In this document: positions 1 through 43,969 of the stretch, one piece after another | How positions within the stretch are numbered: the first letter of the stretch is position 1 | How the letters are laid out: each line of letters begins with the position of its first letter | Origin: Escherichia phage SZH-1 | Sequence record: NC_073319.1 | DNA length: 43,969 bases | Direction: 5' to 3' (one strand) | Notes under the pieces: model-generated | What the model saw: only the letters and a program-made list of their open reading frames with translations | Told to the model about the DNA's origin: nothing | Databases searched by the model: none | Program-made: the position numbers and the translations under genes

Positions 1-51
1 ACGCGCCCTACGCGTCTAAAGGGATTATATAAGGGGATTAGGCGGGATGTA

Positions 52-75
52 CAGAAAAGCCCTCCGTAGAGGGCT
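52..75 (-). terminator. Putative intrinsic terminator ending the leftward small-gene operon
   Basis: Hairpin AGCCCTC-cgta-GAGGGCT (58..75); on the minus strand it is followed by TTTTCT. Confidence 0.4.
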
Positions 76-177
76 TGCATCAGTTGCATATGCCGTGTCG
101 TGGTGCTCTTTTACCATCGCCGCCGTAATGGTCGTTAGCTACGGGAATGGTCCAGGCGTTAGGTATGATTAGTAGTT

Positions 178-360
178 TCATTTGAAAAACCACAACAGGA
201 TTTGAGCGATACCGGCGACATATAGACCACCTACCGTCATCCATAATTGATTCTTAGGTAGTTGTTTCATCACCGACCAACTTGATATTAGAATCCATGC
301 AAAGGATATCGTGAATACATTATCCCCGAAATGGATAAGAAACTCTAAAACCTCAATCAT
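178..360 (-). CDS. Small hydrophobic membrane protein (60 aa)
   Basis: ATG start; ATGA overlap with upstream gene; hydrophobic sequence ...FAWILISSWSV...GGLYVAGIAQILLWFF. Confidence 0.5.
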   Translation of the reverse strand: MIEVLEFLIHFGDNVFTISFAWILISSWSVMKQLPKNQLWMTVGGLYVAGIAQILLWFFK

Positions 361-593
361 TCCCTGCTCTCCCCTCGTGCGATGCGTTGCTCAGTTTTAG
401 TGATACCCCGGCGCGTGAATAACACCGGGCTTGTCTTAACGTGCGTCATCAGACGGTTGTTATAAATTACGTGGCGCTCGCAGTTAACATCGTTGCGGTA
501 CTTGGCAATAGTCATTTCGCTGATACCTGTTTGCCGGCAAGTCTCCGACATATTTCCGTACTCTTCAATCAGTTTAGGGATGCTGGTAATCAA
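357..593 (-). CDS. Putative HTH DNA-binding protein (78 aa)
   Basis: TTG start overlapping the upstream stop (TTGA) with AAGGAG 9 nt upstream; HTH-like segment TGISEMTIAKYR. Confidence 0.5.
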   Translation of the reverse strand: MITSIPKLIEEYGNMSETCRQTGISEMTIAKYRNDVNCERHVIYNNRLMTHVKTSPVLFTRRGITKTEQRIARGESRE

Positions 594-871
594 TTTGTCT
601 CTCCTTTAGTGACAGTAATGTCTTTCTTGTCCAGGTCTACAAAAATAGTATGTGCACCGCTTGTGTAAACGTGGCATCGCGGGATGAGGCTTTCTGTGGT
701 CCATAAAAACTCGTGCGGACGACCAGCGCGCACCCTTCTAATTTCAAACTTGCCGTATTTAATGACAACCCCGTAGTTATGTGTTGCAGATTGGTTGCAG
801 AATTTACTATAAACGGCTTCTTCTATCGCAGATTCAATATCAGTGAATCTCGATGCAACAGTGCGTGCCAT
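590..871 (-). CDS. Hypothetical protein (93 aa)
   Basis: ATG-initiated ORF in the leftward gene chain; no recognisable motif. Confidence 0.5.
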   Translation of the reverse strand: MARTVASRFTDIESAIEEAVYSKFCNQSATHNYGVVIKYGKFEIRRVRAGRPHEFLWTTESLIPRCHVYTSGAHTIFVDLDKKDITVTKGETN

Positions 872-943
872 TAGTATCTACCCCACAAGAATCCAACCAA
901 CAGCCCAATGAAGTAACTAAGACTTACCAGACTGATAACCACT

Positions 944-1204
944 TCAAGACCCATATCCAATACCCCACATAACTAACATCCCAACCGCCACACCAATCAG
1001 AATCGATACTGTTGTATTCGTCCACACCCGTTGGCTACGCAAACTTTCGGCGTTCTCCAGAATGTTGCGAACACGCGTTAAGTGTTCAATCTCCAGTTTC
1101 GCAGCGGTTAGTTCCTGAGTTACTTTTGAGTATTTACCGTTAATCTTATCAAGCGCCCTCTTAAGGTCTTTGTTGTTCTTCTTGAGTTGTTCAATCTGTT
1201 CCAT
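944..1204 (-). CDS. Coiled-coil protein with C-terminal transmembrane anchor
   Basis: Internal ATG (MEQIEQLKK...) chosen; heptad-like N-terminal region, C-terminal hydrophobic helix VSILIGVAVGMLVMWGIGYG. Confidence 0.45.
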   Translation of the reverse strand: MEQIEQLKKNNKDLKRALDKINGKYSKVTQELTAAKLEIEHLTRVRNILENAESLRSQRVWTNTTVSILIGVAVGMLVMWGIGYGS

Positions 1205-1206
1205 AA

Positions 1207-1455
1207 CTACCCCACTATCTCGTCGCCAAGCCACGCCGTTTCTCGTATATCGTCAACCACACACGCGGCGTGCTCACGGCTAATTGCAAAAATGTAGAAG
1301 CTGAACTTCTTCCCGTCGGCGTCGATGTGGTTAACCGAGTAAGGTTTCCACAGGACGCCATCAATAACTACCGGTTTAGGCGGCCCCATACACTTCACCG
1401 CACTTAATGCACGTTGCTCTATGTAGTCCCCCAACCACATGTAGGTAGTAGTCAT
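1207..1455 (-). CDS. Hypothetical protein (82 aa)
   Basis: ATG start; overlaps the next ORF (1376..1615) by about 80 nt in another frame, so one of the two may be wrong. Confidence 0.4.
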   Translation of the reverse strand: MTTTYMWLGDYIEQRALSAVKCMGPPKPVVIDGVLWKPYSVNHIDADGKKFSFYIFAISREHAACVVDDIRETAWLGDEIVG

Positions 1456-1615
1456 GTACGCAAGGCTTCTCGTCCGCTTTCATGCTCTCAAGCAGCAACT
1501 TAAACGCCTCCAGTTGAAACTCACCGTTAATTGATAGTTGCCCGCCTAACGTCTGTTTCTCTGACTCAAGCACCAGGATACGGTTCTCGAGTGATGCGAT
1601 TGTGATTTTAGGCAT
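1376..1615 (-). CDS. Hypothetical Cys-containing protein
   Basis: Internal ATG at 1615 (MPKITIAS...); C-terminal CVHD...CIKCG; overlaps 1207..1455. Confidence 0.4.
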   Translation of the reverse strand: MPKITIASLENRILVLESEKQTLGGQLSINGEFQLEAFKLLLESMKADEKPCVHDYYLHVVGGLHRATCIKCGEVYGAA

Positions 1616-1850
1616 TAGTGTCACCTTTGTTCAGGTTGAAGCGGTTAATCAGTTCACGGCGGCGTTCCATAAGGATGTCTACCTGGCGTAAGTAGTGCTC
1701 AATGTGGGCGTCAATCCACGCTATTTCAGATTCACCAGTAGCGGATTCTACGCATGCTTTTTCATACTCACGGTCGGTCATAAAACTCGTCCCCATCAAC
1801 GTACTCGCAAGTACCATCGTTAAAATGCAGACACCAAACAGCTTTAACAT
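1608..1850 (-). CDS. Hypothetical protein with hydrophobic N-terminus
   Basis: ATG start; N-terminus MLKLFGVCILTMVLASTLMG looks like a signal or TM segment; overlaps 1768..1959, start may be internal. Confidence 0.4.
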   Translation of the reverse strand: MLKLFGVCILTMVLASTLMGTSFMTDREYEKACVESATGESEIAWIDAHIEHYLRQVDILMERRRELINRFNLNKGDTNA

Positions 1851-1959
1851 CTAACTGCGGCATTGGGTGTCTTTCACGGACAACTGCTGTTATTTTCAAC
1901 CTTCTCCACTCAGGGGTTAACCAGCTATCGCCAACTTTTGGTAACGGTTTACGTCTCAT
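1768..1959 (-). CDS. Hypothetical protein (63 aa)
   Basis: ATG start in ATGA overlap with a hand-called upstream ORF. Confidence 0.4.
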   Translation of the reverse strand: MRRKPLPKVGDSWLTPEWRRLKITAVVRERHPMPQLDVKAVWCLHFNDGTCEYVDGDEFYDRP

Positions 1960-2114
1960 TCCTTACGCTCTCCCCACATGCGATTGAGATACTTGTTCTT
2001 GTCCGGCCCCAGGAAACTGTTACGTTTCATCAGTTCCTCACGTGTCGGGAACGGAGTGTGACTGACCTTACGGCCTACTCGTAATGGTTGGCTTACTTGG
2101 CCTTGTTCACTCAT
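1956..2114 (-). CDS. Hand-called small ORF (52 aa, MSEQGQVSQPLRVGRK...)
   Basis: Below the track's size cut-off; ATGA overlaps at both ends link it into the gene chain. Confidence 0.35.
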   Translation of the reverse strand: MSEQGQVSQPLRVGRKVSHTPFPTREELMKRNSFLGPDKNKYLNRMWGERKE

Positions 2115-2320
2115 TTCTTCTCTCCTGCAAACTTGAATTTATCCTCAAACTCCTTCCTACCAACACAATATTCTAAATAGGATTCATTGAATTTTATCAA
2201 TGGGTGGTCGGCGATAAGTATGTGGCACAACCCAACCGCAGTTACAATGACACTAACTTCACCTGCATCACCCCACGAGTAATTACACCTATAGATGCCA
2301 CCAACGATAACGTCGCTCAT
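2111..2320 (-). CDS. Hypothetical protein (69 aa)
   Basis: ATG start with AGGAG about 8 nt upstream. Confidence 0.5.
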   Translation of the reverse strand: MSDVIVGGIYRCNYSWGDAGEVSVIVTAVGLCHILIADHPLIKFNESYLEYCVGRKEFEDKFKFAGEKK

Positions 2321-2466
2321 TTCTTCGCTCCTGCATAAGCTGCTTTAAGTGTCTGCACCGCGGCGAACCAGAACGCGGACGCGGGGATGCTGTTGCTAAG
2401 GTTGCTGACGGCGATGCGTGCCATCAGTTGTGCGTCTTTGAATGCTTCGATATCTGTGATTTTCAT
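2317..2466 (-). CDS. Hand-called small ORF (49 aa, MKITDIEAFKDAQLMARIAV...)
   Basis: ATG overlaps the stop of 2466..2663 and its stop overlaps the ATG of 2111..2320. Confidence 0.35.
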   Translation of the reverse strand: MKITDIEAFKDAQLMARIAVSNLSNSIPASAFWFAAVQTLKAAYAGAKK

Positions 2467-2663
2467 TAGTTATTCTCCAGTATTTCTAACGCTTTCACGA
2501 GGTAACGTTTACGTAAAACATCAGTCTGCGCGCTATTAGCCCTGCGTATGTAGCCCGCAGCAGCCCTCATCTGTAGTTTTTCCACCGAACCATTCCCTAT
2601 AACTGATGCGATACATTTAACTTCGAGTTCTTCGGTTATTTCTATCGTCGATACGTTGCCCAT
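2466..2663 (-). CDS. Hypothetical protein (65 aa), first gene after a leftward promoter
   Basis: ATG start; sits directly downstream of the TTGACT-N17-TATATT promoter. Confidence 0.5.
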   Translation of the reverse strand: MGNVSTIEITEELEVKCIASVIGNGSVEKLQMRAAAGYIRRANSAQTDVLRKRYLVKALEILENN

Positions 2664-2697
2664 TTCTCTCTACTCCGTTCTCGTTGTCGATGAAGTA

Positions 2698-2726
2698 AAT
2701 ATAATAGGGTCGAGGATAATAGTCAA
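2698..2726 (-). promoter_or_regulatory. Sigma70-like promoter TTGACT-N17-TATATT driving 2663 leftward
   Basis: Minus-strand reading of 2698..2726; lies between the lysis terminator and the next gene. Confidence 0.45.
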
Positions 2727-2748
2727 CTAGTCATCACAGAAAATAGAT

Positions 2749-2777
2749 AAAAAAATCCCGGCTGGGTCAGGGCCGGG
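2749..2777 (-). terminator. Intrinsic terminator after the lysis cassette
   Basis: Stem CCCGGC/GCCGGG with a 9-nt loop, followed on the minus strand by seven T. Confidence 0.6.
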
Positions 2778-2931
2778 ATAAAACTGGAGAGCAGAGGGAT
2801 GGAGCAGGAGGTGATTTAAGTATCGTCGGATTAGTCTCAGGTGTCAACCTTTACGGAGAGTGTCAATCACACCCCAAATCACGCCAGTTATCGCACCAGC
2901 CCAATAGCCAGGAAAATGAAGTCAAACTCTG

Positions 2932-3432
2932 TCATTTAACAGCCCTCCCGATAGCCTCAGCCTCTTGCCACGGTTTACCGTCGAACAGGGCCAGACGCCC
3001 TGCCGTACGGCGACGCAGGCCTAGTAGCGGTTTGCCGTTCTGGTTGATGAACAGCGCCAGCTTGGCACGCAGGGCCACAACATCGCCCGAGCGGAGTGCC
3101 TTACCCGTGCCGGTGGTAGCTGCAATCACACCGGCGCCCGCGTTATACACCAGGTCGCAAACAGCGTCGAACTGCGCCTGTGTCAGTGAATGGTGCGCCA
3201 CCGAATCCACCGCAGCTACGGCCTTAGCCATATCGCGATTAAGTAACAGGAGGCCTTGTCCCGGTGTGATAGTCTGCCCGGCCTTAACATGTGGGCCATA
3301 GCTTCCGTACCCAATAGTAAGGTACTTCTCATTTGGCGTAGCACGATATGCAGTTCCACGGAACCCCTCGAACGCAGCGGTAAAATGCAATCCATTATCT
3401 GAAATGTTTCGAGACACGCTTATGCCCTCCAT
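2932..3432 (-). CDS. Endolysin, phage lysozyme (GH24, T4/lambda-R-like)
   Basis: N-terminal motif FEGFRGTAYRA...YLTIGYGSYG typical of GH24 lysozymes; follows two membrane-protein genes. Confidence 0.85.
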   Translation of the reverse strand: MEGISVSRNISDNGLHFTAAFEGFRGTAYRATPNEKYLTIGYGSYGPHVKAGQTITPGQGLLLLNRDMAKAVAAVDSVAHHSLTQAQFDAVCDLVYNAGAGVIAATTGTGKALRSGDVVALRAKLALFINQNGKPLLGLRRRTAGRLALFDGKPWQEAEAIGRAVK

Positions 3433-3667
3433 ACGACAGCCACGCCTGACGAATCTGGCGCAGCGCGACTAATGTGATTAATGTCTCAGGCAGCGTAGGC
3501 GACATGCTGCCCTGTAACAGGTGAATACATCCGGCGGCACAGACGATAGCAGTCAGGATATAGAGAACACGCCCGAACAGCCCGTCGTCCACGCGTTCAT
3601 TATACACGTTGAACAGGGACGAAGCGCCCATTGCCAGCATTACGACAAACCAGAATAGCTCAGTCAT
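3395..3667 (-). CDS. Holin or antiholin-like membrane protein (2 TM, basic C-terminus)
   Basis: Internal ATG at 3667 overlapping the stop of 3660..3968; TM segments LFWFVVMLAMGASSLF and VLYILTAIVCAAGCIHLL. Confidence 0.5.
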   Translation of the reverse strand: MTELFWFVVMLAMGASSLFNVYNERVDDGLFGRVLYILTAIVCAAGCIHLLQGSMSPTLPETLITLVALRQIRQAWLSYGGHKRVSKHFR

Positions 3668-3968
3668 GCGGTCCTCCTGGGCGGGCAATATCGCCGCCCG
3701 ATACGATGCCAGAAAGGCGGGAATAGATAGGCATCCAGAGAATGGCAATGATGAATCCGAGGCCAGCTATCTCGCGCTCACCGGTAATACCAAACCATTG
3801 AGCAGCAAGAGGCGCACCGAAAATGGCGCACGCGAAGCCGGTGAGAAGAAAGACCAGTCCGTCAATCGGCCCGGATATAGACTTTTTATGTTGTCTTAGT
3901 CCGACCAATCCACCGACCAGTGCGGCAGCGAGAAGCCACCCTGTCACTGTTTCAGTAAATTTATCCAA
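3660..3968 (-). CDS. Holin-like membrane protein (about 3 TM)
   Basis: TTG start with GGAGGA 6 nt upstream; three hydrophobic helices; immediately upstream of the endolysin. Confidence 0.55.
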   Translation of the reverse strand: MDKFTETVTGWLLAAALVGGLVGLRQHKKSISGPIDGLVFLLTGFACAIFGAPLAAQWFGITGEREIAGLGFIIAILWMPIYSRLSGIVSGGDIARPGGPHD

Positions 3969-4027
3969 GATGAATCCTCCAGGTGCGTATTAAGTATGCA
4001 GTAACTGGAGGATACCACGGGTAGGAA

Positions 4028-4465
4028 TTATCCTAATAGTTGTTTGGTAATAATCTCGCCGCCTGTGTTGGTGTCGAATTGCGCGGCTACTGTTACCGAA
4101 CGTGCCGCTGTATGGCCTAAATACATAGCCGCTAACGCATATGGCGAGCCAGAACCAACGGCGGCAAAGCCGTCCGCAATCGGAATAACCGAACTAAGCG
4201 CGCAATCCCATGATTTATAAAACGAGACTTTGTACACCTTTTTTGTGTCTTTCATGAATACCAAGGCTTCGAAATCGAAGTCGTATGATTTGGGGTTAAG
4301 TACGCCATTATCACGGATTAGCATAGCCCCAACCCCTGCATCTCCAGCCACCCCGATAACGGCAAAGTCATTCTCGTATATCTTCGTGTATGTGTTGTAG
4401 ATGTGGTCCCCTGCTACTCGGGTATCGCAGGCCATTGTCTTTCCGTCAAATGCGATAGTAGTCAT
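4028..4465 (-). CDS. HslV (ClpQ)-like Ntn-hydrolase peptidase
   Basis: N-terminus M-TTIAFDG (catalytic Thr after Met removal, cf. HslV TTIVSVRR) and GSGSPYALAA (cf. HslV GSGGPYAQAA). Confidence 0.65.
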   Translation of the reverse strand: MTTIAFDGKTMACDTRVAGDHIYNTYTKIYENDFAVIGVAGDAGVGAMLIRDNGVLNPKSYDFDFEALVFMKDTKKVYKVSFYKSWDCALSSVIPIADGFAAVGSGSPYALAAMYLGHTAARSVTVAAQFDTNTGGEIITKQLLG

Positions 4466-4755
4466 TTATGTCTCCAGATGTATTGTCGTCTCTGCGGTTT
4501 CGTCGGAATATCATCATAGCCCAACGATTTCCAGTAATTAAATAACCGATTAGCGATAGCCGCGCGTTCCTTTGTCTTGAACTCACCGAGATTCACGGCC
4601 TTCCCGTTCTGGAATCCACAGGCGCGGGCAGCTTTGCGTCTGGCCTGAATCTCGGGGTACATCGCGTTACGGCGACGCTTGTATATCTGCGTTTTAGCTC
4701 TCGGTGACAGCGGCGCAATGCCGCTTCGTTTCAGGATGTCAGTTGCGAGGCTCAT
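4462..4755 (-). CDS. Hypothetical basic protein (97 aa)
   Basis: ATG start; ATGA-coupled to the HslV-like gene. Confidence 0.5.
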   Translation of the reverse strand: MSLATDILKRSGIAPLSPRAKTQIYKRRRNAMYPEIQARRKAARACGFQNGKAVNLGEFKTKERAAIANRLFNYWKSLGYDDIPTKPQRRQYIWRHK

Positions 4756-4817
4756 TCACATACACGCCATAAGAAACATACATACGCCAAGTATGGATAG
4801 CACAATTATCAGCCCCA

Positions 4818-5093
4818 TTACTCCACCCCTTCCACATGCGTAACTGACCCACAGTTCGCGCACTCGACGTAATCCGGGAACTGGTCTTTATATTTCTGTA
4901 ACTCAGCTTCCGCCTTTTCGGCACGTGCCAAAAAGCTGAAAGCGTCATTGAGTACCTGCACACGCCACGCCATGAGTTCTTTGAACTTACGCTCAAGTTC
5001 CTCATAGTCTTCGTATCTTACAAGATTACCCGCGTCACATTCATAAACTTCCATTTCCCAGTCATACCCGTATGTTTCATATCTCTGTACCAT
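4818..5093 (-). CDS. Hypothetical protein (91 aa)
   Basis: Internal ATG (MVQRYETYG...) placed next to the upstream stop; C-terminal CANCG. Confidence 0.45.
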   Translation of the reverse strand: MVQRYETYGYDWEMEVYECDAGNLVRYEDYEELERKFKELMAWRVQVLNDAFSFLARAEKAEAELQKYKDQFPDYVECANCGSVTHVEGVE

Positions 5094-5094
5094 G

Positions 5095-5298
5095 TTATTT
5101 CTCCTGTTTACCAAGTCGCTTAGGTGAGCATATAGCGCGTACCTCTGAATCGTTAGGCTTGTCACCCTGAAACAGGAAGTGCGCGTTCTCTGCGGCGCGT
5201 GCCGCTGACTGGCACGCCTCCATCGAGTAAAACGTTTCTGATGCCGCTAGTTGCATCTGGCCCGCAGACAGTACCCAGATAAAGAGGATGCTGGTCAT
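5095..5298 (-). CDS. Small protein with signal-peptide-like N-terminus
   Basis: MTSILFIWVLSAGQMQLAASE...; ATGA overlap with upstream gene. Confidence 0.5.
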   Translation of the reverse strand: MTSILFIWVLSAGQMQLAASETFYSMEACQSAARAAENAHFLFQGDKPNDSEVRAICSPKRLGKQEK

Positions 5299-5708
5299 TT
5301 AAGTTTAGCCCCACAATCAAGACACTTTTTAGTAAACCCAGGCGCAAAACCCTTACGCAAACCAACGGTATTAGTGTGTCGGCAATCAATTAATTCAGCT
5401 TCTTGCTTACCGCATTTAGCGCAAATGAAGTAGTCTCCTTTTTCATCCAGAACCCAATCATGCTCGCATTCCTGGGTATCCTCTTTACGGCAACCGGATT
5501 GCTCCTGTTTGCGGATAAGTTTGTACGCCTCCGCGTCGCCCGTAGCTTTGACCAGCGCCATATGTAGCTCCTTAATCTGCGCTGACGCATCACGTAACCG
5601 ATTCTTAAGTGACTGCACCCCATGCGCCAGGTCTTCGCACTTGTTGCTGTTTACCTGCTGCCGTAGCTGGTCAATCAGGTACTCGAATACTTCGTTTTTA
5701 GTGTTCAT
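5295..5708 (-). CDS. Cys-rich putative zinc-binding protein (137 aa)
   Basis: C-terminal half CEHD...CAKCG...C...CLDCG resembles a zinc ribbon. Confidence 0.55.
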   Translation of the reverse strand: MNTKNEVFEYLIDQLRQQVNSNKCEDLAHGVQSLKNRLRDASAQIKELHMALVKATGDAEAYKLIRKQEQSGCRKEDTQECEHDWVLDEKGDYFICAKCGKQEAELIDCRHTNTVGLRKGFAPGFTKKCLDCGAKLK

Positions 5709-5893
5709 AGTACATCTCCAACAAACCCAACCTTCATGATGCCGCGTTCACCTTTCTTACCGGCACGAAGCCACTCACGTGCGACTTTCTCGTCGGCGAA
5801 CACGAATTTAGGTACATGCTTTCCATCAGCGGCAATAACCCACGCCGACCATACCGGGGTGACTTTAATCAAACGCTCGTTTTTGTTACTCAT
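5705..5893 (-). CDS. Hypothetical protein (62 aa)
   Basis: Internal ATG with GGAGGAG upstream; starts MSNKNERLIK. Confidence 0.5.
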   Translation of the reverse strand: MSNKNERLIKVTPVWSAWVIAADGKHVPKFVFADEKVAREWLRAGKKGERGIMKVGFVGDVL

Positions 5894-6104
5894 CTTCTGA
5901 CTCCTCCCCATTATATTCTTCGAACACAAAGTCATCGTCTGCGGCTAGCGCCCATCGGCCGTAGCCAGTGTAATTGACATCAAGTTCAGTGCCGTTGTCG
6001 TCTATTATGTAGCAGCGGCTCTCGTCGCCGTCTTCTTTGAGGTGGTATAAGTCATTTTTAGTCAGCGCCCAATACCCATCATAGGATTTGCATTCCAGGA
6101 GCAT
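5886..6104 (-). CDS. Acidic hypothetical protein (72 aa)
   Basis: ATG start directly downstream of a TTGCAC-N17-TACTAT promoter. Confidence 0.5.
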   Translation of the reverse strand: MLLECKSYDGYWALTKNDLYHLKEDGDESRCYIIDDNGTELDVNYTGYGRWALAADDDFVFEEYNGEESEDE

Positions 6105-6133
6105 CTTCTGTCTCTCCTCTCGTTTGTGTAAAT

Positions 6134-6164
6134 GAATAGTAGTCTATTCTATCCCAGTGTGCAA
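6134..6164 (-). promoter_or_regulatory. Promoter TTGCAC-N17-TACTAT with perfect dyad GAATAG-tagt-CTATTC over the -10
   Basis: -35 at 6159..6164, -10 at 6136..6141, dyad 6134..6149; one member of the repeated promoter-operator family. Confidence 0.5.
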
Positions 6165-6171
6165 GTAAATT

Positions 6172-6345
6172 TTATTGGTGTGTTATGGAGTCGATGAATG
6201 CCAGTAACTCCCTTTCCGCTTCTGCTTCTCTTTCTTCAAGCGACCAGGTAGCGGATTCCTCTGTCGCCGTTGCTAAATCGGTTTTCGCATCAACCATCGT
6301 GTCGATTAACGTGATTAGTCGTTCAGCCTGTTCTTTAGTAATCAT
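6172..6345 (-). CDS. Hand-called small acidic ORF (57 aa, MITKEQAERLITLIDTMV...)
   Basis: ATG with AGGAG 9 nt upstream; antisense to a low-complexity plus-strand ORF that I reject. Confidence 0.35.
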   Translation of the reverse strand: MITKEQAERLITLIDTMVDAKTDLATATEESATWSLEEREAEAERELLAFIDSITHQ

Positions 6346-6395
6346 TGTTGCATCTCCTGCAATAGTCTCTTCGATTGTTGCGTTTGGTGAAATAG

Positions 6396-6436
6396 AACAA
6401 AAATGAGAAAAATGATACGCTGCTGTGTAGCAGCGT
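6396..6436 (-). terminator. Putative intrinsic terminator after the DUF551-like gene
   Basis: Perfect hairpin ACGCTGCT-gtgt-AGCAGCGT followed on the minus strand by a T-rich tract. Confidence 0.45.
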
Positions 6437-6469
6437 AAGTCACTCGGTAAAATCCCAAACTATTGAACA

Positions 6470-6670
6470 TCACACTTCCGGCGGCTCTGGTAACGGCATC
6501 CAGTGCGTCACGTACTTATCATAGTGATTCCAGAACGGCTTTCTACCGCCATCAGGAACTATGTAATAATCGTGCTGAACTGCGTTATTCAACGTTTCAT
6601 ACACCAGGAACTCTTTATTGGTACTACCGTTACCCGGCAGCATCTCGCTACACTTAATCCACTCACCCAT
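6470..6670 (-). CDS. DUF551-like small phage protein
   Basis: C-terminal WMPLPEPP-type ending common in DUF551 proteins; RBS GAGGTGA. Confidence 0.5.
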   Translation of the reverse strand: MGEWIKCSEMLPGNGSTNKEFLVYETLNNAVQHDYYIVPDGGRKPFWNHYDKYVTHWMPLPEPPEV

Positions 6671-6673
6671 AAA

Positions 6674-6817
6674 TCACCTCGTATTCATCACAGTTTGCAC
6701 ACCAGCTTTCCACGCCCGCCACGCGAGACGCGTCTTAACGTTCAGGTACTCTTTCTTTAAACCCTTGTTAACCGGCAGACCCTCTACGACGGCCCATCGT
6801 TCGAATGCTTCTCTCAT
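6674..6817 (-). CDS. Hand-called small ORF (47 aa, MREAFERWAVVEGLPVNKG...)
   Basis: Fills the gap between two listed genes; its stop lies next to the RBS of the next gene. Confidence 0.35.
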   Translation of the reverse strand: MREAFERWAVVEGLPVNKGLKKEYLNVKTRLAWRAWKAGVQTVMNTR

Positions 6818-6820
6818 AAC

Positions 6821-7012
6821 TCAGTCCTCCAGAACCTCACACTCACGGGGGTACACAACTATATACCCGGCGTCGCATTCAATTACGAATATACCGTCAA
6901 CTACGTCGTCCGCTTCAAATTCATCCCCAACGGCAATACCCCAGTAACTAAGCGGAAAATCGTCGCCATCGCACGGGTCCACATAATCAACATCAGTTAT
7001 TCGAATTCTCAT
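6821..7012 (-). CDS. Acidic hypothetical protein (63 aa)
   Basis: ORF in a translationally coupled early gene chain. Confidence 0.5.
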   Translation of the reverse strand: MRIRITDVDYVDPCDGDDFPLSYWGIAVGDEFEADDVVDGIFVIECDAGYIVVYPRECEVLED

Positions 7013-7266
7013 TTACGGCAACCTCCCTCAGAGTCGTCGGCACGAGCATCATGATTCGGTGCCGTTGCGAATGAGGCGGAAACAACATTGAAGAAACTAA
7101 CTGTTAAAGTTTCGCTCACAGAGTCCTCTAAATCCCATTCATCACCGTCTTCATCTAAAACGTATCGACGGCCGTCGTAATATACCCCCGACGAATACTT
7201 GTTACCCTTTACAAACCAATGCTGCACATCTGGACCGGATTCAATACAAATTAATTCTTCCATCAC
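7009..7266 (-). CDS. Hypothetical protein (85 aa)
   Basis: ATGA-type overlaps on both sides. Confidence 0.5.
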   Translation of the reverse strand: MMEELICIESGPDVQHWFVKGNKYSSGVYYDGRRYVLDEDGDEWDLEDSVSETLTVSFFNVVSASFATAPNHDARADDSEGGCRK

Positions 7267-7454
7267 TTCGCCCCTTTGAATTTAAAATTGTTGCCGATGA
7301 GTGTTAAATTATCGCGTAAGGCGAAACCAGGTTTCTTTCTTACCAGACCCCATACGTCGACCAGATTATCCTCGTCATACTCGTTCTCGTCCTGCAACAC
7401 TAATACATATTGTTCTCCGCGTTTAGTTTTCGCCAACTGACCCTTCTTAAACAT
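7263..7454 (-). CDS. Hypothetical protein, first gene of the leftward early operon
   Basis: Internal ATG at 7454 with GAGGAG about 9 nt upstream; directly downstream of a TTGCAT-N17-TACTAT promoter. Confidence 0.5.
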   Translation of the reverse strand: MFKKGQLAKTKRGEQYVLVLQDENEYDEDNLVDVWGLVRKKPGFALRDNLTLIGNNFKFKGAK

Positions 7455-7486
7455 AACCCCCACTCCTCTGTCTCGTTCCTATAGGT

Positions 7487-7517
7487 GAATAGTATCCTAT
7501 TATGTTGGGGTATGCAA
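7487..7517 (-). promoter_or_regulatory. Leftward promoter TTGCAT-N17-TACTAT with dyad GAATAG-tatc-CTATT
   Basis: -35 at 7512..7517, -10 at 7489..7494; same motif family as 6134, 10923, 29405 and 38257. Confidence 0.5.
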
Positions 7518-7599
7518 GAGATTCATTGAAAATGGTTACGTTGCCGTTGCGATTCTTCAGGGAAGGTTGTGCCTTTATTCTTATTACTTGGTAACTAAA

Positions 7600-7620
7600 G
7601 GGCAGGCTTAAGGCCTGCCC
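7600..7620. promoter_or_regulatory. GC-rich hairpin in the divergent control region
   Basis: GGGCAGGC-ttaag-GCCTGCCC, an 8-bp perfect stem inside the 495-nt non-coding region. Confidence 0.35.
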
Positions 7621-7897
7621 AATAATCGTTACATTTTTACGGTTGCGAATCTACGGCACTTTAAGAAAATCAGATACTTAAGAGATTTGCTGCCGTTGAG
7701 AATAGAGCTTGCCCAGGGCAACCGGAGATACTTAGGAAGGAAAGTTACAATAATTCTCGTGTTCAGTAAGCCTGTGTTTAACCCTTTGCTTGTCGCACGG
7801 GTTAAACATTCTTACAAGGTGAACAGGAATCAAAGTAACTAAGATACAGAAGCACCTTAAACGAAGATTTTCATAATGTCAATAGGTGCGATTATGT

Positions 7898-7926
7898 TTG
7901 ATTTCCCATTATTCGCAATGTATACT
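7898..7926 (+). promoter_or_regulatory. Rightward promoter TTGATT-N17-TATACT for the replication operon
   Basis: Hexamers at 7898..7903 and 7921..7926, about 30 nt before the 7959 gene. Confidence 0.45.
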
Positions 7927-7958
7927 TGGTTTCGTTAACTGATAATGAGGGTTTGAGA

Positions 7959-8129
7959 ATGACACAGAATGAAGTAGCTGAGCGTATCGGGGTTACTCGC
8001 CGCACGCTGAATAACTGGTTAAAGAGCGGGAAGTTCCCGGATTGTTGTATCCGCATTATGGGTCGCCGCCAGCCTGGTACGTTCGACCCGGAGAAAGTGG
8101 AAGCGTGGATTAAGGAGAACGTGAAATGA
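7959..8129 (+). CDS. AlpA-like HTH DNA-binding protein
   Basis: ATG at 7959 (listed ORF begins at TTG 7926); MTQNEVAERIGVTRRTLNNWLKSGKFP matches the AlpA/excisionase-type HTH pattern. Confidence 0.6.
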   Translation: MTQNEVAERIGVTRRTLNNWLKSGKFPDCCIRIMGRRQPGTFDPEKVEAWIKENVK

Positions 8130-8359
8130 CCGAGTTCCAGTCACGTGTATTCACGGCGGTCGTTTCATTAACACGTAAAAAAGGGTCGTGCAGCGTTATC
8201 GACTTGCGCCGTAGTTATTTTAAGTACTATAGTTCAGCCGTTATTGAAGGGTCGTTAAAGGCGCTGGTTAAATATGGTGTCGTGAAAAACGTTGGCGGGA
8301 AATATAGTGCCGTTGCTGAAGTTCGCGGAATGGCGGCCACTTTAGAAGACCTGGAATAA
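8126..8359 (+). CDS. Hypothetical protein with C-terminal ...TLEDLE tail
   Basis: ATGA overlap with upstream gene; shares the acidic EDLE C-terminus with two other replication proteins. Confidence 0.5.
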   Translation: MTEFQSRVFTAVVSLTRKKGSCSVIDLRRSYFKYYSSAVIEGSLKALVKYGVVKNVGGKYSAVAEVRGMAATLEDLE

Positions 8360-8417
8360 AAGAAAGCCCCGACGCGGTGAACGCCGAGGCTAAATTACTT
8401 GCTGAAGGAAATACAAC

Positions 8418-10661
8418 ATGTCCGATGTAATTTTATCCTACTCGTGGTCTCGTCGCAACGCGCGGGCAGAGAAAAAGGATATAAACGTCAGAACTACACA
8501 CACGGCAACACTGGACGACCTGAAAGAGTTAATCCAGCCGCTCGATGCTGTTCGTGATGGGATTAACCCGAAGACCGCGCCCGGTTATATCACTGCCGCG
8601 TGTGACTCGACGCACAGCACCGTAAAAGACCCGGAAACAGGAGACTTTAAGCAGGCGCGTAAAGGCTTTTTCTATCGCTGCGACGCGTCTGTAAGCAAAT
8701 CGTCGCTGGCGTATCTGGACTTCGACAACGCAACGCCGGAAGAGTATCAGGAAGCGGTGCGCCTGGTTAAGCGCAGCCGCCGGGCTATGTGTCTCTATAC
8801 CACGGCATCACATACCGATGAGTCCCCGCGCTTTCGCGTCGTCATGCCGCTGGGCCACCCTGTTGAAGGCGGCGACATCATCCGCGTTCGCCATGGATTG
8901 TTGGAACACTTCTTCAAAGGTATGGGCGCCGACCGCAGCGGTTTTACCCTGTCCCAGCCGATGTACCTGCCGCCAGTTGGCTCTACCGTTATCTGGTCGC
9001 GTCGCAACGACCTGATTGACCCGGACGAGTTACTGGAAGGCATCCCGGATTACGAGGTAAGCAGCGCATCGGATTACCAGATACCGGAAGAACTGCGCAC
9101 CGTGTTTACCGATGCGTTCGAGGCACTGGCGTTTGAATACGGCGGCATCATGACACCACGCGGCCTTAAGATGCCAGCTACACCAGAACACGCAGAGAAC
9201 TACAGCGACCCGACCCCTCGCCCGGATGACTTCCTGCTGTGTTTCCCGCGTGAGGGCTACGAAGCGCCTAACGTAACCATGATTCACGACACCGACATTA
9301 CAGCAACCGAAGGAATGTCGCCGAAAGAGGTGTGGAGATACGCGTGCGATGCGACCGGGCTGCCATTCAGTGAAGTCGCCGAGGCTATCGGCTGGGGTGC
9401 ACGTGAATATGTCTCATGCAGCCTCGACGACCTGGAAGATGGTGATGAGGACTCAGAGGAGGACGAGTTACCGGAACCGGTAAAGGCTGATTTCGTCGTT
9501 GAGGGGTATATGCCGTCGGATTGTATCTGGGATATTGTTGGGGAATCAGGCACGTACAAATCATTCTATACGCTGGGTATGATGTATCTCAGCGCCGCCG
9601 GATACCGGTTTGCTGGCGCTGACACGCAGCGTTGCCACCACTTCTATATCGACGGTGAGGGGGGCGCAGCCACACGTACACGTATTGACGCGCTCGCGGC
9701 TAAATACGGCGCAGAGGGTAAAGATTATGTACACGTCATCGACATGGGCGAAGTCGGCAAACTTAAAAGCCTGATTAAGTTAATGCGCGAAACTGCGGGC
9801 GATGAACCTATCGGCATGGTCGCGTTCGACACCCTTAACCAGACCCTGGCCCTGACGATTGATAAGTTCGACGAGAACAGCTCATCAACGGCAATCGGTA
9901 TGGGTAAAGTTATCGCCATCCTGAAAGAAGTACGTGATGCGACTAAAGCCGCGGTGGGCGTCGTCCACCATACACCGAAGGGTGGAAAGAAAGCCCGCGG
10001 TAGTGGGGCGCTGTATGCGGGCGTCGACGTGGAACTGACAATCGAACGCGCCACTGACCGTCAGATAAACGTATACCACTCTAAATTTAAGCATGGGCCT
10101 CAACAGAAGACGGTTGGCATGGTGCTGGAGTCGGTACAGTTCCGTGAAGCGCCACCACCGAAAGAGTACCGTGCGGTTGAGTTCCTCGGTAGCACAGAGG
10201 AATACGGCACAATCGTAAACCTCGACCTGCCGGAACCGCACAAGGCGCTTGTGCTGATGCCGTGGGGCTTCGAGCCGTTCAAAACTGACGAGGAGAAAGA
10301 GCGGGAAGAAGGGATGACAAAGGAAGGTAAAGAAAACGTAAAGAATGCCGTAAAACGTGGGAAGGATGAAGGAAGGAAGGAATCCATACTCGCCGCGCTG
10401 GAAGACCTGCAACAGTCTGACGACACCGGACGAGGTTTTACCCAACGGCAGATAGTATCGAACTCGGGTGACCATGCCATCACTAACCACCATCTCGAGA
10501 AGATGCTGAAAGACGGTGAGTTGATGCTAGGATGTGATGCTAACGGCGAGGTTATCCCCGGTACATACCGGATACCGGAAAAGATGGGTGACAGATTAAG
10601 ACCGAAGACAATATACGAACCAAATGAAATGCTGGTGGTTACAGAGGAGGATTTGGAATAG
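8418..10661 (+). CDS. Primase-helicase-like replication protein
   Basis: N-terminal primase-like region with LDFDN; C-terminal RecA-like NTPase with Walker A GESGTYKS and Walker-B-like VAFDTL; ends VTEEDLE. Confidence 0.8.
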   Translation: MSDVILSYSWSRRNARAEKKDINVRTTHTATLDDLKELIQPLDAVRDGINPKTAPGYITAACDSTHSTVKDPETGDFKQARKGFFYRCDASVSKSSLAYLDFDNATPEEYQEAVRLVKRSRRAMCLYTTASHTDESPRFRVVMPLGHPVEGGDIIRVRHGLLEHFFKGMGADRSGFTLSQPMYLPPVGSTVIWSRRNDLIDPDELLEGIPDYEVSSASDYQIPEELRTVFTDAFEALAFEYGGIMTPRGLKMPATPEHAENYSDPTPRPDDFLLCFPREGYEAPNVTMIHDTDITATEGMSPKEVWRYACDATGLPFSEVAEAIGWGAREYVSCSLDDLEDGDEDSEEDELPEPVKADFVVEGYMPSDCIWDIVGESGTYKSFYTLGMMYLSAAGYRFAGADTQRCHHFYIDGEGGAATRTRIDALAAKYGAEGKDYVHVIDMGEVGKLKSLIKLMRETAGDEPIGMVAFDTLNQTLALTIDKFDENSSSTAIGMGKVIAILKEVRDATKAAVGVVHHTPKGGKKARGSGALYAGVDVELTIERATDRQINVYHSKFKHGPQQKTVGMVLESVQFREAPPPKEYRAVEFLGSTEEYGTIVNLDLPEPHKALVLMPWGFEPFKTDEEKEREEGMTKEGKENVKNAVKRGKDEGRKESILAALEDLQQSDDTGRGFTQRQIVSNSGDHAITNHHLEKMLKDGELMLGCDANGEVIPGTYRIPEKMGDRLRPKTIYEPNEMLVVTEEDLE

Positions 10662-10662
10662 G

Positions 10663-10689
10663 TAAAAAGAAAGGGGCGTTAAGCCCCTT
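10663..10689 (-). terminator. Terminator of the XRE regulator transcript
   Basis: Hairpin AAGGGGC-gttaa-GCCCCTT overlapping the XRE stop codon, followed on the minus strand by TCTTTTT. Confidence 0.45.
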
Positions 10690-10894
10690 CACCGAACGCC
10701 AGCCACTTGGCGTCTACTTGCAGCACTTCCGCCAGTTTAAACAGCGTTGCCGGGCGGACGTCCTGAGTTACCCCGAGTGCGAGCTGGTTAATCGCACCCT
10801 GGGAAACGCCGGCCAGGACAGCCAGACGGCGCTGTGAGATGCCGAGTTCTTTACGGCGTTGTTCTACACGGATGCCTAGTTCAGATGGTTGCAT
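10679..10894 (-). CDS. XRE-family (Cro/CI-type) HTH transcriptional regulator
   Basis: RRKELGISQRRLAVLAGVSQGAINQLALG is a classic XRE HTH; AAGGAG RBS; divergent from a consensus promoter. Confidence 0.75.
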   Translation of the reverse strand: MQPSELGIRVEQRRKELGISQRRLAVLAGVSQGAINQLALGVTQDVRPATLFKLAEVLQVDAKWLAFGEGA

Positions 10895-10922
10895 GTTAAT
10901 TACTCCTTAGTCAGTTGATATG

Positions 10923-10937
10923 TGAATAGTACCATAT
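10923..10937 (-). promoter_or_regulatory. Operator-like dyad GAATAG-tacc-ATATT with TACTAT -10 upstream of the XRE gene
   Basis: -10-like TACTAT at 10925..10930 on the minus strand; no clear -35. Confidence 0.4.
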
Positions 10938-10958
10938 TAATTATTTTAGAAAAGCCCA

Positions 10959-10988
10959 TTGACAACCTGAATAGTTAGCTATTATAGT
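10959..10988 (+). promoter_or_regulatory. Near-consensus sigma70 promoter TTGACA-N17/18-TATAGT with dyad GAATAG-ttag-CTATT in the spacer
   Basis: TTGACA at 10959..10964, TATAGT at 10983..10988; near-identical copy at 13237. Confidence 0.65.
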
Positions 10989-11019
10989 TAGCCCATACCA
11001 AACGAGAGGAGAGAAACAA

Positions 11020-11508
11020 ATGTTAGAACAATTTTTAAAATTACTGGAACGTTTCGTAGTTGCGCACGAACTGATTGCCGCGAATAGCGTGAAACAACCT
11101 GTGTATGAACTTAAGGCAGATGTAAACATCGCAGATAGTGTTCGTGATGTTGTTGTGAAAGAAGTAACGAAAGAAATCCCGGTAGAAGGTGAAGACACCG
11201 TTGACACTAAACCAGCAGAAGAAGAGAAGCCGAAGCGCAAGCCGCGTAAAGCTAAAGTAGAGGAGCCAACGCCAGAGCCGGAAGAAGAGAAAGAAGAAGT
11301 CGATTACCAGTCTCTGCGCGACCAGATTCAGGCTATCGACGATGCAATTAACGAAGGTCCGAGCGATGCCGCGTGCGATGATTCCGATGAACTGCTGGAA
11401 GAGTTTACCGGTAAGAAGATGAAGATTGCTGCGATTAAAGACGAAGACCTGGCTGAGTACCTGGAACGCCTGACGGCAATCAAGAACAAGTATTTTGAAG
11501 AAGAATAA
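11020..11508 (+). CDS. Highly acidic protein (162 aa)
   Basis: Long D/E-rich stretches, ends ...KYFEEE; first gene downstream of the consensus promoter. Confidence 0.55.
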   Translation: MLEQFLKLLERFVVAHELIAANSVKQPVYELKADVNIADSVRDVVVKEVTKEIPVEGEDTVDTKPAEEEKPKRKPRKAKVEEPTPEPEEEKEEVDYQSLRDQIQAIDDAINEGPSDAACDDSDELLEEFTGKKMKIAAIKDEDLAEYLERLTAIKNKYFEEE

Positions 11509-11514
11509 CTATCT

Positions 11515-11531
11515 GGCGGCCTTCGGGCCGC
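11515..11531 (+). promoter_or_regulatory. Intergenic RNA hairpin with UUCG loop
   Basis: GCGGCC-ttcg-GGCCGC followed by only TTT. Confidence 0.35.
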
Positions 11532-11551
11532 TTTAACTGAGGGTCGGAAAT

Positions 11552-11824
11552 ATGATTTACCAACTCTATCGCGCCGTAGACAGGCGGGATAACACAGAGG
11601 CGCTATGGCTATTGCGTGCGCCGTCCGGTGCGCACCAGATGGAAGAGATGGCGTACTTAGGCAAAGTACCGCGGCCTAAAGATATAGGCCGTCACGTGTC
11701 GCAGATTAAGCGCACGACTTTCGCAAAACCTGACTTTTATGTCTTCGAGTCGATGTATAGCTGGGCTATGCATTGCCAGCACCAGACCAGACATCTAATT
11801 GACCAGTGGGAGAACAGGGCATGA
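11552..11824 (+). CDS. Hypothetical protein (90 aa)
   Basis: ATG with GAGGG RBS; stop overlaps the next gene's ATG. Confidence 0.5.
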   Translation: MIYQLYRAVDRRDNTEALWLLRAPSGAHQMEEMAYLGKVPRPKDIGRHVSQIKRTTFAKPDFYVFESMYSWAMHCQHQTRHLIDQWENRA

Positions 11825-13062
11825 TTTTAAAAGAACGCGGCGGCAATAACGATGTTCACGCATTACTGTCGCCGTCAGGTGCTAAAAAATGGCTGTCATG
11901 CGCTGCATCACTGGCCTGTGAAAAAGATATTCCTAACACGTCCGGCAAAGCTGCCGTTACAGGTACCGCGTGCCACACCATAGCAGAGATGCACCTTAAC
12001 CAGTACATCAAAGGCACTGCACTGCCGTTAGAGCGTGAAGTTGGCGCTTACGTGCTGGATGAGGGTAAAGGCCAGATTAAGGCGCTAATCAGCCCGATGA
12101 AAGGTGCGGTGCTGATTACGGCAGACATGATTGAGCAGGTGCGCAAGTACACCGACTACTGCAAAGCTGTTATCGATGTAGCGACTTACGCCAAGCTCGA
12201 GATGCGGGTAAATCTTACTGAGGTATTGCATCCTGGTTACGAAGGCGTTGAGACGTTCGGAACCGCCGACCTTGTTGCCGTTCAGGAACTGGCTAACACA
12301 GACGAGCACATGCTTATTATCGGCGACCTGAAAACGGGACGCCATCGTGTTGAAGCGAAAGAAAACAAGCAGCTTATGCTTTACGCTCTCGGTGTTTATC
12401 GCAGACTCAAGAGACGTTATAACATCACCGTGGTTCGTCTGGTAATCTTCCAGCCGTACGCCGGGGGCGCGTCGGAGTGGGACATCTCGGTTGAAGGTCT
12501 GGAACTGTTCGCTAAGTTCGCGCAGAAACGTGCCCTGTTAGCGTTAGGTGCATATTTCCGCGGTAAGAAGAACCTGAAAGCGTCGGATTTCAGGCCGTCA
12601 GTAGATGGCTGTCAGTGGTGTCGGTTCTCTGAACAGTGTGCCGCGCGTACAAAAACCGTTAACGCGGTACTGGCGGAAGAACTGGAGGATGACTTTGCAC
12701 TGGAGCTTACACCAGAGCAACTTGTGGCTGAGTACGAGAAGTTGCCGTTGTTGCGCCAGCACATCGACAAGGTTGAGAAAGCTATGGCTGCCGCTTTGCA
12801 TTCCGGTAAGAAAGTGCCGGGGTACAAACTGGTTGAAGGTCGCCCAGGTAATCGTGCGTGGAAAGATGCGGAGAAAGTGGCAGAACTCTACGGCGACAAG
12901 CTGACTAAAGAAGTGCTCATGACGCCAACCGAAGCGGTTAAAGTTGTGCCAGAAGAAGAACTGAAAGACTTCATTACCCGTAAGCCTGGCGCGCCATGCG
13001 TCACAACGGCAGACGACAAACGTCCTGAGTGGAATCAGGTAACAGAGGAGGATTTAGAATGA
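11821..13062 (+). CDS. PD-(D/E)XK nuclease, Cas4/RecB-like, with 4-Cys cluster
   Basis: ATG at 11821; nuclease core ...DLVAV...IIGDLKTGRH...; Cys residues WLSCAASLAC and CQWCRFSEQC; ends VTEEDLE. Confidence 0.7.
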   Translation: MILKERGGNNDVHALLSPSGAKKWLSCAASLACEKDIPNTSGKAAVTGTACHTIAEMHLNQYIKGTALPLEREVGAYVLDEGKGQIKALISPMKGAVLITADMIEQVRKYTDYCKAVIDVATYAKLEMRVNLTEVLHPGYEGVETFGTADLVAVQELANTDEHMLIIGDLKTGRHRVEAKENKQLMLYALGVYRRLKRRYNITVVRLVIFQPYAGGASEWDISVEGLELFAKFAQKRALLALGAYFRGKKNLKASDFRPSVDGCQWCRFSEQCAARTKTVNAVLAEELEDDFALELTPEQLVAEYEKLPLLRQHIDKVEKAMAAALHSGKKVPGYKLVEGRPGNRAWKDAEKVAELYGDKLTKEVLMTPTEAVKVVPEEELKDFITRKPGAPCVTTADDKRPEWNQVTEEDLE

Positions 13063-13232
13063 TGGTTTATATTCTCACGCGGTATCACCGCCGATACTCT
13101 ATTCAAGAACTTGATATTGTTTCTGTTCACGCTAAACGCGCCGACGCCGACAAAATTGCGGAAGAGAAGAACTCAAAGCATGAGGCGGTGCAGCCCTATA
13201 TTTATAAGGTAGTTCCGAAGAAACTTAAATAA
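13059..13232 (+). CDS. Hypothetical protein (58 aa)
   Basis: ATG overlapping the upstream stop, preceded by GAGGAGG. Confidence 0.45.
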   Translation: MMVYILTRYHRRYSIQELDIVSVHAKRADADKIAEEKNSKHEAVQPYIYKVVPKKLK

Positions 13233-13236
13233 AGTG

Positions 13237-13265
13237 TTGACACCTGAATAGTTAGCTATTATAGT
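13237..13265 (+). promoter_or_regulatory. Near-consensus sigma70 promoter TTGACA-N17-TATAGT with the same spacer dyad
   Basis: About 30 nt identical to the promoter at 10959; upstream of the SSB-like gene. Confidence 0.65.
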
Positions 13266-13323
13266 TCTAATCACTGGCCGGGCAGTTTCCCGGAGTAAAC
13301 GAAACTGAAAAGCGAGAAATCAA

Positions 13324-13950
13324 ATGGGACTGAAATTAAATCTGCGTAAAGTAAACACTGCATGGGTTAACGTATTTGAACGCGAAAAAGACCGTGAAAA
13401 CGACGATGGCTCAATCACTAAAGGCCAGTACAGCGCGACTATTATCCTGCCGTCCGACCACGCACAAATCGACGCGCTCTACGACACCGTTTACGCTGTA
13501 GTTGAAGAAGCGTTAGGTGCAGCCGCCGCCGAGAAGTGGATGAAGTCCAACTACGGCGAAGGTAAGCACATGGATAAATGTGCGATTAAAGACATTGCCG
13601 AGCGTGACAATCCGTTTGAAGACTTCCCGGAGGGCTTCTACTTCAAAGCGAAGGCACAGAAACAGCCGCTGATTGTAACCTCTAAAAAAGGTGAGACTCA
13701 GGTAGAGCAGGACTTCAACGTAGACGGCGAACAGATTGAAGGTGAACAAGTTTACAGCGGCTGCGTCGCTAACGTAAGCGTCGAAATCTGGTTCAGCCAG
13801 AAATATAAAGTCCTCGGCGTTAACCTGCTGGCGATTAAGTACGTCGGGGAAGGTAAAGCGTTCGGTGGTTCTAAAGTCGCTGCAAGCGTCAACGACCTTG
13901 AAGACGACGAAGAGGATGAAGCGCCGCGCCGCGAACGTCGCCGTCGCTAA
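13324..13950 (+). CDS. T7 gp2.5-like single-stranded DNA-binding protein
   Basis: Blocks align by eye with T7 gp2.5 (YSATIILP, PLIVTSKKGE, GVNLLAIKYVGEG...FGG); acidic DLEDDEEDE then basic RRERRRR C-terminus. Confidence 0.55.
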   Translation: MGLKLNLRKVNTAWVNVFEREKDRENDDGSITKGQYSATIILPSDHAQIDALYDTVYAVVEEALGAAAAEKWMKSNYGEGKHMDKCAIKDIAERDNPFEDFPEGFYFKAKAQKQPLIVTSKKGETQVEQDFNVDGEQIEGEQVYSGCVANVSVEIWFSQKYKVLGVNLLAIKYVGEGKAFGGSKVAASVNDLEDDEEDEAPRRERRRR

Positions 13951-13970
13951 TATCTGAATCAATTTAACTA

Positions 13971-13992
13971 AGGCCCTTCATTGGGCCTTTTT
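13971..13992 (+). terminator. Intrinsic terminator after the SSB-like gene
   Basis: AGGCCC-ttcatt-GGGCCT followed by TTTTT. Confidence 0.6.
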
Positions 13993-14006
13993 ACTAAGGG
14001 TCGAAA

Positions 14007-14165
14007 ATGATGTTTTTCTGTAAGCACGTATACCGATATATGAAGCCACTTCCGTGGTACGCGGACGAGTACCGTGCCGGGTACAGGCATGTGTGGATTT
14101 GCCGTGATTGTATGAAAATAAGACTCAGCGAAACTAAGGCACTGGATTTAAGGAAAAAGAAATGA
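14007..14165 (+). CDS. Hand-called small ORF (52 aa) coupled to the polymerase gene
   Basis: ATG with AAGGG upstream; contains WICRDC; stop overlaps the polymerase ATG. Confidence 0.35.
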   Translation: MMFFCKHVYRYMKPLPWYADEYRAGYRHVWICRDCMKIRLSETKALDLRKKK

Positions 14166-16435
14166 GCTACTTATACCTGGACTTTGAAACATTCTCCGAA
14201 GCCGATTTAAAGAAAGTTGGCTCCTACGCTTATGCTGAACACCCGTCGACCGAAGTGCTCATCTGTACCTATGCTTTTGACGACAAGCCTGTGCATATAT
14301 GGGATTGCACAGACGGCAGCGACATGCCGGGTGATTTGCATCGCGCGTTACGCCGCCTGGTTAAGCCAAACAGCCGCATCAAGATGGTGTGGCACAACGG
14401 TGGACTTTTCGATAGGCTCATCATGAAACACTGCTGGGGCTTTGATATTCCGGTAAGCAATACCATCGACACTATGATTTGGGCGTTCCGTCACGCGCTG
14501 CCAGGGTCACTTGATGCGTTGTGCGAAGTGCTGGGCGTGTCTGCAGACAACGCGAAAGATAAACGCGGAAAGGCGCTGATTCAGCGTTTCTCTAAACCGA
14601 CGCCGAAGAACTACAAAATCCGCCGTTACACCGCTGAAACACACCCGGACGAGTGGGCGCTGTTCATCAAGTACGCCGTGAGCGACATCACTGCGATGCG
14701 TGAAGTGTTCCATAAGCTGCCGCGTTGGGGTAACTCCGAGTTCGAAGACCGCGTACTGGAACTGGACCAGTTAATCAACGACCGCGGGTTCTTTGTCGAC
14801 ACGGCTCTTGCGGAGGCGGCGGTAGCGGCAGTTGAACGCCACAAGCAAGAGCTAAAAAATGAGGCCCGCGCGAAATTCGGGGGGAAGCTAACGGGGAAAG
14901 ACTTCCTGCCCATCCTTCGGGAGCTGGCACCGGCCTACAATATTTATAATGCGCAGAAGGCAACGCTCGAAGGTTTGCTAGAGGACGACGACTTGCCTGA
15001 CGATGCGCGCACAATCATTGAGATGCGCCTCGGTGCGGCCTCCACGGCGTCGACAAAATACAAACCGCTCCTGCTAGGACGGTCCAAAGACGGGCGCCGC
15101 CGCGGTTGCATCCAGTACGGTGGGGCAAAGCGCACTTTACGATTTGCGGGTAAAGGGTTCCAACCGCAAAACCTGTCGCGCGGGTACTACCATGACGACC
15201 CGACTAACGAGGAAAAGAAACTTGTACGCCAGCCGTGGGAGTCCGACGAAGACTGGAACCGTCGTCTCAACCCCCTATCGTTCGGCATCAATCTGCTGCT
15301 AAAGGGTCGGGCGCATCGCCGTTTCGATGTGTCTAAACTAACGGCCTCGACTGTCCGCAGTTGCATCATCCCGGAAAAAGGTAATAAGTTGCTCGTTGCC
15401 GACTACTCAAACGTGGAAGGGCGCGGGCTAGCCTGGACGGCGGGGGAGACGTCCGCCCTTGAGACGTTCCGCGCGGGGATTGATATCTATTGCGCCACAG
15501 CTGGTAAGATGTTCGGCATGGACCCCGTAGAACTAAAAGCCACCCGTAAGGACCTACGTCAGGTCGGGAAATGTTGCGAGCTTGGCCTCGGCTATGAGGG
15601 GGGTGTAGGGGCCTTTATGACTATGGCTAAAACTTACGGGCTGGACCTCTTTAAAATGACAGAGACAATGCGGGGCACGTTCCCCGACCACATTTGGGCG
15701 GCTACCGCCCGTGGCTACGAATGGGCCAGAATTCAGGAGGCTAAACGCCCGCCAAAGCCTGGTAAAAAAGATGAACGGGCCTCTTATGTGCTGCCTAAAG
15801 AAGTCTGGCGCACCTGCGACGCCATTAAGCGCATGTGGCGGGAAGCCCATCCGGAAACAGTGAAATTCTGGAATGACCTTAAGGATTCGGTGATAGCCGC
15901 CATTAGAAATCCGGGACGAGAGTTTTGGGCGGGGGCCCGAGTACGCCTTAACGGCGACAGAGCCATCCGCATCTGGCGTACTAAAGAGAAAGACAGACAG
16001 GGTAACTTTGTGCCGGGTTGGTGGTTGTGCGTGGAACTGCCGTCTGGGCGCATCATGTCCTACCCTGGTATAGGCTTAAGCGTCACTAAAGAGACTGACG
16101 AGGATGGGCGCGTAACAACTAACGTTCGCATTAAGTACCAGGGCGAAAATCAGACCACCCGCCAGTGGACAACTTTGTACACCCACGGCGGAAAATTGTG
16201 TGAAAACATCATCCAGGCGTTGTGCCGTGATTTACTGGTTAACGGACTCCTGACGGTCGAGGCGGCGGGCTACCCAATTGTACTCCACGTACATGACGAA
16301 TGTGTTGCCGAAACGCCAGACACGCCAGAGTACACGGTTAAAGAGATGGGTGACCTGCTATGCTCATTACCTGAGTGGGCCGAAGGGTTCCCGTTAACAT
16401 GGGCTGGGGAAGAGGTGTACCGTTATGCTAAGTAA
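14162..16435 (+). CDS. Family A DNA polymerase with 3'-5' exonuclease domain
   Basis: Exo motifs YLDFETFS, HNGGLFD, YAVSDI; polymerase motifs ADYSNVEGR, RQVGKCCELGLGYEGG, VLHVHDE. Confidence 0.9.
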   Translation: MSYLYLDFETFSEADLKKVGSYAYAEHPSTEVLICTYAFDDKPVHIWDCTDGSDMPGDLHRALRRLVKPNSRIKMVWHNGGLFDRLIMKHCWGFDIPVSNTIDTMIWAFRHALPGSLDALCEVLGVSADNAKDKRGKALIQRFSKPTPKNYKIRRYTAETHPDEWALFIKYAVSDITAMREVFHKLPRWGNSEFEDRVLELDQLINDRGFFVDTALAEAAVAAVERHKQELKNEARAKFGGKLTGKDFLPILRELAPAYNIYNAQKATLEGLLEDDDLPDDARTIIEMRLGAASTASTKYKPLLLGRSKDGRRRGCIQYGGAKRTLRFAGKGFQPQNLSRGYYHDDPTNEEKKLVRQPWESDEDWNRRLNPLSFGINLLLKGRAHRRFDVSKLTASTVRSCIIPEKGNKLLVADYSNVEGRGLAWTAGETSALETFRAGIDIYCATAGKMFGMDPVELKATRKDLRQVGKCCELGLGYEGGVGAFMTMAKTYGLDLFKMTETMRGTFPDHIWAATARGYEWARIQEAKRPPKPGKKDERASYVLPKEVWRTCDAIKRMWREAHPETVKFWNDLKDSVIAAIRNPGREFWAGARVRLNGDRAIRIWRTKEKDRQGNFVPGWWLCVELPSGRIMSYPGIGLSVTKETDEDGRVTTNVRIKYQGENQTTRQWTTLYTHGGKLCENIIQALCRDLLVNGLLTVEAAGYPIVLHVHDECVAETPDTPEYTVKEMGDLLCSLPEWAEGFPLTWAGEEVYRYAK

Positions 16436-16556
16436 ACTGATTATCGCAGTACTGGCGGGATTTGCCACCGGTGTCTACTGTCACGAGGGCCAATACGGCA
16501 TGATTGTAGCCGTATTAGGTATGTTCATCGCAATTTATCTGTGGGTGCTGGAATGA
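16425..16556 (+). CDS. Hand-called tiny membrane peptide (43 aa)
   Basis: MLSKLIIAVLAGFATGVYCHEG...; first of three ORFs linked by ATGA overlaps. Confidence 0.3.
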   Translation: MLSKLIIAVLAGFATGVYCHEGQYGMIVAVLGMFIAIYLWVLE

Positions 16557-16642
16557 AAATCTACTGGTTCTATGAAGAAGACTGTCGAATCTGTCCGCGC
16601 TGCGGGATTGAGCACACGAAACGTGAGGGGTGTGTATTATGA
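16553..16642 (+). CDS. Hand-called tiny zinc-ribbon-like peptide (29 aa)
   Basis: MKIYWFYEEDCRICPRCGIEHTKREGCVL; ATGA overlaps on both sides. Confidence 0.3.
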   Translation: MKIYWFYEEDCRICPRCGIEHTKREGCVL

Positions 16643-16791
16643 CAATGTTTGTATTTTGGACAATAGTAACCATGCTTGCACTGTTACTCGGGGCGGGAAT
16701 AGCCACGATGTTCTGTTATGGCCTGTTCTTTAAGTTTGTCGGTGTTGCCGTTCTAGGAGGGGCTTTCCTTACTTGGGTTCTACGCCCATGA
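16639..16791 (+). CDS. Hand-called tiny membrane peptide (50 aa)
   Basis: MTMFVFWTIVTMLALLLGAGIATMFCYG...; stop overlaps the VRR-NUC ATG. Confidence 0.3.
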   Translation: MTMFVFWTIVTMLALLLGAGIATMFCYGLFFKFVGVAVLGGAFLTWVLRP

Positions 16792-17102
16792 CTAAAGAGG
16801 GCCGCGTACAGAAATATGCAAAGGAGCGATTCGAGGCCCTTGGTGGCCTCGTTCGTAAACTTTCCTACGAGGGGCGTTCCGGCGCCCCTGACCTGCTGGC
16901 AATTCTCCCCGGCGGCGTCGTCTGGTTCGTCGAGGTTAAGAAAGACGAAAACACGAAGCCTGACCCCCACCAGCTACGTGAGCATGAGCGGATGCGCAAA
17001 CGTGGCGCAAATGTTTTTGTCGTTGGTTCGATAAAACAGATTGACACCCTAATAGCAGACTATTATAGTAAGCACATACCCCAACAATATAAGGAATTAT
17101 AA
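16788..17102 (+). CDS. VRR-NUC domain nuclease
   Basis: ATG at 16788 (listed ORF begins at TTG 16773); PD-(D/E)XK-like core ...PDLLAILPGGVVWFVEVKK... Confidence 0.65.
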   Translation: MTKEGRVQKYAKERFEALGGLVRKLSYEGRSGAPDLLAILPGGVVWFVEVKKDENTKPDPHQLREHERMRKRGANVFVVGSIKQIDTLIADYYSKHIPQQYKEL

Positions 17103-17103
17103 A

Positions 17104-17358
17104 ATGGCTATCGAACTTCAACTGTCAGTAAACACCATGATTATTGGTTCAATCGATTCATCTGTTCGTATCGGTAAATACACAGGGGCGTCAGTTAATT
17201 ACTCATGGTCTATGAAGGTTTCGGAAGTAAACCGTATCCTGGGTTTCGGGTCGGTTGGCCGCAAAGTGCTTGCGGAAGACGTAGCCAAACGGCTGTCCGT
17301 AGACTTCACAACGGCTGGAGAACTTATTAAGCAAGTTCAAGGCGAATTATCTAACTAA
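17104..17358 (+). CDS. Hypothetical protein (84 aa)
   Basis: ATG two nt after the upstream stop. Confidence 0.5.
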   Translation: MAIELQLSVNTMIIGSIDSSVRIGKYTGASVNYSWSMKVSEVNRILGFGSVGRKVLAEDVAKRLSVDFTTAGELIKQVQGELSN

Positions 17359-17361
17359 TAC

Positions 17362-17377
17362 AGGCCCTTCGGGGCCT
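17362..17377 (+). promoter_or_regulatory. Intergenic RNA hairpin with UUCG loop, no U-tract
   Basis: AGGCCC-ttcg-GGGCCT. Confidence 0.35.
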
Positions 17378-17397
17378 TAACTATAAGGAATTGAGAA

Positions 17398-17589
17398 ATG
17401 AAACACGAATACGACCGCAAACCAGCACGTGACATCGTACCGGGCGACATGATTTTCAATGTTAAGACCCGTCGCCCTGTTGCCGTTGATACGGTGTACG
17501 TAGAGTCGAACGGTAAACTGGTTATCGAAGACGTAACCGGTAACGTTACGGCGTTCGGGCGTAAAGAGTTAGTTCTGGTGGCGAAATGA
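17398..17589 (+). CDS. Hypothetical protein (63 aa)
   Basis: ATG with AAGGAA RBS. Confidence 0.5.
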   Translation: MKHEYDRKPARDIVPGDMIFNVKTRRPVAVDTVYVESNGKLVIEDVTGNVTAFGRKELVLVAK

Positions 17590-18269
17590 TTATCTGGTCA
17601 TTGTTCGACGGTTCGGGCCTCATGGCCCAACCGTGGGCGGAAGCGGGCCATACTTGCTATTGTTTCAACTACGACGGTGCCGACCACGGCGACTACGCGC
17701 GATTGGGCGCAAAAGTTGAACACGAGAACATCCACTATATAAACGCGTGGATTGACAATAAATTCGACTTCGAGGTTGCGCCGGATATTATTTTTGCGTT
17801 CCCTCCGTGCACAGATTTAGCTGTTAGCGGCGCAGCGCATTTCGAAACGAAGCGGAAGAAGAATCCAACTTTTCAGGTAGAGGCCGTGATTACATGCAAA
17901 GCGGCTGCGCGTCTGGCTAAAAAGTACAACGTACCTTATATGATTGAGAACCCGGTTAGCGTTCTTTCGTCTTTATGGCGCAAGCCTGACTATTCGTTCA
18001 ATCCGTACGAATACGGCGGCTATTTACCCGAAGACGACACGCACCCAATGTTCCCCGAATACATAAAACCGCGGGACGCGTACCCTAAGAAGACATGTAT
18101 TTGGGCGGGTAACGGTTTTGTGATGCCCGTTAAATCATGTGTCGCCGTGGTTGATGGGTACTCCGACCAACACAATAAATTAGGCGGTAAATCGGTGAGG
18201 ACAAAAACAATACGCAGCCTTACCCCGCGTGGTTTCGCAAAAGCAGTTCATGAGGCCAATCATGTCTAA
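17586..18269 (+). CDS. Compact DNA (cytosine-5)-methyltransferase-like protein
   Basis: Motif I LFDGSG, motif IV FPPCTDLAVSG, motif VI ENPV, RSLTPRGFAKAV near the C-terminus; only 227 aa. Confidence 0.55.
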   Translation: MIIWSLFDGSGLMAQPWAEAGHTCYCFNYDGADHGDYARLGAKVEHENIHYINAWIDNKFDFEVAPDIIFAFPPCTDLAVSGAAHFETKRKKNPTFQVEAVITCKAAARLAKKYNVPYMIENPVSVLSSLWRKPDYSFNPYEYGGYLPEDDTHPMFPEYIKPRDAYPKKTCIWAGNGFVMPVKSCVAVVDGYSDQHNKLGGKSVRTKTIRSLTPRGFAKAVHEANHV

Positions 18270-19686
18270 GTTTCAAAGGCGCGAGTACCAAAAGCTCATG
18301 ACTTCGTTCATGCTGCAACACCCTCGCTGTAATATCTGGTGCGGCATGGGAGGGGGTAAAACCTCCTCTACTATGTGGGTGCTTAATCGCCTGTTCCGCA
18401 ACGGGCAGCTTACGGAAGATGACCGCGTGTTAATCCTTGCCCCGTTACGCGTTGCATCAGGTACATGGCCCGCAGAACAAGAGAAATGGCAATTCCCGTG
18501 TCTGAGTGTCGTCGATGCGACCGGTTCAGAGAAGCGCCGCATCGCGGCGCTGGAGTCAGATGCTAACGTGGTGTGCACCAACTACGAAGTTATCGAGTGG
18601 CTGATTGACTACTACGGCAAAGACGACTGGCCTTTTACTGTTATTGTTGCCGATGAAAGCACGAAACTGAAATCATTCCGCAGCCGTTCTGGCGGAAGCA
18701 AGCGGGCGAAGGCGCTAAGCAAAGTGGCGTTCGGTAAGGTTAAGCGTTTCATTAACCTCACTGGCACACCGTCGCCAAACGGCCTCAAAGACTTGTGGGG
18801 GCAGAACTGGTTTATCGACGCTGGCGAGCGCCTCGGTTCATCATACACCGCATTCACCGACCGCTGGTTTAACTCGGTACAGAAAGGCAAATCCGCGATG
18901 GCGCGTGAGTATCATGCGCGCCCTGGCGCGGATAATGAAATTCACCAGAAGATGAAGGACATCAGTCTCACTATTGACGCCGCAGAGTGGTTCGGTTGCG
19001 AAGCGCCTATTATAGTGCAGGTTGAAATCGACCTGCCGAAGAAGGCGCGTCAGGCGTACATCGATATGGAGGAGAAGTTATTCGCGGAACTGGAGAGCGG
19101 AGAAGTTGAAGCGGCTAACGCGGCGGCGAAGACGTCAAAGTGTTTGCAGATTGCCTCCGGTGCCGTATATGTGACGGGCGACGACGGAGAAGCAACGAAA
19201 GAATGGGAGAAAGTGCACGACACAAAACTTGACGCACTTGAGTCGATTGTTGAGGAGTTACAGGGTGCGCCATTACTGGTGGCCTATCAGTTTAAGCACG
19301 AACTGGAGCGCATCCTGAAACGTTTCCCGCAGGCCCAGGCGTTTGCAAAAGGCGCTAAGGGTAATAAGCAGATGGACGCGTGGAACCGTGGTGAAATTGA
19401 GATTTTATGCGTTCACCCTGCGTCAGCGGGCCATGGTTTGAATTTACAGGACGGCGGGCATCATCTGGCATTTATTTCGCAAGGCTGGAACCTTGAGCAC
19501 TATTTGCAGGTCGTTGAGCGCATCGGCCCGGTACGCCAGAAACAGGCGGGCCACGAGCGCCCGGTGTTCCTGTATCATATCGTTGCTAAAGACACGCTGG
19601 ACGAGGTTGTTGCCGCGCGTGCAGACGAGAAGAAATCTGTCCAAGAAGAGTTGCTTAATTACATGAAGAGACGAGGTAAGAAATGA
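18262..19686 (+). CDS. SNF2-family (DEAD/DEAH-like) helicase
   Basis: ATG at 18262 (listed ORF begins at GTG 18229); GMGGGKT, DEST, LTGTPSPNG, C-terminal helicase motifs. Confidence 0.8.
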   Translation: MSKFQRREYQKLMTSFMLQHPRCNIWCGMGGGKTSSTMWVLNRLFRNGQLTEDDRVLILAPLRVASGTWPAEQEKWQFPCLSVVDATGSEKRRIAALESDANVVCTNYEVIEWLIDYYGKDDWPFTVIVADESTKLKSFRSRSGGSKRAKALSKVAFGKVKRFINLTGTPSPNGLKDLWGQNWFIDAGERLGSSYTAFTDRWFNSVQKGKSAMAREYHARPGADNEIHQKMKDISLTIDAAEWFGCEAPIIVQVEIDLPKKARQAYIDMEEKLFAELESGEVEAANAAAKTSKCLQIASGAVYVTGDDGEATKEWEKVHDTKLDALESIVEELQGAPLLVAYQFKHELERILKRFPQAQAFAKGAKGNKQMDAWNRGEIEILCVHPASAGHGLNLQDGGHHLAFISQGWNLEHYLQVVERIGPVRQKQAGHERPVFLYHIVAKDTLDEVVAARADEKKSVQEELLNYMKRRGKK

Positions 19687-19874
19687 AACTGTTTTGCGTA
19701 AGTTCTACTATAGGTGTTTTCGATGAAGGTAATTATTACGTCGCGGAGTACAAGGGTGGCGGGCAATTCGTGGTGATGGATAACACCGCCAATCGTTGGG
19801 GCGCGTGTTACGATGATAGAACAGGACTAATTTACACAGAGTCGGTAAATGGTGATTTTATGGAGTTCGAATGA
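19683..19874 (+). CDS. Hypothetical protein (63 aa)
   Basis: ATGA overlap with the SNF2 gene. Confidence 0.5.
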   Translation: MKLFCVSSTIGVFDEGNYYVAEYKGGGQFVVMDNTANRWGACYDDRTGLIYTESVNGDFMEFE

Positions 19875-20011
19875 TGAACATCATAGCCCCGATTCCGGCA
19901 TTGCAAAAACGTATCAAGGAACTCGAAGAAGAGGTTCTACGACTACGGCAACAGAGAGATGCCGCTAATGCGCAACTGGCGTTTGTACTGGAGAAGTTAT
20001 CGGAAGAGTAG
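19871..20011 (+). CDS. Hand-called small coiled-coil ORF (46 aa)
   Basis: MMNIIAPIPALQKRIKELEEEVLRLRQQRD...; last rightward gene before the terminator. Confidence 0.35.
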   Translation: MMNIIAPIPALQKRIKELEEEVLRLRQQRDAANAQLAFVLEKLSEE

Positions 20012-20016
20012 AGAAA

Positions 20017-20043
20017 AGGCCCCGTTTGGGGCCTTAGTTTTAA
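20017..20043. terminator. Bidirectional terminator between the replication and tail operons
   Basis: AAGGCCCC-gttt-GGGGCCTT with T-rich flanks on both strands; near-identical to the hairpin at 31385. Confidence 0.65.
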
Positions 20044-20087
20044 ATAGTTCTTATCCAGCAACTTGATGCCATTCCGCTTGAGTTAAA

Positions 20088-22277
20088 TTAGACATACGTG
20101 GCCTTCACTACACGTACTCGCAATGTTGATGACAACGAATCTATCGTCGCCCCTGTTTCATTTCTGAAAAACACAGTAACGGTATTTGCGCTGGTTACCT
20201 GAGCCCACATTTGAATGCCTTGCAGGTCTATCCCGAAACTGGGGATAGCGAAATCACCAAGCTCCGCACCGTTTACTGTAATTGTCGTGCTAGCACCCGT
20301 CCCAGTCGCCATACTCGGCGGATTGTACGACACAGACCCAAGTAGCTCACTAACTGCTGGGGCAGCCACCATGGGCTGCCCACCCTCACCAAATGTTACT
20401 GCGGCATAGCAAACATCAACGTTGAACGGGGTTGCGTCATTTGTCAGGATTTGGATGTCTGGCTGCTGCCCTGCTGCAATGTCTGCACCCACCGTCAGAG
20501 TCCAGAAAGTCCAGTCCGTGTTGCTAATCTCTGCGACTTCGTAAAGATTGTTAAAACCAAGGCGGATTGTTCTAGCTCCAGGGTCGGCATTGCGGATGAT
20601 TATTGCTGCGGTGTATCTGCCTGTGAACGGGAGCGGCACCGGCCTAAATCGAGTGGTGCCACTTGTTCCAGCTTGATTGATGTTCAGATATCTGCCGGAT
20701 ATTGCACCGGACGCTTCGGTGATCACCGCGCCACCAGATGCTCCGATAGGACGTCCAGCTCCGGCATAAGTCGGAAGACCTACGCGGAAATCCCCATCAG
20801 GGATGAAGTTGATGGCTGAGAATTGCGCCCAACCGGCGGAGCGGTCTTGGCGAAACATATCCTGCCCGCCGCGAGCAACAGCCTGCATTTTTGCAGAGTT
20901 CGGAAGGCTTGTTGTACTGTTTGAGTAGTGACACTTCTTTGTTTGAACTCTGCTTCTAGCGCGATTGATTGGAGCGGGGGTCAGCGTGTCGAAATACGTC
21001 CCGTCGAACGTCAACTCAATGTCTCCATTTGTGTTTCCAGCGCCAACATTGTAAACAGCAATATTGTGATAACTAATATCCCCTCCCCAGAAAACCCATG
21101 CTTGTGCGTTTGCGTTAGCGTTGAACTCGAATGCATAGTCTGCTGGGCCAGAAAAACCTTGGTTTGCGTTACCCCGCATTGAGCATGAATACCAATCAAA
21201 CTTATTATTGAACGTTGAAGCCGCGCCAGTTTTAATGGATTGGAATTGGCAGTTTGTCCACTGACACCAGTAGTTGCTTGTAAATGCAGTTCCCGCCACA
21301 TCAGCGAGCATTAGGTATTTAAATCGCATCCCTTCGAAGTTGCTCCACCAGCAACCGCGCAAAATAAGATTGTGATTTGGCGCATCGATACCGACAATAG
21401 TCAGTCTCTTGCAGCTATCGACAATAATATTTCCGCTACCTGTAAACCGGACCCCTTCGGCATTTAAGCGAAACGACCCAAAAGGCCCGGTAGTGCTTTC
21501 GTTGTTCTTCAACTGGATTATCACATCGCCGTTGATTGCGTATTCACCGGGGGGTATTGTTAGCTCGCCATCCGCCATTCCAGCGATGGAAGTGTTAATT
21601 GTTGCGATAGATACAGCCCCAACTTGTTTGACGGCGTTTAACTCATCGCTCCTATCAAGCCACACCTCCGGCTCTGCGCTGGGGGTGGAGCCAGCCGCAA
21701 CAGTGTGCGGCAGAGTGCCGGAGTAGGAGTAGGCTTTGCCTTTCGATTCATATAGCAGCACATCGGTGGCGGTCGTTACCGTGCCACCAGCCTCGAAGCT
21801 GCCAGCAACCAGATTATATCCAGTCTCGGCGTAGGAGCGGCGCAAGACTTCGCGCACAGCAATGCGTAATTCAGGGTCGAATCGGCTAATCCAAGCTCCA
21901 GATGCCGGGGTGCTGGCCGCGGGTACGACTTTCGGGAACGCGCCGCTCCATCCGTATTCCTGGCCGTCGCCCCCATCGGCAACGTCCCACAGCAGAGTCT
22001 GGCGCGGATTGGTAAGTGTTGCGCCTGCTGCAAAGGTTCCGACGCGAGTAAACCCCATGTTCAGAATCTGGGCGTCGAAATCCGCGTTGGCGTCCGCAAT
22101 AACAGCCGGTAGCGTCTTTTGTGCCTGTCCGGTAACCTGATTTGTCGCGTAATCAATATTAGCGCCACCAGCAACGCCGCCGGATTTACCGGTGATAACC
22201 TCAGCTTCGAAAATCTGGTGTTTCTTGGCGGTCTGTAAATCCGCCAGGCTTAAAACGTCACCGCATCCGCTTGACAT
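20088..22277 (-). CDS. Tailspike / receptor-binding protein with beta-helix-like repeats
   Basis: Last gene of the tail operon; AGAGGA RBS; repetitive N/G/T-rich segments typical of pectate-lyase-fold spikes; no resemblance to P22 tailspike seen. Confidence 0.65.
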   Translation of the reverse strand: MSSGCGDVLSLADLQTAKKHQIFEAEVITGKSGGVAGGANIDYATNQVTGQAQKTLPAVIADANADFDAQILNMGFTRVGTFAAGATLTNPRQTLLWDVADGGDGQEYGWSGAFPKVVPAASTPASGAWISRFDPELRIAVREVLRRSYAETGYNLVAGSFEAGGTVTTATDVLLYESKGKAYSYSGTLPHTVAAGSTPSAEPEVWLDRSDELNAVKQVGAVSIATINTSIAGMADGELTIPPGEYAINGDVIIQLKNNESTTGPFGSFRLNAEGVRFTGSGNIIVDSCKRLTIVGIDAPNHNLILRGCWWSNFEGMRFKYLMLADVAGTAFTSNYWCQWTNCQFQSIKTGAASTFNNKFDWYSCSMRGNANQGFSGPADYAFEFNANANAQAWVFWGGDISYHNIAVYNVGAGNTNGDIELTFDGTYFDTLTPAPINRARSRVQTKKCHYSNSTTSLPNSAKMQAVARGGQDMFRQDRSAGWAQFSAINFIPDGDFRVGLPTYAGAGRPIGASGGAVITEASGAISGRYLNINQAGTSGTTRFRPVPLPFTGRYTAAIIIRNADPGARTIRLGFNNLYEVAEISNTDWTFWTLTVGADIAAGQQPDIQILTNDATPFNVDVCYAAVTFGEGGQPMVAAPAVSELLGSVSYNPPSMATGTGASTTITVNGAELGDFAIPSFGIDLQGIQMWAQVTSANTVTVFFRNETGATIDSLSSTLRVRVVKATYV

Positions 22278-22289
22278 ATAGAGTCCTCT

Positions 22290-24854
22290 TTAACTAAAAC
22301 CGTTGCTGAATCCGCCGGAGAAACCGCGACCGAAAGGCGCGACGCCGTCGTATTTATAGAAATCTGCTTCATAGTTAATCCCGGTAATCTTAACTGTTCT
22401 GTCATCTCCAGGGTCAACTGTGGAAACAAGAATCATCTGAGCATTATGCCTTGCTTCGTTGCCGAATGAAAACTCAGTTTTTAGTGCGCTATTCCCTGTG
22501 TAGATTGCTTCCTGTGGGGCAGATAACATAACTACTTCCCGTTCATTACTTCCAGGAACTACCGCGACGCTCTGGACACCGCCGTCGCGCTTCTTAAGGA
22601 TTAAAGAGTGGTCGTCACCCGGGGTAAATGTAACAGGCTGCGACAGAGTTAATGTAAGCCCGTTAACGGCGACAATATAACCATCCTGCGGGGCCATACG
22701 CGAACCTTTTACCACACTTACCGCGCGCCCTGGCATCGCAAAAACGCCTTCTTCTGTCGCCGTGAATGATACTGTCACCTTCTTCAACAGGTTTTTCTGG
22801 TATCGGCGGTATGCGGCCCAGTACGCCTGTCGATAGTTACGGATACCTTTAGAGTCGTACGTTTCAGTATTAACGCCACCTTCTGCTGGGATGCTGATTG
22901 TCTCTTTGACGTTTGTATTCGGGTCGATGTACGAAAACTTGAGACTATCGTATACCTGGGAGTCATTAAACGTGCGTGTCCACTTCTCCGTAGCGGTAGT
23001 TTTACTGCGGTGGGTGAATACCATCTCAGGACCAATCCGCGGGCGTTCAAAGTCCAGAAGAATATCCGCACCTCTACGATATGGAGTGCAGAAAATTGCT
23101 TCCGCTATCGTAGTAACGATGTCCTGCATCGTAGTTTTGTAATCATCAAACGTATAGCAAAACTCACCGGCGGATGCGCTACCAAAATAACTCTCAATTT
23201 CGTTTTGCACAGCCAACAGCTTATCCATATTTGCCGTTGTCAGATTTAATGCCCCGACATCCGGGTCGCGGGCAAGGCGAATCAGAGACTGTACAGCTTG
23301 TGTGTTTGGTGTTCTTACGGAGTCAAAAACACCGTTACCGAGGTACTTGTGCACCATTTCCGTTACCACCATGCGCAACTGAGGCTGTTTAACCTCCGCG
23401 GCTCGTGGCGTCTGTTTACGCGCGGAATGTACGGTCGTTCGGTTGCCGTAATGTGGGGTTCGGTCAACAGACTGCCCATACAGATTTATGTACGAAACTT
23501 CATCTGACACTGTTCCGGAGAAGTCGCGGTCAGTGCCAGATACACGACGGCAGCGAACACGTACCTTAGATTTAACAGGAAGGTCAGCGTAGACAGTAAC
23601 CCCAGTGTAATCGCTGCTTCTGCCGGAAATAGTTCCCTGTTTGGTGTAGATTGGGCCGTAAGCACCCCCGTCATCGCCAATTAGCTGGTACTGAACTTCT
23701 ATCGTTGCCGATGCGCTTTGTTTGTTGCCGTCATCCTTAAACATCCCATTCGCGGCGGCGAAATTAGCAACTACACGTTCCACCGGGATTCGGTTAAGGG
23801 ATACCCAATCCGTCAGGCTAGCGCTATATGTATCAGTCGGGCCAATAGTCGCCGCTTTATCTGCCGTAACGTACCCTTCGCGGATTCCGCCTCCGCGGTC
23901 CGGTAAGGTCTGCCACTCAGATAGTTTTGGTGAAGCATCTACCGTTATCTGGAACTCGTCCACACTTAATACCGTGTAGACTCCGTCAAGGTTTCCCCCA
24001 CCTTCCGGACGTATCCACGTAAAAGTGGCCTGGTCCCCCGGGGATATGTATGTATTAAAAGCCGAGTCGCCTGTAGGGTCCGTTACGGTCCCTGTTGCCC
24101 CCACAAGTCTGGCACGCGAAGAATTACCAACATTATTAGCCAGGTCATTAGGTGCTTTTAGAACCACACCATCTACTTCATTGGACGCTATTGTTATATA
24201 CAACCCTTGTCCGATAGGTTCGCCGACAAGAATTTGCGGGGAGCTTGTGTTATTGGGTGATGTGTACGGGGCATACACGGCAACAGAAGTTCCGGTTATC
24301 TCCTGGACTTTGGTGTCGCCGTCGGTGATGTCTTCTGCTTTAACGTCCAGATATCCGCGTCCGGCATCATAGAAGCCGTACTCAATGATTCGTCCCGCGT
24401 TATCGAAAACCTTATAAGTGGTCATAAGGTTATTGGGTATCGTCTGCACCCGGCCGCAGATGTCATAAGTTCGCTCGTATGGGCGGGCCTTGTTATTCCG
24501 GTCTGTCAGGCTGTTGTTTGGGGAGTCAGCTTGCTGGTTAGCGAGATTGTTAGACGCACCCTTCGTTGACGGGGTAAGTAATTTAGCCAGCGGTTTAAGG
24601 ATTATGCTGAACACTTTCATCACACCTTTGATAACGCCGCCGCCAGCACCTTCCAGGACGTGAAAAACAGCATCCTGTTTTAATGCGTCAAAATCTTCTG
24701 TTACGTCGTTATCCTCCCCTATCTCTTCGAGGAAAACGCGAAACGGTACACCATCAGGGATATGGTTTACGACGAAATTCAGCGGCGAGTCGTTATGCCG
24801 TTTTTGTGTGAATGTCCCGTCTTCGTTGCGGGTGTAGTGGATGACTATCGCCAA
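22290..24854 (-). CDS. Tail tip / central fibre protein (gpJ-like position)
   Basis: 854-aa ORF after gpM/L/K-like genes; TTG start with AGGAG upstream. Confidence 0.6.
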   Translation of the reverse strand: MAIVIHYTRNEDGTFTQKRHNDSPLNFVVNHIPDGVPFRVFLEEIGEDNDVTEDFDALKQDAVFHVLEGAGGGVIKGVMKVFSIILKPLAKLLTPSTKGASNNLANQQADSPNNSLTDRNNKARPYERTYDICGRVQTIPNNLMTTYKVFDNAGRIIEYGFYDAGRGYLDVKAEDITDGDTKVQEITGTSVAVYAPYTSPNNTSSPQILVGEPIGQGLYITIASNEVDGVVLKAPNDLANNVGNSSRARLVGATGTVTDPTGDSAFNTYISPGDQATFTWIRPEGGGNLDGVYTVLSVDEFQITVDASPKLSEWQTLPDRGGGIREGYVTADKAATIGPTDTYSASLTDWVSLNRIPVERVVANFAAANGMFKDDGNKQSASATIEVQYQLIGDDGGAYGPIYTKQGTISGRSSDYTGVTVYADLPVKSKVRVRCRRVSGTDRDFSGTVSDEVSYINLYGQSVDRTPHYGNRTTVHSARKQTPRAAEVKQPQLRMVVTEMVHKYLGNGVFDSVRTPNTQAVQSLIRLARDPDVGALNLTTANMDKLLAVQNEIESYFGSASAGEFCYTFDDYKTTMQDIVTTIAEAIFCTPYRRGADILLDFERPRIGPEMVFTHRSKTTATEKWTRTFNDSQVYDSLKFSYIDPNTNVKETISIPAEGGVNTETYDSKGIRNYRQAYWAAYRRYQKNLLKKVTVSFTATEEGVFAMPGRAVSVVKGSRMAPQDGYIVAVNGLTLTLSQPVTFTPGDDHSLILKKRDGGVQSVAVVPGSNEREVVMLSAPQEAIYTGNSALKTEFSFGNEARHNAQMILVSTVDPGDDRTVKITGINYEADFYKYDGVAPFGRGFSGGFSNGFS

Positions 24855-25210
24855 AATTCAATCTCCTGATATGTGTCGCGTAAATCGTCCAGGCGGTCGA
24901 GGCGCACTTGTCTGGACGCTAACTCGCAGTGGCTTACCATACCGTCATAATACACGCCAGCGTGCCACACTACACGTCCTCTGTGGTAAGTACCAAGCAA
25001 CACCGCATCATAATTCTGCGGACTGGCGGCGCGTTCCAGACCTTTAGGGTTGGAGTGGCCCGCGTCAAACGCCGCGTCTATCGCCGTCGGGGAGGTTACG
25101 TCGAAAGTCGGGGTAGATAGTCCAACATCACCGCGCACCCTGCGCACGTGATGCCAACAATTGTAACGACGGAAGTCATAAGGGAGGCCAGTATAGGCAG
25201 TGATACTCAT
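24845..25210 (-). CDS. NlpC/P60-type tail peptidase (gpK-like)
   Basis: ATG at 25210 in ATGA overlap; Cys-His signature YNCWHHV...H. Confidence 0.6.
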   Translation of the reverse strand: MSITAYTGLPYDFRRYNCWHHVRRVRGDVGLSTPTFDVTSPTAIDAAFDAGHSNPKGLERAASPQNYDAVLLGTYHRGRVVWHAGVYYDGMVSHCELASRQVRLDRLDDLRDTYQEIEFWR

Positions 25211-25722
25211 GACAAAAGTACCCCACGCAGCAGCGGAATTTCTTCTGGCGTCATCAGGATTCCTGTCTGCCGTTGGTTGAGCATAGGCGTTCCGGTCTCT
25301 GCGGTGAACACGCCTTTTTCTTGCGTCAACGTCTGCAACTCGTATACCACAGGGCCATCGCACGGGTACGACAGGTCAGTGCTTACATAACGGCGGAATA
25401 TAAATTTTGGTAACTCTGTGTTGCTGTACGGGATGCGGTCCATCTCTTCATCGAGAATGTTAAGAACATCCGGCAGTGAGAATGAAGCTGTCTGGTCCAT
25501 GTCATTATTGTTCGCGGCGTTCTTGGCGTCCATAGGGGTTGCTTCGAACGTAACGGTTTCGCCAGTCTCAAGCGTAGCGGTAAGGTCAGACGTCCCGCGC
25601 ACGAGCAACCACCGCTTTGAGAGAAGCGGGTGCGTTATTTCAAGAGTAATGTAATCCAGTTCGCCGTCTGGGTTAGACGCCAGTTTACGACGATATGCGG
25701 CTTCTACTGATTCCTGGCTCAT
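25207..25722 (-). CDS. Minor tail protein (gpL-like position)
   Basis: ATG at 25722 overlapping the gpM-like stop; assignment by position only. Confidence 0.5.
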   Translation of the reverse strand: MSQESVEAAYRRKLASNPDGELDYITLEITHPLLSKRWLLVRGTSDLTATLETGETVTFEATPMDAKNAANNNDMDQTASFSLPDVLNILDEEMDRIPYSNTELPKFIFRRYVSTDLSYPCDGPVVYELQTLTQEKGVFTAETGTPMLNQRQTGILMTPEEIPLLRGVLLS

Positions 25723-26213
25723 TGCATTGGGTCCCAAATACGTGGAAACGTTGATTGCGCGGTTCCGTATGCTTTAAGGAATCCGCCTAAGCAATCCCCA
25801 TAGCAGCCGAACAAATCCGGCAGATTCTTCGTAAGACATGTGTCTTCCTGAATCGCTGTGCGTTCTGCTGTTGCGGTGAACGAGATTACCCAGTTCTTGC
25901 CGTCGTCGGTGCTGTCACTAATAGTCGATGTGATGAGTACCTGGTGGTCCTCGATGCCCATACCTGTATCATGCGGCATTATGAAAGACGATGCGCCGCC
26001 ATCTATGTGATTCAGGAAGCTATAAAACGCCTGGCGCCCGAGAGAAGACACGACAAGCGTTACACTAATAGGCACTGGTTCAAAGTACGTGTCTCGCCCC
26101 TGCCGGGGTAAGCCACCCTGAACCTCGGTGCGCCAGATATTACTCCCCCTTGTCTGGGAGTACCCCTTCGACACTATCGGGCGAAGGGACATAGGGAATC
26201 TCAAATCGCTCAT
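25719..26213 (-). CDS. Minor tail protein M-like
   Basis: SKGYSQTRGSN resembles lambda gpM GDGYSQRAPAG; follows the tape measure gene. Confidence 0.6.
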   Translation of the reverse strand: MSDLRFPMSLRPIVSKGYSQTRGSNIWRTEVQGGLPRQGRDTYFEPVPISVTLVVSSLGRQAFYSFLNHIDGGASSFIMPHDTGMGIEDHQVLITSTISDSTDDGKNWVISFTATAERTAIQEDTCLTKNLPDLFGCYGDCLGGFLKAYGTAQSTFPRIWDPMQ

Positions 26214-26216
26214 TAA

Positions 26217-28526
26217 TTAGTACCCCGGCTGACCGCGAGTAGAGCGGCGAGCTTTAGAAATCGGTGAGTTGTTATCCTGTAACTGCGACGCTACTGTTTC
26301 ACTGATTATAATACGTAACCGCCCTTCGTCGTCACGTTCTGTTACGGCAGAATCAACGCGTCCGGTGGTGTTGTTGACGATTGTCACGTTATCACCGCCG
26401 GACTGGCCGCCGTTTTGCCCCATGATTTCTTTCATCTGCTGCGCGGTGCGCACACGCGATGCACCCGCGGGCATGATAACTTCTGGCTTACCACGTTCCG
26501 CTATAGTTGACATCTGACCCGCGGATAACTGACCGCCCTGTTCACGCGCCGAGCGGATTTTGGCGATATTAGCCAGCCCCGCAGCAACGGCGGTAGCCGC
26601 GGCAACCGGAGCCAGGAATGGGCCGACAACAGGGATAGCAGCCGTTGACTTATACGCCTCAATAGCCGATGTGTACGTGGCGATTGTGGCCTGAGCAATA
26701 GCGAACGCTTTATACGCGGTGGACGCCTCGCCAAATGCTGTTTTAGCGTTAGCCGCCATGTCACCGAAAGAACTACCTAAAGCATCCGCACGTTTCGTGG
26801 CGTACTGCTCGTTGATGGCGTTAAGCGCCGCCTGATACTGTTCCTCGTTAATCAGACCCTGTTCGCGGTATTTATCTGCTACAGCCAGTTTCTGCTGTTC
26901 CTGGATGTCGAGAAGCTCAAGCTCAGTAGCGTTCTGGCCCATAATCTGAGCCATGAAGTCGTCACCTTTCTGCTGCTTTTCCTGCTGCTCTTTTCTTTTC
27001 TTATCCAGTTCTTCCTGTCGGGCCTGCTCGGCTGTGAGCATAATTTGAGTTTTGGCGTTTTCGTACTGCTGCTGGTTTATTGTTCCAGCGCGGTTGAACT
27101 CCTCCAGTTTCGCTAGTTTCTGTTCTTCTGCCGCCGTGATTCGAGAAATTTCGTCTCCGGTTGTACGGTCAACCGTAGCGAGAAAATCTTCCGCGGCTTT
27201 CTTCTGGCGTTGTGCCGCTGTTTCTTCGCGTTTGGCTTGTGCCGCCAGACGTTTCTCGTTCGATTTAGCCTCGCGGTCTGCCTTCGCTTTTTCGGTAGCG
27301 TCGATGCGGGCGATGTCTTGCTGTGCTTCCGTGTCACGAGCGGCATTATACGCGGCGATCTGTTCTTTGGTGACGGCTTCACGTTTAGCGAACGCCTGCT
27401 TATCCAGTTCAGCTTGCGCCCGGATGCGCTCACGGTCGCTTAAGATAGCGATTTGCTGGTTTTTGACGATAGCTTCGTTCTGTTCCTGGAATCTCTGCGT
27501 GGTTGAGTTGACGTTACGACCGAGATTCTTTTGGGCCTCCGCCGCAGCGTTTGCCGACTTCTCCGCGTTCTCCAGTGCCGTTGCGTTCTTGTTGGCGTTG
27601 TCCGTCAGGCGGATAAGTTCCGGGTTCAACTGTTTTGTGTTACCGAGCCAGTCGGTAAACACATCGGCGATGCGACGGGCATTCTCGGCGGTTGGCTCTT
27701 TGTTAAACGCACTCTGCGCCGCTATCATCTCCAGCGCCTGGTCACGGTTAACTCCGAACTTACTGCTAAGCTCCGCTATATTCTGCGCCAGCATGTTGAC
27801 GCCTACGATGTTACCCTCGTAAGTGCCGCCAAGTTTTTCTAACGTGTCGCCTACATCCGCACCCTTAGAGACCAATGCATCGTACTGGCTAATAGCGGAT
27901 GCCGTGGAGGCTTTCCATGTCTCCCATGACTCGGCGTCCTCGCGGACAGCTTTAGCTGTTTGCTGCGCGATAAGGTCTGCGTTAGCCTTAGCCAGAGCAA
28001 GCTGAGTCTCCGCCGCTTCTCTGCTGATTTGGGTAAGCTGGATAAGGCCGTCTGTCAGTTCGAGGGAGCCAGATGCCGTTTGCTGGAAAGTATCCTTTAA
28101 CTGCTTCTGCGCAGCTTCGAGGTCTTTTGAACTGCCTTCTGCTTCGGTTAGTGATTTGTACAGGACACCACCAATTGCTGATGCTAGAGCGATTACCGCC
28201 CCGAGCACCGCACCACCAGGGCCGAAAGCGCCAGCAAGTTGGGAACCTTGCTGCCCTATCGCAACGAATGCAGACGTACCGGATTGCAACTGGACTACCA
28301 TGTCCTGCACCTGGAAACCAACCTGCCCAGCAGCGTTACGGAACTTAGCGAAACCGTCGGACGCTGCTTTAGAGGTGGCGGTGTTAACTTTATTAACATC
28401 CGGCGTTAGTTTGTTTACAGATGTGTCCGCCCGGTCTGCGGATGCCGCCATAGCGTCAAGCTGTTTGGCAGCGACGTCAGCCCCTTCAGTTTTTACTCTG
28501 GCGATTAGGGAAGCCGTATCAGCCAT
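26217..28526 (-). CDS. Tail tape measure protein
   Basis: Largest tail ORF, A/Q/E/K-rich coiled-coil character; ATG at 28526 placed just after the chaperone stop. Confidence 0.85.
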   Translation of the reverse strand: MADTASLIARVKTEGADVAAKQLDAMAASADRADTSVNKLTPDVNKVNTATSKAASDGFAKFRNAAGQVGFQVQDMVVQLQSGTSAFVAIGQQGSQLAGAFGPGGAVLGAVIALASAIGGVLYKSLTEAEGSSKDLEAAQKQLKDTFQQTASGSLELTDGLIQLTQISREAAETQLALAKANADLIAQQTAKAVREDAESWETWKASTASAISQYDALVSKGADVGDTLEKLGGTYEGNIVGVNMLAQNIAELSSKFGVNRDQALEMIAAQSAFNKEPTAENARRIADVFTDWLGNTKQLNPELIRLTDNANKNATALENAEKSANAAAEAQKNLGRNVNSTTQRFQEQNEAIVKNQQIAILSDRERIRAQAELDKQAFAKREAVTKEQIAAYNAARDTEAQQDIARIDATEKAKADREAKSNEKRLAAQAKREETAAQRQKKAAEDFLATVDRTTGDEISRITAAEEQKLAKLEEFNRAGTINQQQYENAKTQIMLTAEQARQEELDKKRKEQQEKQQKGDDFMAQIMGQNATELELLDIQEQQKLAVADKYREQGLINEEQYQAALNAINEQYATKRADALGSSFGDMAANAKTAFGEASTAYKAFAIAQATIATYTSAIEAYKSTAAIPVVGPFLAPVAAATAVAAGLANIAKIRSAREQGGQLSAGQMSTIAERGKPEVIMPAGASRVRTAQQMKEIMGQNGGQSGGDNVTIVNNTTGRVDSAVTERDDEGRLRIIISETVASQLQDNNSPISKARRSTRGQPGY

Positions 28527-28905
28527 CTTCTCTGCCCTCAAATATTCCGTCTAAGCCCATGATAACCTCGGCTTCGAACAAACTTATGCCGTAACCGGCG
28601 ACATCACGAAACGCTACCAAATCTTGCCATTTGAGCGCATCGCGCGGGATTATAACGATAGTATCATCTGTTTCGCGCTGTAGGAATTTAATGGCACGGT
28701 ATTTCTCGAACACGTCGATAAGAGAAACGGGGCATTCTGGCCCCGTCGCTTCTTTCATCTGCGGTTCTTTAATCACGCCCATTGCAATCAAAGCCGCCTG
28801 GTGCCCCGCCGCGATGTCGTCGAATTGCTTACGTTTCTGGCGGTCGACAAAGCACCATTGCGCAAATTCATACAGCGCTTTTACTTTTCCGAGAGTTTCT
28901 CGCGG
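28519..28905 (-). CDS. Tail assembly chaperone -1 frame extension (gpT-like part of a G-T fusion)
   Basis: Frame open without a start codon from 28905 to 28519, overlapping the last 25 nt of 28881..29297; slip site GGAAAAG next to the stop. Confidence 0.5.
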   Translation of the reverse strand, partial: PRETLGKVKALYEFAQWCFVDRQKRKQFDDIAAGHQAALIAMGVIKEPQMKEATGPECPVSLIDVFEKYRAIKFLQRETDDTIVIIPRDALKWQDLVAFRDVAGYGISLFEAEVIMGLDGIFEGREDG

Positions 28906-29297
28906 CTATCGGTGTGGTGCTTAACTACGGCTTCTGCCAACCCACTGTACTGGTCAAACAGGTTAGCCAGCGCCTCTTTGCTGAACGGTTCGTCGAATGA
29001 CCAACCGGTGACGATTTCCACGGCAAGCTGCTTGTTCAGGTCCATCACCCGCCAGCCCTTCTCATCATTATAACGCGCCCAGTTATTCAGTGCCTCACAC
29101 TCTTTATCTAATGGCGCAAGTTCTTCCGTAAGGCGTCGAATTGCCGTTGTGTAGGCGCGGCCCGCGCTAACCCCGACATCACAATCAGGACCAATGACCT
29201 GCAACCATTCTCCGGAGTCTTTACCACTCGGCAGAAGGATAGGCATTTTAGTACCGGCAGCGTGTCGGTCAGCAAAATAGAAATCAGAAAGTTTCAT
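28881..29297 (-). CDS. Tail assembly chaperone (gpG-like)
   Basis: Directly upstream of the tape measure gene; AAGGA RBS; carries the frameshift site. Confidence 0.6.
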   Translation of the reverse strand: MKLSDFYFADRHAAGTKMPILLPSGKDSGEWLQVIGPDCDVGVSAGRAYTTAIRRLTEELAPLDKECEALNNWARYNDEKGWRVMDLNKQLAVEIVTGWSFDEPFSKEALANLFDQYSGLAEAVVKHHTDSREKLSEK

Positions 29298-29404
29298 TCT
29301 TTAGTCCTTTGGTTAAGAGGTTACAGGTTAAGGTTGACGCGCCAGACGGGAACCACCCGCTTTTCGTGTGCGACACTAGGCGCAAACTTATTCTAGCACA
29401 CTAC

Positions 29405-29433
29405 TTGCACACCCCAATATAATAGGGTACTAT
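29405..29433 (+). promoter_or_regulatory. Promoter TTGCAC-N17-TACTAT with dyad AATAG-ggta-CTATT for the plus-strand island
   Basis: 27-nt core caccccaatataatagggtactattca identical to the copy at 38263. Confidence 0.5.
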
Positions 29434-29461
29434 TCACCTGTAACTTACTGAGGAAATAATT

Positions 29462-29788
29462 ATGCGTAAATTAGTGTTAGCTCTTGGTTTTATGTCTTTT
29501 GCTACTTTTGGGTCTCCGTGTGAACAGGTGTTTAGTGAATCCGTTCTTATGACTTCTGGTGTGCTTGATAGAGCCGACCCTACTATTGTAAAGGCATTTA
29601 AGGACTCTACAGTTCGCGAGTGTGAGGCCGCCGTGGAGGTTGGTAAATCGGGCCTACCCCCGCAGGCCGTAACCTACACAGTGATACGTTCGGTAGAGAA
29701 AAACGGAGATGCTTTCTATAGCCTACTGACAGCCACCCGTCTGCAAATGGTAATGACAGGGTGGGCGATAGGCGCAGAAAGTAAATAG
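29462..29788 (+). CDS. Secreted/periplasmic small protein (108 aa)
   Basis: Signal-peptide-like MRKLVLALGFMSFATFG; two Cys; GAGGAAA RBS. Confidence 0.55.
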   Translation: MRKLVLALGFMSFATFGSPCEQVFSESVLMTSGVLDRADPTIVKAFKDSTVRECEAAVEVGKSGLPPQAVTYTVIRSVEKNGDAFYSLLTATRLQMVMTGWAIGAESK

Positions 29789-29853
29789 TTGCCTTTATTT
29801 AAAGGAATCCACTGTGGTTAAATAGAACAAATCCTAAACACGAGGAAGTAAGC

Positions 29854-30984
29854 ATGGCCCAGAAGAAAATAACCGACGAACAGTTACAGGAAGAATTGAA
29901 CGCCGGGATGAAGAATGTAGACATCGCCCGTAAATACGGCATCTCAGACCGAGTTATTCGTATCCGTAAAGCGAAGCTGGCTAAGAAAGGTGTAGGCCAC
30001 GGGCGTGACGTTAGCCACCTTGTCCCAGACGGCTACAAGATTAAAGGGACGTCGTCTCTGGTAGACGAGTTCGGCAATACTAAGTTGCAATGGGTTAAGA
30101 CAGACACCGACGCTGAACGTCAGGTCGAGTTGATGAAAGCCGTGATTGAAGGCATGAAGTCAGAGATTACGCCAGTTGCGCCGGCTAAAGCGACTCGAGC
30201 CAAACGCGACGACAAGCTACTCAATCTTTACACGGTATCTGATTTCCATCTCGGTATGCTTGCCTGGGCCGACGAGAGCGGCGACGACTGGGATATAAAG
30301 ATTGCGGAAGACCTGTTCTCTCGTTGGTTCGACGCGGCGTTTCAGAAAGCACCGGATGCAGGAACAGGAGTTATTAACCTGCTGGGTGATTTCGCGCACT
30401 TCGATAGTCTGGATGCCGTTACACCTGAGTCGCGTCACGTGTTGGACGCAGACACTCGCTACCAGAAACTCGTCCGCTACATGATTCGTATGGTACGCCG
30501 TGTTGTAGATATGGCACTGGTTAAACATAAAAATGTTCGCTTGCTTATCGTACAGGGGAACCATGACCCTGTAGGCTCTGTATGGCTGGCTGAAATGTTC
30601 ACAGTTTTATATTCGAACGACAGCCGAGTGATTGTCGATACGTCGCCGGATGTTTACAAGATGGTGCAACACGGAAAAACGACGTTGTTCTTTCACCACG
30701 GGCATAAGGCGCGATTCGATGCTATCGAACCGGTTATGATTGCCAAATTCCGCAAAGCGTTCGGCGAGAGTGTTTACAGCTACGCCCACGTCGGCCACCT
30801 GCACCACCAGAAGATTGTAGAAAGCCGTAACATGATTGTTGAGCAACACCGCACCTTAGCGGCTAAAGACGCCTACGCCTCCCGCGGCGGATGGATGTCG
30901 GGCCGTAGTGCAAACGTAATTACTTATAGCGCCGAATATGGCGAGGTCGCGCGTTTAACTATTTCACCGGAGATGTTGGGATGA
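29854..30984 (+). CDS. HTH-fused calcineurin-like metallophosphoesterase
   Basis: N-terminal HTH NVDIARKYGISDRVIRIRKAKL; all five metallophosphoesterase motifs: SDFHLG, LLGDFAHFD, VQGNHD, FFHHGH, HVGHLHH. Confidence 0.75.
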   Translation: MAQKKITDEQLQEELNAGMKNVDIARKYGISDRVIRIRKAKLAKKGVGHGRDVSHLVPDGYKIKGTSSLVDEFGNTKLQWVKTDTDAERQVELMKAVIEGMKSEITPVAPAKATRAKRDDKLLNLYTVSDFHLGMLAWADESGDDWDIKIAEDLFSRWFDAAFQKAPDAGTGVINLLGDFAHFDSLDAVTPESRHVLDADTRYQKLVRYMIRMVRRVVDMALVKHKNVRLLIVQGNHDPVGSVWLAEMFTVLYSNDSRVIVDTSPDVYKMVQHGKTTLFFHHGHKARFDAIEPVMIAKFRKAFGESVYSYAHVGHLHHQKIVESRNMIVEQHRTLAAKDAYASRGGWMSGRSANVITYSAEYGEVARLTISPEMLG

Positions 30985-31211
30985 CTTCAAAATACAACCG
31001 CACAATGACAAACACCCACGGCAGCACTATGACTGTAGACGTTTACGATGTGCTGCGCGCCTTCGACATCCGCGACCCGGCGCTACAGCACGCATTGAAG
31101 AAGCTACTGTGTATGGGCCTTCGCGGACACAAGGATACCGGGACAGACTTAGCGGAAGCAATTGAAAGTCTGGAGAAGTTACAGGAGTACAGGAGTAACA
31201 TTGATGAGTAA
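30981..31211 (+). CDS. Hypothetical protein (76 aa)
   Basis: ATGA overlap with the phosphoesterase gene. Confidence 0.5.
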   Translation: MTSKYNRTMTNTHGSTMTVDVYDVLRAFDIRDPALQHALKKLLCMGLRGHKDTGTDLAEAIESLEKLQEYRSNIDE

Positions 31212-31380
31212 GACCGTAATGAAAACAATATACGTAATCCGTGTATATGACGAAGAATGGGATGAGTGGGTCGATATTTACGCCGTGGGTAGCAAGGAAG
31301 AGGCCTCGAAAGAGATGACAGAACGGAGTGACCGAGGTCAGTTAACTAACTTCTATGAAATGCCGTTCAAAAGTGAGTGA
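31204..31380 (+). CDS. Hypothetical acidic protein (58 aa)
   Basis: Internal ATG overlapping the upstream stop by 8 nt; followed by a terminator. Confidence 0.45.
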   Translation: MSKTVMKTIYVIRVYDEEWDEWVDIYAVGSKEEASKEMTERSDRGQLTNFYEMPFKSE

Positions 31381-31384
31381 GAAA

Positions 31385-31411
31385 AAGGCCCCGAAAGGGG
31401 CCTTAGTTTTA
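31385..31411. terminator. Bidirectional terminator between the plus-strand island and the major tail gene
   Basis: AAGGCCCC-gaaa-GGGGCCTT with T-tracts on both strands. Confidence 0.65.
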
Positions 31412-32581
31412 TGCGTAGGTGATACGCTGGATAATAATGGACGACTGGTACTGGTTGCCGGTTGCCTGGCCTTCAATGGACTGAGTGATTGACTCAGGTC
31501 CTCCAATCTCAGGTGTGACCGCCGTAAGTTCTGCGCGTTTCAGACTGAAAGACATAGCACCGTTTACTCCCGCCAGAATAGAGTTAATCTCTACCTGCTG
31601 TTCATTGATAAACTTCTGAATCATCGCCATGTCGTACAGCTTGCCGGAGATGGAGAAGGTGTTAGCCGCGCGACCGCGTTCCACGAACGCAACGCTACTG
31701 TTGCCAAGTTCGAACTGCGCAGAAGCACCGTTGTCGTTGGTGATGGTCAGAGTATCGCAACGCAACGGCGTTGAGCCATCGAACACAGAAACATCAACCG
31801 AAGAGAACGGCTCGTCGCCAAACGTAACAGATGAGAAGTTGGAACCGGTCGGCGGCGTAGTGAGAATCTCCTGACTGCGGCCGATGAATGGGAAGCTGCC
31901 AGTTACCATCGCGTTAACAGCCTGTTCGATGGTAAAACCAGAAACTTCCACGCCTTTGGTTAACGTGTACGCGTCAGTACCGCCGCACTGGCCTTTGTAC
32001 CAGGTAAGGATAGAGAACGTCTTACACGTGTTACCGGTTTCCAGCGTGTCGCCGGTTTTAGCCTTACTAGTTTTTGTCTCGGTGGTCAGGGTGTGTTGGA
32101 TGCCCGCACCAGTAACAACCGTAGCCGTTACTGCAGTAACAATAAATGGTTTTGCGTTATCGCCTGTTAAATCGGTAAATGCAATCAGGTCGCCTACCCC
32201 AACTCCGTCAGCGATAAAACTGCCGGTGGCGCGTGTGAACGTCTTGCCCGCGGGTGCGACGGTAATCGACAGACTGGACAGGGAAACACCGGATTGCCAC
32301 GTAGAGCCTAAAGCACCAGCTAGCCAGTCATCCTGGCTTTTCGAGCTAAGCTCGATCGCGTATTCACCGCTAACCTGTTTGTTACCGGTGCGGATGGATG
32401 TAGTTTCACGGCTGCCGTCCAGTTCGTTGGAAGTCAGCGCATCGCGGGTTACGGCAGGAACGCCACCAGTGTTACGCAACGGAGACCAGACCGGGTTACT
32501 TGGTGTTACGCCCGGGGTCACTTCTGCCACATAGAATTGCGCGGTATTCGCGCCCTTAAAAGGAGTTGTAGCCATATTCAC
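31409..32581 (-). CDS. Major tail protein
   Basis: 390-aa T/S/G-rich protein between tail completion genes and the chaperone genes. Confidence 0.65.
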   Translation of the reverse strand: MNMATTPFKGANTAQFYVAEVTPGVTPSNPVWSPLRNTGGVPAVTRDALTSNELDGSRETTSIRTGNKQVSGEYAIELSSKSQDDWLAGALGSTWQSGVSLSSLSITVAPAGKTFTRATGSFIADGVGVGDLIAFTDLTGDNAKPFIVTAVTATVVTGAGIQHTLTTETKTSKAKTGDTLETGNTCKTFSILTWYKGQCGGTDAYTLTKGVEVSGFTIEQAVNAMVTGSFPFIGRSQEILTTPPTGSNFSSVTFGDEPFSSVDVSVFDGSTPLRCDTLTITNDNGASAQFELGNSSVAFVERGRAANTFSISGKLYDMAMIQKFINEQQVEINSILAGVNGAMSFSLKRAELTAVTPEIGGPESITQSIEGQATGNQYQSSIIIQRITYA

Positions 32582-32994
32582 AGCCTCTTGGTGAATGCAA
32601 TAAAGTTAATTGACAATGGTCGTTTGGCCCATCCGTTTTCTACAATCAGCGGCCCCAGGCTAACCGATTGAACCTCGGCGCAGATGTCGTTACGTGAAAA
32701 TGACTTACCTGCTTTAAACGCTGTGTTAAGTAAGTCTGCCATTTTATTGATTGGCGCGCTACCTTTCACCGATGCGTAGTTAATGTCTACCTGATAAACA
32801 CCGGCGCGTTGCTCGGTGAAGAACAAATCGGCCTGTTCCGTATCGGCAAGTAACATGTAACTCGCCAGATAGGGCGTATCGGTTGACGTCGGTGCGTCGA
32901 TGTTTTCAAGCGCGACATTGATGCCGTTGGCAGTTCCGAAGGCTACCAGCGGCACGTCAAACGCTTTTGTTAAGTCCTCAAAGTAGCCCATCAT
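32578..32994 (-). CDS. Tail terminator / tail completion protein (by position)
   Basis: ATGA-coupled, directly upstream of the major tail gene. Confidence 0.45.
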   Translation of the reverse strand: MMGYFEDLTKAFDVPLVAFGTANGINVALENIDAPTSTDTPYLASYMLLADTEQADLFFTEQRAGVYQVDINYASVKGSAPINKMADLLNTAFKAGKSFSRNDICAEVQSVSLGPLIVENGWAKRPLSINFIAFTKRL

Positions 32995-33386
32995 TTCACC
33001 TTGTTGGCTTCTTCATTAATGAGTTGCTGGAAACGCGATATGTTAGTCCTTACCATGCCTTGCGGGGCCTGTTGTGACCAGCCATACTCCAGCCGCTGTA
33101 TATACGGCAGGTTATTGGTAAGTGTGAATTCGCGCCAGTCTGTAGCGGTGTTTATAACCGCAGTAACGCGCTGGATAGTAGCCGTTCCTTGTGGTGCGCC
33201 GTAGGTAGTAGTTTCCGGTGACGGAGTACCGCCCGACGCGAACCAGTTATTTCTCGCACGACCGGTATCAACTGGCGTCGCCTTTATAATAGCGGAAAAC
33301 AGCTTAATAGACACCTGACGCATCACCTTCTCAGGGTTCTTCTTCGCCTTTTCCACGAACTTAGAGACATCAAGCGCGAAACTCAT
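32991..33386 (-). CDS. HK97 gp10-like head-tail joining protein
   Basis: VDTGRARNNW matches the DTGRLRNSW signature of the HK97 gp10 family. Confidence 0.6.
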   Translation of the reverse strand: MSFALDVSKFVEKAKKNPEKVMRQVSIKLFSAIIKATPVDTGRARNNWFASGGTPSPETTTYGAPQGTATIQRVTAVINTATDWREFTLTNNLPYIQRLEYGWSQQAPQGMVRTNISRFQQLINEEANKVK

Positions 33387-33742
33387 TTTCTCACCTGAAT
33401 AAAGTAGGCTACGGCATCATCATTAACCATCTTCTTCTCGATAGCTACGACAGACCATTGCTCGCCGCCGAATTGCACCTTGTCTTCCATCTTCGGAACG
33501 ACGCTGTAATCGGCTTTAACAATCATGTCGCCAGCCTGAATCGTCGTACCGTTTACCAGTCCCGCGTTTACCGGAACCGGAACGGCCTTCAACGGTAGCA
33601 CTTCATTCGCGGACCAGACGTACTCGCCGAGGGCTTCATCCCACACTTTCGAGCCAGCGCGAATCAGAGATACTGTGCTGCCGAATTTGGCTAGCAGGCG
33701 CGTACCCACGACTTGCATACGTTTACTGAAAGCGGTGCTCAT
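33383..33742 (-). CDS. Head-tail adaptor / head closure protein (by position)
   Basis: 119-aa ORF in ATGA overlap within the connector block. Confidence 0.45.
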   Translation of the reverse strand: MSTAFSKRMQVVGTRLLAKFGSTVSLIRAGSKVWDEALGEYVWSANEVLPLKAVPVPVNAGLVNGTTIQAGDMIVKADYSVVPKMEDKVQFGGEQWSVVAIEKKMVNDDAVAYFIQVRK

Positions 33743-33851
33743 TTGACGCCTCTCTTGGTCGAAAGAATGTTGGCTAATTCCTTACTTGCGTCAGACAACC
33801 GCTTCTTATGACCATAACTACGTTTTATTACGGTGCGTTTTTTACACCCCA

Positions 33852-34466
33852 TTACGCGGCCTCCAGTCTCGAAATAACCAGTAGCGCGGACGGTGCTGTG
33901 CCCCATGCGGTTACGGTAGCCGATTGTGGGTATACGCCGCCGAAGTTGCTTCCAGCGCTATCTCGCATAATCTGAACGGCAAATGTCTGGCCTGCAGTCG
34001 GGTTAATAACGACGCGAGACTCAATCGGGATTGTAGTATCCGCGCTTACCAGTTTAGTAGCTGCGGGCGAGCCGTACTGAGCGCCGTTCAGAAGAAGGCG
34101 TGATAACAGGATAGACGTTCCGCTAGCCCCCGTGCGCCCAGCCTGTAACTTGATGCGAACGGCATAGTTACCCGCGGTGTTGAACGTAACCAGCCCCGCG
34201 GCATTAATCATTACAGGGTCGGATGCGCTACCCTGTGCAGCTCCAAAAGTTAACTGCAACGCCGTGTTCGTTGCGGTGGGCACTTGTATCACGGTCGACG
34301 CTGCGCGGAGAACTTCAACCTCTTTAACACCGGGAGTGGCGTAAATAGGTGAGTCCGCCATCTGCGTCATTACCTCGCGTAGCTTCGCGGGTGTGATGGC
34401 ACCGTTGGTGTTATCGGGGAGATTCGCGCCGATGAGGGTGAACATCTCTGATTTAGTCTTCGCCAT
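33852..34466 (-). CDS. Hypothetical structural protein (204 aa)
   Basis: A/T/G-rich protein in the connector region; function unassigned. Confidence 0.45.
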   Translation of the reverse strand: MAKTKSEMFTLIGANLPDNTNGAITPAKLREVMTQMADSPIYATPGVKEVEVLRAASTVIQVPTATNTALQLTFGAAQGSASDPVMINAAGLVTFNTAGNYAVRIKLQAGRTGASGTSILLSRLLLNGAQYGSPAATKLVSADTTIPIESRVVINPTAGQTFAVQIMRDSAGSNFGGVYPQSATVTAWGTAPSALLVISRLEAA

Positions 34467-34468
34467 TT

Positions 34469-34981
34469 TTAACCCCGGTACACATTAAATGAGAAGCCAT
34501 TGTTAAGACCACCACACAGTAACGGGCGTAAGGCGTCGTCCGCAGCGGTAATCGCGGTTGTAGCGCCACTGCTGCCGTTGTTGAAGTATGTCACTGTTAC
34601 TGCGCCCTCAACACGCTCAGTCTGCACGGAACGCCCGTCAGAGTTGGCCCGCACTTCCGTGCCCGCGCCATATGTGGCGGAGGCGATTACCTGCGCAAGA
34701 ATTACCTGTTTCGGGATAACATTATCCGCTACCGGGAATCCGTTTAACGTTACCCCGGTGCGAGGATATGCCAGAGACTGTTCGGCGGATACACGACGAC
34801 CACACATCTGCGGTTCCGCAAGCCCGACATAAGTTGCGCCGTTGCGCAAGGCGACTTCGGCGGCGGTACCATCCGCAGGTAGCTCAAGGCCATAATTAGC
34901 CGCTAACGCGCGGGCGTCAGCCAGACTAACGTAACTGTCGGCATTCGGGACGATTGCCCCCGTTTCCACGATTAGCGGCAT
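34469..34981 (-). CDS. Head-tail connector protein (gp6-like)
   Basis: N-terminal SYVSLADARALAANYGLELPADG resembles the gp6-like connector family pattern. Confidence 0.5.
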   Translation of the reverse strand: MPLIVETGAIVPNADSYVSLADARALAANYGLELPADGTAAEVALRNGATYVGLAEPQMCGRRVSAEQSLAYPRTGVTLNGFPVADNVIPKQVILAQVIASATYGAGTEVRANSDGRSVQTERVEGAVTVTYFNNGSSGATTAITAADDALRPLLCGGLNNGFSFNVYRG

Positions 34982-34984
34982 AAA

Positions 34985-35164
34985 TTATTCCTCTGACTTA
35001 CGGCGACGTCGCTTAGTACCACCGCCGTTGTTGTGCGCTTCTTCGTTGTCCAGTTGAGTCGCAACCAGTTCATCCGCTTCTACCACACCGCGAACAGGCA
35101 TTACCTGACCGTCAACAATATCAACGTGGGTGTACTTTTCGCGGATTACATAATTATCTGCCAT
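34985..35164 (-). CDS. Hand-called small ORF (59 aa)
   Basis: MADNYVIREKYTHVDIVDGQ...; preceded by AAGGAAAGG RBS. Confidence 0.4.
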   Translation of the reverse strand: MADNYVIREKYTHVDIVDGQVMPVRGVVEADELVATQLDNEEAHNNGGGTKRRRRKSEE

Positions 35165-35178
35165 GACCTTTCCTTATT

Positions 35179-35196
35179 ACGGCCCCGAAGGGCCGT
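35179..35196 (-). promoter_or_regulatory. RNA hairpin with UUCG loop between decoration gene and next gene
   Basis: Minus-strand ACGGCCC-uucg-GGGCCGU, immediately 5' of the RBS of 35164. Confidence 0.4.
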
Positions 35197-35200
35197 TGTA

Positions 35201-35545
35201 TTAAGACACAGTTGCTACAGTGCTGCTGGAGATAATATTACCATATACGTCGTGAACAACCACTTTATACGTACCGGAGTCGGTAGTAGCAACAGTAGTG
35301 GCCTTGGTGTACGTAGCCTCGGTAGCGCCTGCGATGGCGTTGTTATTCTTATACCACTGGTAGGAATAAGGGGCCAGACCACCAGTTACCGCAACAGTGA
35401 GAGTCAATGCGGCGGGTGCGGTAACCTCGGTAGTAGCGTTAAGTGGGGTAGAAAAAGACGCAGGAGAAATAGTCGCCATGTCAATCTTAGCACCTGGGGC
35501 GTCAGCGGAGACGCCGGTGATGCGCCGCTTCAATACGTCTGCCAT
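35201..35545 (-). CDS. Ig-like domain head decoration protein
   Basis: YSYQWYKNNNAIAGATEATYT...DSGTYKVVV is an Ig-like signature; immediately after the capsid gene. Confidence 0.6.
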   Translation of the reverse strand: MADVLKRRITGVSADAPGAKIDMATISPASFSTPLNATTEVTAPAALTLTVAVTGGLAPYSYQWYKNNNAIAGATEATYTKATTVATTDSGTYKVVVHDVYGNIISSSTVATVS

Positions 35546-35570
35546 ATAGGAATCCTCTTAGTAAATGAAA

Positions 35571-35590
35571 AGAGGGACCGAAGTCCCTCT
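35571..35590 (-). promoter_or_regulatory. Hairpin/attenuator after the capsid gene
   Basis: Minus-strand AGAGGGAC-uucg-GUCCCUCU followed by UUUCAUUU. Confidence 0.45.
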
Positions 35591-35606
35591 CGATTATAGC
35601 TTAACC

Positions 35607-36656
35607 TTAAGACCCGACACCAGTTACCAGGAAGGCGATCGGTACGTGCTTACGTTCAACAACACGGTTCCAGTTGGAGGCGTTCGCCAGGTCCTGCCAG
35701 GAGGCAGAACGTGCGACAGTCTCGGTGCCGTTGCCGGTGATTACTGCGCTGGTGAAGCTGTAGCCCAGTGGGTGCAGCAACCAGGTCTTACGGGTCCACA
35801 GGGTTTCTACGCCACCGCCGTTGCCGCGGGACTCTTCGCGCTCATATGCCAGCGGATTGGTCGGGTTACCTTCACCGTAACCGATAGCGCCGTTGCCGAA
35901 GATGATAGAGATGAACTTACGGCTGCCACCAGTACCGACTACGGTCATGCTGTCATCAACAATCACGCGGTAGCCCTGGTAGGTGGCGAACAGGGTGTCG
36001 TTGTCAGCATCTTTGATGAAGTCAATAAGCTGCTGCTTACGGGCCTGCGCGTATACGAAGCTGTGCATCGCGATAGCGCCCAGCACTTCACCACCGTTGC
36101 CCATCAGCGCATCGCCCATAGTCTGGGTAGCGTCGATGAACGCGCCTGCGTCGAAGCCCAGAGTAGAGGACACGTCGATTACCATGTCGTTCTGCTCGTG
36201 ATATGCGTCGGTAGCGGCTACGTTGTCGTTGTATAGACCAAGCGCAGTAGCAATCAGACGGCGTTGGGCCTGGCGCTGCCAGAAATTATCCAGACGGGAT
36301 GCTACAGATTGCAGCGGGTTCTGGCTGGTCAGTTCGACAGTCAGGTCAGCCTGGCCGAAACCTTCGTTCAGGTAGGCAACGCGTGCCATCATCTCACCGG
36401 TCTGCACGTTACGCGGGGTAGCGATGTCCTGGTATACGTCGTTCGAGTAGTTCGGCTCGATGGAAGTGTCAATCGCTTTCCAGAAAGGAATATTAGCGAC
36501 GTTGGACGGGCCGCGGGCAATCTCGGCAGCGTATGGGGTCGGGGTCAGAATACCAGACTGGAAGAATGCGGTTTTTTCTACCGGGTCCTCGGTCATATAA
36601 GACGCCAGGACCGGGATGTTGCCAGTTACGATATCGCCGATAGTGGTAATTGCCAT
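35607..36656 (-). CDS. Major capsid protein
   Basis: 349-aa ORF directly after the scaffold gene and before the hairpin and decoration gene. Confidence 0.8.
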   Translation of the reverse strand: MAITTIGDIVTGNIPVLASYMTEDPVEKTAFFQSGILTPTPYAAEIARGPSNVANIPFWKAIDTSIEPNYSNDVYQDIATPRNVQTGEMMARVAYLNEGFGQADLTVELTSQNPLQSVASRLDNFWQRQAQRRLIATALGLYNDNVAATDAYHEQNDMVIDVSSTLGFDAGAFIDATQTMGDALMGNGGEVLGAIAMHSFVYAQARKQQLIDFIKDADNDTLFATYQGYRVIVDDSMTVVGTGGSRKFISIIFGNGAIGYGEGNPTNPLAYEREESRGNGGGVETLWTRKTWLLHPLGYSFTSAVITGNGTETVARSASWQDLANASNWNRVVERKHVPIAFLVTGVGS

Positions 36657-36658
36657 TA

Positions 36659-37360
36659 TTATTTCCTCAGGGCTTTAAGTTGCCGTTCAAATTCGGCAGG
36701 GTTCGATTTATACAGAGCTAAACGCTCCGCTTCACTCATGTCTTTAAACGCTGGTGCGGCCCCGCCGCCTTTGCTACCGGAAGCCCCGCCGCCGGAAGCT
36801 GCATTTGCTTTAATCAAATGCGAAAACGCTTTGTGTTCACGCAGGTATTTGCGGAACTGTTCCGGGTCAGTCGTGATTACGTTGCCATCTGCACCGACAA
36901 ACTTAGTAACCACGTCATCGCCTTCAAACTCAGTCTTAACGAACGGCGCAAGAATGTCTACAGCTTCCGGGGTAATAAAGTCACCCGCGAAAGAGCCTAA
37001 CACCGCTTTACGTTCGCTGCCGAGGATGCGCTCCGCCATTCTGGAGATGCGACCATCTTTCTCAGCTAACACCGGGTCATACTGGCTACGAATCGTCTTT
37101 TCGAACTCGTCCATCTTACCCGCGGCTTTTAACGCCTCCTGGTGTGCGCGCTGCCGTTCTTCTTCGGCCTCTTTTGCTTTACGGGCTGCTTCTTTCTTCT
37201 CCGCCAGCAACGCTTCCTGGTTGGCCTTAAGCCCGGCGACTTCTTTCTCAATCAGCGCCTGAACTTCTTCGGCTGTGAACATTTTCGGCGCGTCACCGCC
37301 ACCGGCTTTATCTTCTGCCCCAGCTTCTTCCTGGAACGGATAACGTAAAAAACGATTCAT
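36659..37360 (-). CDS. Scaffolding protein
   Basis: ATG at 37360 (listed ORF begins at TTG 37414); helical, charged, A/E/K-rich. Confidence 0.65.
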   Translation of the reverse strand: MNRFLRYPFQEEAGAEDKAGGGDAPKMFTAEEVQALIEKEVAGLKANQEALLAEKKEAARKAKEAEEERQRAHQEALKAAGKMDEFEKTIRSQYDPVLAEKDGRISRMAERILGSERKAVLGSFAGDFITPEAVDILAPFVKTEFEGDDVVTKFVGADGNVITTDPEQFRKYLREHKAFSHLIKANAASGGGASGSKGGGAAPAFKDMSEAERLALYKSNPAEFERQLKALRK

Positions 37361-37413
37361 GGTCAGTATGTCCCCTGGACGTTGGAACCCGGGCCACCCG
37401 GATTTACATGTCA

Positions 37414-37456
37414 AGAATAAATTATTCCAACATGCAAGGCAACTATTCCAGAATAT
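37414..37456 (-). promoter_or_regulatory. Candidate leftward promoter upstream of scaffold with CTATTC..GAATAT dyad
   Basis: Minus strand reads (A)TATTC-tg-GAATAG then TTGCCT-N17-TATTCT; weak -10. Confidence 0.25.
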
Positions 37457-37706
37457 TCCTCACGTAATCCTGCAACATGAACACTTTCAGTCTCAGTTGC
37501 CGTACACATTCGGCATTCTGAACGTCGATAGCCAAATCTTCGTCAGCGTCGCTACTTGGGGGCGCCAGTTTGCACGGCGGCTGCATCATCGTCGTATCCG
37601 GGGATGGAATTGGCGTTTGCGACGGCGCGGGACTTGAGCAGGACGCGAGCATCGTCAAAAGTGCACACGCTACGGCCAGGTGTTTCAATGTACTTAACGA
37701 CTTCAC
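37443..37706 (-). CDS. o-spanin (Rz1-like outer-membrane lipoprotein)
   Basis: GTG start with AGAGGTGA RBS; lipobox LTMLASC; Pro-rich mature part; overlaps the i-spanin 3' end out of frame. Confidence 0.6.
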   Translation of the reverse strand: MKSLSTLKHLAVACALLTMLASCSSPAPSQTPIPSPDTTMMQPPCKLAPPSSDADEDLAIDVQNAECVRQLRLKVFMLQDYVRNILE

Positions 37707-37938
37707 GGGTAATCACCTCTGATTTCGTCTTGCCTTCGTTGTCAGCGGCTGCGGCCTTTGATTCGTCCTGCTGCTGCCGTTGTGTTTTCTTCGCTAACTC
37801 AGCCTGTGCTTCCTGCTGTTGCTGCGAAACGAGATTCGCCCGGCCTTCGTTCCAGCCGCTGCGGTACTGGTAGATGCCGTGTGCGTAAGCCAGGATGATG
37901 AAACATGCTCCCGCTACGACAGTTGCTTTAAGATTCAT
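37552..37938 (-). CDS. i-spanin (Rz-like)
   Basis: N-terminal TM VVAGACFIILAYA, Q-rich coiled-coil, periplasmic C-terminus; AAAGGAG RBS. Confidence 0.7.
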   Translation of the reverse strand: MNLKATVVAGACFIILAYAHGIYQYRSGWNEGRANLVSQQQQEAQAELAKKTQRQQQDESKAAAADNEGKTKSEVITREVVKYIETPGRSVCTFDDARVLLKSRAVANANSIPGYDDDAAAVQTGAPK

Positions 37939-37952
37939 GTTTCTCCTTTCTC

Positions 37953-37982
37953 GATAAGTAAAGCCCCGCCTTAAAGCGGGGC
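37953..37982 (-). promoter_or_regulatory. GC-rich hairpin immediately 5' of the i-spanin RBS
   Basis: Minus-strand GCCCCGC-uuuaag-GCGGGGC followed by UUUACUU. Confidence 0.4.
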
Positions 37983-38161
37983 GCTAGGCCTTATCATTTA
38001 AACATAGAAACGGCGTAATCTCAGTAAACCAGTTACTTTTTACACAAGCAATAGAGTATGGCCCTTCCGAACGCGTCAGCGTAACTACACTCGGACTTAA
38101 CGTCCGGCTCCGTTACCTGCCACGCCGCGGTCGCTTGTTCATACTTCACAAGCTCAGGTGG

Positions 38162-38204
38162 AGCTTAGCACATTTTTGGTGAAAAGTCAACTATTCGAAT
38201 AGTT
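38162..38204 (-). promoter_or_regulatory. Candidate leftward promoter with perfect 16-bp palindrome AACTATTCGAATAGTT at the -35
   Basis: TTGACT (rc of 38185..38190), N17, TAAGCT; palindrome at 38189..38204. Confidence 0.3.
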
Positions 38205-38256
38205 TATTCCAACATTTACAATTGAGTGGAATAACAGGAATACATAAACAAATAGT

Positions 38257-38285
38257 TTGCGCACCCCAATATAATAGGGTACTAT
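38257..38285 (+). promoter_or_regulatory. Promoter TTGCGC-N17-TACTAT with dyad AATAG-ggta-CTATT for the lipoprotein unit
   Basis: Same 27-nt core as the promoter at 29405. Confidence 0.5.
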
Positions 38286-38312
38286 TCATTCTATCGAACC
38301 GGGGAGGCCGTC

Positions 38313-38414
38313 ATGTTAGTCGTTATTTCAGTAGTAATTGCAGTTGATGCGGTGATGTTTCTTTGGGCTTGTAGTGGTATTGGTGAAATTGACACGGGTA
38401 ATGGTGAACTATGA
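38313..38414 (+). CDS. Hand-called tiny hydrophobic peptide (33 aa)
   Basis: MLVVISVVIAVDAVMFLWACSG...; GGGGAGG RBS; stop overlaps the lipoprotein ATG. Confidence 0.3.
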   Translation: MLVVISVVIAVDAVMFLWACSGIGEIDTGNGEL

Positions 38415-38755
38415 AATATATTAAATTAGCAGTAGCGGGTGTTGTAGCCGTTTGTTTGAGTGGTTGCGTAAGGTCGTTGCCAGACCCGGCTTTACAGGTT
38501 TATCAGGCAGGGGATACAACGGCAACATGTAATCAGTTACTATCGAGAATCGCCACGACAAAACAAGCTCAAGCCAACGCTACGCACCGTGTTAATAAGC
38601 AAATAGGTACTAACGTTGTACTCGGTGTTACAGGCGCATTCCTGATTGTTCCGCTGTTCTTTATGGACACGGGCGCCGGGCCTTCTATGGACGAGATGAC
38701 AGCCGGTAATCGTCTGTCGCAGTTACAACAAACATACGACGAGAAATGCAAATGA
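38411..38755 (+). CDS. Lipoprotein with internal hydrophobic segment
   Basis: Signal peptide with lipobox LSGC; hydrophobic VVLGVTGAFLIVPLFF; antisense island inside the head module. Confidence 0.6.
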   Translation: MKYIKLAVAGVVAVCLSGCVRSLPDPALQVYQAGDTTATCNQLLSRIATTKQAQANATHRVNKQIGTNVVLGVTGAFLIVPLFFMDTGAGPSMDEMTAGNRLSQLQQTYDEKCK

Positions 38756-38828
38756 CAAATAGTGTGATGTTTTATTTTGTTTTGTGGGTATCGGCTGCGG
38801 CTATCACCGCGATGTTCATATAAAAATA

Positions 38829-38850
38829 AAGCCCCATAGCGGGGCTTTTT
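38829..38850. terminator. Bidirectional terminator after the lipoprotein unit
   Basis: AAGCCCC-atagc-GGGGCTT followed by TTTTTAT; minus strand also T-rich. Confidence 0.6.
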
Positions 38851-38851
38851 A

Positions 38852-39313
38852 TCATTCCGGCTTAGTAACCTTCGCCGCTTTGCTTACCGCCTCTACACCA
38901 TCGGCATCGGTGACTTTAACGAAGTATTCACCCACCGCGTTAACCGTCAGAGACAGAGCCTCTTCCGGGGCGTTTACCACTTCCTTCCCGTCTTTGTACC
39001 AGGTCAACGCATATGGTGCTTTGCCAGCCTTAACGTCTACAGTGATGGTTGCGCTGCCGTCTGCCAGTTCGGTGTCCTGCGGTTGCACTGAGAAATACAC
39101 GTCGCCCGCGTCAGCCAGATACGGAATTTCATAAAGCATACCCGCCGCTGGCAGCGCGATACCTGTTTTATCCGCAAACGGCATATCGTCTACAGGTGTA
39201 CCGAGTACACTTTCGTCCTCAATAAATACCACGTTCTCGCCGGAGCCAGACACTCGGGCGTACTGAACTACGCGACGCGACGGTACATCAGTTACTTTGA
39301 AAAAGCCCATCAT
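38852..39313 (-). CDS. Ig-like domain protein, probable virion surface protein
   Basis: YALTWYKDGKEV...GEYFVKVTDADG Ig-like signature; coupled to the head morphogenesis gene. Confidence 0.5.
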   Translation of the reverse strand: MMGFFKVTDVPSRRVVQYARVSGSGENVVFIEDESVLGTPVDDMPFADKTGIALPAAGMLYEIPYLADAGDVYFSVQPQDTELADGSATITVDVKAGKAPYALTWYKDGKEVVNAPEEALSLTVNAVGEYFVKVTDADGVEAVSKAAKVTKPE

Positions 39314-40356
39314 TATTCCCCTTTCAGATAATCAGCAACACGTTTATCGAGTTCCGCCATCTGCTTAAGCGTGAGCGGATTCCCGAAACCATCTACAGAT
39401 ATTACGCGAAACTCTTCCGGCGATATACCGCTGTTACGGAAAATCTTACCACGCACCGGGCCGAGCGCCTGGTCCTGAAACCACGCCGGTTGTTGTTTAA
39501 GGAACTCGTAATAGGTGGTGTCTGCGCTTACCTGGGTACCGCCGTCTGCGCCTTTAGCCGCGCGTTTAGCTCCTACGTCCAGGAAGTCGAACTCGGAACT
39601 TATCACCGGGGCTGTGGTACTTCGACAATTTGGATGCGCTGGCGGCATCGGGCCCTTACCGATTTCCCACGTCATTCCGTCTCTGGCCCTGCAAATCGTA
39701 CTGGTGCGGCTGTCCAGCGTTGACACCCACTCGTACTTCTCGATAATGTCGTCGTTCTGGCGATACGTCTCGTTACGTGCTTCGTTGGATACGTGGGACA
39801 GCGCAGTGCGGATTACGGTAGCTGCGTTACGCTCAGAGATGTCCGCCAGTCCACCAGCGCCTACGACATTTTTAACAATCTGCCGTGTGGTTTGGCCTTG
39901 TACGAAACCCATCTTAACGCCAGTTACCAGGCGCGCGACCTCCGTTTCACCCCAGCCAGACATCAGCTTCGTGAAATCAACAGGCTTGTCACTTAACGAT
40001 AATGGCTGAAACTCGGCAGCGGCCCACACCTGTTCTGCGGTAGGCGTAACAAATTCCGCGTTAACGTTAGCCGTCAGCGTCTTTACGTTCCACTCAGCCT
40101 CATATGCCACCAGTTCCTTAAGGTCTTCTGTCAGTTTTGTTTGCCAGTCACCGGTAAGTCCTGCCAGTGCTTCTTCGAGGTCGCGTAACAGTTTATTCAG
40201 TCGCGCGGTGCTTCGCCCGTCGTCGCCAAATAACAGCACCTGCCGTTTTATTTCGTCCCGCATCTCCTGGACGAACGGTGCGAGGTCTTTCACTTCGCCG
40301 GATGCGGTGCGTTGCAGCCAAATCTGGTGGCTGATTAGGGATGTAAGTAGTGGCAT
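39313..40356 (-). CDS. Minor head / head morphogenesis protein (Mu gpF / SPP1 gp7 family)
   Basis: RARDGMTWEIGKGPMPPAHPNCRSTT matches the Mu-F family signature. Confidence 0.8.
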   Translation of the reverse strand: MPLLTSLISHQIWLQRTASGEVKDLAPFVQEMRDEIKRQVLLFGDDGRSTARLNKLLRDLEEALAGLTGDWQTKLTEDLKELVAYEAEWNVKTLTANVNAEFVTPTAEQVWAAAEFQPLSLSDKPVDFTKLMSGWGETEVARLVTGVKMGFVQGQTTRQIVKNVVGAGGLADISERNAATVIRTALSHVSNEARNETYRQNDDIIEKYEWVSTLDSRTSTICRARDGMTWEIGKGPMPPAHPNCRSTTAPVISSEFDFLDVGAKRAAKGADGGTQVSADTTYYEFLKQQPAWFQDQALGPVRGKIFRNSGISPEEFRVISVDGFGNPLTLKQMAELDKRVADYLKGE

Positions 40357-40384
40357 ATTTTATCGCCTCGATAAACAATTCGAT

Positions 40385-40413
40385 TTGAAGGTGTCATGTA
40401 TGCGTACGATACT
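40385..40413 (+). promoter_or_regulatory. Weak candidate promoter TTGAAG-N17-GATACT for the antisense small gene
   Basis: Hexamers at 40385..40390 and 40408..40413. Confidence 0.25.
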
Positions 40414-40443
40414 ACATTCGTTGATTAAACAGGAGGCTTAAAC

Positions 40444-40611
40444 ATGAACTACCATAAACTGATTACCGCTTTCATCAATAACGGTTTGACCGAGAAAGAC
40501 GCTTTTGATGCCGCATACGCGTATAGAAACTGTGACTTGACGCTTGAAGGTGACTCTCAAGAAGATTATGACGAAGCGATAAGAGAAGAAATTAGTTGCT
40601 GGGAGAGTTAA
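40444..40611 (+). CDS. Hand-called small acidic ORF (55 aa) antisense within the head module
   Basis: MNYHKLITAFINNGLTEKDAFD...; AGGAGG RBS 8 nt upstream; followed by a terminator. Confidence 0.45.
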   Translation: MNYHKLITAFINNGLTEKDAFDAAYAYRNCDLTLEGDSQEDYDEAIREEISCWES

Positions 40612-40615
40612 AACT

Positions 40616-40640
40616 AAGGCCTCGAAAGAGGCCTTTTTCT
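40616..40640 (+). terminator. Intrinsic terminator after the small plus-strand gene
   Basis: AAGGCCTC-gaaa-GAGGCCTT followed by TTTTCTTT. Confidence 0.6.
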
Positions 40641-42122
40641 TTACTGCTGAGTGACATCTTGTTGCTGCGCCGACTGCGGAATCTCCCCTGCTACCTGGGT
40701 AACCGCGCCCATCGGCAGCGGCGCGTCCTCGATAGCGTTCTGAATATCCTCGTCTGTCCAGTCGGTTACACCAGCCTTACGCAACGCGGCATAGTAAGCA
40801 GTGGCGGGTAGTAAACCTGCGTTAATGTCTGTCATCCACTGAGCGCGGTCCTGAGCGGTCATCGGTTGCAGGAAGAACTCCATGTTCAGTTTGAACTCAA
40901 TCTCTGTGCCTTCGCGCAGCCCAAGCATCGCTGCCACCCAGCGCAACGCATCGGTGTACGCCATGCTTACGTTACGTGCGATTGTAGCCATAACGGACGT
41001 ATCAGCGCCGCGTTGTAGACGGGCGGATTCAGCGGTTATTTGCTGCGTCGGCGTGATAAGCTGCGCGCCAATCTGAATGGCCTGATTCTCTTTATCCAGC
41101 ATGTTTTGTTTGGCGAGGTTGTTCTCTCCTGCCTGAACCAGAAACGCATTACCGCCGTAACCAATGTTATGGCCTGAACGCGACCCCATGCGAACGCCGT
41201 GCGGGTTAGCCTCTTTCCACTGTTCCATGCTCATATTCTCACCAGGGGCGATGAACAGAGTGGGCTGGCCCACAACGAAACTGGACTCCTCATTGTCTGC
41301 GCTGTTGCGGAAATGCCCGATATTAAGCTCGGCCAACGGCAGCAAAGGCGCATCGTCGATGGTTGCATCGTTGTTGCTTGCACCAATAAACGTGAACGGG
41401 ATTTTGCCGCGCAACTGTTCGCCAAGTTCCGGGAATATTTCGATTACGTCACCATGAGCGCCACCTTCTGCATCGAAGCGGTAAATGCGCTGGCGGTAGC
41501 GACCATCAATCAAATCGAGAACGCGGTATTGCTCACCGAATTTTGTTTCGAACTCTGCCCCAGGTTCCGAGTATTCCCATACCTCCCGTAACACGACCAT
41601 TGTCACACGGTTAACCGAACCGACGCGAGTCAATCGCCAGTTGATGATGTTCTCAGCGGTGTAGAATGCGATGACCGGGTTTAATAATCCCGCGTTCTGT
41701 TCTGCTGCCGTTGCCGCAGCCGTCTCCGGGGCATCCACCAGCAACCCTCCACGACCTACCGAGTCAATCTCCATTAGCGTATCCTGCGCGTGCTGCCACA
41801 GCCCGACACCAGAACCGTCCGCATTGCGTAACAGGTACTCAAGTTCAGGCGGGATAATCTGCTCAGGGTCTTTGCGCATAACACTGCCAACCATCCCCGC
41901 CAGTGTACGTTTAGTGAAGTTGTAGCAGATAGCGCCGTTCTCGTATTCTTCCTGGCGCTGTGCTGCGTATGTCGGGTCTGGTTCGTTCTTCCCGACGTTG
42001 CGAAGATAGCGAATAAGGTCGCCTTCCAGCGCGTGGCGTACCTTCTGCCATTTATCGAAGTGATGCAGCCATTCCCGGTGTTTTGTCTTAACACCCTGAT
42101 TCTGACCGTTCATAGTTAACAT
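40641..42122 (-). CDS. Portal protein
   Basis: 493-aa ORF directly after the large terminase gene. Confidence 0.8.
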   Translation of the reverse strand: MLTMNGQNQGVKTKHREWLHHFDKWQKVRHALEGDLIRYLRNVGKNEPDPTYAAQRQEEYENGAICYNFTKRTLAGMVGSVMRKDPEQIIPPELEYLLRNADGSGVGLWQHAQDTLMEIDSVGRGGLLVDAPETAAATAAEQNAGLLNPVIAFYTAENIINWRLTRVGSVNRVTMVVLREVWEYSEPGAEFETKFGEQYRVLDLIDGRYRQRIYRFDAEGGAHGDVIEIFPELGEQLRGKIPFTFIGASNNDATIDDAPLLPLAELNIGHFRNSADNEESSFVVGQPTLFIAPGENMSMEQWKEANPHGVRMGSRSGHNIGYGGNAFLVQAGENNLAKQNMLDKENQAIQIGAQLITPTQQITAESARLQRGADTSVMATIARNVSMAYTDALRWVAAMLGLREGTEIEFKLNMEFFLQPMTAQDRAQWMTDINAGLLPATAYYAALRKAGVTDWTDEDIQNAIEDAPLPMGAVTQVAGEIPQSAQQQDVTQQ

Positions 42123-42134
42123 TTAATAATCCTC

Positions 42135-43385
42135 TTAAAGTGCGAAAGTCACCGGGATGTTGATTACTGGTTTAGCCACCGGCATCTCATAAACTACAGG
42201 ATAGCCGAGAGCATCTGCCATATGGTCAATGATGCCGTCTTTAGCTGGCTCTCCATTATCGTCGTATGCCTGCTGCTCCAGCGTCTTCGCTATCTCAGGG
42301 CATAAGTGGTCGTTAATCCACAGCTTACCTTTTTCCAGCGCGGTATTCACCGCTAAAACACGGTCTTTAACCGGGGGGTTGGCGGATTTAGCGCGAACAT
42401 CAAAACCGGCCTGCTGTAGTAAGGCGATATCAGAGATTGATGCCGAGTTGGTTTTGCGGTTCTTGCCGCTGGCGTCGGGGTAAACGACGATGCGGTGGCC
42501 CTGCGACTTCCACTTCTCGGTAATTACCCGCACGGTGTCTGGTGTATCGAACAGGCCTTTCAGTTCTGCAACCGCGTGCCAGCCGTCTTTACGCTGTACA
42601 TATACAGCGCTTGCGTTCTTCGTAACGTTGAAGTCCTGACCGATGTACAGAGTGTCGCCCGGTTGAATTGTCTCTTTGCTGCGGTGTTTATGGCGGTCAT
42701 AGGCATAATATACGCTGCCAGAGGTAAGGTTAACGAACTCCCCGTTCAGATACGCGTTAATCAGTTGCGCCGGGTAAGTCTCTGTCAGCGAGCTAATGTA
42801 ATCCGGCGGCAGGAATCGCGCATTCTCATGTGTGGAAGCCTGCACCATCGAGTAACTTGGCGTCGGATTATCTTTAAACTTGGCGAAGACGAACTTGAAC
42901 CCTTCCGGCGTCGTGGTAACAGAGATGTGGTTAGTTACGCCCGGGATAACCAGACGCATACGGGCCACAATTTTGTTCCACGCCAGTTCAGCTTTCTCGC
43001 GACTCAATACGTCCAGCTCGTCCACGACCGCAGCGGCGATTTTGAAGCCGACTATCGAACCGGGGTTATCCATCGAACGGCAGATAACAGTACCGAGCAC
43101 CGTCTTACCCCGAGTAACCACAACCTCTTTGTCGCCGGATTTAACCAGCACATCAAGGCCGAGCAGGTTAGCCGCCTCCTCGAATGTTGGGTAGAAGATG
43201 TCGCGTATGGCCGGGTATGTCGGGCCGAAGTAGCCAAGGCGCGTACCAGGGTGCTTTAGCATAAAAGTAAGCAGGTCAAGGCAGCCGACGAAGGTCTTGC
43301 CACTGCCGAAGCCGCCGACATAGGCCTTGTATTTGTTATCGCAATTCAGAAACAACGCCTGAGGGGCCGATAGCTGGATACTCAT
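42135..43385 (-). CDS. Terminase large subunit
   Basis: Walker A GGFGSGKT near the N-terminus; ATGA-coupled to the upstream small-subunit gene. Confidence 0.9.
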   Translation of the reverse strand: MSIQLSAPQALFLNCDNKYKAYVGGFGSGKTFVGCLDLLTFMLKHPGTRLGYFGPTYPAIRDIFYPTFEEAANLLGLDVLVKSGDKEVVVTRGKTVLGTVICRSMDNPGSIVGFKIAAAVVDELDVLSREKAELAWNKIVARMRLVIPGVTNHISVTTTPEGFKFVFAKFKDNPTPSYSMVQASTHENARFLPPDYISSLTETYPAQLINAYLNGEFVNLTSGSVYYAYDRHKHRSKETIQPGDTLYIGQDFNVTKNASAVYVQRKDGWHAVAELKGLFDTPDTVRVITEKWKSQGHRIVVYPDASGKNRKTNSASISDIALLQQAGFDVRAKSANPPVKDRVLAVNTALEKGKLWINDHLCPEIAKTLEQQAYDDNGEPAKDGIIDHMADALGYPVVYEMPVAKPVINIPVTFAL

Positions 43386-43927
43386 TCCTCCACCTCGCCC
43401 ATATTCGTTGTTACTATTTTACCTACAGGCTCCGCGACACTGAAAATAATCTCGGTCGGTGCCGGTTCTTCGGTGGATTCGACTGGTTTATCTTTGCCAA
43501 GACCCAGCTTAGCCGCGGCAAATCGAGCCGAGATGCCGATTGCCCCGTTTTCTAAGAAGTAGGCCTCTTCAAGCGCTTTCGCGGTTTCGTAGGCTTCAGC
43601 AAATGCAGGAATCTCGCGCAGCCACAGATTAATAATCGGGATAGTTACCCCTATGTGTAGTGCGAATCGGACCAGTGATGGTGGTTTATCCTGCATAAGA
43701 GCGCGTTTTTCACCTTTCGGCGTAAGCTCGAATTCCCATGACGTGCGGTCGAAGAAACGAATCAATTCGTCACAATAGTCCGGGTCCCACAACGCAGCGG
43801 AATTACGGGATGATTGATAAAGGCTCTGTTTACCGCGCGGTCGTTTACGGCGACGGTTTGCGCTAACAGCTTCTTCATGTGCAGCTTGCACCACCTCTGG
43901 CGATGGTTGCTTAAGTTTCAGCTTCAT
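43382..43927 (-). CDS. Terminase small subunit (putative)
   Basis: ATG at 43927 with AAGGGGA RBS (listed ORF begins at 43966); position and size fit TerS. Confidence 0.55.
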   Translation of the reverse strand: MKLKLKQPSPEVVQAAHEEAVSANRRRKRPRGKQSLYQSSRNSAALWDPDYCDELIRFFDRTSWEFELTPKGEKRALMQDKPPSLVRFALHIGVTIPIINLWLREIPAFAEAYETAKALEEAYFLENGAIGISARFAAAKLGLGKDKPVESTEEPAPTEIIFSVAEPVGKIVTTNMGEVEE

Positions 43928-43969
43928 AGAATCCCCTTGCATATGCGTCTGACCATCAGAGCGCATCAG

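Follow-up and report, generated by a model that had tools for sequence, protein, structure and literature searches.

The window, as the whole analysed stretch of 43,969 nucleotides from Escherichia phage SZH-1 (NC_073319.1) is called here, carries at 4028..4465 (minus strand) a gene for a proteasome-like peptidase of 145 aa which, judged by the published traits of the PPH family and by its match to PHROG 1040, is a member of that family. The explanation favoured here, to which as a whole we give a probability of roughly 60%, is that the protein is an N-terminal-threonine peptidase that would act independently of HslU and of ATP. The preliminary description of this DNA called it a "HslV-like proteasome-type peptidase". 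The N-terminal threonine, the proteasome type and the catalytic set are borne out by the analysis, whereas the relation to HslV holds only at the superfamily level.

The same description treated the protein as new. The PPH family was, however, published in 2021 (PMC8665760), and the copy from Shigella phage phiSD1, 98.6% identical at the protein level, already bears the annotation "peptidase HslV family". The occurrence of the family in viruses and its lack of helix H2 were published at the same time, and PHROGs as well as many GenBank records carry the label. A literature search for experiments on PPH or HslV-like proteins of phages returned nothing beyond the 2021 bioinformatic paper and annotation mentions; another paper (PMC12345140), concerned with host hslV expression under a T7-like phage, was set aside as irrelevant to PPH. 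What is added here is that the HslV label fails curated tests, that the full seven-residue proteasome site is present, that the HslU pocket residues are gone, and that phage K1G represents a natural deletion of the gene.

Gene Call and Family Assignment

The window comprises nearly the whole genome of a Kagunavirus-like lytic siphophage (Guernseyvirinae), the nearest record being Shigella phage phiSD1. The PPH gene starts with an ATG and ends with a TAA at 4028-4030, and the 145 aa of its product include Met1. The M-TTIAFDG N-terminus and the internal AVGSGSPYALAAM motif, both named in the preliminary description, which left the (minus) strand unstated, are read from the sequence, as is a Shine-Dalgarno-like GGAGA (4471..4475, minus) 5 nt 5' of the ATG. 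The ORF upstream (4462..4755, minus; 97 aa; PHROG 9632) terminates in a TGA overlapping the PPH start as ATGA, an arrangement that suggests translational coupling and is found in identical form in phages phiEc3, NTEC3, RP180, and 590B. The 97-aa protein is basic, matches PHROG 9632 with an E value of 1e-53, and is kept in Kagunaviruses both with and without PPH; its weak PADLOC match to PD-T4-10_B (E 0.015) is probably due to chance.

That the ORF at 4028..4465 is a real gene, far beyond chance, is confirmed by the PHROG 1040 "peptidase HslV family" match (E 5e-35, residues 1-142), by 263 close homologues of the protein (down to E 1e-89), by the 3721 clusters at 50% identity retrieved in an exhaustive profile search (E <= 1e-3), and by pairwise dN/dS values of 0.07-0.30 among seven Guernseyvirinae copies, which show that the gene evolves under purifying selection. 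Nearly all relatives from the exhaustive search are 130-160 aa long and start with MTT(I/V)A; an MTTI start was counted in 100 of the 146 full-length-range representatives tallied. The list of 324 sequences given in 2021 (PMC8665760) falls far short of the family, which runs to thousands of clusters at 50% identity.

The PPH family was named and described by Fuchs et al. in 2021 by means of bioinformatics only; its members are proteins of about 140 residues from Caudovirales phages and prophages, lacking helix H2 and a propeptide; no smaller homologue of the proteasome is known, and PPH was presented as the first genuinely viral one (PMC8665760). The window protein has the corresponding length of 145 aa, the MTT start, no propeptide, the Thr1/Asp17/Lys33 triad and the oxyanion Gly47. 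It is carried by a Kagunavirus-like phage, and its relatives occur in tailed phages and prophage-like loci.

Against the curated HslV equivalog models the protein scored 14.1 bits with TIGR03692 (cut-off 157.75) and 13.5 bits with NF003964 (cut-off 137). Since both were missed about tenfold, it is not a true HslV, and "HslV-like" is a valid label at the superfamily level only. The score with the Pfam model PF00227 (Proteasome), 11.2 bits, also lies below the gathering threshold of 22.4; 74 of 133 diverse relatives, which are 28-48% identical to the window protein, match this model at E <= 0.01. A profile of the 133 diverse members matches HslV (E 3e-11), the Betaproteobacteria proteasome homologue BPH (4e-10), and proteasome beta5 (5e-10) about equally well.

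Active Site

The window protein was aligned through the family HMM (hmmalign) to E. coli HslV and to the Thermoplasma acidophilum beta subunit, both references having been checked against the PDB. Conservation is given for the 133 diverse relatives, and all codons are on the minus strand. Thr2 (4460..4462), which becomes the catalytic Thr1 after Met1 removal, is invariant, as is Lys28 (4382..4384), the counterpart of the catalytic Lys33. Asp14 (4424..4426), the counterpart of proteasome Asp/Glu17 and HslV Asp17, and Gly41 (4343..4345), equivalent to Gly47 of the oxyanion hole, are conserved in at least 90%. The G104-S105-G106 triplet (4148..4156) corresponds to proteasome Gly128-Ser129-Gly130 and contains the counterpart of HslV Ser124; both glycines are invariant and S105 is conserved in at least 90%. 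D131-T-N-T134-G135 (4061..4075), mapped to the Thermoplasma acidophilum beta subunit, corresponds to proteasome Asp166-x-x-Ser169-Gly170, with D131 and G135 conserved in at least 90%.

By alignment, every residue of the canonical proteasome active site, i.e., Thr1, Asp17, Lys33, Gly47, Ser129, Asp166, and Ser/Thr169, is thus shown to have a counterpart in the window protein, D-x-x-T-G-G included, and most of the seven positions are either invariant or at least 90% conserved in the relatives. A loss of the catalytic set relative to HslV, which would have spoken against the preliminary description, was not seen: T2, D14, K28, and S105 align to the HslV threonine nucleophile, Asp17, Lys33, and Ser124 (in GSG).

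Methionine aminopeptidase removes Met before Thr. As the threonine stands directly after Met1, the host enzyme should expose Thr1 as the nucleophile without autoprocessing. The mature protein would probably assemble into a homo-oligomeric ring by analogy with its relatives BPH and HslV, and in the infected cell it might act on peptides, on unfolded proteins, or on a single specific target. The phage would gain a conditional fitness benefit rather than an essential step. A more specific version, on the doubtful side though not far-fetched, is an ATPase-independent stand-alone "mini-proteasome", a ring or an open oligomer, which late in infection would cut a defined host target, e.g., a stress-response or defence protein, or recycle peptides. 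When the window protein and two distant relatives were run against the PADLOC defence models, no match was obtained.

An intact site is no proof of stand-alone or generic proteolysis, because BPH, the structurally closest characterised relative, gave no activity in standard assays with peptides and casein although its Thr1 is exposed (PMC5777263), and HslV alone is only weakly active (PMC5777263, PMC6429459). The inertness of BPH on generic substrates speaks in favour of the best surviving alternative, in which PPH is non-degradative and uses Thr1 for a specific ligation, transpeptidation or amide hydrolysis, in the manner of connectase, on one protein or non-protein amide. That the fold can carry out sequence-specific ligation is shown by monomeric connectase (PMC7980362); moreover, PPH is the most reduced member of the superfamily, having lost H2, and connectase has lost H1/H2 (PMC8665760). 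This alternative is improbable, being rated below the peptidase acting without HslU and ATP.

Predicted Fold and Helix H2

The AF2 monomer model was built from the 133 diverse sequences; an earlier input of 25 close homologues had given a pLDDT of 45.7. In the model, helices span residues 43-51, 107-115, and 120-130, a loop spans residues 52-64, and the last strand residues 138-142, with no visible signal peptide or membrane segment. The predicted alpha-beta-beta-alpha Ntn fold is superimposable on proteasome beta subunits and is equidistant from BPH, 20S beta, and HslV. Taken together, the model and the alignment give the architecture described for PPH, a beta-sheet core with H1, H3, and H4 and without H2 and S12/H5.

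Residues 52-64 (4274..4312, minus) are modelled, with a pLDDT of about 63, as a short loop at the site occupied by helix H2 in HslV, BPH, and 20S beta. In the alignment this region appears as a deletion of 13-20 residues relative to HslV and the Thermoplasma acidophilum beta subunit; the C-terminal 27 residues of the latter are also without a counterpart in the window protein. BPH has H2, a long acidic pore loop and two heptameric rings (PMC5777263), and the short loop in place of its H2/pore-loop region sets the window protein apart from it. Since H2 helps to shape the pore and the apical face in the relatives, the assembly of PPH could differ from theirs.

Some of the database matches concern longer or more distant proteins. 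The window protein spans only positions 14-155 of the 277-position PHROG 1040 profile, and the best viral structural match in BFVD, A0A1W6DWU9, is 263 aa long and 54% identical over 131 residues. Longer variants with an additional C-terminal region therefore exist; these may be what Fuchs et al. call "RPC", or else mis-called gene fusions. The BFVD search with the model yielded about 35 viral structure clusters with a proteasome-like fold (E <= 1e-3), most of them labelled uncharacterised; they include proteins of the jumbo phages Noxifer, Phabio, Special G, Moabite, and ME3, of Caulobacter phages, and of Vibrio phage VpV262. Far outside the PPH family, too, phages therefore commonly encode proteasome-like proteins.

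The HslU Partner Question

The preliminary description was right that no HslU-like ATPase gene lies in the window. Among the twenty longest ORFs a Pfam search found no HslU/Clp/ClpX-type AAA+ gene; what it did find were an AAA_25 primase-helicase, a PD-(D/E)XK nuclease, a ssDNA-binding protein, DNA polymerase A, a SNF2 helicase, tail and head proteins, and terminase. A scan for the Clp-type Walker A motif found none in any frame of the window, and no Clp/HslU-type Walker A was present among the ORFs neighbouring PPH in 68 diverse IMG/VR loci.

HslU activates HslV by a C-terminal tail inserted into an inter-subunit pocket (Phe54, Phe57, Gln114, and Ala79/Lys80; PMC6429459), and the HslU-responsive pore cluster Arg86/Arg89/Lys90 lies on helix H2 of HslV (PMC5777263). 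Pocket residues Phe54, Phe57, and Gln114 are replaced by Ala47, Ile50, and Pro95 in the window protein and the 79/80 segment is deleted, a mapping that is less certain because the H1/H2 alignment is approximate. In BPH the HslU interface residues are likewise lost, and HslU was not pulled down (PMC5777263). Given this precedent and the loss of the pocket residues, docking of PPH onto host HslU is unlikely.

The alternative that PPH is a second protease core, which docks on host HslU and turns ATP-dependent degradation towards targets of the phage's choice, draws on the fold and catalytic residues common to PPH and HslV. E. coli and Shigella hosts encode HslU, and PPH has no ATPase partner gene of its own. 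Set against this are the absent H2, the five HslV pocket residues (Phe54, Phe57, Gln114, Ala79, and Lys80) that are now Ala, Ile or Pro or deleted, the 14 bits obtained with HslV equivalog HMMs whose cut-offs are 137-158, and the failure of BPH, the closest solved relative, to pull down HslU (PMC5777263), all of which make redirection of host HslU quite unlikely.

Gene Neighbourhood and the Lysis Cassette

The PPH gene belongs to a long array of small, leftward-directed genes and, in agreement with the preliminary description, is the last one before the lysis cassette, in which all genes are on the minus strand. A holin gene with a TTG start (3660..3968, minus; PHROG 2359) lies 59 nt 3' of PPH and is followed by a second holin gene (3395..3667, minus; PHROG 2508), with its ATG at 3667, whose 273-nt form is also present in phiSD1 and K1G, and by an endolysin gene (2932..3432, minus; PHROG 33703 and PHROG 7).

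An RNA hairpin (3974..4013, minus) with a 9-bp stem, AUCCUCCAG(N22)CUGGAGGAU, separates the stop codon of PPH from the TTG of the holin gene. Its MFE is -23.6 kcal/mol in an 81-nt context, with a z of -3.5, and none of 200 shuffled sequences folds as well. The Shine-Dalgarno of the holin gene, GGAGG, is buried in the 3' arm, and the TTG of this gene is a weak start codon. The hairpin, the sequence of which is also found in K1G, a phage without PPH, may control holin translation, perhaps being relieved by ribosomes that terminate on the upstream gene.

A terminator-like site was sought between PPH and the holin gene and none was found, and a promoter scan was no better than chance, with 6 sites against 7.0 expected in shuffled sequence. 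Upstream of PPH in the leftward array there are two strong hairpins resembling intrinsic terminators at 7600-7620 and 6416-6437 (minus), GGGCAGGC...GCCTGCCC and TACGCTGCT...AGCAGCGTA, each followed by a T run, and a divergent promoter-like pair at about 7890-7926. These features suggest that the leftward unit is subdivided; the promoter-like pair is to be read with the chance-level outcome of the scan overall.

The holin-holin-endolysin cassette is accompanied in K1G (L088) by Rz/Rz1-like spanin genes annotated within the head module at 4663-5158, about 8 kb away on the circular map. This phage group therefore has its lysis genes at two separate loci; a probable counterpart of the K1G spanin genes in the window lies near 37552-37938 (minus).

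In the Guernseyvirinae the PPH gene is always directly 5' of the holins (phiSD1, BPS11Q3, phiEc3, NTEC3, RP180, and 590B), and this fixed position, in the same leftward array, suggests from gene order that PPH would be expressed with the lysis genes or just before them. It also lends something to the idea that PPH tunes lysis, e.g., by cleaving a holin, an antiholin or another timing factor co-expressed with the cassette, as do a distant relative about 500 nt from an M15 endolysin gene and the missing terminator-like site before the holin. Holins, however, make up just three of the 134 immediate neighbours in diverse relatives, which is about the level of chance, K1G keeps both the lysis cassette and the hairpin without PPH, and the AF2 model has no visible signal peptide or membrane segment, so that a role in lysis timing is also given little credence.

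Distribution and Loss in K1G

Relatives occur in 304 GenBank phage records and in prophage-like loci. Searches for related loci, made with a 10-sequence sub-alignment, found them in 331 IMG/VR stretches and, in a scan of bacterial genomes, at 60 loci, mostly from Proteobacteria. Outside the Guernseyvirinae the position of PPH varies, the gene lying, for instance, about 500 nt from the M15 endolysin gene mentioned above (L002) or among early-type genes (L005). In a prophage (L003 6001-6441; GCA_027366555.1, CP114886.1) a 37%-identical PPH is located inside the head-tail joining module, with head-completion genes (Gp13-like major capsid, DnaT_2-like protein) on one side and tail terminator and tube genes on the other. 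The structural module of this prophage resembles that of the window in having Terminase_6N, DUF4055 portal, Mu_F, and Phage_tube_2, so that the place taken by this accessory gene differs considerably between related phages.

No conserved partner gene was found: upon BLAST clustering of ORFs, no neighbour cluster occurred in more than 9 of the 68 diverse IMG/VR loci. The 134 immediate neighbours are spread over 105 PHROGs, of which terminase large subunit (5), head closure (5), holin (3), and methyltransferase (3) are represented most often. The 60 bacterial loci also gave no conserved neighbour, with just 34 PPH genes recovered by crude ORF calling in GC-rich DNA.

Of the 113 Escherichia/Kagunavirus records with a match to the flanking DNA, about 31 encode PPH, as against essentially all Salmonella Jerseyvirus records. 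The type Kagunavirus, K1G (NC_027993), has no PPH copy anywhere in its genome, the best tblastn match having an E value of 0.45. Its junction (L088 39520-39560), ...CATAAAT-AAACCGTTATTAAGATAA-TTCCTACCC, was compared with window positions 4028-4470. Just after the stop of the 97-aa gene K1G retains the last ~18 nt of the PPH ORF (K-P-L-L-R-stop vs K-Q-L-L-G-stop), which indicates a deletion in K1G and not an insertion in the other phages. As this close relative has lost it by deletion, PPH is an accessory, dispensable gene.

The deletion also bears on the notion that PPH is a virion-maturation protease for head, connector or tail proteins. Some distant relatives do lie within a head-tail joining module, as in the prophage described above, and the 134 immediate neighbours include five head-closure Hc1, two adaptor Ad1 and two tail-completion genes. 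Most relatives are, however, outside structural modules, and in the window a long distance separates PPH from the structural genes, its neighbours being small genes beside the lysis cassette. K1G has the same structural module with PPH deleted, so virion assembly does not need it; a role as prohead protease was rejected for this reason, and virion maturation in general is very improbable.

Interference of phages with host proteases is known, and homology to HslV exists at the superfamily level, but poisoning of host HslUV by co-assembly into HslV rings or by HslU titration, which would shield phage proteins, is just as hard to credit. A pure inhibitor could do without a catalytic site, whereas very divergent members have Thr1 and Lys33 without exception and retain Asp17, Ser129, and Asp166 in at least 90% of cases. 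Mixed rings are unlikely at about 25% identity to HslV and with H2 missing, and relatives reside in prophages of very diverse bacteria. Among the three modes of action offered by the preliminary description, i.e., with host HslU, alone, or as a poison of HslUV, acting alone is the one favoured, and the other two are disfavoured.

Significance

The gene as such is no discovery, and the interest lies in its biology; PPH is very widespread and is the smallest proteasome homologue known. If the stand-alone "mini-proteasome" proved true, PPH would be the first enzyme of the proteasome family from a virus for which a role has been demonstrated, and its missing H2 would imply a new mode of assembly or gating in the proteasome family. 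The present phage offers a convenient handle, as it belongs to lytic phages of E. coli and Shigella whose natural relatives (e.g., K1G) differ by a clean PPH deletion with an exact knockout junction. How a proteasome-like protease lacking an unfoldase serves a virus could thus be tested directly at this locus.

Comparison with Known Relatives

Compared with the 20S beta subunits (PF00227, MEROPS T1) the window protein lacks the propeptide, H2, S12/H5, and an alpha-subunit partner. Connectase, the archaeal proteasome-like protein ligase, and Anbu belong to the same superfamily and share the N-terminal nucleophile. HslV (ClpQ), a dodecamer of two hexameric rings, is 31 residues longer in E. coli; it has H2 with the Arg86/Arg89/Lys90 pore cluster, both of which are absent from the window protein, in which the residues of the pocket for the HslU tail are not conserved and the gene of which has no hslU alongside. 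On the other hand, the window protein keeps the proteasome-type D-x-x-S/T-G-G, which did not align to E. coli HslV. BPH (PDB 5ovs/5ovt) has about 185-200 aa as against 145 aa here, and its gene is chromosomal in bacteria, whereas that of the window protein is phage-borne. From the PPH family as described by Fuchs et al. in 2021 the window protein differs in no respect that was found, and it can be regarded as an ordinary member of that family.

Follow-up and report, generated by a model that had tools for sequence, protein, structure and literature searches.

The Escherichia phage SZH-1 carries a short, two-fold symmetric 14-bp site, AATAG-N4-CTATT, in the cores of predicted promoters on both strands, and we consider it probable that these dyads constitute a dispersed operator set bound by the phage's Cro-like XRE protein, which would block RNA polymerase. 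The analysis covered one stretch of 43,969 nucleotides (NC_073319.1; the window), and the phage is a Kagunavirus. The spacing of the dyad is fixed, and its centre is variable among both paralogues and orthologues.

Enrichment of the Dyad

The motif GAATAG-N4-CTATT had seven exact strand matches at six places in the window (6134, 7487, 10969, 13246, 29421, and 38273) against an expectation of 0.01, and seven matches were not equalled in any of 100 shuffles. With the symmetric core AATAG-N4-CTATT, the place at 17051 joined these, giving seven perfect places where approximately 0.03 were expected. This shuffle-controlled scan confirmed the proposal, made in a preliminary description of this DNA, that one dyad is common to at least seven promoters on both strands. 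When all 5-mer dyads with gaps of 0–10 were counted without bias, AATAG-N4-CTATT ranked first in the window, at seven versus a shuffle maximum of two. The remaining frequent 5-mer dyads in the window were GC-rich terminator stems.

Sites with no mismatch or one mismatch numbered seven and four, compared to 0.03 and 0.9 expected, and two-mismatch sites were at background in the window (18 versus 13 expected). The enrichment was lost on a one-base change in spacing or a swap of the arms, with the N5, N7, and swapped-arm controls all at background. In addition, six of the seven perfect dyads were in non-coding DNA, which makes up roughly 10.5% of the window. The enrichment of the dyad in this Kagunavirus window is real.

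Position of the Dyads within Predicted Promoters

Ten dyad sites were placed relative to promoters that were predicted, with their hexamers re-read from the sequence. All ten were between -40 and -6 of sigma-70-type -35/-10 pairs, those with the seven perfect dyads being 28–59 nt upstream of start codons, and the dyads fell into three registers, with centres at -12.5, -18.5, and -33.5. The sites had no common helical face and were found in either orientation relative to transcription.

The -12.5 register comprises four TTGCAY-N17-TACTAT promoters (class 1, which have a long identical block in common) and the extended -10 promoter of the XRE gene. A leftward TTGCAC-N17-TACTAT promoter at 6136..6164 (minus strand) has a perfect dyad at 6135..6148 over its -10, which extends to GAATAG-N4-CTATTC at 6134..6149. 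The leftward promoter of the early small-gene operon (TTGCAT-N17-TACTAT, 7489..7517, minus strand) likewise has a perfect dyad, 7488..7501, over its -10. The accessory island at 29462..31211 is preceded by a rightward TTGCAC-N17-TACTAT promoter (29405..29434, plus strand) whose -10 lies under a perfect dyad (29421..29434). Back to back with it is the leftward promoter region of the tail operon. The tail operon is preceded by a conserved extended -10, TGC-TAGAAT (reverse complement of 29390..29398), and a reverse-strand promoter-like sequence, GTTACA-17-TATATT, lies at 29444..29416. The fourth promoter, rightward TTGCGC-N17-TACTAT (38257..38286, plus strand), serves a small island with an ATG near 38313, and its perfect dyad, 38273..38286, is over the -10 and also scores on the reverse strand (TCGATA-18-TATATT). 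The leftward promoter of the XRE gene itself is an extended -10, TGG-TACTAT (reverse complement of 10926..10934), with no usable -35 hexamer. Its dyad, AATAGTACCATATT at 10925..10938, has one mismatch, lies over the -10 with its centre at about -12.5, and was invariant across 34 unique Kagunavirus sequences. This geometry suggests that XRE may regulate its own gene through a weaker site. The preliminary description had listed five TTGCA(C/T)-N17-TACTAT promoters, and that wording holds for those at 6134, 7487, and 29421; the one at 10923 is an extended -10 without TTGCA and with an imperfect dyad, and the -35 of the one at 38272 is TTGCGC.

The -18.5 register comprises three TTGACA-N17/18-TATAGT promoters (class 2), which match the consensus at 11 of 12 positions and have the dyad in the spacer, where sigma-70 requires no specific sequence. 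These are the promoters of the replication operon (TTGACA-N18-TATAGT, 10959..10988, plus strand, divergent from the XRE gene; perfect dyad 10970..10983), the SSB/DNA polymerase unit (TTGACA-N17-TATAGT, 13237..13265, plus strand; perfect dyad 13247..13260), and the methylase/helicase unit (TTGACA-N17-TATAGT, 17041..17069, plus strand; perfect dyad 17051..17064), the last of which falls within the final 50 nt of the VRR-NUC gene. Two such promoters with N17 had been described earlier; the dyad is indeed in both spacers, with N17 correct at 13237, N18 the spacing at 10959, and the third promoter, at 17041..17069, missed.

The -33.5 register comprises two leftward TTGACT promoters that share one geometry, a one-mismatch dyad over the -35. 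One (TTGACT-N17-TATATT, 2698..2731, minus strand; dyad 2718..2731) is downstream of the lysis genes and leads to small genes and the terminase. The other (TTGACT-N17-(TGC)TAAGCT, 38162..38195, minus strand; dyad 38182..38195) is ahead of the spanin/head genes, and its dyad abuts a 16-bp palindrome, AACTATTCGAATAGTT, at 38189..38204. Half-sites in inverted order had been reported near 38189, and these are better read as the normal-order dyad at 38182..38195 beside that palindrome; near 37443 there was a single half-site only, which was not above chance.

Dyad-bearing promoters thus cover two leftward early operons, three replication-module operons, the XRE gene, and both rightward late-region islands. 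This distribution is consistent with the earlier suggestion that most early and accessory units would be under the site, with the early, replication, XRE, and both rightward-island promoters all carrying it.

Conservation among Related Phages

At orthologous promoters, Kagunavirus, Jerseyvirus, Serratia phage Tsm2, and Enterobacter phage phiEap-2 all retain the arms of the dyad at exact spacing, whereas the four central bases and the flanking sequence drift between lineages. Gene-anchored comparison of the SSB promoter showed the spacer arm to be AATAG in Kagunavirus, Ent3, and Tsm2, AATCG in PVP-SE2, and AATAT in phiEap-2, with a different centre in each ortholog. The arm had decayed to ATTAT in SE1, although the SSB promoter itself survives there, and was AGGCG in a Dhillonvirus without the XRE gene. 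Orthologs of the 17051 dyad had centres of CAGA, CGAA, TCCG, and others between unchanged arms, and the ACTAG arm of the 2718 site was conserved in Jerseyvirus (Ent3 40956, PVP-SE2 1537, and JD01 16117). In the tail-chaperone region, the register of the dyad is shifted by 3 bp between genera with the two -35 hexamers constantly 28 bp apart; in Jerseyvirus this tail-chaperone/imm region is a symmetric back-to-back pair, TTGCAT-N7-dyad-N7-CGTCAA, and promoters are annotated on both strands at PVP-SE2 27267.

Some of this conservation carries little weight. The footprint within Kagunavirus is uninformative because entire promoters are conserved there, the information profile of the arms is circular because instances were picked by arm match, and the right arm overlaps the -10 (CTATTATAKT or TACTAT), so that promoter function explains part of its conservation. 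Nevertheless, the dyad behaves as a module apart from the RNA polymerase hexamers, since both arms are conserved, the centre is variable, the spacer arm is kept in four lineages, and there are three registers. Conserved arms, a variable centre, and three registers also agree with the geometry previously proposed, that of a site for a putative dimeric regulator.

The XRE Protein as the Candidate Binder

The proposed binder is the 71-residue product of the gene at 10679..10894 (minus strand), which matched Pfam HTH_3 (E = 1.2e-12). Its closest relative of solved structure is 434 Cro, also of 71 residues (residues 6–68 aligned, E = 4.9e-7, phmmer versus PDB), and its AF2 model has five helices (pLDDT 84), for which the top Foldseek match was 2cro (40% identity, TM 0.72–0.78). 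By sequence and predicted fold, XRE is thus homologous to phage 434 Cro along its full length. Its gene adjoins two dyad sites, with centres 45 bp apart, in a 125-bp divergent control region.

Each of the four lineages with the dyad (Kagunavirus, Jerseyvirus, Tsm2, and phiEap-2) encodes a homologue of XRE, and XRE is the only DNA-binding protein common to every one of them. Its kinship with 434 Cro and its presence in every dyad lineage support the preliminary naming of XRE as a possible regulator. An AlpA-like protein (56 residues, HTH_17) had also been named as a candidate; we rejected it, since Tsm2 and phiEap-2 lack this protein but have the dyad. A NinH-like protein was likewise absent from Tsm2. 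We also rejected the dyad as a loading site for an AlpA/Q-type antiterminator, as the window protein is a 56-residue HTH_17 protein absent from these two phages. The AlpA of P. aeruginosa is a large Q-like protein that acts as a monomer on a 6-bp element (PMC9371919).

Comparison of the homologues was less straightforward. Kagunavirus and Jerseyvirus XRE are approximately 51% identical, and of the four positions corresponding to residues that contact bases in 434, three differ (QGAINQ versus QSLITH), while the dyad arms are identical; covariation between XRE and the dyad was looked for and not found. The equivalent of Gln28, the first residue of the recognition helix in 434, was invariant across all XRE homologues. 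SE1 and PhiSTP2 retain a homologue (39%), yet the dyad is not enriched in them, and the region beside the XRE homologue had no good dyad site in Tsm2 or SE1.

Proposed Mechanism and Alternative Explanations

Binding by XRE, repression, and its timing are what we infer from the sequence. A dimer of XRE would bind AATAG-N4-CTATT with one helix-turn-helix per 5-bp arm, as 434 Cro does on 14-bp operators, and with every site between -40 and -6 the bound dimer would block RNA polymerase. As XRE built up after infection, the strong early, replication, and accessory promoters with perfect sites would be turned down, and any effect on the XRE promoter and the two leftward promoters, all of which have one-mismatch sites, would be later or weaker. 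The regulator had been left open as a repressor or an activator; the position of the dyad favours a repressor over an activator, as the class-2 promoters, at 11 of 12 consensus positions, would need no activator and the sites are on no single helical face. Repression of the leftward late promoters as well would require late genes to be expressed by some other route, and none was identified.

A dual role for XRE is a minor possibility. The protein would repress where the site overlaps the -10, spacer, or -35 and stimulate the divergent promoter to which the site is upstream, resembling lambda CI at OR2, where PR is repressed and PRM activated. Such a role would suit the dyad at 29421..29434, centred about -44.5 from the leftward tail-operon extended -10, the perfect site at 10970..10983, about -57.5 from an XRE promoter that has no usable -35, and the symmetric promoter pair of the Jerseyvirus tail-chaperone/imm region. 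However, -44.5 and -57.5 are not classical activator positions, small Cro-type proteins are known as repressors, and SE1 conserves the tail-operon extended -10 without a dyad there, so that the tail-operon promoter is independent of the site. The binder might instead be a host factor found alike in Escherichia, Salmonella, Serratia, and Enterobacter, or a phage protein in which no DNA-binding domain is recognisable, but this is also rather unlikely. The identity of the arms in genera that differ in the XRE recognition helix, the XRE homologue of SE1 without a regulon, and the restriction of the dyad-bearing phages to hosts in the Enterobacterales would be explained in this way. Against a host factor, SE1 and PhiSTP2 have lost the sites although they share the host Salmonella with Jerseyvirus; against another phage protein, the window encodes no other that is both common to all dyad lineages and plausibly DNA-binding. 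An E. coli regulator with the consensus AATAG-N4-CTATT is not known to us.

It is very unlikely that the dyad has no dedicated binder and that its symmetry is a by-product of opposed -10-like elements (TATTAT/TACTAT) in bidirectional promoters or of duplicated promoter copies. The arms are indeed AT-rich and -10-like, the 29421 and 38273 sites score as promoters on the opposite strand, PVP-SE2 27267 has promoters on both strands, and the class-1 promoters share their identical block. At 29421, at 38273, and in the Jerseyvirus tail-chaperone region, symmetric promoters with opposed -10 hexamers for divergent genes are plausible. Yet there is no leftward gene to serve at 13247 and 17051, and the reverse complement of the spacer arm, CTATTCA, does not have the final T essential to a -10 hexamer. 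Moreover, that arm persists from lineage to lineage as the centre and the -35-proximal flank change, it decays in SE1 though the promoter survives, and the 3-bp shift in register between genera leaves the -35 hexamers still 28 bp apart. Promoters for a phage-encoded RNA polymerase, as might be read from the seven PHIRE-predicted "phage promoters" listed per Kagunavirus genome (PMC9825357 and PMC7203180), are almost certainly not the explanation. This reading fails because of gene content: there was no RNA polymerase gene in the annotations of seven relatives, and the large ORFs of the window encode a primase-helicase, DNA polymerase, helicase, tail, tape measure, portal, and terminase. Furthermore, each site coincides with a canonical sigma-70 -35/-10 pair at 17–18-bp spacing, and the sites occur in both orientations.

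Within the preferred reading of XRE as a repressor, it is conceivable, though improbable, that the protein could silence the whole genome and not just the early genes, maintaining a repressed episome without CI or integrase, because nearly every promoter carries a site, those facing late genes included. Turbid plaques and immune, possibly episomal lysogens have been reported for the Jerseyvirus SGP-C (PMC8790156), as have unstable lysogens with no recognisable repressor for the related Serratia phage eta (PMC3918226). The assembly of one clinical E. coli isolate includes a circular Kagunavirus-like "plasmid" of 44,086 bp (CP088689.1). Against such an episome, a search of 5,426 complete E. coli genomes gave no match, and the genome collection contained no prophage relatives. 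If such silencing occurred, "strictly lytic" therapy phages might persist in a carrier state or as unstable lysogens.

Comparison with Known Systems

The repeat itself has already been published as PHIRE promoters. The "phage-specific promoters" of fBC-Eco01 and Golestan are the same element, at seven per genome, and the consensus for the Kagunavirus fBC-Eco01, tgAATAGTa-ccTATTat-T, was read as phage-polymerase promoters. In those papers the element is taken for a promoter, one of them assigning it to a phage RNA polymerase, and neither an operator nor a regulator was proposed.

The controller (C) proteins of restriction-modification systems (C.AhdI, C.BclI, and C.Esp1396I), whose fold was among the Foldseek matches to XRE, are also small dimers on short dyads overlapping their own promoter. 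They differ in serving one or two promoters of one operon, through paired C-boxes and cooperative tetramers; the window has no restriction-modification context. Dispersed repressor sites are known from temperate actinophages, as the gp71 stoperators of mycobacteriophage L5 and the conserved inverted repeats of Streptomyces phage phiC31, in which one phage regulator likewise has many copies of one short site genome-wide. These phages, however, are temperate with large repressors, whereas the present phage family is regarded as lytic, and L5 stoperators are asymmetric, occur in one orientation in transcribed regions, and halt elongation. We rejected the dyads as stoperator-type sites, as they are symmetric, non-coding in six of seven perfect cases, and all in promoter cores.

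The closest resemblance is to phage 434. Its Cro is of the same family, with 71 residues, a five-helix fold, and approximately 40% identity to the window XRE; its operators are 14 bp, with conserved outer bases (the outermost A in both systems) and a variable centre, and overlap promoter hexamers; and its regulator gene adjoins a divergent control region. In contrast, the half-site is ACAA in 434 and AATAG here, and 434 has two operators of three tandem sites each (OR1-3 and OL1-3) whereas single sites lie over eight to ten promoters here. A partner CI repressor, an S24 peptidase-type repressor, and an integrase were all absent from the window and from the annotations of relatives, the 71-residue protein being the sole HTH_3 gene. 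This is therefore not a lambdoid immunity region; the sites, too, are single and not tandem tripartite. In its proposed role, XRE would resemble the Cro of lambda, which turns down PL and PR in lytic growth: it would be a small repressor, made early, under which early transcription falls in the course of infection. The lambda protein acts on two promoters, and the late promoter PR' has no operator, whereas here nearly all recognisable promoters carry the site, two to three of them facing late genes. As a switch, the XRE protein would be of a familiar kind, its reach across the genome being what is unusual.

A Dyad Repeat Enriched in the Window

A scan of the window against expected and shuffled counts indicated that a 14-bp dyad, AATAG-N4-CTATT, is strongly enriched, which confirmed with small corrections the claim of the preliminary description that a single dyad is shared by several promoters. 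The exact form GAATAG-N4-CTATT had seven strand matches in six places (0.01 expected), and the symmetric core AATAG-N4-CTATT added a further place, at 17051. When every 5-mer dyad with gaps of 0–10 was counted without bias and compared with shuffles, this core ranked first in the window and also in every one of three further Kagunavirus genomes (6–7 copies; shuffle maxima of 2–3), and the remaining frequent 5-mer dyads were GC-rich terminator stems. There were seven perfect and four 1-mismatch sites (0.03 and 0.9 expected, respectively), sites with two mismatches were at background, and the relaxed core AATA-N6-TATT was found eight times (0.6 expected). With a gap of N5 or N7, or with their order swapped, the same arms were at background level in the window. 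A crude gene call placed six of the seven perfect sites in non-coding DNA, which makes up 10.5% of the window; the seventh was inside the final 50 nt of a gene, immediately 5' of the next gene.

Many Kagunavirus relatives had an extra perfect site, AATAG(G/C)TTACTATT, at the position matching 6451..6464, where the window has two mismatches. This site adjoins a terminator equivalent to that at 6416..6437 of the window, with no obvious promoter nearby.

Genome Organization

The window is the genome, complete or almost so, of a Kagunavirus, a genus of E. coli siphoviruses in the Guernseyvirinae. Kagunavirus PDP21P8 and Escherichia phage hz69 are each ~91% identical to it and Salmonella Jerseyvirus phages ~72%, and its gene order is that of the annotated relatives. 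The small early genes and lysis cassette (1..7463) are leftward, as is the gene for a 71-aa XRE protein (10679..10894). The primase operon, whose first gene encodes a 56-aa HTH_17 "AlpA-like" protein (7959..8129), and the replication genes, which extend from after the XRE gene up to 19874, are rightward. The structural genes are leftward, broken by two rightward islands (29462..31211 and ~38313..38755).

No convincing gene was found in the 460–495 bp (7464..7958) that separate the leftward early operon from the primase operon. This stretch, whose Jerseyvirus counterpart is even longer, contains a bidirectional terminator (7600..7620) and, ahead of the AlpA-like gene, a promoter without a dyad (TTGATT-17-TATACT, 7898..7926), and it may harbor an origin of replication. 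In the Jerseyvirus phages Ent3 and PVP-SE2, the genes for DNA polymerase and helicase carry inteins; the window orthologues (14162..16435 and 18229..19686) have none.

Promoter Classes and Leader Elements

All sites were within predicted sigma-70-type promoters, with the -10 hexamer ending 28–59 nt 5' of a start codon, and the dyad had three registers relative to the promoter. In class 1 promoters (6164..6136 (-), 7517..7489 (-), 29405..29433 (+), and 38257..38285 (+)), which have the form TTGCA(C/T)- or TTGCGC-N17-TACTAT, the -10 comes from the dyad, which spans -19..-6 (centre -12.5). The XRE gene's own promoter has the same register, with an extended -10 (TGG-TACTAT), no usable -35, and a dyad-like site (10925..10938) whose left arm is altered to AATAT. 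Class 2 promoters (10959..10988, 13237..13265, and 17041..17069, all +) are TTGACA-N17/18-TATAGT, matching consensus at 11 of 12 positions, and the dyad fills their spacer (-25..-12, centre -18.5). Class 3 promoters (2726..2698 and 38190..38162, both leftward) are TTGACT-N17-TATATT or -TAAGCT, with a 1-mismatch dyad over the -35 (centre -33.5). The preliminary description had overlooked the promoter at 17041. What it took for inverted half-sites near 38189 is better read as a 1-mismatch dyad, at 38182, over the -35 of a TTGACT promoter, and its related site at 37443 is a single half-site only.

A perfect 16-bp palindrome, AACTATTCGAATAGTT, at 38189..38204 consists of the dyad arms with their order exchanged (CTATT-CG-AATAG) and adjoins the -35 hexamer of the leftward promoter 38190..38162; arms in this order showed no genome-wide enrichment. 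In class 1 spacers an ACCCCAA block lies between the -35 and the dyad (29411..29417, 38263..38269, and 7505..7511), kept among the paralogous promoters and partly in Jerseyvirus (ACCAAAT). Read on the other strand as TTGGGGT, it could provide a divergent promoter with its -35 (at the tail operon, TTGGGG-16/17-TGCTAGAAT).

Several leader elements were observed near the promoters. The 5' leader GCGCCTAGTGTCGCACACGAAAAGCGGGTGGTTCCCGTCTGGCGC (29300..29398 (-)), upstream of the tail-assembly-chaperone gene (28881..29297), is conserved and is preceded by an extended -10 promoter, TGC-TAGAAT, kept in lineages from Kagunavirus to SE1. For five lineages RNAalifold predicted two hairpins and an outer closing stem, with compensatory changes at 5 of 17 pairs, which makes the tail-operon leader a candidate structured RNA; an Rfam scan of the window, this leader included, matched no family. 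The leader of the gene for a gp2.5-like single-strand-binding protein (SSB; 13266..13323) has a hairpin, CACTGGCCGGGCAG(N2-4)CCCGGAG, between promoter and start codon, kept in Kagunavirus, Jerseyvirus, phiEap-2, and SE1 and with a variant stem in Tsm2, which may be a translational operator or attenuator of that gene. At least four promoters of different classes share a motif, AACGAGAGGAGAG (variants AACGAGACAGAGGAG and AACGAGAACGGAG), between the -10 hexamer and start codon (6105..6130, 7464..7485, 10995..11015, and 2664..2695), which may be merely a strong ribosome-binding region or a common RNA element.

The Dyad in Relation to the Promoter

Several results point to the dyad being a separate module rather than plain promoter sequence. 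Its three registers indicate that it is not bound to a single polymerase contact, and in class 2 the left arm is within the spacer, where sigma-70 requires no particular bases. The information profile of motif-selected instances was not relied on, as it is circular for the arms, and gene-anchored tables were used instead: the SSB gene was found by tblastn and its upstream region read in eleven genomes, so that the sequences were not selected by motif. All eleven had TTGACA (TTGACC in the Dhillonvirus mckay), a -10 hexamer, and the conserved leader. Read from the -35, the spacer in the window and K1H was cctg (tctg in XY1, actg in genome L044), AATAG, ttag, CTATT. The corresponding elements were agtt, AATAG, tact, CTATT in Ent3; tctt, AATCG, tact, CTATT in PVP-SE2; gccg, AATAG, aata, CTATT in the Serratia phage Tsm2; gcac, AATAT, taaa, CTATT in the Enterobacter phage phiEap-2; ctga, ATTAT, taaa, CTATT in the Salmonella phages SE1 and PhiSTP2; and gctt, AGGCG, caac, CAAGT in mckay. 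The centre and the -35-proximal flank therefore vary freely, while the spacer arm is kept in four lineages and lost in two further lineages, although the promoter persists there. Conservation of the right arm is only partly informative because it overlaps the -10 sequence, and a footprint over 38 Kagunavirus loci was uninformative because entire promoters are conserved within the genus.

A hairpin or terminator function of the dyad was rejected, as the stems are weak (-1.8 to -5 kcal/mol) and the sites are upstream of the predicted transcript starts and so would not be transcribed from their own promoters.

A Candidate Dyad-Binding Protein

Two helix-turn-helix proteins were candidates for dyad binding, the XRE protein and the AlpA-like protein. 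Homology between the XRE protein and phage 434 Cro extends over the full length (each is 71 aa), and 434 Cro was the best PDB match to XRE by sequence (E = 4.9e-7, residues 6–68). The AF2 model of XRE has five helices (pLDDT 84), and the top Foldseek match to the model was 2cro (40% identity, TM 0.72–0.78), with lower matches to 434 repressor, HipB, SinR, C.AhdI, and P22 C2. Operators of 434 Cro are 14 bp, with conserved outer bases and a centre that is not contacted, which is the layout of the window dyad. The glutamine that opens the recognition helix was invariant in all six aligned homologues. An XRE homologue was present in all four dyad-bearing lineages and absent from the dyad-less Dhillonvirus, and a comparison of all window ORFs with five genomes found no other candidate common to the dyad-bearing lineages. 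As far as sequence analysis goes, these data support the earlier interpretation of a dimeric-regulator site, possibly bound by the XRE protein.

The AlpA-like protein (7959..8129 (+)), the alternative named in the preliminary description, had initial appeal, with 86–88% identity between genera and absence from the dyad-less SE1. It was ruled out because Tsm2 and phiEap-2 carry the dyad without it, at orthologous class 1 and class 2 promoters (ATAG-N4-CTAT four times in Tsm2, 0.2 expected; AATA-N6-TATT eight times in phiEap-2, 0.3 expected). It is also unrelated to the AlpA of P. aeruginosa, which is Q-like and recognizes a 6-bp element in monomeric form (PMC9371919). A NinH-like protein (357..593 (-)) was likewise ruled out, being absent from Tsm2 and present in SE1.

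Caveats apply to the XRE assignment. SE1 and PhiSTP2 retain a 39% homologue yet have almost no sites, and a de novo search for dyads and repeats found no alternative operator in SE1, L045, or klb_E. In addition, Kagunavirus and Jerseyvirus XRE proteins differ at three of the four positions equivalent to 434 base-contacting residues although the arms are the same; no covariation of recognition helix and half-site was detected, with the same arms across 36% to 100% protein identity.

Alternative Explanations and Proposed Mechanism

Seven PHIRE "promoters" were already given in two Kagunavirus genome papers (PMC9825357, PMC7203180), one of which ascribed the consensus tgAATAGTa-ccTATTat-T to a phage RNA polymerase (PMC9825357); the repeat itself is thus not new. 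That reading fails on gene content, as none of the relatives has an annotated RNA polymerase. Their annotations also contain no integrase and no CI-type repressor. A pure by-product of promoter sequence, or the symmetry of bidirectional promoters, is unlikely to account for the dyad: this explanation fails at 13247 and 17051, and it is at odds with the spacer arm having decayed in SE1. Binding by a host factor is unlikely given two Salmonella phage lineages, one with sites and the other without. It is possible that the Cro-like protein has a dual role, acting also on divergent promoters: relative to the tail operon's extended -10 promoter, which is leftward and conserved, the dyad at 29421 is centred at ~-44.5, and in the Jerseyvirus counterpart of this region two promoters stand back to back, symmetrically about a single dyad. 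Against this, SE1 keeps the tail-operon promoter but has no dyad there.

Every site was between -40 and -6, inside the polymerase footprint, with no single helical phase in common. Steric repression would fit better than activation, based on these positions, the lack of a shared phase, and the near-consensus class 2 promoters. In the most likely picture, the Cro-like protein would act as a repressor of early, replication, and accessory promoters. Expressed from an extended -10 promoter of its own, where the site is weaker, it would on accumulating turn down the two leftward early operons, three replication operons, and two accessory islands; the 1-mismatch sites (its own promoter and two TTGACT promoters) would respond later or less.

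Persistence and Significance

We consider it improbable that the Cro-like protein silences the whole genome, which would make a carrier or episomal state possible. Hints toward silencing are the immune lysogens reported for Jerseyvirus SGP-C (PMC8790156) and the unstable lysogeny of the relative eta (PMC3918226). A 44,086-bp circular Kagunavirus-like genome with XRE and HTH genes (CP088689.1) was deposited as "plasmid" pC16EC0033-2 of E. coli strain C16EC0033, a human blood isolate, and could be a carrier state or phage carry-over in culture. Counting against silencing, no Kagunavirus sequence was found in 5,426 complete RefSeq E. coli genomes. No prophage relatives with the XRE gene and dyad were found in the bacterial genomes searched, save one 19-kb Jerseyvirus-like scaffold (NZ_JACVEL010000022.1; GC 0.49), which has the XRE gene along with four dyad sites and belongs to the assembly of Taishania pollutisoli, an unrelated bacterium; it is most likely a contamination.

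Phages of Kagunavirus and Jerseyvirus are widely isolated, and widely promoted for use against E. coli and Salmonella on the understanding that they are strictly lytic. The proposed regulatory map, comprising one 71-aa protein, one 14-bp site, and ~ten promoters, is testable and corrects the published "phage polymerase promoters" reading of the repeat. The "repressor" gene that is at times taken as a sign of lysogeny in such genomes would more likely encode a Cro-type lytic-cycle regulator; whole-genome silencing, if true, would matter for the assertion, made on grounds of safety, that these phages are unable to persist in cells. Engineering could also make use of the compact promoter and operator units, in which near-consensus promoters are combined with a 14-bp site at three registers. 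In the literature searched, we found no paper with the operator reading, the link to a Cro-like protein, the three registers, or the cross-lineage tracing. The proposed system is of the same kind as the classical ones, in which a small Cro-type repressor acts at palindromic operators over promoters; less usual here are the single sites at ~ten promoters, the family regarded as lytic, and the lack of a CI partner.

Follow-up and report, generated by a model that had tools for sequence, protein, structure and literature searches.

What function is served by the long gap between the divergent operons of this phage? The window analyzed here, the 43,969-nt sequence of Escherichia phage SZH-1, is a Kagunavirus-like genome (Guernseyvirinae) in which the gap divides a leftward small-gene block from a rightward operon encoding an HTH protein and a primase-helicase; the original prediction had described these as a leftward early and a rightward replication operon. 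That prediction placed a 495-nt non-coding stretch at 7464-7958 and proposed it as the main regulatory hub or a replication origin. The gap is real, but its extent was revised to 7455-7958: the leftward gene has a plausible start at ATG 7454 (minus strand), with a GAGGAG Shine-Dalgarno sequence 9 nt upstream, whereas the earlier choice, GTG 7463, was rejected because it leaves no Shine-Dalgarno spacer. The rightward gene, encoding a 56-aa HTH_17 protein, begins at ATG 7959.

7455..7958, no strand: whole non-coding control region, 504 nt separating the leftward small-gene block from the rightward HTH gene

Comparison with relatives indicates that the gap lacks coding potential. No conserved ORF was found, the reading frames being broken by indels of +3, +10, +12 and -2 nt in a variable hairpin, and a 30-aa minus-strand ORF loses its TTG start in the Jerseyviruses. 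Candidate small proteins at 7502-7594 and 7687-7842 on the plus strand and at 7629-7721 and 7732-7833 on the minus strand were discarded because relatives show a 10-nt deletion, indels that break the frames and the loss of a start codon; gene callers nonetheless place spurious ORFs in the gap. Annotation under the gap match, in the 40 listed of 363 phage records, is either absent or limited to 'hypothetical protein' ORF calls, and no description of the control region, its promoters or an origin was found in the literature searched. Host mimicry and an antisense target were dismissed on finding no match to 7556-7860 in 5,426 E. coli genomes. No Rfam 15 family was detected, the best scores (14-18 bits, vs gathering thresholds of 41-90) all falling on terminator-like hairpins.

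The gap matches 344 phage records in a near search and 363 in a distant search, almost all of them Kagunavirus- or Jerseyvirus-type phages by organism name, and its conservation equals or exceeds that of the flanking genes. Nucleotide identity to Salmonella Jerseyviruses is 88-90% at 7600-7700 vs 55-70% in the primase gene, and the segment 7560-7745 retains ~88-90% identity between Kagunaviruses and Jerseyviruses, well above neighboring coding DNA. The region is also mosaic, with modules that are swapped along with the adjacent HTH regulator gene: the HTH allele switches together with the right-hand part of the gap, a co-variation that may be plain linkage. Three alternative IGR alleles, B1-B3, cannot be aligned with the allele of the window (allele A), and the phages that carry them have primase-helicases 85-88% identical to that of the window; the Jerseyviruses share the window's IGR allele, yet their primase-helicase is only 64% identical.

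To locate promoters, a PWM scan was applied to nine IGR sequences (the window, two Kagunavirus and two Jerseyvirus relatives, and alleles B1, B2 and B3). Three sites are relevant here:

7898..7926, plus strand: P_R, rightward early promoter, TTGATT-N17-TATACT, PWM 12.4 bits
7882..7854, minus strand: P_L2, distal leftward promoter, TTGACA (7882..7877)-N17-TAAGGT (7859..7854), PWM 12.0 bits
7489..7517, minus strand: P_L1, proximal and weaker leftward promoter candidate, TTGCAT-N17-TACTAT, 8.0 bits

With two exceptions, the scan put the strongest leftward and the strongest or joint-strongest rightward sites back-to-back at the right end of the gap. In the first exception (L022), P_R lies within 0.2 bits of another rightward site; in the second (B3), P_R is the best rightward site (9.9 bits), and a second leftward site (8.9 bits) falls between it and the strongest leftward one. 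The resulting pair has outward hexamers and 16-18 bp spacing, and what is conserved is the hexamers and their spacing, not the spacer sequence. The P_R hexamers are invariant, with a different spacer in Jerseyviruses, and the non-homologous alleles carry TTGCTT-17-TATACT or TTGTGT-17-TATAGT at the P_R position. For P_L2, Jerseyviruses keep TTGACA and the 17-nt spacing with TAAGTT as the -10, and the strongest leftward site at its relative position is TTGACT-17-TAAGCT in B1, TTGACA-16-TAAAAT (14.8 bits) in B2 and TTGAAA-18-TATAAT (14.3 bits) in B3. Judged from these sequences, promoter geometry is conserved across non-homologous alleles. The P_L2 -10 (TAAGGT) matches only 3/6 consensus positions and fails a stricter scan, which lists only P_R. 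A further leftward candidate from a simple scan, TTGCGA 7918-N16-CATAAT 7891, ranked below the TTGACA promoter, and its -35 is not conserved in Jerseyviruses. P_L1 persists as TTGCAC-17-TACTAT in Kagunavirus alleles A and B; in the Jerseyvirus L026, where the left-end sequence differs, no such site was scored.

All transcript starts and ends are predicted. Rightward transcripts would start at ~7933, followed by a Shine-Dalgarno sequence (GAGGG, 7948-7952) and ATG 7959, and those from P_L2 at ~7847, leaving ~390 nt before the first leftward gene, with 15 bp between the -35 hexamers of the two promoters. The region had been expected to hold both promoters, and it does contain the best sigma-70 pair found; their layout is different, however, with both strong promoters back-to-back at the right end, so that most of the apparent spacer would be transcribed as a leftward leader. 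In alleles B the stretch from the distal leftward promoter to the left genes contains no terminator-like site, so that this promoter must feed the left genes there.

Within this predicted leader, folding identified three hairpin or palindromic elements in addition to the GC hairpin noted originally:

7742..7840, minus strand: 99-nt imperfect hairpin at the 5' end of the predicted leftward RNA, from folding and a covariation test
7831..7848, no strand: 18-nt block CAAAGTAACTAAGATACA, at about +1 to +17 of the leftward transcript, candidate operator
7709..7721, no strand: small hairpin TTGCC-CAG-GGCAA, its position conserved in relatives with the same segment
7600..7620, minus strand: GC hairpin GGGCAGGC-loop-GCCTGCCC, 8 bp with 7 G-C pairs and a 5-nt loop

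The 99-nt hairpin comprises a basal stem (7743-7748/7835-7840), middle stems (7749-7765/7820-7832), an outer GTAAG/CTTAC stem (7766-7770/7811-7815) and an apical stem (7775-7784/7799-7808). It occurs once per genome and belongs to no Rfam family, and its 31 distinct variants share one fold architecture, with an invariant base and flanks and an apex that is wholly different in at least five of them. Alignment of these variants points clearly to covariation: 93.2% of cells are paired vs 30-43% in slid controls, six pairs are altered on both sides (including G-C, A-U and U-A at the outer stem), and none of 500 shuffles reached the covariation score. The Jerseyvirus lower stem has been rebuilt with a different sequence. 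A covariance model found no copy of the hairpin in the allele-B loci, and a flank-anchored pattern scan of IMG/VR for further variants returned mostly chance matches.

The strand on which the hairpin would act is suggested, though not decisively, by wobble pairs and modelled stabilities. G-U pairs possible only on the minus strand include G10-U105 in 14/16 sequences, an A-U to G-U change at 39-74 in five, and GUGAG/CUUAC in most Jerseyviruses, and the minus-strand fold is the more stable in ~13/16 Kagunavirus variants; in contrast, the plus-strand fold is about equal or better for the Jerseyvirus variants, and pair 15-99 is a wobble only on the plus strand. The same covariation would be expected of a hairpin or cruciform in the DNA. 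The structure may serve in RNA stability, RNase III processing or protein binding. Large hairpins in structured early leaders are known from the T7 early RNase III sites, where such a hairpin lies between each early gene, and from the RNase III-sensitive hairpin of the lambda N leader. The element described here is likewise a long hairpin, imperfect and interrupted by internal loops, and it too follows closely on a strong early promoter and precedes early genes; unlike T7, it is present as a single copy per genome, and it has no sequence similarity to these systems.

Overlapping the hairpin base, the 7831-7848 block forms an imperfect palindrome (GTAtCTTAGtTAC) that is perfect, GTAACTT-C-AAGTTAC, in Jerseyviruses. 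It is unique in the window, and allele B1 has a 17/18 match, inverted, between its two -35 hexamers (E = 0.001). By eye, neither an IHF nor a LexA consensus fits the block.

The 8-bp GC hairpin, a structure expected by our own estimate only ~0.05 times in 500 nt, is present as had been reported, and its conservation is apparent from compensatory changes in relatives: a C:G to T:A change preserves it in Jerseyviruses, and in alleles B the corresponding place is occupied by GGGTGGGC/GCCCACCC, which has no U tail. Its loop is flipped in the window, L001 and L007 vs the other relatives. On the minus strand its tail, TTTAGTTACC, just passes a terminator scan, with no tail on the plus strand, and the hairpin scores as a minus-strand terminator in both the window and a Jerseyvirus. 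The tail (TTTAGTT) is nevertheless much poorer than those of the clear leftward terminators of this phage (TTCTTTTATT at 8365). The element thus looks like a weak intrinsic terminator or attenuator of the leftward RNA, at which termination would be partial.

The gap had further been reported to contain short near-repeats at about 7542 and 7690, and a repeat search identified the following copies:

7060..7072, plus strand: extra exact 13-mer copy TGCCGTTGCGAAT, outside the gap, within the leftward gene 7009-7266
7542..7554, plus strand: repeat copy 1, TGCCGTTGCGATT, centered ~66 nt upstream of the predicted P_L1 start
7638..7650, plus strand: weak repeat copy 2, TACGGTTGCGAAT
7691..7703, plus strand: repeat copy 3, TGCCGTTGAGAAT, reading AUUCUCAACGGCA in the leftward RNA

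The near-repeats are present as described, at 7542-7554 and 7691-7703 with 11/13 matches in the window, and the 7060 copy is a third exact match to the degenerate 13-mer pattern. Their expected conservation in relatives holds only in part: the copies are present but less alike, with 10/13 matches. Copy 1 occurs as TGCCGTTGTGATT in almost all relatives, including alleles B, whereas copy 3, TGCCGATGAGAAT in nearly all relatives that have the segment, is absent from alleles B1-B3. Copy 2 is nearly invariant in Kagunaviruses and Jerseyviruses with this segment, with the variant TACGGTTGTGAAT in L004. A shared 8-mer is expected ~0.25 times per 500 nt and is alone weak evidence, and the octamer TGCCGTTG is the most frequent of the whole window, with 22 copies. 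The 13-mer family is nevertheless non-random in this genome, because the extension CG[AT]TGNGA[AT]T occurs at only three places in 44 kb (the 7060, 7542 and 7691 copies) and 6/8 genome copies of TTGMGAWT cluster within 7065-7960. Considered as a discrete Chi-like signal, CAACGGCA was weakened as a candidate, its excess building up from pentamers with a 1.1-1.4-fold gain per further step.

Whether these repeats are binding sites is less clear. It is conceivable, though we lean against it, that they are by-products of oligonucleotide bias and recombination, words at cassette ends homogenized by exchange. The same octamer is also the top one in the Jerseyvirus SP-101 (20 copies) and ranks 425 in lambda; homology between phages resumes exactly at the 7060 copy, as it does at a 7292 copy, before conserved gene junctions; alleles A and B lose homology at 7557, directly after the 7542 copy; and position 9 changes in concert in the 7060 and 7542 copies, both of which have C in the window and T in relatives. 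Octamer bias, however, leaves the GA[AT]T 3' extension of the three exact copies unexplained, and in a mosaic alignment any conserved functional island resembles a junction. A precedent for such cassette ends is provided by the promoter-early stem-loops (PeSL) of T4-type phages, repeated regulatory cassettes that mediate gene shuffling. The 13-mer resembles them as a short repeat among small interchangeable early genes where homology starts or stops; it differs in not being a promoter plus stem-loop and in having only 3-5 copies, and its role in recombination is suggested by the positions of junctions.

Together, these observations lead us to favor, with some reserve, the view that early transcription of a lytic phage of the Guernseyvirinae (Kagunavirus-type) is controlled from this gap, with a structured leftward leader. 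Under this model, host sigma-70 RNA polymerase would start at the two back-to-back promoters at the right end of the gap. Transcription from P_R would cover the gene of the small HTH protein, which is of the excisionase type, followed by the primase-helicase operon, while the leftward promoter at 7882-7854 would start at ~7847 and give a leader RNA of ~390 nt, the first 100 nt of which would fold into the conserved long hairpin at 7742-7840. The GC hairpin, with its poor U tail (7620-7600), probably stops part of the leftward transcripts, yielding a non-coding RNA of ~255 nt, and the remainder would be read into the leftward small genes, which the weaker proximal promoter at 7517-7489 could also serve. 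The block at 7831-7848 and the TGCCGWTGNGAWT 13-mers are candidate sites for the HTH protein or another early factor that would shut off or tune the early promoters; which protein binds which site can be suggested only tentatively. The idea of a main regulatory hub is thereby supported by a sigma-70 pair serving divergent operons, by conservation at least equal to that of the flanking genes, and by exchange of the region with the HTH gene. The near-base-by-base conservation of 7560-7745 across genera exceeds the needs of a plain leader and counts against early control as the whole explanation.

Domain matches identify the 56-aa protein as an HTH_17/excisionase-type DNA binder, and RNA-seq with gene-level timing places an HTH gene in the group of four earliest genes of Kagunavirus K1B4 (PMC12645636). 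Gene order suggests that this early gene is the counterpart of the gene at 7959. The arrangement resembles lambda PL/PR with its Cro/CI operators in that two outward sigma-70 promoters serve an early operon on either side, the rightward operon begins with the gene of a small HTH regulator, and region and regulator are exchanged as a module. Unlike in lambda, there is no repressor gene between the promoters, whose -35 hexamers are so closely apposed, no triple operator array is visible, the regulator is of the HTH_17/excisionase type rather than Cro/CI, and the leftward unit has a long untranslated leader. On this view the region is of an ordinary kind for early regulation in phages, except that its structured leader is unusually long, and current understanding is not overturned.

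Two other readings address the conservation of the leader and the neighboring replication operon. A stand-alone small RNA gene, encoding a trans-acting or protein-binding RNA of ~255 nt from ~7847 to 7592 on the minus strand and leaving the leftward genes to the proximal promoter, seems to us unlikely. A promoter and a terminator-like hairpin do occur in the right order on the right strand, the ~88-90% identity at 7560-7745 is more in keeping with a functional RNA than with a spacer, covariation is seen in the 5' hairpin, and the weak minus-strand Rfam matches, driven by the terminator, are all to sRNA models. Yet the terminator tail is poor and absent in alleles B, and the proximal promoter is weak (8 bits), so that with none scored in L026 the left genes of that phage would have no promoter; nor did we find an Rfam family or any E. 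coli similarity suggesting a base-pairing target or mimic. A related and similarly improbable possibility is that the leftward promoter drives an undescribed, family-wide structured non-coding RNA of ~250 nt in several hundred Kagunaviruses and Jerseyviruses, possibly with a function of its own, whose putative parts would be the 5' 99-nt hairpin, the almost invariant core 7560-7745 and the 3' GC hairpin. Such an RNA might be a put-like processive antiterminator, modifying RNA polymerase to read through the downstream hairpin, or else a primer or loading signal for the primase-helicase, making transcription control and the start of replication one element.

The replication origin first proposed has no positive evidence beyond its location, and we regard it as quite unlikely. 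Under this reading the duplex would be opened here by the primase-helicase or another initiator, alone or besides the promoters, with the 13-mers as binding sites, the long hairpin as a signal for single-strand initiation or primase loading of the kind known from IncQ oriV, and leftward transcription activating the site. The region adjoins the replication operon between divergent transcription units, is very highly conserved, concentrates a same-strand repeat family, contains the cumulative GC-skew minimum (7-8 kb) and has a GC content of 42% at 7-8 kb vs ~46-57% in other 1-kb windows; the invariant base and free apex of the hairpin are the pattern expected if a protein reads its base, and the helicase part is RepA-like (AAA_25), RepA helicase being a feature of IncQ plasmids. 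However, the skew minimum falls where gene orientation switches and is thus not independent evidence, and the AT enrichment is moderate. No DnaA box (TTATCCACA, at most one mismatch) was found within 7000-8000, nor any iteron array (at least three close same-orientation repeats of ~17-22 bp), the 13-mers at 7060, 7542, 7638 and 7691 being spaced 482, 96 and 53 nt apart. The repeats are, moreover, less alike in relatives, and allele-B phages lack one copy and any detectable hairpin despite a closely similar primase-helicase, while Jerseyviruses share the IGR allele with a divergent one; the IGR allele is thus independent of the primase-helicase allele, which argues that the site does not co-evolve with that protein.

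The best-matching precedent for an origin of this kind is oriV of the IncQ plasmid RSF1010, in which iterons and the ssiA/ssiB hairpins are read by the RepB' primase, with the RepA helicase. Shared features are a RepA-like helicase, here fused to the primase, and a hairpin with a conserved base and free apex near short same-strand repeats; unlike RSF1010, the gap has neither 20-bp iterons in tandem array nor a further hairpin on the opposite strand, relatives with a closely similar primase-helicase lack its hairpin, and the primase domain has no detectable similarity to any solved primase, RepB' included. The N-terminal 350 aa gave no PDB or NCBIfam match, a homologue search recovered only three proteins, and a single-sequence AF2 model (pLDDT 33) was unusable. 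A P4 alpha-type origin was also rejected: AGGTGAACAG at 7817 is the reverse complement of P4 TGTTCACC, but the helicase is RepA-like, not SF3, and the P4-type iteron word GGTGAACA at 7818 is part of the hairpin stem, where Jerseyviruses have a 1-nt insertion.

The Kagunavirus and Jerseyvirus members of the Guernseyvirinae rank with the most frequently isolated phages for therapy and food biocontrol directed at E. coli K1 and Salmonella, and the promoter map proposed here bears on their annotation, where spurious ORFs occupy the gap, on engineering, as a natural place for payload insertion or insulation, and on the search for the origin. The 99-nt hairpin, which covaries, makes a clean candidate for a new family of cis-regulatory RNAs, and the alternative alleles of the region offer a natural experiment on the specificity of regulator and site.

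The non-coding gap between the leftward small-gene block and the rightward HTH and helicase-primase operon is best read as an unannotated early control element of a known type, comparable in its working to other phages' divergent early promoter-operator regions, here with a small HTH regulator as the first rightward gene. The ~44-kb phage genome is of Kagunavirus type (subfamily Guernseyvirinae), and matches to the 897 bases around the gap, 60-99% identical, come from 344 phage records, almost all of them, judged by organism name, Kagunavirus- or Jerseyvirus-type phages. Gene layout agrees with annotated relatives: small leftward genes run up to the gap, and to its right genes encode an excisionase-type HTH protein (56 aa), a 77-aa protein and a replicative helicase-primase of 747 aa. 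The original prediction of a non-coding stretch at 7464-7958 held in substance, but the limits become 7455-7958 (504 nt), because the left gene most plausibly starts at ATG 7454 and the HTH gene starts at ATG 7959; the GTG start at 7463 assumed initially lacks a spacer.

Principal features of the gap
7454, minus strand: ATG, most plausible start of the first leftward gene, with GAGGAG 9 nt upstream
7455-7557: left end of the gap, common to almost all Kagunaviruses
7517-7489, minus strand: proximal leftward promoter candidate, TTGCAT-17-TACTAT, weaker (8 bits)
7558-7680: middle of the gap, with at least three alleles
7680-7958: right part of the gap, with allele A (the window's, also in Jerseyviruses) and at least three unrelated alleles, B1, B2 and B3
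7882-7854, minus strand: distal leftward promoter, TTGACA-17-TAAGGT, 12.0 bits
7898-7926, plus strand: rightward promoter P_R, TTGATT-17-TATACT, 12.4 bits
7959, plus strand: ATG, start of the HTH gene

Comparisons were made with 42 related IMG/VR loci, fetched via the helicase-primase; GenBank phages contributed a further eight short loci and a complete Jerseyvirus genome. None of the ORFs of the gap survives in these relatives. A plus-strand 30-aa ORF was rejected on a 10-nt deletion falling within it, 51-aa and 33-aa ORFs because they cross a hairpin with length changes of +3, +10, +12 and -2 nt, and a minus-strand 30-aa ORF because its TTG start is lost in Jerseyviruses. Some database records still annotate ORFs here as 'hypothetical protein' (for instance at 4215-4331 and 4407-4562 of related locus L001, OR594180.1, and in loci L165 and L166), and one GenBank record carries an Autographiviridae/Kayfunavirus taxonomy line, yet its sequence is Kagunavirus-like.

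Sigma-70 sites were scored with a simple position weight matrix in nine sequences of the gap covering all alleles. The strongest leftward and rightward sites form a back-to-back pair at its right end, the leftward site in nine of nine sequences and the rightward in all but one.

Promoter pairs in other versions of the gap
Jerseyviruses: hexamers and spacing as in the window, with TAAGTT as the leftward -10
B1: rightward TTGCTT-17-TATACT; leftward TTGACT-17-TAAGCT
B2: rightward TTGTGT-17-TATAGT; leftward TTGACA-16-TAAAAT
B3: rightward TTGCTT-17-TATACT; leftward TTGAAA-18-TATAAT

Because this geometry recurs in alleles that cannot be aligned with each other, both promoters gain independent support, and we regard the divergent pair as real, with predicted start sites. 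The P_R hexamers are invariant; the spacer sequence varies between genera. An additional leftward site (8.9 bits) lies between the two promoters of B3, and in related locus L022 P_R, at 9.9 bits, scores within 0.2 bits of another rightward site. The leftward promoter of the built-in scan (TTGCGA at 7918, CATAAT at 7891) was ranked lower, as its -35 is lost in Jerseyviruses. A Kagunavirus RNA-seq study with gene-level resolution (PMC12645636) counts an HTH gene as one of just four early genes, which fits P_R as an early promoter if that gene is equated with the window's, an equation made by gene order only.

The predicted start of leftward transcription is close to 7847, ~390 nt ahead of the first leftward gene, so that most of the 'spacer' would be transcribed. 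Alleles B contain no terminator-like site between the distal leftward promoter and the left genes, which this promoter must therefore serve there. The proximal candidate, 28 nt upstream of the Shine-Dalgarno sequence of the left gene, is kept in Kagunaviruses; no such site scores in the Jerseyvirus locus L026, where the left-end sequence differs.

Three inverted repeats from the repeat scan belong to a single imperfect hairpin of 99 nt at 7742-7840, which would span roughly +8 to +106 of the predicted leftward RNA and whose architecture is constant across 31 distinct variants.

Elements of the 99-nt hairpin
Basal stem: AGUUAC/GUAACU, invariant
Above the basal stem: middle stem and internal loop
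Outer stem: 5 bp, GUAAG/CUUAC
Apical hairpin: sequence wholly different in at least five types

Among 16 aligned Kagunavirus variants, standard pairs occupy 93.2% of cells, a share that falls to 30-43% if partners are shifted by 1-3 columns. Both members have changed in six pairs, the outer stem is closed by G-C in 8 variants, A-U in 5 and U-A in 2, and the observed covariation score was reached by none of 500 shuffles. In Jerseyviruses the lower-middle stem has been remade from other sequence (UUAAGUUU/AAACUUAA) after an 8-9-nt insertion. Comparative evidence that the fold is under selection is strong. The strand is less clear than the fold. We take minus-strand RNA as the folded species, since the promoter evidence combines with G-U pairs possible on that strand only (10-105 in 14 of 16 sequences, 39-74 in five, and the Jerseyvirus outer stem) and with a better minus-strand fold in ~13 of the 16 Kagunavirus variants; pair 15-99 favours the plus strand, the plus-strand fold is equally good or better in Jerseyvirus variants, and a single-stranded DNA hairpin could be the folded species instead. 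A covariance model detected the hairpin a single time each in the window and in the complete Jerseyvirus genome, and had no hit in allele-B loci. An Rfam search returned nothing resembling the hairpin, and the gap matches no described RNA family. As a structured early leader it recalls the T7 and lambda N leaders, and a covarying hairpin with a free apex should interest RNA specialists.

An 18-nt block at 7831-7848, single-copy in the genome, spans the predicted leftward start. It is an imperfect palindrome, perfect in Jerseyviruses, and recurs inverted (17/18) between both -35 hexamers of allele B1; it is a candidate operator for a dimeric regulator.

The 8-bp GC hairpin noted originally is present at 7600-7620. 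Within allele A its stem (GGGCAGGC/GCCTGCCC) varies only in Jerseyviruses, by a compensatory change from C:G to T:A, and alleles B carry GGGTGGGC/GCCCACCC at the equivalent relative position, with no U tail after it. The minus-strand tail in the window, TTTAGTTACC, barely qualifies as terminator-like, and the hairpin is a much weaker terminator than the phage's clear leftward ones, such as 8391-8365 (11-bp stem, then TTCTTTTATT). In allele A it may partly terminate or attenuate the leftward RNA, which would yield some ~255-nt non-coding RNA plus read-through. The loop, TTAAG in the window and in related loci L001 and L007 and CTTAA in most relatives, over an unchanged stem, reads as flipped between close relatives; such flips are a product of intrastrand template switching.

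Among relatives the gap is a patchwork of alleles. Against Salmonella Jerseyviruses its DNA identity is 88-90% at 7600-7700 and 66-87% elsewhere; the helicase-primase shares 64% protein identity with theirs, and its gene 55-70% in DNA. Identity to the window's HTH protein is 78-86% in Kagunaviruses with an allele A right-hand part, ~70% in Jerseyviruses and 47-59% with allele B. Since the HTH allele tracks the right-hand gap allele, the regulator gene and the right half move together, a pattern that fits the inheritance of a regulator with its sites and that plain linkage could also produce.

The predicted near-repeats were recovered as 13-mers at 7542 and 7691 (11/13 identical), with a weaker copy at 7638. 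Across the 44 kb, the degenerate 13-mer TGCCGTTGMGAWT is matched exactly at 7060, 7542 and 7691 only, each time in plus-strand orientation; the copy at 7638 differs from it at two positions. The 13-mer's 8-mer core alone is weak evidence, because TGCCGTTG/CAACGGCA is the commonest octamer genome-wide (22 copies, where Markov orders 1-3 predict ~2-2.7). Better evidence comes from the 3' extension that the copies share: CG[AT]TGNGA[AT]T is confined to those three sites, and six of the eight genome copies of TTGMGAWT fall within 7065-7960. In relatives each copy keeps its position but resembles the others less (TGCCGTTGTGATT versus TGCCGATGAGAAT, 10/13); alleles B lack the 7691 copy, which is kept along with its segment, and extra copies occur at variable distances inside leftward genes. 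At position 9 the window's 7060 and 7542 copies have C, and both of the relatives' have T. The centre of the 7542 copy falls ~66 nt upstream of the predicted start of the proximal leftward promoter, and the 13-mers may be protein-binding sites. They may instead be short words at cassette boundaries, homogenised by recombination: copies sit where inter-phage homology starts or stops (the break after 7557 between alleles A and B, beside the 7542 copy, and boundaries at 7060 and 7292, ahead of conserved gene junctions).

Those leftward small genes (7000-7310, with equivalents in loci L001, L003, L008, L012 and L013) are interchangeable cassettes whose bodies vary between phages, with conserved ~45-nt junctions (gene end, stop, Shine-Dalgarno, next start) that open with a member of the 13-mer family. 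For the 85-aa protein encoded at 7012-7266, a PHROG match covers the last 18 residues only. The 22 octamer sites in the window include 5990, 7060, 7542, 7691, 8308 and 12743, and extend to 41706; 19 are genic, versus ~2 expected under codon shuffling, with CAACGGCA on the coding strand in 15 of the 19. The octamer ranks first (20 copies) in the Jerseyvirus L173 (Salmonella phage FSL SP-101) and 425th in lambda, and only 8 of 16 mappable sites coincide in position between the window and L173. Because the excess accumulates from the pentamers ACGGC/CGGCA, it may reflect oligonucleotide-usage bias rather than a discrete signal.

Of the two functions originally proposed, main regulatory hub or replication origin, the first agrees with how the gap appears to work, and nothing specific supports the second. 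The location of the gap, its moderate AT-richness (42% GC versus ~46-57% in other 1-kb windows), the 13-mer family, the invariant base of the 99-nt hairpin and a RepA-like helicase would suit an origin, as would the cumulative GC-skew minimum at 7-8 kb, but this minimum coincides with the switch in gene orientation, the 13-mers form no array, the region has no DnaA box, and the gap failed the tests for an iteron-type origin. Moreover, the gap allele does not track the helicase-primase: an 85-88% identical enzyme is accompanied by unrelated gap alleles without the hairpin, whereas the window's own allele occurs with an enzyme only 64% identical.

Elsewhere in the window, the strong leftward-facing terminator at 8365-8391 (minus strand) separates the 77-aa gene from the primase-helicase gene inside the rightward operon, and is conserved in all relatives, Jerseyviruses included. 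Just upstream of it, Kagunaviruses have a minus-strand promoter-like site (TTGCGA-17-TAAAAT, 8458-8430), the -10 of which is degraded in Jerseyviruses; together the two could produce a ~65-nt antisense RNA over the ribosome-binding site and ATG (8418) of the primase-helicase gene. Directly past the end of that gene, another terminator-like hairpin faces leftward at 10670-10690 (minus strand; GAAGGGGC...GCCCCTTT, tail CTTTTTACCT) and also opposes the rightward operon. Three near-consensus plus-strand promoters at 10959-10988, 13237-13265 and 17041-17069, by coordinates in gaps between long rightward ORFs, share identical hexamers (TTGACA-N17/18-TATAGT, 11/12), which suggests a set of strong host-type promoters within the rightward replication block.

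Follow-up and report, generated by a model that had tools for sequence, protein, structure and literature searches.

Replication region and motif copies

The analysed window is the 43,969 nt sequence of Escherichia phage SZH-1 (NC_073319.1). The genes and sequence features considered here all lie on the plus strand:

8126..8359, plus strand: p77 ORF, 77 aa, C-terminus ...AATLEDLE
8339..8356, plus strand: motif copy 1, TLEDLE-COOH of p77 (coordinates checked)
8418..10661, plus strand: helicase-primase ORF, 747 aa, C-terminus ...VVTEEDLE
9420..9467, plus strand: motif copy 2, internal, SLDDLEDGDEDSEEDE, in the helicase-primase linker immediately ahead of the helicase domain
10641..10658, plus strand: motif copy 3, TEEDLE-COOH of the helicase-primase (coordinates checked)
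11806..13062, plus strand: nuclease ORF (DUF2800 PD-(D/E)XK, Cas4/RecB-like), 418 aa, C-terminus ...QVTEEDLE
13042..13059, plus strand: motif copy 4, TEEDLE-COOH of the nuclease (coordinates checked)
13324..13950, plus strand: SSB ORF (gp2.5/Enc34-type, DUF2815; ssDNA binding and annealing), 208 aa, C-terminus ...SVNDLEDDEEDEAPRRERRRR
13885..13920, plus strand: motif copy 5, proximal SSB motif SVNDLEDDEEDE, immediately after the OB fold
13921..13947, plus strand: basic SSB end APRRERRRR, clade-specific
14162..16435, plus strand: family-A DNA polymerase (Pfam DNA_pol_A match), C-terminus ...RYAK, without the motif

The original prediction that the ORFs ending at 8359, 10661 and 13062 share an EDLE tail was confirmed, the C-termini being TLEDLE, TEEDLE and TEEDLE, and the SSB tail is indeed first acidic and then basic (NDLEDDEEDE followed by APRRERRRR). 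Beyond these three tails there are two more copies, the helicase-primase linker and the SVNDLE of the SSB itself, giving five copies in four proteins (p77, helicase-primase twice, nuclease and SSB). Of the 235 six-frame ORFs with 50 aa or more, only 3 have a C-terminal [DE]L[DE], namely p77, the helicase-primase and the nuclease. The pattern [ST].[DEN]DL[DE], set post hoc after inspection of the data, has 5 matches in the 392 stop-to-stop ORFs, where shuffling within ORFs predicts 0.18, and all are confined to the four proteins; 3 matches are exactly C-terminal, where 0.003 are expected.

Proteins carrying the motif

The helicase-primase combines an N-terminal primase region with a C-terminal AAA_25/RepA-like helicase (residues 353-523, Pfam AAA_25, E=2.9e-17) and matches phrog_3228, 'replicative helicase-primase', with E=6.5e-300. 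The nuclease matches DUF2800 (E=4.6e-69) and PDDEXK_1 (E=4.2e-9). A Dhillonvirus homologue, Bas14_0045, has been described as a nuclease whose C-terminal region is disordered, and phage with truncated alleles are viable (bioRxiv 10.64898/2026.07.14.737667).

The assignment of p77 to replication is not backed by the data, and it is best described as a winged-helix protein. A Pfam search with p77 gave no match, and the family that it does match, phrog_5169, carries no assigned function. The AF2 model shows an H-H-H-beta-beta arrangement with pLDDT above 90 at residues 1-62 and low confidence at residues 63-77, so that the C-terminal tail is predicted to be disordered. The Foldseek matches are generic winged-helix domains (LexA, IdeR, HrcA, RPA32C), and a search of 1.8 billion representative proteins gave only 4 relatives.

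The SSB matches Pfam Enc34_ssDNA-bd (E=6.6e-16). Its AF2 model (pLDDT 79) has 4KLK, 5ODJ/5ODL (Enc34), 4JG2 and 1JE5 (T7 gp2.5) as best Foldseek matches, which points to an Enc34-type fold. The proximal motif is the positional homologue of AAEDDFDEL, SIDDFDFED and SDAWDEDED in other DUF2815 SSBs and reads SVDDLEDD, ANDDDLDDD, SDEDLGDDD or TDDDLGDDD in related groups. The basic end stands in place of the usual distal acidic/hydrophobic tip DD[FLM][LFM][GSN] of DUF2815 SSBs. It is found at 71 of 71 loci of the Kagunavirus-related clade and at 0 of 104 other loci; in the wider sample it occurs in 4 of 49 lineages and 14 of 136 DUF2815 homologues, confined to the clade of Kagunavirus, Jerseyvirus, the L051 group and Dhillonvirus. 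In the L051 and Dhillonvirus SSBs it is enlarged to repeated acidic/basic blocks. We suggest that the PRRERRRR end is a separate, clade-specific substitute for the distal tip, which could neutralise charge, add a contact to DNA or support head-to-tail cooperativity.

Conservation in related phages

Orthologue alignment showed that the tail is kept at 26-33% identity of the helicase-primase and 43-56% identity of the nuclease. In 75 related loci with 12,695 six-frame ORFs there are 144 C-terminal matches to [DE][DEG]DL plus 0-4 residues, of which 69 fall on nucleases, 68 on helicase-primases and the other 7 on copies of a single 63-aa ORF. A further sample of nuclease homologues ends in [ST][DE][DEG]DL plus 0-4 residues in 117 of 120 cases. 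In nuclease alignment A1 the tail lies about 8 aa downstream of a conserved DKRP and lines up with ...EDDFDKL and ...DDFEELNS in distant nucleases. The helicase-primase tail is retained although the preceding 30 aa diverge (TTEGDLE in Jerseyvirus, ASDEDLNS in the L051 group, ATDDDLKD in Dhillonvirus), and the linker copy is kept at one alignment position in all five related groups (VTCDEEDLADEE in Jerseyvirus, QCTDEDLDDDP in the L051 group, VCTDADLDNEP in Dhillonvirus, VCTDFDLENEP in L073). The p77 tail is kept as ATLEDLE in Kagunavirus-like and ATPEDLE in Jerseyvirus-like loci.

The tails might have no common receptor at all, each being a private DNA-mimicking or solubilising extension, or their similarity might be a DNA-level by-product of a ribosome-binding site or of gene conversion between the two 23-nt segments. 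DNA-binding proteins often have acidic tails, and the sequence GAGGAGG (13045-13051) in the nuclease tail doubles as the Shine-Dalgarno of an overlapping downstream ORF (13059-13232, ATG at 13059). The near-identity proposed for the 3' ends of the two TEEDLE genes is real, with 21 of 23 nt the same (10637-10659 versus 13038-13060), but limited to one haplotype. The codons argue otherwise: other Kagunavirus-like loci, of the alternative nuclease haplotype without the overlapping ORF, spell the nuclease tail AGT GAA GAA GAT TTR GAA TAA, and p77 writes the same peptide with GAA GAC CTG/CTT GAA across loci (GAA GAC CTG GAA in the window). The helicase-primase tail shows many synonymous variants between loci and has no downstream plus-strand gene to serve. 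Since the tails persist in distant relatives with different codons, the conserved unit is the peptide rather than the DNA, and the synonymous turnover and distinct codon sets suggest that selection acts at the peptide level. Together with the covariation described below, this makes the absence of a common receptor very improbable.

Covariation of tails within genomes

Tails were compared in 49 lineages that have a module of DUF2800 nuclease and DUF2815 SSB. Nuclease and SSB tails are more similar within genomes (25.65) than between them (19.87; permutation p<=1e-5, relatedness of lineages ignored). This order-specific matching far exceeds a composition-only control (18.5 versus 17.1). An initial test of 21 lineages had given p ~5e-5 for the nuclease-SSB pair, and likewise for nuclease and primase, again by permutation with relatedness ignored. 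The hydrophobic residue Phi switches jointly in these non-homologous proteins: it is L/L in the window, F/F in most lineages, W/W in iEPS5 and BUCT551 and Y/Y in Enc34, although the changes represent few independent events, with L from one clade and W and Y from one family. Chi-like phages have DEV, DDL or DEI, depending on genus, at the end of primase, nuclease, SSB and small terminase alike, and the concordance of terminal residues within genomes over 4-6 proteins is 0.79 versus 0.19 (4 loci only).

Motif copies thus exist in the window, are conserved as peptide and vary in concert per genome. Because the tails are conserved as peptide and co-vary across non-homologous proteins, the common docking peptide of the original prediction is well supported by sequence comparison, with conservation in distant orthologues and covariation over 49 lineages. 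We give an even chance to an overall explanation, including the mechanism considered below, in which every EDLE tail is a copy of the same short, disordered peptide of acidic and hydrophobic character, (S/T)-x-(D/E)-D-L-(E), that serves as a common docking tag. An old motif of the DUF2815 SSB family, (D/E)-D-Phi-(D/E), in which Phi can be F, W, Y or L, would here be present in its Leu form. The DUF2800 nuclease, as partner, would have received a copy of it, as would, in some lineages, primase, SNF2 helicase, small proteins and small terminase.

Possible receptors

The matching within genomes suggests a common receptor, which is in all likelihood encoded by the phage. If it were a host protein, the tails could imitate the C-terminal tip of bacterial SSB (...DDDIPF) and recruit host SSB-interacting proteins to phage DNA. 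In broad terms the chemistry is the same, with a hydrophobic residue added to a run of acidic ones, and SSBs of Gram-positive phages end in ...DEDFL, ...DDLLG or ...DDLPF-like sequences. However, Salmonella enterica is host to both Jerseyvirus, with EDLE-type tails, and Chivirus, with tails of the WDDEDEV type; the two differ in tail type while each is internally consistent, which makes a shared host receptor unlikely. Close genera also differ (Y in Enc34, W in iEPS5), and the window tail ends in Glu, without the terminal hydrophobic carboxylate that a host-type SSB-tip pocket uses. Host mimicry is therefore improbable.

Docking on the polymerase was the mechanism originally proposed by analogy with T7. 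The tails of T7 gp2.5 (...SWDEDDEESEEADEDGDF) and gp4 (...STDWSNDTDF) compete with each other for the front basic patch of gp5 and a patch in its thioredoxin-binding domain (PMC12339929; bioRxiv 10.64898/2026.05.20.726333). By analogy, the acidic tails of helicase-primase, nuclease, p77 and SSB would compete for a basic patch on the phage polymerase (14162-16435). The window SSB is of T7 type, and in every lineage examined the polymerase is the large replisome protein without the tail. The distribution of polymerases argues against this analogy. Family-B polymerase, unrelated to family A, is used in 20 of the 49 lineages, and nuclease and SSB tails still match there (p=0.0006, relatedness ignored). 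Contigs L108 and L109 share their tails with phage SS2019XI, and their nuclease is about 99% identical to the one encoded there, but they carry PolB where SS2019XI has PolA; matched tails survive the PolA/PolB swap between L083 and L108/L109. Such recombinants may be too recent for re-adaptation, and a generic contact between acidic tail and basic patch could be compatible with both polymerase types. Ending in Leu-Glu, the window tails lack the terminal aromatic residue essential in T7. When the window polymerase was aligned to T7's front-basic-patch region, no thioredoxin-binding domain or conserved basic patch was recognised, and this region is a variable clade-specific insertion that is acidic in Dhillonvirus. 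We regard polymerase docking as a possible but rather unlikely second choice.

A partner swap involving the basic SSB tail was also proposed. On this reading the PRRERRRR end of the SSB would bind the EDLE tails electrostatically. The charges are complementary, and the clade with the basic end also has the motif in its Leu form, but this co-occurrence amounts to one evolutionary event. The shared tails are much older than the basic end and are present in the 45 of 49 lineages that lack it. Moreover, the SSB keeps its own acidic motif, and this copy, adjoining the basic stretch, would be the closest partner available to it. A shaped pocket, rather than a diffuse charge contact, is favoured by the invariant D-L and the S/T position. 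The swap can accordingly be given little credence.

The best candidate for the receptor is the ssDNA-binding groove of the SSB, because the motif sits there in Enc34 crystals and the matching survives PolA/PolB swaps; we put its chances at slightly below even. In Enc34 ORF6 the C-termini bury 842 Å2 in the sheets of neighbouring molecules, and the last 11 residues are invisible (PMC5686142), so that the traceable end would be ...SDAYD, i.e. the proximal motif. Comparable contacts were reported for 4JG2, 4KLK and T7 gp2.5 (PMC5686142), and the title of Marintcheva 2008, cited in the same paper, states that the T7 gp2.5 tail competes with ssDNA for gp2.5's own binding surface. The Enc34 contact could be a packing artefact. 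The AF2 monomer of the window SSB has a 4-residue helix at VNDL (residues 189-192, pLDDT ~60); it does not confirm docking, since pLDDT in the tail is only 51-61.

With the SSB groove as receptor, a mechanism can be considered in which the proximal motif of free SSB fills either the groove of its own molecule or that of a neighbour. Through tails that resemble this motif, the helicase-primase hexamer, the nuclease that resects DNA and the winged-helix protein would hold DNA-free SSB. As ssDNA would compete for the same groove, the SSB would be released onto the single strand that these proteins expose. If the tails do occupy the ssDNA groove, the same competition would be awkward for tethering enzymes to SSB-coated DNA. 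The phenotype of a tail deletion may be mild because the nuclease is dispensable in a related phage.

Comparison with known systems

As in T7, there is an OB-fold SSB of the T7 type, and disordered acidic tails with a key hydrophobic residue occur on SSB and helicase-primase and are alike within a phage. In the window, Leu with Glu after it takes the place of a terminal Phe as the key residue, the SSB copy is internal with a basic tail after it, and the tag is also present on a PD-(D/E)XK nuclease, on a small winged-helix protein and a second time within the helicase-primase. The polymerases differ as well, as described above, with another polymerase family in sister lineages.

In bacteria the SSB bears the tip and its clients bear the pockets. 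The phage system resembles this hub in that a short acidic-hydrophobic peptide would organise DNA-metabolism proteins around SSB, but the logic appears inverted: clients bear the tip, and SSB or another single protein would bear the pocket. The motif is also specific to each phage lineage.

Lambda Exo-Beta and RecE-RecT are two-component phage recombinases with a contact between exonuclease and annealase. Here too the nuclease gene lies close upstream of that of a single-strand annealing protein, and a likely physical link would load the annealase on resected DNA. For the nuclease, this loading would correspond to the way exonuclease and annealase are coupled in lambda Exo-Beta. The proteins belong to other families, and the proposed link is a terminal linear motif of the nuclease that copies the tail of the annealase. 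The duf2800-gp2.5 pairing has been described, with DUF2815 as the annealing protein of a duf2800-gp2.5-polA module (PMC8093625).

The Enc34 ORF6/DUF2815 (PF10991) family of gp2.5-like SSBs agrees with the window SSB in Pfam match, fold and a proximal acidic/hydrophobic motif right after the OB fold, the motif that would lie in the neighbour's beta-sheet groove in crystals. It differs in having the typical EDDF... followed by the distal tip where the window has NDLE... and PRRERRRR. The presence of the same peptide on the neighbouring nuclease, primase and terminase is not reported in published Enc34/DUF2815 work. Because it varies in concert between proteins in related phages, the EDLE peptide is probably a private docking tag of the phage replication/recombination module, and its target is most likely the phage's own single-strand DNA-binding protein.

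Replication module

The region is about 90-93% identical to Kagunavirus-like E. coli siphophages, with the Salmonella Jerseyvirus next closest. Its replication and recombination module (genes 8126-16435) runs rightward in the following order.

8126-8359, p77, a 77-aa winged-helix protein
8418-10661, AAA_25 helicase-primase
10679-10894, minus strand, HTH_3 gene (Cro/CI-type), reversed within the rightward module
11020-11508, acidic 162-aa protein (phrog_3127), followed by a 90-aa ORF
11806-13062, PD-(D/E)XK nuclease (DUF2800), followed by a 57-aa ORF
13324-13950, Enc34/gp2.5-type SSB (DUF2815)
14007-14165, 52-aa ORF
14162-16435, family-A polymerase (PolA)

The nuclease matches PF10926 (E=4.6e-69) and PF12705 (E=4.2e-9), and in the nuclease alignment (A1) D174, K176 and Q189 are conserved columns, together with Cys columns. 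The SSB matches PF10991 over residues 5-198 (E=6.6e-16; 58.9 bits, cut-off 26). Its AF2 model (pLDDT 79) has helices at 49-64 and 66-76 and shows the OB fold of Enc34 ORF6 and T7 gp2.5, in which beta2 is followed by a long capping helix, and its top nine Foldseek matches were to 4KLK, 5ODJ/5ODL/5ODK, 4JG2 and 1JE5 (E 2e-9 to 2.7e-4). For p77, residues 1-62 are modelled with confidence as a winged helix of three helices and two strands, and the 15-residue tail that follows has low confidence. Foldseek returned generic winged-helix domains for it and nothing more specific, and a homologue search found four relatives only. Possible roles of p77 are those of a DNA-binding regulator or of an origin-binding protein, and it can count only as a putative replication protein.

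Several features of the region stand apart from the tails. In the related phage Bas73 the position of the HTH_3 gene is occupied by different small plus-strand ORFs. Directly after the stop codons of p77 and the helicase-primase, AAAGAAAG is followed by GC-rich hairpins (8365-8391 and 10669-10690), and both sites score as minus-strand intrinsic terminators. The terminator at 10669-10690 would stop the reverse HTH_3 gene, while no minus-strand gene is evident for the one at 8365-8391 to end. Two sites on the plus strand resemble sigma-70 promoters and come close to the consensus (TTGACA, 17-18 nt spacer, TATAGT; 11/12 matches); they lie at 10959-10988, upstream of the acidic 162-aa ORF, and at 13237-13265, upstream of the SSB gene. 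The 52-aa ORF before the polymerase contains Cys pairs (CKH..., CRDC), which suggest a small zinc-binding protein.

A shared acidic motif in four proteins

The acidic C-termini of p77 (TLEDLE), the helicase-primase and the nuclease (both VTEEDLE), and the acidic-then-basic end of the SSB, are exactly as the original prediction described them, and the near-identical DNA it noted at the two TEEDLE tails amounts to 21 of 23 common nucleotides. No other ORF among the 235 six-frame ORFs of at least 50 aa ends in [DE]L[DE]. The pattern [ST].[DEN]DL[DE], which was chosen after the data had been seen, occurs five times in the whole window against 0.18 expected, and three times exactly at a C-terminus against 0.003 expected. 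The two further copies are internal: SLDDLEDGDEDSEEDE (9420-9467) in the linker between the primase and helicase halves, and SVNDLE of the SSB. The SSB therefore carries the same motif and not its opposite. The motif peptides of the window include EMLVVTEEDLE, RGMAATLEDLE, VSCSLDDLEDGDE and SVNDLEDDEE.

In p77 and the SSB the motif falls in segments predicted to be disordered (pLDDT 47-64 for the p77 tail and 51-61 for the SSB tail). The modelled SSB tail forms a four-residue helix on VNDL, which is suggestive at most of docking. The C-terminus of a homologue of the nuclease has been described as disordered (bioRxiv 10.64898/2026.07.14.737667).

Conservation among relatives

Across 74 related loci taken from viral contigs, the helicase-primase and nuclease tails are kept in every group, so that the orthologue comparison upholds a conserved tail. 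The linker copy and the SSB copy are each retained in all five groups.

Table. C-terminal tails of the helicase-primase and the nuclease
Kagunavirus: helicase-primase VTEEDLE; nuclease VTEEDLE
Jerseyvirus: helicase-primase TTEGDLE; nuclease VTEDDLEA
L051 group (Klebsiella-phage-like): helicase-primase ASDEDLNS; nuclease ASDEDLS
Dhillonvirus: helicase-primase ATDDDLKD; nuclease ATDEDLSNE

The D-L and S/T positions are near-invariant; the residue before D is E, G, D or R, and the final E can be absent or followed by 1-4 added residues. In the distant groups overall identity of the helicase-primase is down to 26-33%, and the 30 residues preceding the tail are unrelated. As in short linear motifs, the motif is kept while its flanks diverge, and it covaries among its carriers. 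The motif stands at the end of 144 of the 12,695 six-frame ORFs of the related loci, namely in 69 nucleases, 68 helicase-primases and seven copies of a 63-aa ORF. The last is a basic ORF of 62-63 aa between SSB and polymerase in the L051 group (L051:9390-9581), ending ...TATDEDLE, a carrier other than p77 and one with no Pfam or PHROG match. One nuclease (L024) ends ...EEDSE (TCG for TTG); this Leu-to-Ser change at an otherwise invariant position could be a sequencing error or a tolerated variant.

The codons of the tail are freely exchanged. The nuclease uses either ACA GAG GAG GAT TTR GAA TGA or AGT GAA GAA GAT TTR GAA TAA, and p77 uses GAA GAC CTG/CTT GAA. Where the haplotype is GAGGAGG, the next ORF starts in an overlapping ATGA, which lets this stretch of the window act as a ribosome-binding site too, and the peptide is conserved also where the haplotype is absent. 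On this comparison of codons among loci, a DNA-level repeat or gene conversion was rejected as the cause of the shared tails. A degradation tag was rejected as well, since it would not account for copies inside the SSB and in the linker; we know of no degron that resembles an acidic ...DLE end.

Shared tails beyond the clade

A tblastn search with the nuclease matched 1,535 phage records. The module was examined in 17 distant annotated phages and 93 further viral contigs, whose regions were taken singly and searched with one protein at a time. With a single SSB sequence as query, 16 close relatives only were found, and a nuclease profile search gave close relatives only among the best 120 matches listed; both served for tail counts and not for diversity. 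In phage after phage the nuclease tail repeats the proximal motif of the SSB, which follows the OB fold.

Table. Nuclease tails and SSB proximal motifs in distant phages
Staphylococcus LH1: nuclease SAEDDFDKL; SSB AAEDDFDEL…
Bacteroides C2_18_80S2P: nuclease TIDDFEELNS; SSB SIDDFDFED…
Bacillus PBC1: nuclease NSDFEGEDFDV; SSB SVDFEDEDFDI…
Paenibacillus NHScienceFair: nuclease SLEQEFAN…; SSB SLEDEFAD…
Xylella Xfas53: nuclease ATDFQDLSD; SSB VEDFEDLSN
Yersinia YeP4: nuclease ENDFENV…AESLI; SSB EDDFDEI…AESLI

Among 136 DUF2815 proteins the norm is (A/S)EDDF in the proximal position, then a linker of acidic residues and, distally, a DD[FLM][LFM][GSN] tip, which makes the EDLE of the window the form of the proximal motif that has Leu.

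In the Casjensviridae the label is found on more proteins than the nuclease and the SSB. Five Enc34 proteins have EV at the C-terminus: the primase, nuclease, SSB and small terminase as DEV, and ORF3 as EEEV. Its SNF2 helicase ends IWDDEED. Phage iEPS5 has the same habit, with ends in DEV or DDV, Pseudomonas phage SS2019XI has ends in …DDL/EDL, and Aeromonas phage BUCT551 has …DEI/DDI, helicase and small terminase included. At the internal aromatic position both Enc34 proteins have Y, and both iEPS5 proteins have W.

In Chi-like phages the acidic end of the small terminase is specific to the genus and the same as that of the replication proteins: ...ADDDEV in Enc34 (L092:10318-10893), ...VDDDEV in iEPS5 (L079:10800-11369) and ...LDDEEI in BUCT551 (L088:10665-11264). 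These sequences hint at a possible link of packaging to the SSB or a replication hub. Chi-like phages also have the full tag on the ORF immediately upstream of the nuclease (Enc34 ORF3 ...GEEEEV; SS2019XI ...GEGEDL). By eye, the C-terminal region of this ORF in distant phages resembles that of the phrog_3127 protein, which in the window ends ...KYFEEE and contains IKDEDLAEY. In Vibrio phage 1.004.O the nuclease (L090:9965-11101, ...KGTFGKVSK) and the primase (L090:12904-15393, ...PGTFGKREK) have a common non-acidic C-terminal motif; the habit of sharing a tail thus exists with quite different chemistry.

Covariation of nuclease and SSB tails

Matching was scored as the best ungapped BLOSUM62 segment between the last 16 aa of the nuclease and the last 36 aa of the SSB in 49 lineages with less than 70% nuclease identity. 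The mean score was 25.65 within and 19.87 between genomes (p<=1e-5, kinship among lineages being ignored), and the result was unchanged when the Kagunavirus clade was omitted. Shuffling the residues inside each tail removed most of the effect (18.5 versus 17.1); the signal is therefore order-specific and not compositional. A first test on 21 curated lineages agrees and shows nuclease-primase matching too. Acid-tailed ORFs within a genome agreed in their terminal residue at 0.79 versus 0.19, in four loci only. Few events lie behind the switches of the hydrophobic residue (L, F, W or Y).

Candidate receptors

Three phage-encoded receptors for the tails can be considered. The first is the basic SSB end, to which the original prediction let the EDLE tails bind in a partner swap. 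The window SSB has the proximal acidic motif followed by APRRERRRR, and lacks the wholly acidic tail and hydrophobic tip of the DUF2815 type. This basic end replaces the distal tip in all 71 Kagunavirus, Jerseyvirus, L051-group and Dhillonvirus loci and in 0 of 104 others; likewise, 120 of 136 DUF2815 homologues end acidic and only 14 close relatives end basic. The shared tails are far older and wider than this one clade, so the basic end is not their receptor in general and the partner swap is not supported. In the L051 group and Dhillonvirus (L059) the SSB tails consist of 3-4 tandem acidic-then-basic blocks, for example DDDDEDDKPRKSKKSKR repeated, giving a strongly charge-patterned disordered tail. 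We suggest that the basic end could balance charge, add a contact to DNA during annealing or allow head-to-tail cooperativity.

The second candidate is the polymerase, on which the tails would dock as in T7. It speaks for this that the SSB and the helicase-primase have acidic tails that resemble each other, as in T7, but in 20 of the 49 lineages the polymerase is of family B (phrog_1252; PDB matches to family-B enzymes) and the nuclease and SSB tails are still matched (p=0.0006). About 76 loci without PolA encode a family-B polymerase. In two contigs (L108 and L109) the nuclease is ~99% identical to that of the PolA-bearing phage SS2019XI, yet PolB stands in place of PolA; the nuclease tail is the same in L108 and differs by one residue in L109, and the SSB tail is nearly identical. 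By sequence, this looks like a recent swap of polymerase family within one module. Moreover, the C-terminal Phe is essential in T7, whereas the window tails end ...DLE, with Leu at the hydrophobic position and a terminal Glu. The polymerase aligns poorly with T7 gp5 at the front basic patch and the thioredoxin-binding domain; at the poorly aligned front-basic-patch position there is a clade-specific insertion that is variable, not basic, and acidic in Dhillonvirus. This alignment speaks neither for nor against basic patches that would receive the tails. The fetched region of Pasteurella phage PMP-GADVASU-IND encodes DUF2800, DUF2815, a VirE-type primase, VRR-NUC and SNF2 and contains no polymerase gene, the sole complete module of this sort (n=1). 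Its nuclease and SSB have no acidic tail, and the SSB ends ...QQQAAPGLGF.

The third candidate is the groove of the SSB itself. The final 11 residues of Enc34 ORF6 cannot be seen in its crystal, and the traceable end enters the concave, seven-stranded sheet of a neighbour; the area that C-termini bury in adjacent sheets is 842 A2, and similar contacts are reported for 4JG2, 4KLK and T7 gp2.5 (PMC5686142). Mapped from the Enc34 sequence, that traceable end would be …SDAYD, the proximal motif. The AF2 model and the Foldseek matches indicate that the window SSB shares this fold. DUF2815 is the annealing protein of the module (PMC8093625). Two Salmonella phage groups have different labels, which argues against a common host receptor. 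In phage recombinases the resection nuclease is normally coupled to its annealase. Because of the crystal contact, the matched tails in lineages with PolB, the host argument and the functional fit of nuclease and annealase, the SSB groove is ranked first as receptor and T7-like polymerase docking second.

A fuller reading, possible but less likely than not, is that phages with the DUF2800-DUF2815 module each use a private co-evolving label, a lineage-specific C-terminal peptide copied from the self-binding motif of the SSB. In this reading the ssDNA groove of the gp2.5-like SSB would receive as many as six unrelated proteins that handle DNA: the primase or helicase, the resection nuclease, the winged-helix protein, the SNF2 helicase, small proteins and even the small terminase.

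The DUF2800 nuclease of Bas14 (Dhillonvirus) is reported to trigger a type IX retron, and mutants that escape have it truncated (bioRxiv 10.64898/2026.07.14.737667). The nuclease is thus dispensable for plaque formation, and a tail phenotype on it may be subtle. The label could be tested in tractable E. coli phages, the Kagunavirus and Dhillonvirus isolates of the BASEL collection.

Novelty and implications

That acidic tails on SSB and helicase organise the phage replisome is known. The open-access literature on DUF2815/DUF2800, Enc34, Kagunavirus and Casjensviridae contained no report of shared tails. Features without a description in the searchable literature are a single co-varying label that extends to the DUF2800 nuclease, a second, internal site in the helicase-primase, small proteins, the small terminase and the SNF2 helicase; the motif in its Leu form; an SSB tail that is first acidic and then basic; and signs that the hub is the SSB instead of the polymerase.

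If the tag works as proposed, it would be a simple rule for protein partnerships that can be read from sequence, covering a module known from many more than a thousand sequenced phages, whose hosts are Proteobacteria, Firmicutes and Bacteroidota. Variants that differ by lineage (L, F, W, Y; terminal V, L, I) would then offer natural specificity swaps, and the SSB tails of acidic and basic blocks a model for how charge-patterned disordered tails tune SSB behaviour. The tag would give a role to small proteins that bear it (p77, Enc34 ORF3 and the 63-aa L051-group ORF among them), explain the coupling of the nuclease to the annealing SSB, and, through the small terminase of Chi-like phages, tie packaging to replication intermediates. 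The logic of the bacterial SSB hub would be inverted, with the tip on the clients and the pocket on the SSB, and the label could insulate the replication, recombination and packaging machinery of the phage from the host and from co-infecting phages.

Follow-up and report, generated by a model that had tools for sequence, protein, structure and literature searches.

The window analysed here, the whole 43,969-base stretch of Escherichia phage SZH-1, is a complete, circularly permuted Kagunavirus genome. The last 1.5 kb and the first 1.5 kb of the window, taken together, give an unbroken 3000-nt alignment to Shigella phage phiSD1 (96%), and because the end and the start of the window are contiguous in that phage the genome can be regarded as complete. 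A 3-kb query around the locus of interest matched 445 phage records, with Escherichia phage BUCT823 and Shigella phage phiSD1 as the best matches at ~94% identity and many Kagunavirus and Jerseyvirus records below them. At this locus, a small gene of the XRE family lies between two convergent and divergent neighbors, with the following features:

10670-10690, no strand assigned (terminator scan, - strand only): hairpin rich in G+C, located between the XRE gene and the convergent helicase-primase gene
10679-10894, - strand: XRE/Cro-like gene, 71 aa (open reading frame, Pfam HTH_3, similarity to 434 Cro)
10903-10908, - strand: ribosome-binding site AAGGAG, 8 nt 5' of the XRE ATG (sequence reading)
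10925-10938, no strand assigned: candidate operator O-xre, AATAGTACCATATT, a class A dyad with one half-site mismatch, over the extended -10 of the XRE promoter
10959-10988, + strand: rightward promoter TTGACA-18-TATAGT, 11/12 match, with the -35 at 10959-10964, the -10 at 10983-10988 and an 18-nt spacer
10970-10983, no strand assigned: candidate operator O-R, AATAGTTAGCTATT, a perfect class B dyad that fills the spacer of the rightward promoter and touches its -10
11020-11508, + strand: gene for an acidic 162-aa protein (open reading frame, PHROG 3127; no HTH), the first of the rightward operon

The XRE gene is monocistronic, with its own promoter on one side and a hairpin terminator on the other. 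The hairpin has the look of a terminator for XRE transcription and, from its position only, may also serve the helicase-primase transcript. On the other flank, the acidic-protein gene is followed by the exonuclease, SSB and DNA polymerase genes of the replication operon. An Rfam search of the window returned no match.

The XRE product is a bona fide Cro/CI-type HTH protein, with both the family domain and the five-helix fold typical of 434 repressor. It matches Pfam HTH_3 at E=1.2e-12 (48.1 bits, cut-off 23), and its best sequence match in the PDB is 434 Cro (E=4.9e-7). The AF2 model, with five helices and a pLDDT of 79.5, has 434 Cro (2cro) as its top Foldseek match in the PDB, with a TM of 0.73-0.79, followed by 434 repressor, SinR, C proteins and P22 c2; further fold matches include C.BclI, C.AhdI, HipB and HigA. 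Thus, the first-pass annotation was correct in placing a Cro/CI-type HTH gene back to back with a near-consensus promoter. Annotations of this gene among the Guernseyvirinae vary between 'transcriptional repressor', 'DicA' and 'hypothetical', and some papers list the gene yet state that a repressor is absent.

Judged by its alleles, the gene is under purifying selection: codon variants in 29 Kagunavirus alleles are 70 synonymous versus 13 nonsynonymous, and no change is seen in residues 29-46, a segment containing the whole recognition helix, in homologues of 77% identity or more. We found XRE in every Guernseyvirinae-like genome or locus examined, in seven types, and in several hundred related phage records. 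A homologue search of a 5.8-billion-protein collection returned close relatives only (at least 77% identity) and is uninformative on deep origin; the contigs that carry these homologues in that collection are all 45.3 kb or shorter, and a chromosomal context was never seen. In a temporal RNA-seq study of the Kagunavirus K1B4, a 216-nt + strand gene, _004, annotated 'specific DNA binding' and located between the acidic-protein and helicase-primase genes, was placed in the 'middle' class of a coarse set of time classes, and the sole annotated 'early' gene was _008 (PMC12645636). The latter corresponds in position and size to HTH_17, a Xis/MerR-like gene found at 7959-8129 in the window. K1B4 is closely related to phage ST20, and the XREs of ST20 and of the window are identical. 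The gene at the XRE position is thus transcribed during K1B4 infection, and together with the codon variants and the invariant segment this marks the XRE gene as functional and expressed.

The 125-bp intergenic region 5' of XRE contains two related 14-bp dyads, one in the core of each divergent promoter, with centers 45 bp apart. The rightward promoter, which drives the replication operon starting at 11020, holds O-R in its spacer, and O-xre covers the -10 of the leftward XRE promoter, which has an extended -10 (TGg TACTAT, 10926-10934 on the - strand) and a weak -35. In 27 distinct orthologous sequences the half-sites of O-xre do not vary. The bottom strand of O-R contains a perfect TATAAT, but a leftward promoter built on it was rejected by eye, since neither a usable -35 nor a TGn accompanies it. 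An operator-like dyad had been placed between the HTH gene and the rightward promoter; a dyad is indeed present, but there are two of them, and each lies inside a promoter core. Nor can the rightward promoter be called the strongest, as was first claimed, since it ties at 11/12 with the promoters at 13237 and 17041, both of which have the optimal 17-nt spacer.

These two dyads belong to a genome-wide set. An unbiased census that took in all 5-mer dyads with spacers of 0-8 ranks AATAG-N4-CTATT first, with 7 exact occurrences versus 0.04 expected, and when up to one mismatch is allowed the window contains 11 copies versus 1.0 +/- 0.9 in 100 shuffles (maximum 3). A one-mismatch census of all dyads was swamped by GC-rich, codon-periodic coding patterns and was replaced by the analysis of orthologous promoters and by targeted counts. 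A weight-matrix scan finds 10 sites scoring at least 15.9 bits, with the next-best match at 9.8. All ten overlap the cores of sigma-70-type promoters, in three arrangements, and nine are intergenic, the exception being the site at 17051, in the last 50 nt of the open reading frame 16773-17102. In class A, the right half-site is the -10 TACTAT of a TTGCAC/T-17-TACTAT promoter (6135, 7488, 29421, 38273 and the XRE promoter at 10925). In class B, the dyad sits in the spacer, between the -35 and the -10 of TTGACA-17/18-TATAGT, at three replication-operon promoters (10970, 13247 and 17051). In class C, the -35 TTGACT lies in the center of the dyad, at two promoters (2718 and 38182, both on the - strand) that point leftward, toward late genes. 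The eight sites outside the XRE locus, and two candidate promoters that have no dyad, are:

53-24, - strand: candidate promoter without a dyad, after a terminator and just 5' of the terminase genes
2718-2731, - strand: class C dyad with one mismatch, -35 TTGACT in its center (TTGACT-17-TATATT), toward the terminase genes
6135-6148, - strand: class A dyad over the -10 of TTGCAC-17-TACTAT, second leftward promoter (early genes)
7488-7501, - strand: class A dyad AATAGGATACTATT (- strand reading) over the -10 TACTAT of TTGCAT-17-TACTAT, leftward early operon promoter
7898-7926: candidate promoter without a dyad, TTGATT-17-TATACT, for the HTH_17 and helicase-primase operon, of which HTH_17 is the first gene
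13247-13260, + strand: class B dyad in the spacer of TTGACA-17-TATAGT, 5' of a DUF2815 SSB-like gene
17051-17064, + strand: class B dyad AATAGCAGACTATT in the spacer of TTGACA-17-TATAGT, at the 3' end of the open reading frame 16773-17102 and 5' of 17104
29421-29434, + strand: class A dyad AATAGGGTACTATT over the -10 of TTGCAC-17-TACTAT, for an island of three genes inside the structural modules, an SbcD-like exonuclease among them
38182-38195, - strand: class C dyad AATAGTTGACTTTT (- strand reading), -35 in its center, toward the spanin and head genes
38273-38286, + strand: class A dyad identical to AATAGGGTACTATT over the -10 of TTGCGC-17-TACTAT, small + strand genes within the head module

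The weakest operators, with one half-site mismatch each, are those of the XRE promoter and of the two class C promoters. The promoter that carries the dyad at 13247 is orthologous across 8 clades, and the class C form of the dyad at 2718 is also kept in the Jerseyvirus Ent1. 5' of the latter dyad, on the - strand, come the endolysin gene and, read from the sequence at ~2765-2795, a hairpin with a T-run. TATAAT promoters like that at 53-24 (- strand) precede the small terminase gene in Salmonella phage STP-1 and the gene just 5' of the large terminase gene in Serratia phage Tsm2. In the literature searched, we found no description of these promoters or operators, and an earlier mention elsewhere may exist.

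We compared the footprints of six sites across 30 Kagunavirus loci, each site being represented by 22-29 distinct orthologous sequences. Departures from the window are found in 0-2% of these sequences at half-site positions, in 3-30% at the four positions of the dyad center (16-30% for three of the four) and in 22-34% in the immediate upstream flank. Conservation is confined to the half-sites, and the left half-site is conserved symmetrically with the right. Proteins of the 434 and P22 type bind 14-18-bp dyads with a non-contacted center, and the pattern seen in these alignments fits the operator of a dimeric HTH protein whose central base pairs would be uncontacted. Part of the conservation in class A comes from promoter function, since the right half-sites double as -10 hexamers. 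The half-site conservation in class B cannot be attributed to sigma-70 contacts, because there the whole dyad falls within the spacer, a stretch in which sigma-70 does not require particular bases.

Beyond Kagunavirus, AATAG-N4-CTATT is kept at orthologous promoters in the Jerseyvirus Ent1 (XRE 51% identical) and in Serratia phage Tsm2 (XRE ~41-42% identical), and other clades carry other dyads. The IMG/VR relative L046 has AATAC-N4-GTATT at four promoters, among them that of XRE and the divergent one. In L051 and L059 the dyad is TTAGC-N2-GCTAA, with 3 exact copies and 5 with at most one mismatch per 20 kb, including both XRE-adjacent promoters. Salmonella phage STP-1 contains no AATAG-type site and has instead A(T/A)TA(G/C)-N4-type dyads on -10 TAATAT promoters, which are orthologous to the dyad promoters above; in the STP-1 and L048 clades the dyads are only weakly symmetric and differ from site to site. 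The dyad type is thus specific to the phage clade, and related clades with diverged XREs have altered dyads at corresponding promoters. Klebsiella phage klb_E (XRE match 45%) was also considered; it shows no enriched AT-rich dyad, a single chance-level AATAG-type match and GC-rich top dyads, and, judged without synteny, is probably a non-relative.

The arrangement of the locus itself varies among these phages. In STP-1 and Tsm2, XRE heads the helicase-primase operon, which is a Cro-like position, and at least one small gene lies between XRE and the acidic-protein gene. The helicase-primase module of Kagunavirus and Jerseyvirus is another one (29-33% identical; it includes HTH_17 and p77) and is convergent with XRE. 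The acidic-protein gene is the immediate divergent neighbor of XRE in most clades, including the window, and the divergence of XRE from the replication genes is constant across the clades examined. XRE is next to two operators in all clades compared, and it is the only HTH gene or small candidate regulator in the window that is common to all of them; for HTH_17, p77 and a 63-aa protein, no homologue was detected in Tsm2, in STP-1 or in the remaining clades.

These comparisons indicate that a phage-encoded factor acting in trans would bind the dyads. A host factor is an unlikely source of the pattern, because Jerseyvirus and STP-1 both infect Salmonella and their dyad types differ. A host factor such as OxyR, with the motif ATAG-N7-CTAT, was rejected, as the spacing is wrong and the clade-specific variants would be left unexplained. 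XRE is the likely binding factor, since it varies between clades, always lies beside two operators and is the sole candidate regulator in all clades. We suggest that XRE is probably a 434-Cro-like dimeric repressor with AATAG-N4-CTATT as its operator, and that it serves as a governor or timer of the lytic cycle rather than as a lysogeny switch. In other words, XRE looks like a phage-wide transcription brake and not like the leftover of a lysogeny switch.

A different arrangement, in which another phage protein or a host factor binds the dyad, or in which the dyad is pure promoter architecture and XRE acts as a local autoregulator or as a regulator of host genes, seems unlikely to us. It would account for the lack of clean covariation between recognition helix and operator type. 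The helices are VSQGAINQ in Kagunavirus, VSQSLITH in Jerseyvirus, VSQGMLNH in Tsm2, MTQGGIGH in L046, FSQGRVSH in L048, VTQSAISH in STP-1 and ASQGYISH in L051, and across the seven XRE types we found no simple rule relating helix to half-site: Kagunavirus and Jerseyvirus helices differ and both phages have AATAG, and the STP-1 helix is near that of Jerseyvirus and the dyads differ. The double role of the class A right half-sites also speaks for promoter architecture, as does the further conserved spacer sequence, such as ACCCCAATAT, that the dyad promoters share. Promoter architecture does not, however, explain why class B dyads, lying in the spacer, are conserved at all, or why only half-sites are kept, and on the left half as on the right. 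A host protein does not explain dyads that differ between phages of the same host genus. Tsm2 lacks HTH_17, p77 and the 63-aa protein yet retains AATAG dyads, and the geometry of the dyad is that expected for a dimer of the 434/P22 class.

No integrase, recombinase or partition gene is present in the annotation of phiSD1, a 94%-identical relative, of which 39,026 of 42,072 bp (69/73 features) were examined, or in Pfam and PHROG scans of selected open reading frames of the window, including the two largest unassigned ones, which proved to encode a 227-aa methyltransferase and the 376-aa SbcD-like exonuclease. The same annotation and scans contain no plasmid-maintenance gene, and HTH_17 is without an integrase partner. 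Thus, the earlier statement that integrase and partition genes are missing is upheld over this scope, in a window that is the complete genome. Isolates of relatives are described in publications as strictly lytic, and GF04 is reported to form clear plaques.

We considered whether XRE might instead silence the whole genome through its ~10 operators, giving a non-integrated carrier or pseudolysogenic state, or superinfection immunity to related phages. Such silencing would recall the dispersed-operator repressors of P1, L5 and phiC31, minus integrase and partition functions. The operators do cover early, replication, accessory and late-leading promoters, and the nearest XRE relatives outside the Guernseyvirinae-like phages (IMG/VR) are CI-type repressors with Peptidase_S24; because these are its nearest outside relatives, a temperate-phage origin of the XRE domain is suggested. 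Jerseyviruses also carry other temperate-like remnants, in the form of RDF-like and Ant-like genes (PMC9409062), and with one operator type in Kagunavirus, Jerseyvirus and Tsm2, cross-immunity is conceivable. We nevertheless consider silencing improbable, given a complete genome in which the survey above revealed no integrase, partition or plasmid-maintenance gene, the lytic behavior reported for the isolates, and XRE homologues that never occur on contigs longer than a phage genome. The XRE protein, moreover, has no oligomerization or sensor domain, and the promoter of the helicase-primase operon is apparently uncontrolled.

The first-pass annotation had raised a relic of a temperate ancestor as a possibility; the suggestion that XRE and the neighboring dyad are an inert, decaying remnant of the immunity region of such an ancestor is very hard to sustain. 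Such a relic would agree with the Cro-like size of XRE, its relationship to CI N-terminal domains and the absence of an integrase, but not with the 70 versus 13 codon variants and an invariant HTH segment, the presence of XRE in all seven types of Guernseyvirinae-like phages examined and in the related records, the maintenance of ten operator copies genome-wide, or transcription of the gene during infection (K1B4, PMC12645636). Finally, we see next to no chance that XRE is a restriction-modification controller (C) protein or a HipB/HigA-type antitoxin: its fold matches include C.BclI, C.AhdI, HipB and HigA, and a DNA methyltransferase gene is present at 17586-18269, but that gene is 6.7 kb away in another operon, XRE is monocistronic with no toxin and no co-transcribed or adjacent endonuclease (there is no second open reading frame in 10670-10940), and ten dispersed operators are a poor fit to a local C-box or toxin-antitoxin operator.

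Control of lytic timing, which had been named as one possibility for the locus, is thus the best-supported reading of the sequence, and the same operator is found on ~10 promoters, far beyond the 340 bp originally flagged. In the model that we favor, with XRE as repressor of the lytic program, all dyad promoters would fire on infection, and XRE would accumulate from its own weak promoter with its imperfect operator. XRE bound at the operators would occlude RNA polymerase, so that early, replication and accessory transcription would be damped or shut off, and negative autoregulation would cap the level of XRE itself. At least two candidate promoters, those at 7898-7926 and 53-24 (- strand), have no dyad and would escape this control. 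One may speculate that the weaker operators, at the XRE promoter and in class C, could set a hierarchy of repression. Repression of nearly every promoter, including the two late-leading ones, is hard to square with late genes staying on, and this counts against the model, as do the missing rule between recognition helix and dyad type, the weak symmetry of the STP-1 and L048 dyads and the double role of the class A right half-sites.

A more far-reaching idea, which we consider a long shot, is that nearly the whole sigma-70 program of a virulent phage family is under a single Cro-sized repressor that works as a titration timer, as a gene-dosage governor or as a reversible silencer. If so, operators that multiply with genome replication could provide the timer or the dosage governor; alternatively, silencing of the whole genome could yield a non-integrated carrier state and make Kagunavirus, Jerseyvirus and Tsm2-like phages cross-immune. 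In that case the clades would come to differ in operator and repressor specificity, much as immunity groups do.

The Guernseyvirinae (Kagunavirus and Jerseyvirus) are among the phages most often isolated as candidates for therapy and biocontrol, and the operator regulon proposed here has practical implications. It would explain the survival of a 'repressor' in a lytic phage, a point of relevance to safety assessments in which repressors serve as markers of lysogeny, and it provides a testable model of temporal control in a small siphovirus already in use as a chassis for synthetic biology. The dyad promoters could serve as a compact repressible set with three architectures and natural specificity variants in related clades. 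Cross-immunity groups, if they exist as predicted, could matter for the design of phage cocktails.

Among proteins of solved structure, the closest relative of the XRE protein, by sequence and by predicted fold, is 434 Cro. Both are 71 aa long, with ~38-41% identity in structural alignments and the five-helix HTH_3 fold. The Gln that starts the recognition helix is kept (XRE Q32, corresponding to Q28 in 434) and is invariant in four clades. The candidate operator of XRE is likewise a 14-bp dyad that overlaps promoter cores and is conserved in its outer bases but variable in the center. The genetic setting, in contrast, is different. XRE is transcribed divergently, from its own promoter, and is not the first gene of a PR operon; there is no partner CI and no tripartite OR/OL, each promoter having one dyad; and the operators, with AATAG rather than ACAA as the half-site, are dispersed over ~10 promoters of a phage without lysogeny genes.

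The XRE locus is not a lambdoid CI/Cro switch, because it lacks a second repressor, a tripartite operator, a CI-type C-terminal domain and, in the survey above, an integrase. The divergently transcribed acidic 162-aa protein has no HTH, and HTH_17, the other HTH gene, is 2.7 kb away; the XRE protein, at 71 aa, has no CI-type C-terminal domain. The initial proposal of a compact genetic switch fails on the same grounds, as there is one repressor with no antagonist, single dyads stand 45 bp apart, and there is no sign of bistability.

Many dispersed operators under one repressor are known from P1 C1, from L5 gp71 with its stoperators and from the phiC31 c repressor with its conserved inverted repeats. 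These are temperate phages, whose repressors are larger, belong to other types and maintain the prophage, and the L5 and P1 sites are asymmetric. The SZH-1 dyads resemble these systems in being scattered genome-wide at promoters, at ten sites. SZH-1 differs in being lytic, in having a minimal, Cro-sized HTH protein and in the dyad being built into the promoter core. A stable prophage, which the repressors of P1, L5 and phiC31 maintain, has no counterpart here: no maintenance genes were found in the annotation and open reading frames surveyed, homologues are confined to contigs of at most 45.3 kb, and the isolates are described as lytic.

Virulent derivatives that keep cro-like genes or remnants of a lysogeny module are known among the Sfi-type phages of Streptococcus thermophilus and in mycobacteriophage D29, and SZH-1 is similar to them in being a lytic phage with pieces of an immunity region. 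In contrast to those phages, however, XRE comes with a coherent set of operators that is under selection across the subfamily and co-varies between clades. The XRE system is thus not the remnant of a recent deletion.

The two class A promoters of the structural region, in which the 14-bp dyad AATAG-N4-CTATT (the candidate operator of the Cro-like XRE protein) lies over the -10 element, share an identical 27-nt core, CACCCCAATATAATAGGGTACTATTCA, at 29410-29436 and 38262-38288. A near variant of this core is carried by P7488, the class A promoter of the leftward early operon, and the spacer ACCCCAA of these promoters is conserved, extending past the dyad. The dyad-bearing promoter at 29410-29436 drives an island that lies between the tail and head modules and is encoded on the opposite strand:

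29462-31211 (+): three genes, encoding a 108-aa protein, a 376-aa SbcD-like DNA repair exonuclease (PHROG 704, E=1.5e-162) and a 76-aa protein

A stretch of ~190 nt at 37960-38152(-), where the close relative phiSD1 has no annotated gene, lies downstream of 38182-38195, a class C promoter whose dyad straddles the -35 element. The stretch terminates in a strong hairpin (37963-37982) directly ahead of the spanin gene, and its predicted fold reaches -67.3 kcal/mol (z = -2.3). An Rfam search returned no match here. This segment may act as a structured leader or as an attenuator, or it may encode a small RNA.

Promoter-like sequences without the dyad include the following, listed with their neighbouring features.

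39720-39747 (+): TTGACA-16-GATAAT, an 11/12 promoter-like match
~55-77 (-): hairpin bearing a T-run, identified by sequence inspection
53-24 (-): TGTACA-18-TATAAT, candidate promoter following this hairpin
43382-43966: small terminase gene, downstream of 24-77(-) across the circular junction

The first of these, which lacks the dyad and lies inside the head-morphogenesis gene on the opposite strand, is probably a chance match. The TGTACA-18-TATAAT element may be an XRE-independent late promoter. A comparable TTGCCT-17-TATAAT is found in STP-1 at 18904, ahead of the small terminase gene, and in Tsm2 at 15294, ahead of the gene directly 5' of the large terminase gene.

The leftward early operon is separated from the helicase-primase operon, whose first gene encodes HTH_17, by ~420 bp without coding sequence (7502-7925), an unusual length.

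7542, 7638 and 7691: three copies of a TGCCGTTGCGA-like repeat
within 7502-7925: two copies of the repeat AGATACTTAAGA
7600-7620: terminator-like hairpin
7775-7808: perfect 10-bp hairpin
7898-7926 (+): candidate promoter TTGATT-17-TATACT, without the dyad, 5' of the HTH_17 gene
7959-8129 (+): HTH_17 gene, 56 aa, Xis/MerR-like (PHROG 66, 'excisionase and transcriptional regulator')

This non-coding segment, which adjoins the replication initiator genes, is a possible origin or iteron region. Translation of HTH_17 probably starts at ATG 7959 rather than at TTG 7926. In the RNA-seq study of phage K1B4, the sole annotated gene classed as 'early' is the one at the position matching HTH_17 (PMC12645636).

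In the Guernseyvirinae relatives STP-1 (10271-13161) and Tsm2 (6799-9567), HTH_17 and p77, a small candidate regulator, are absent. There, the XRE gene lies upstream of the helicase-primase gene in the same orientation, and the helicase-primases are only ~29% identical to that of SZH-1. The replication-initiator module of STP-1 and Tsm2 is swapped or inverted with respect to that of Kagunavirus and Jerseyvirus.
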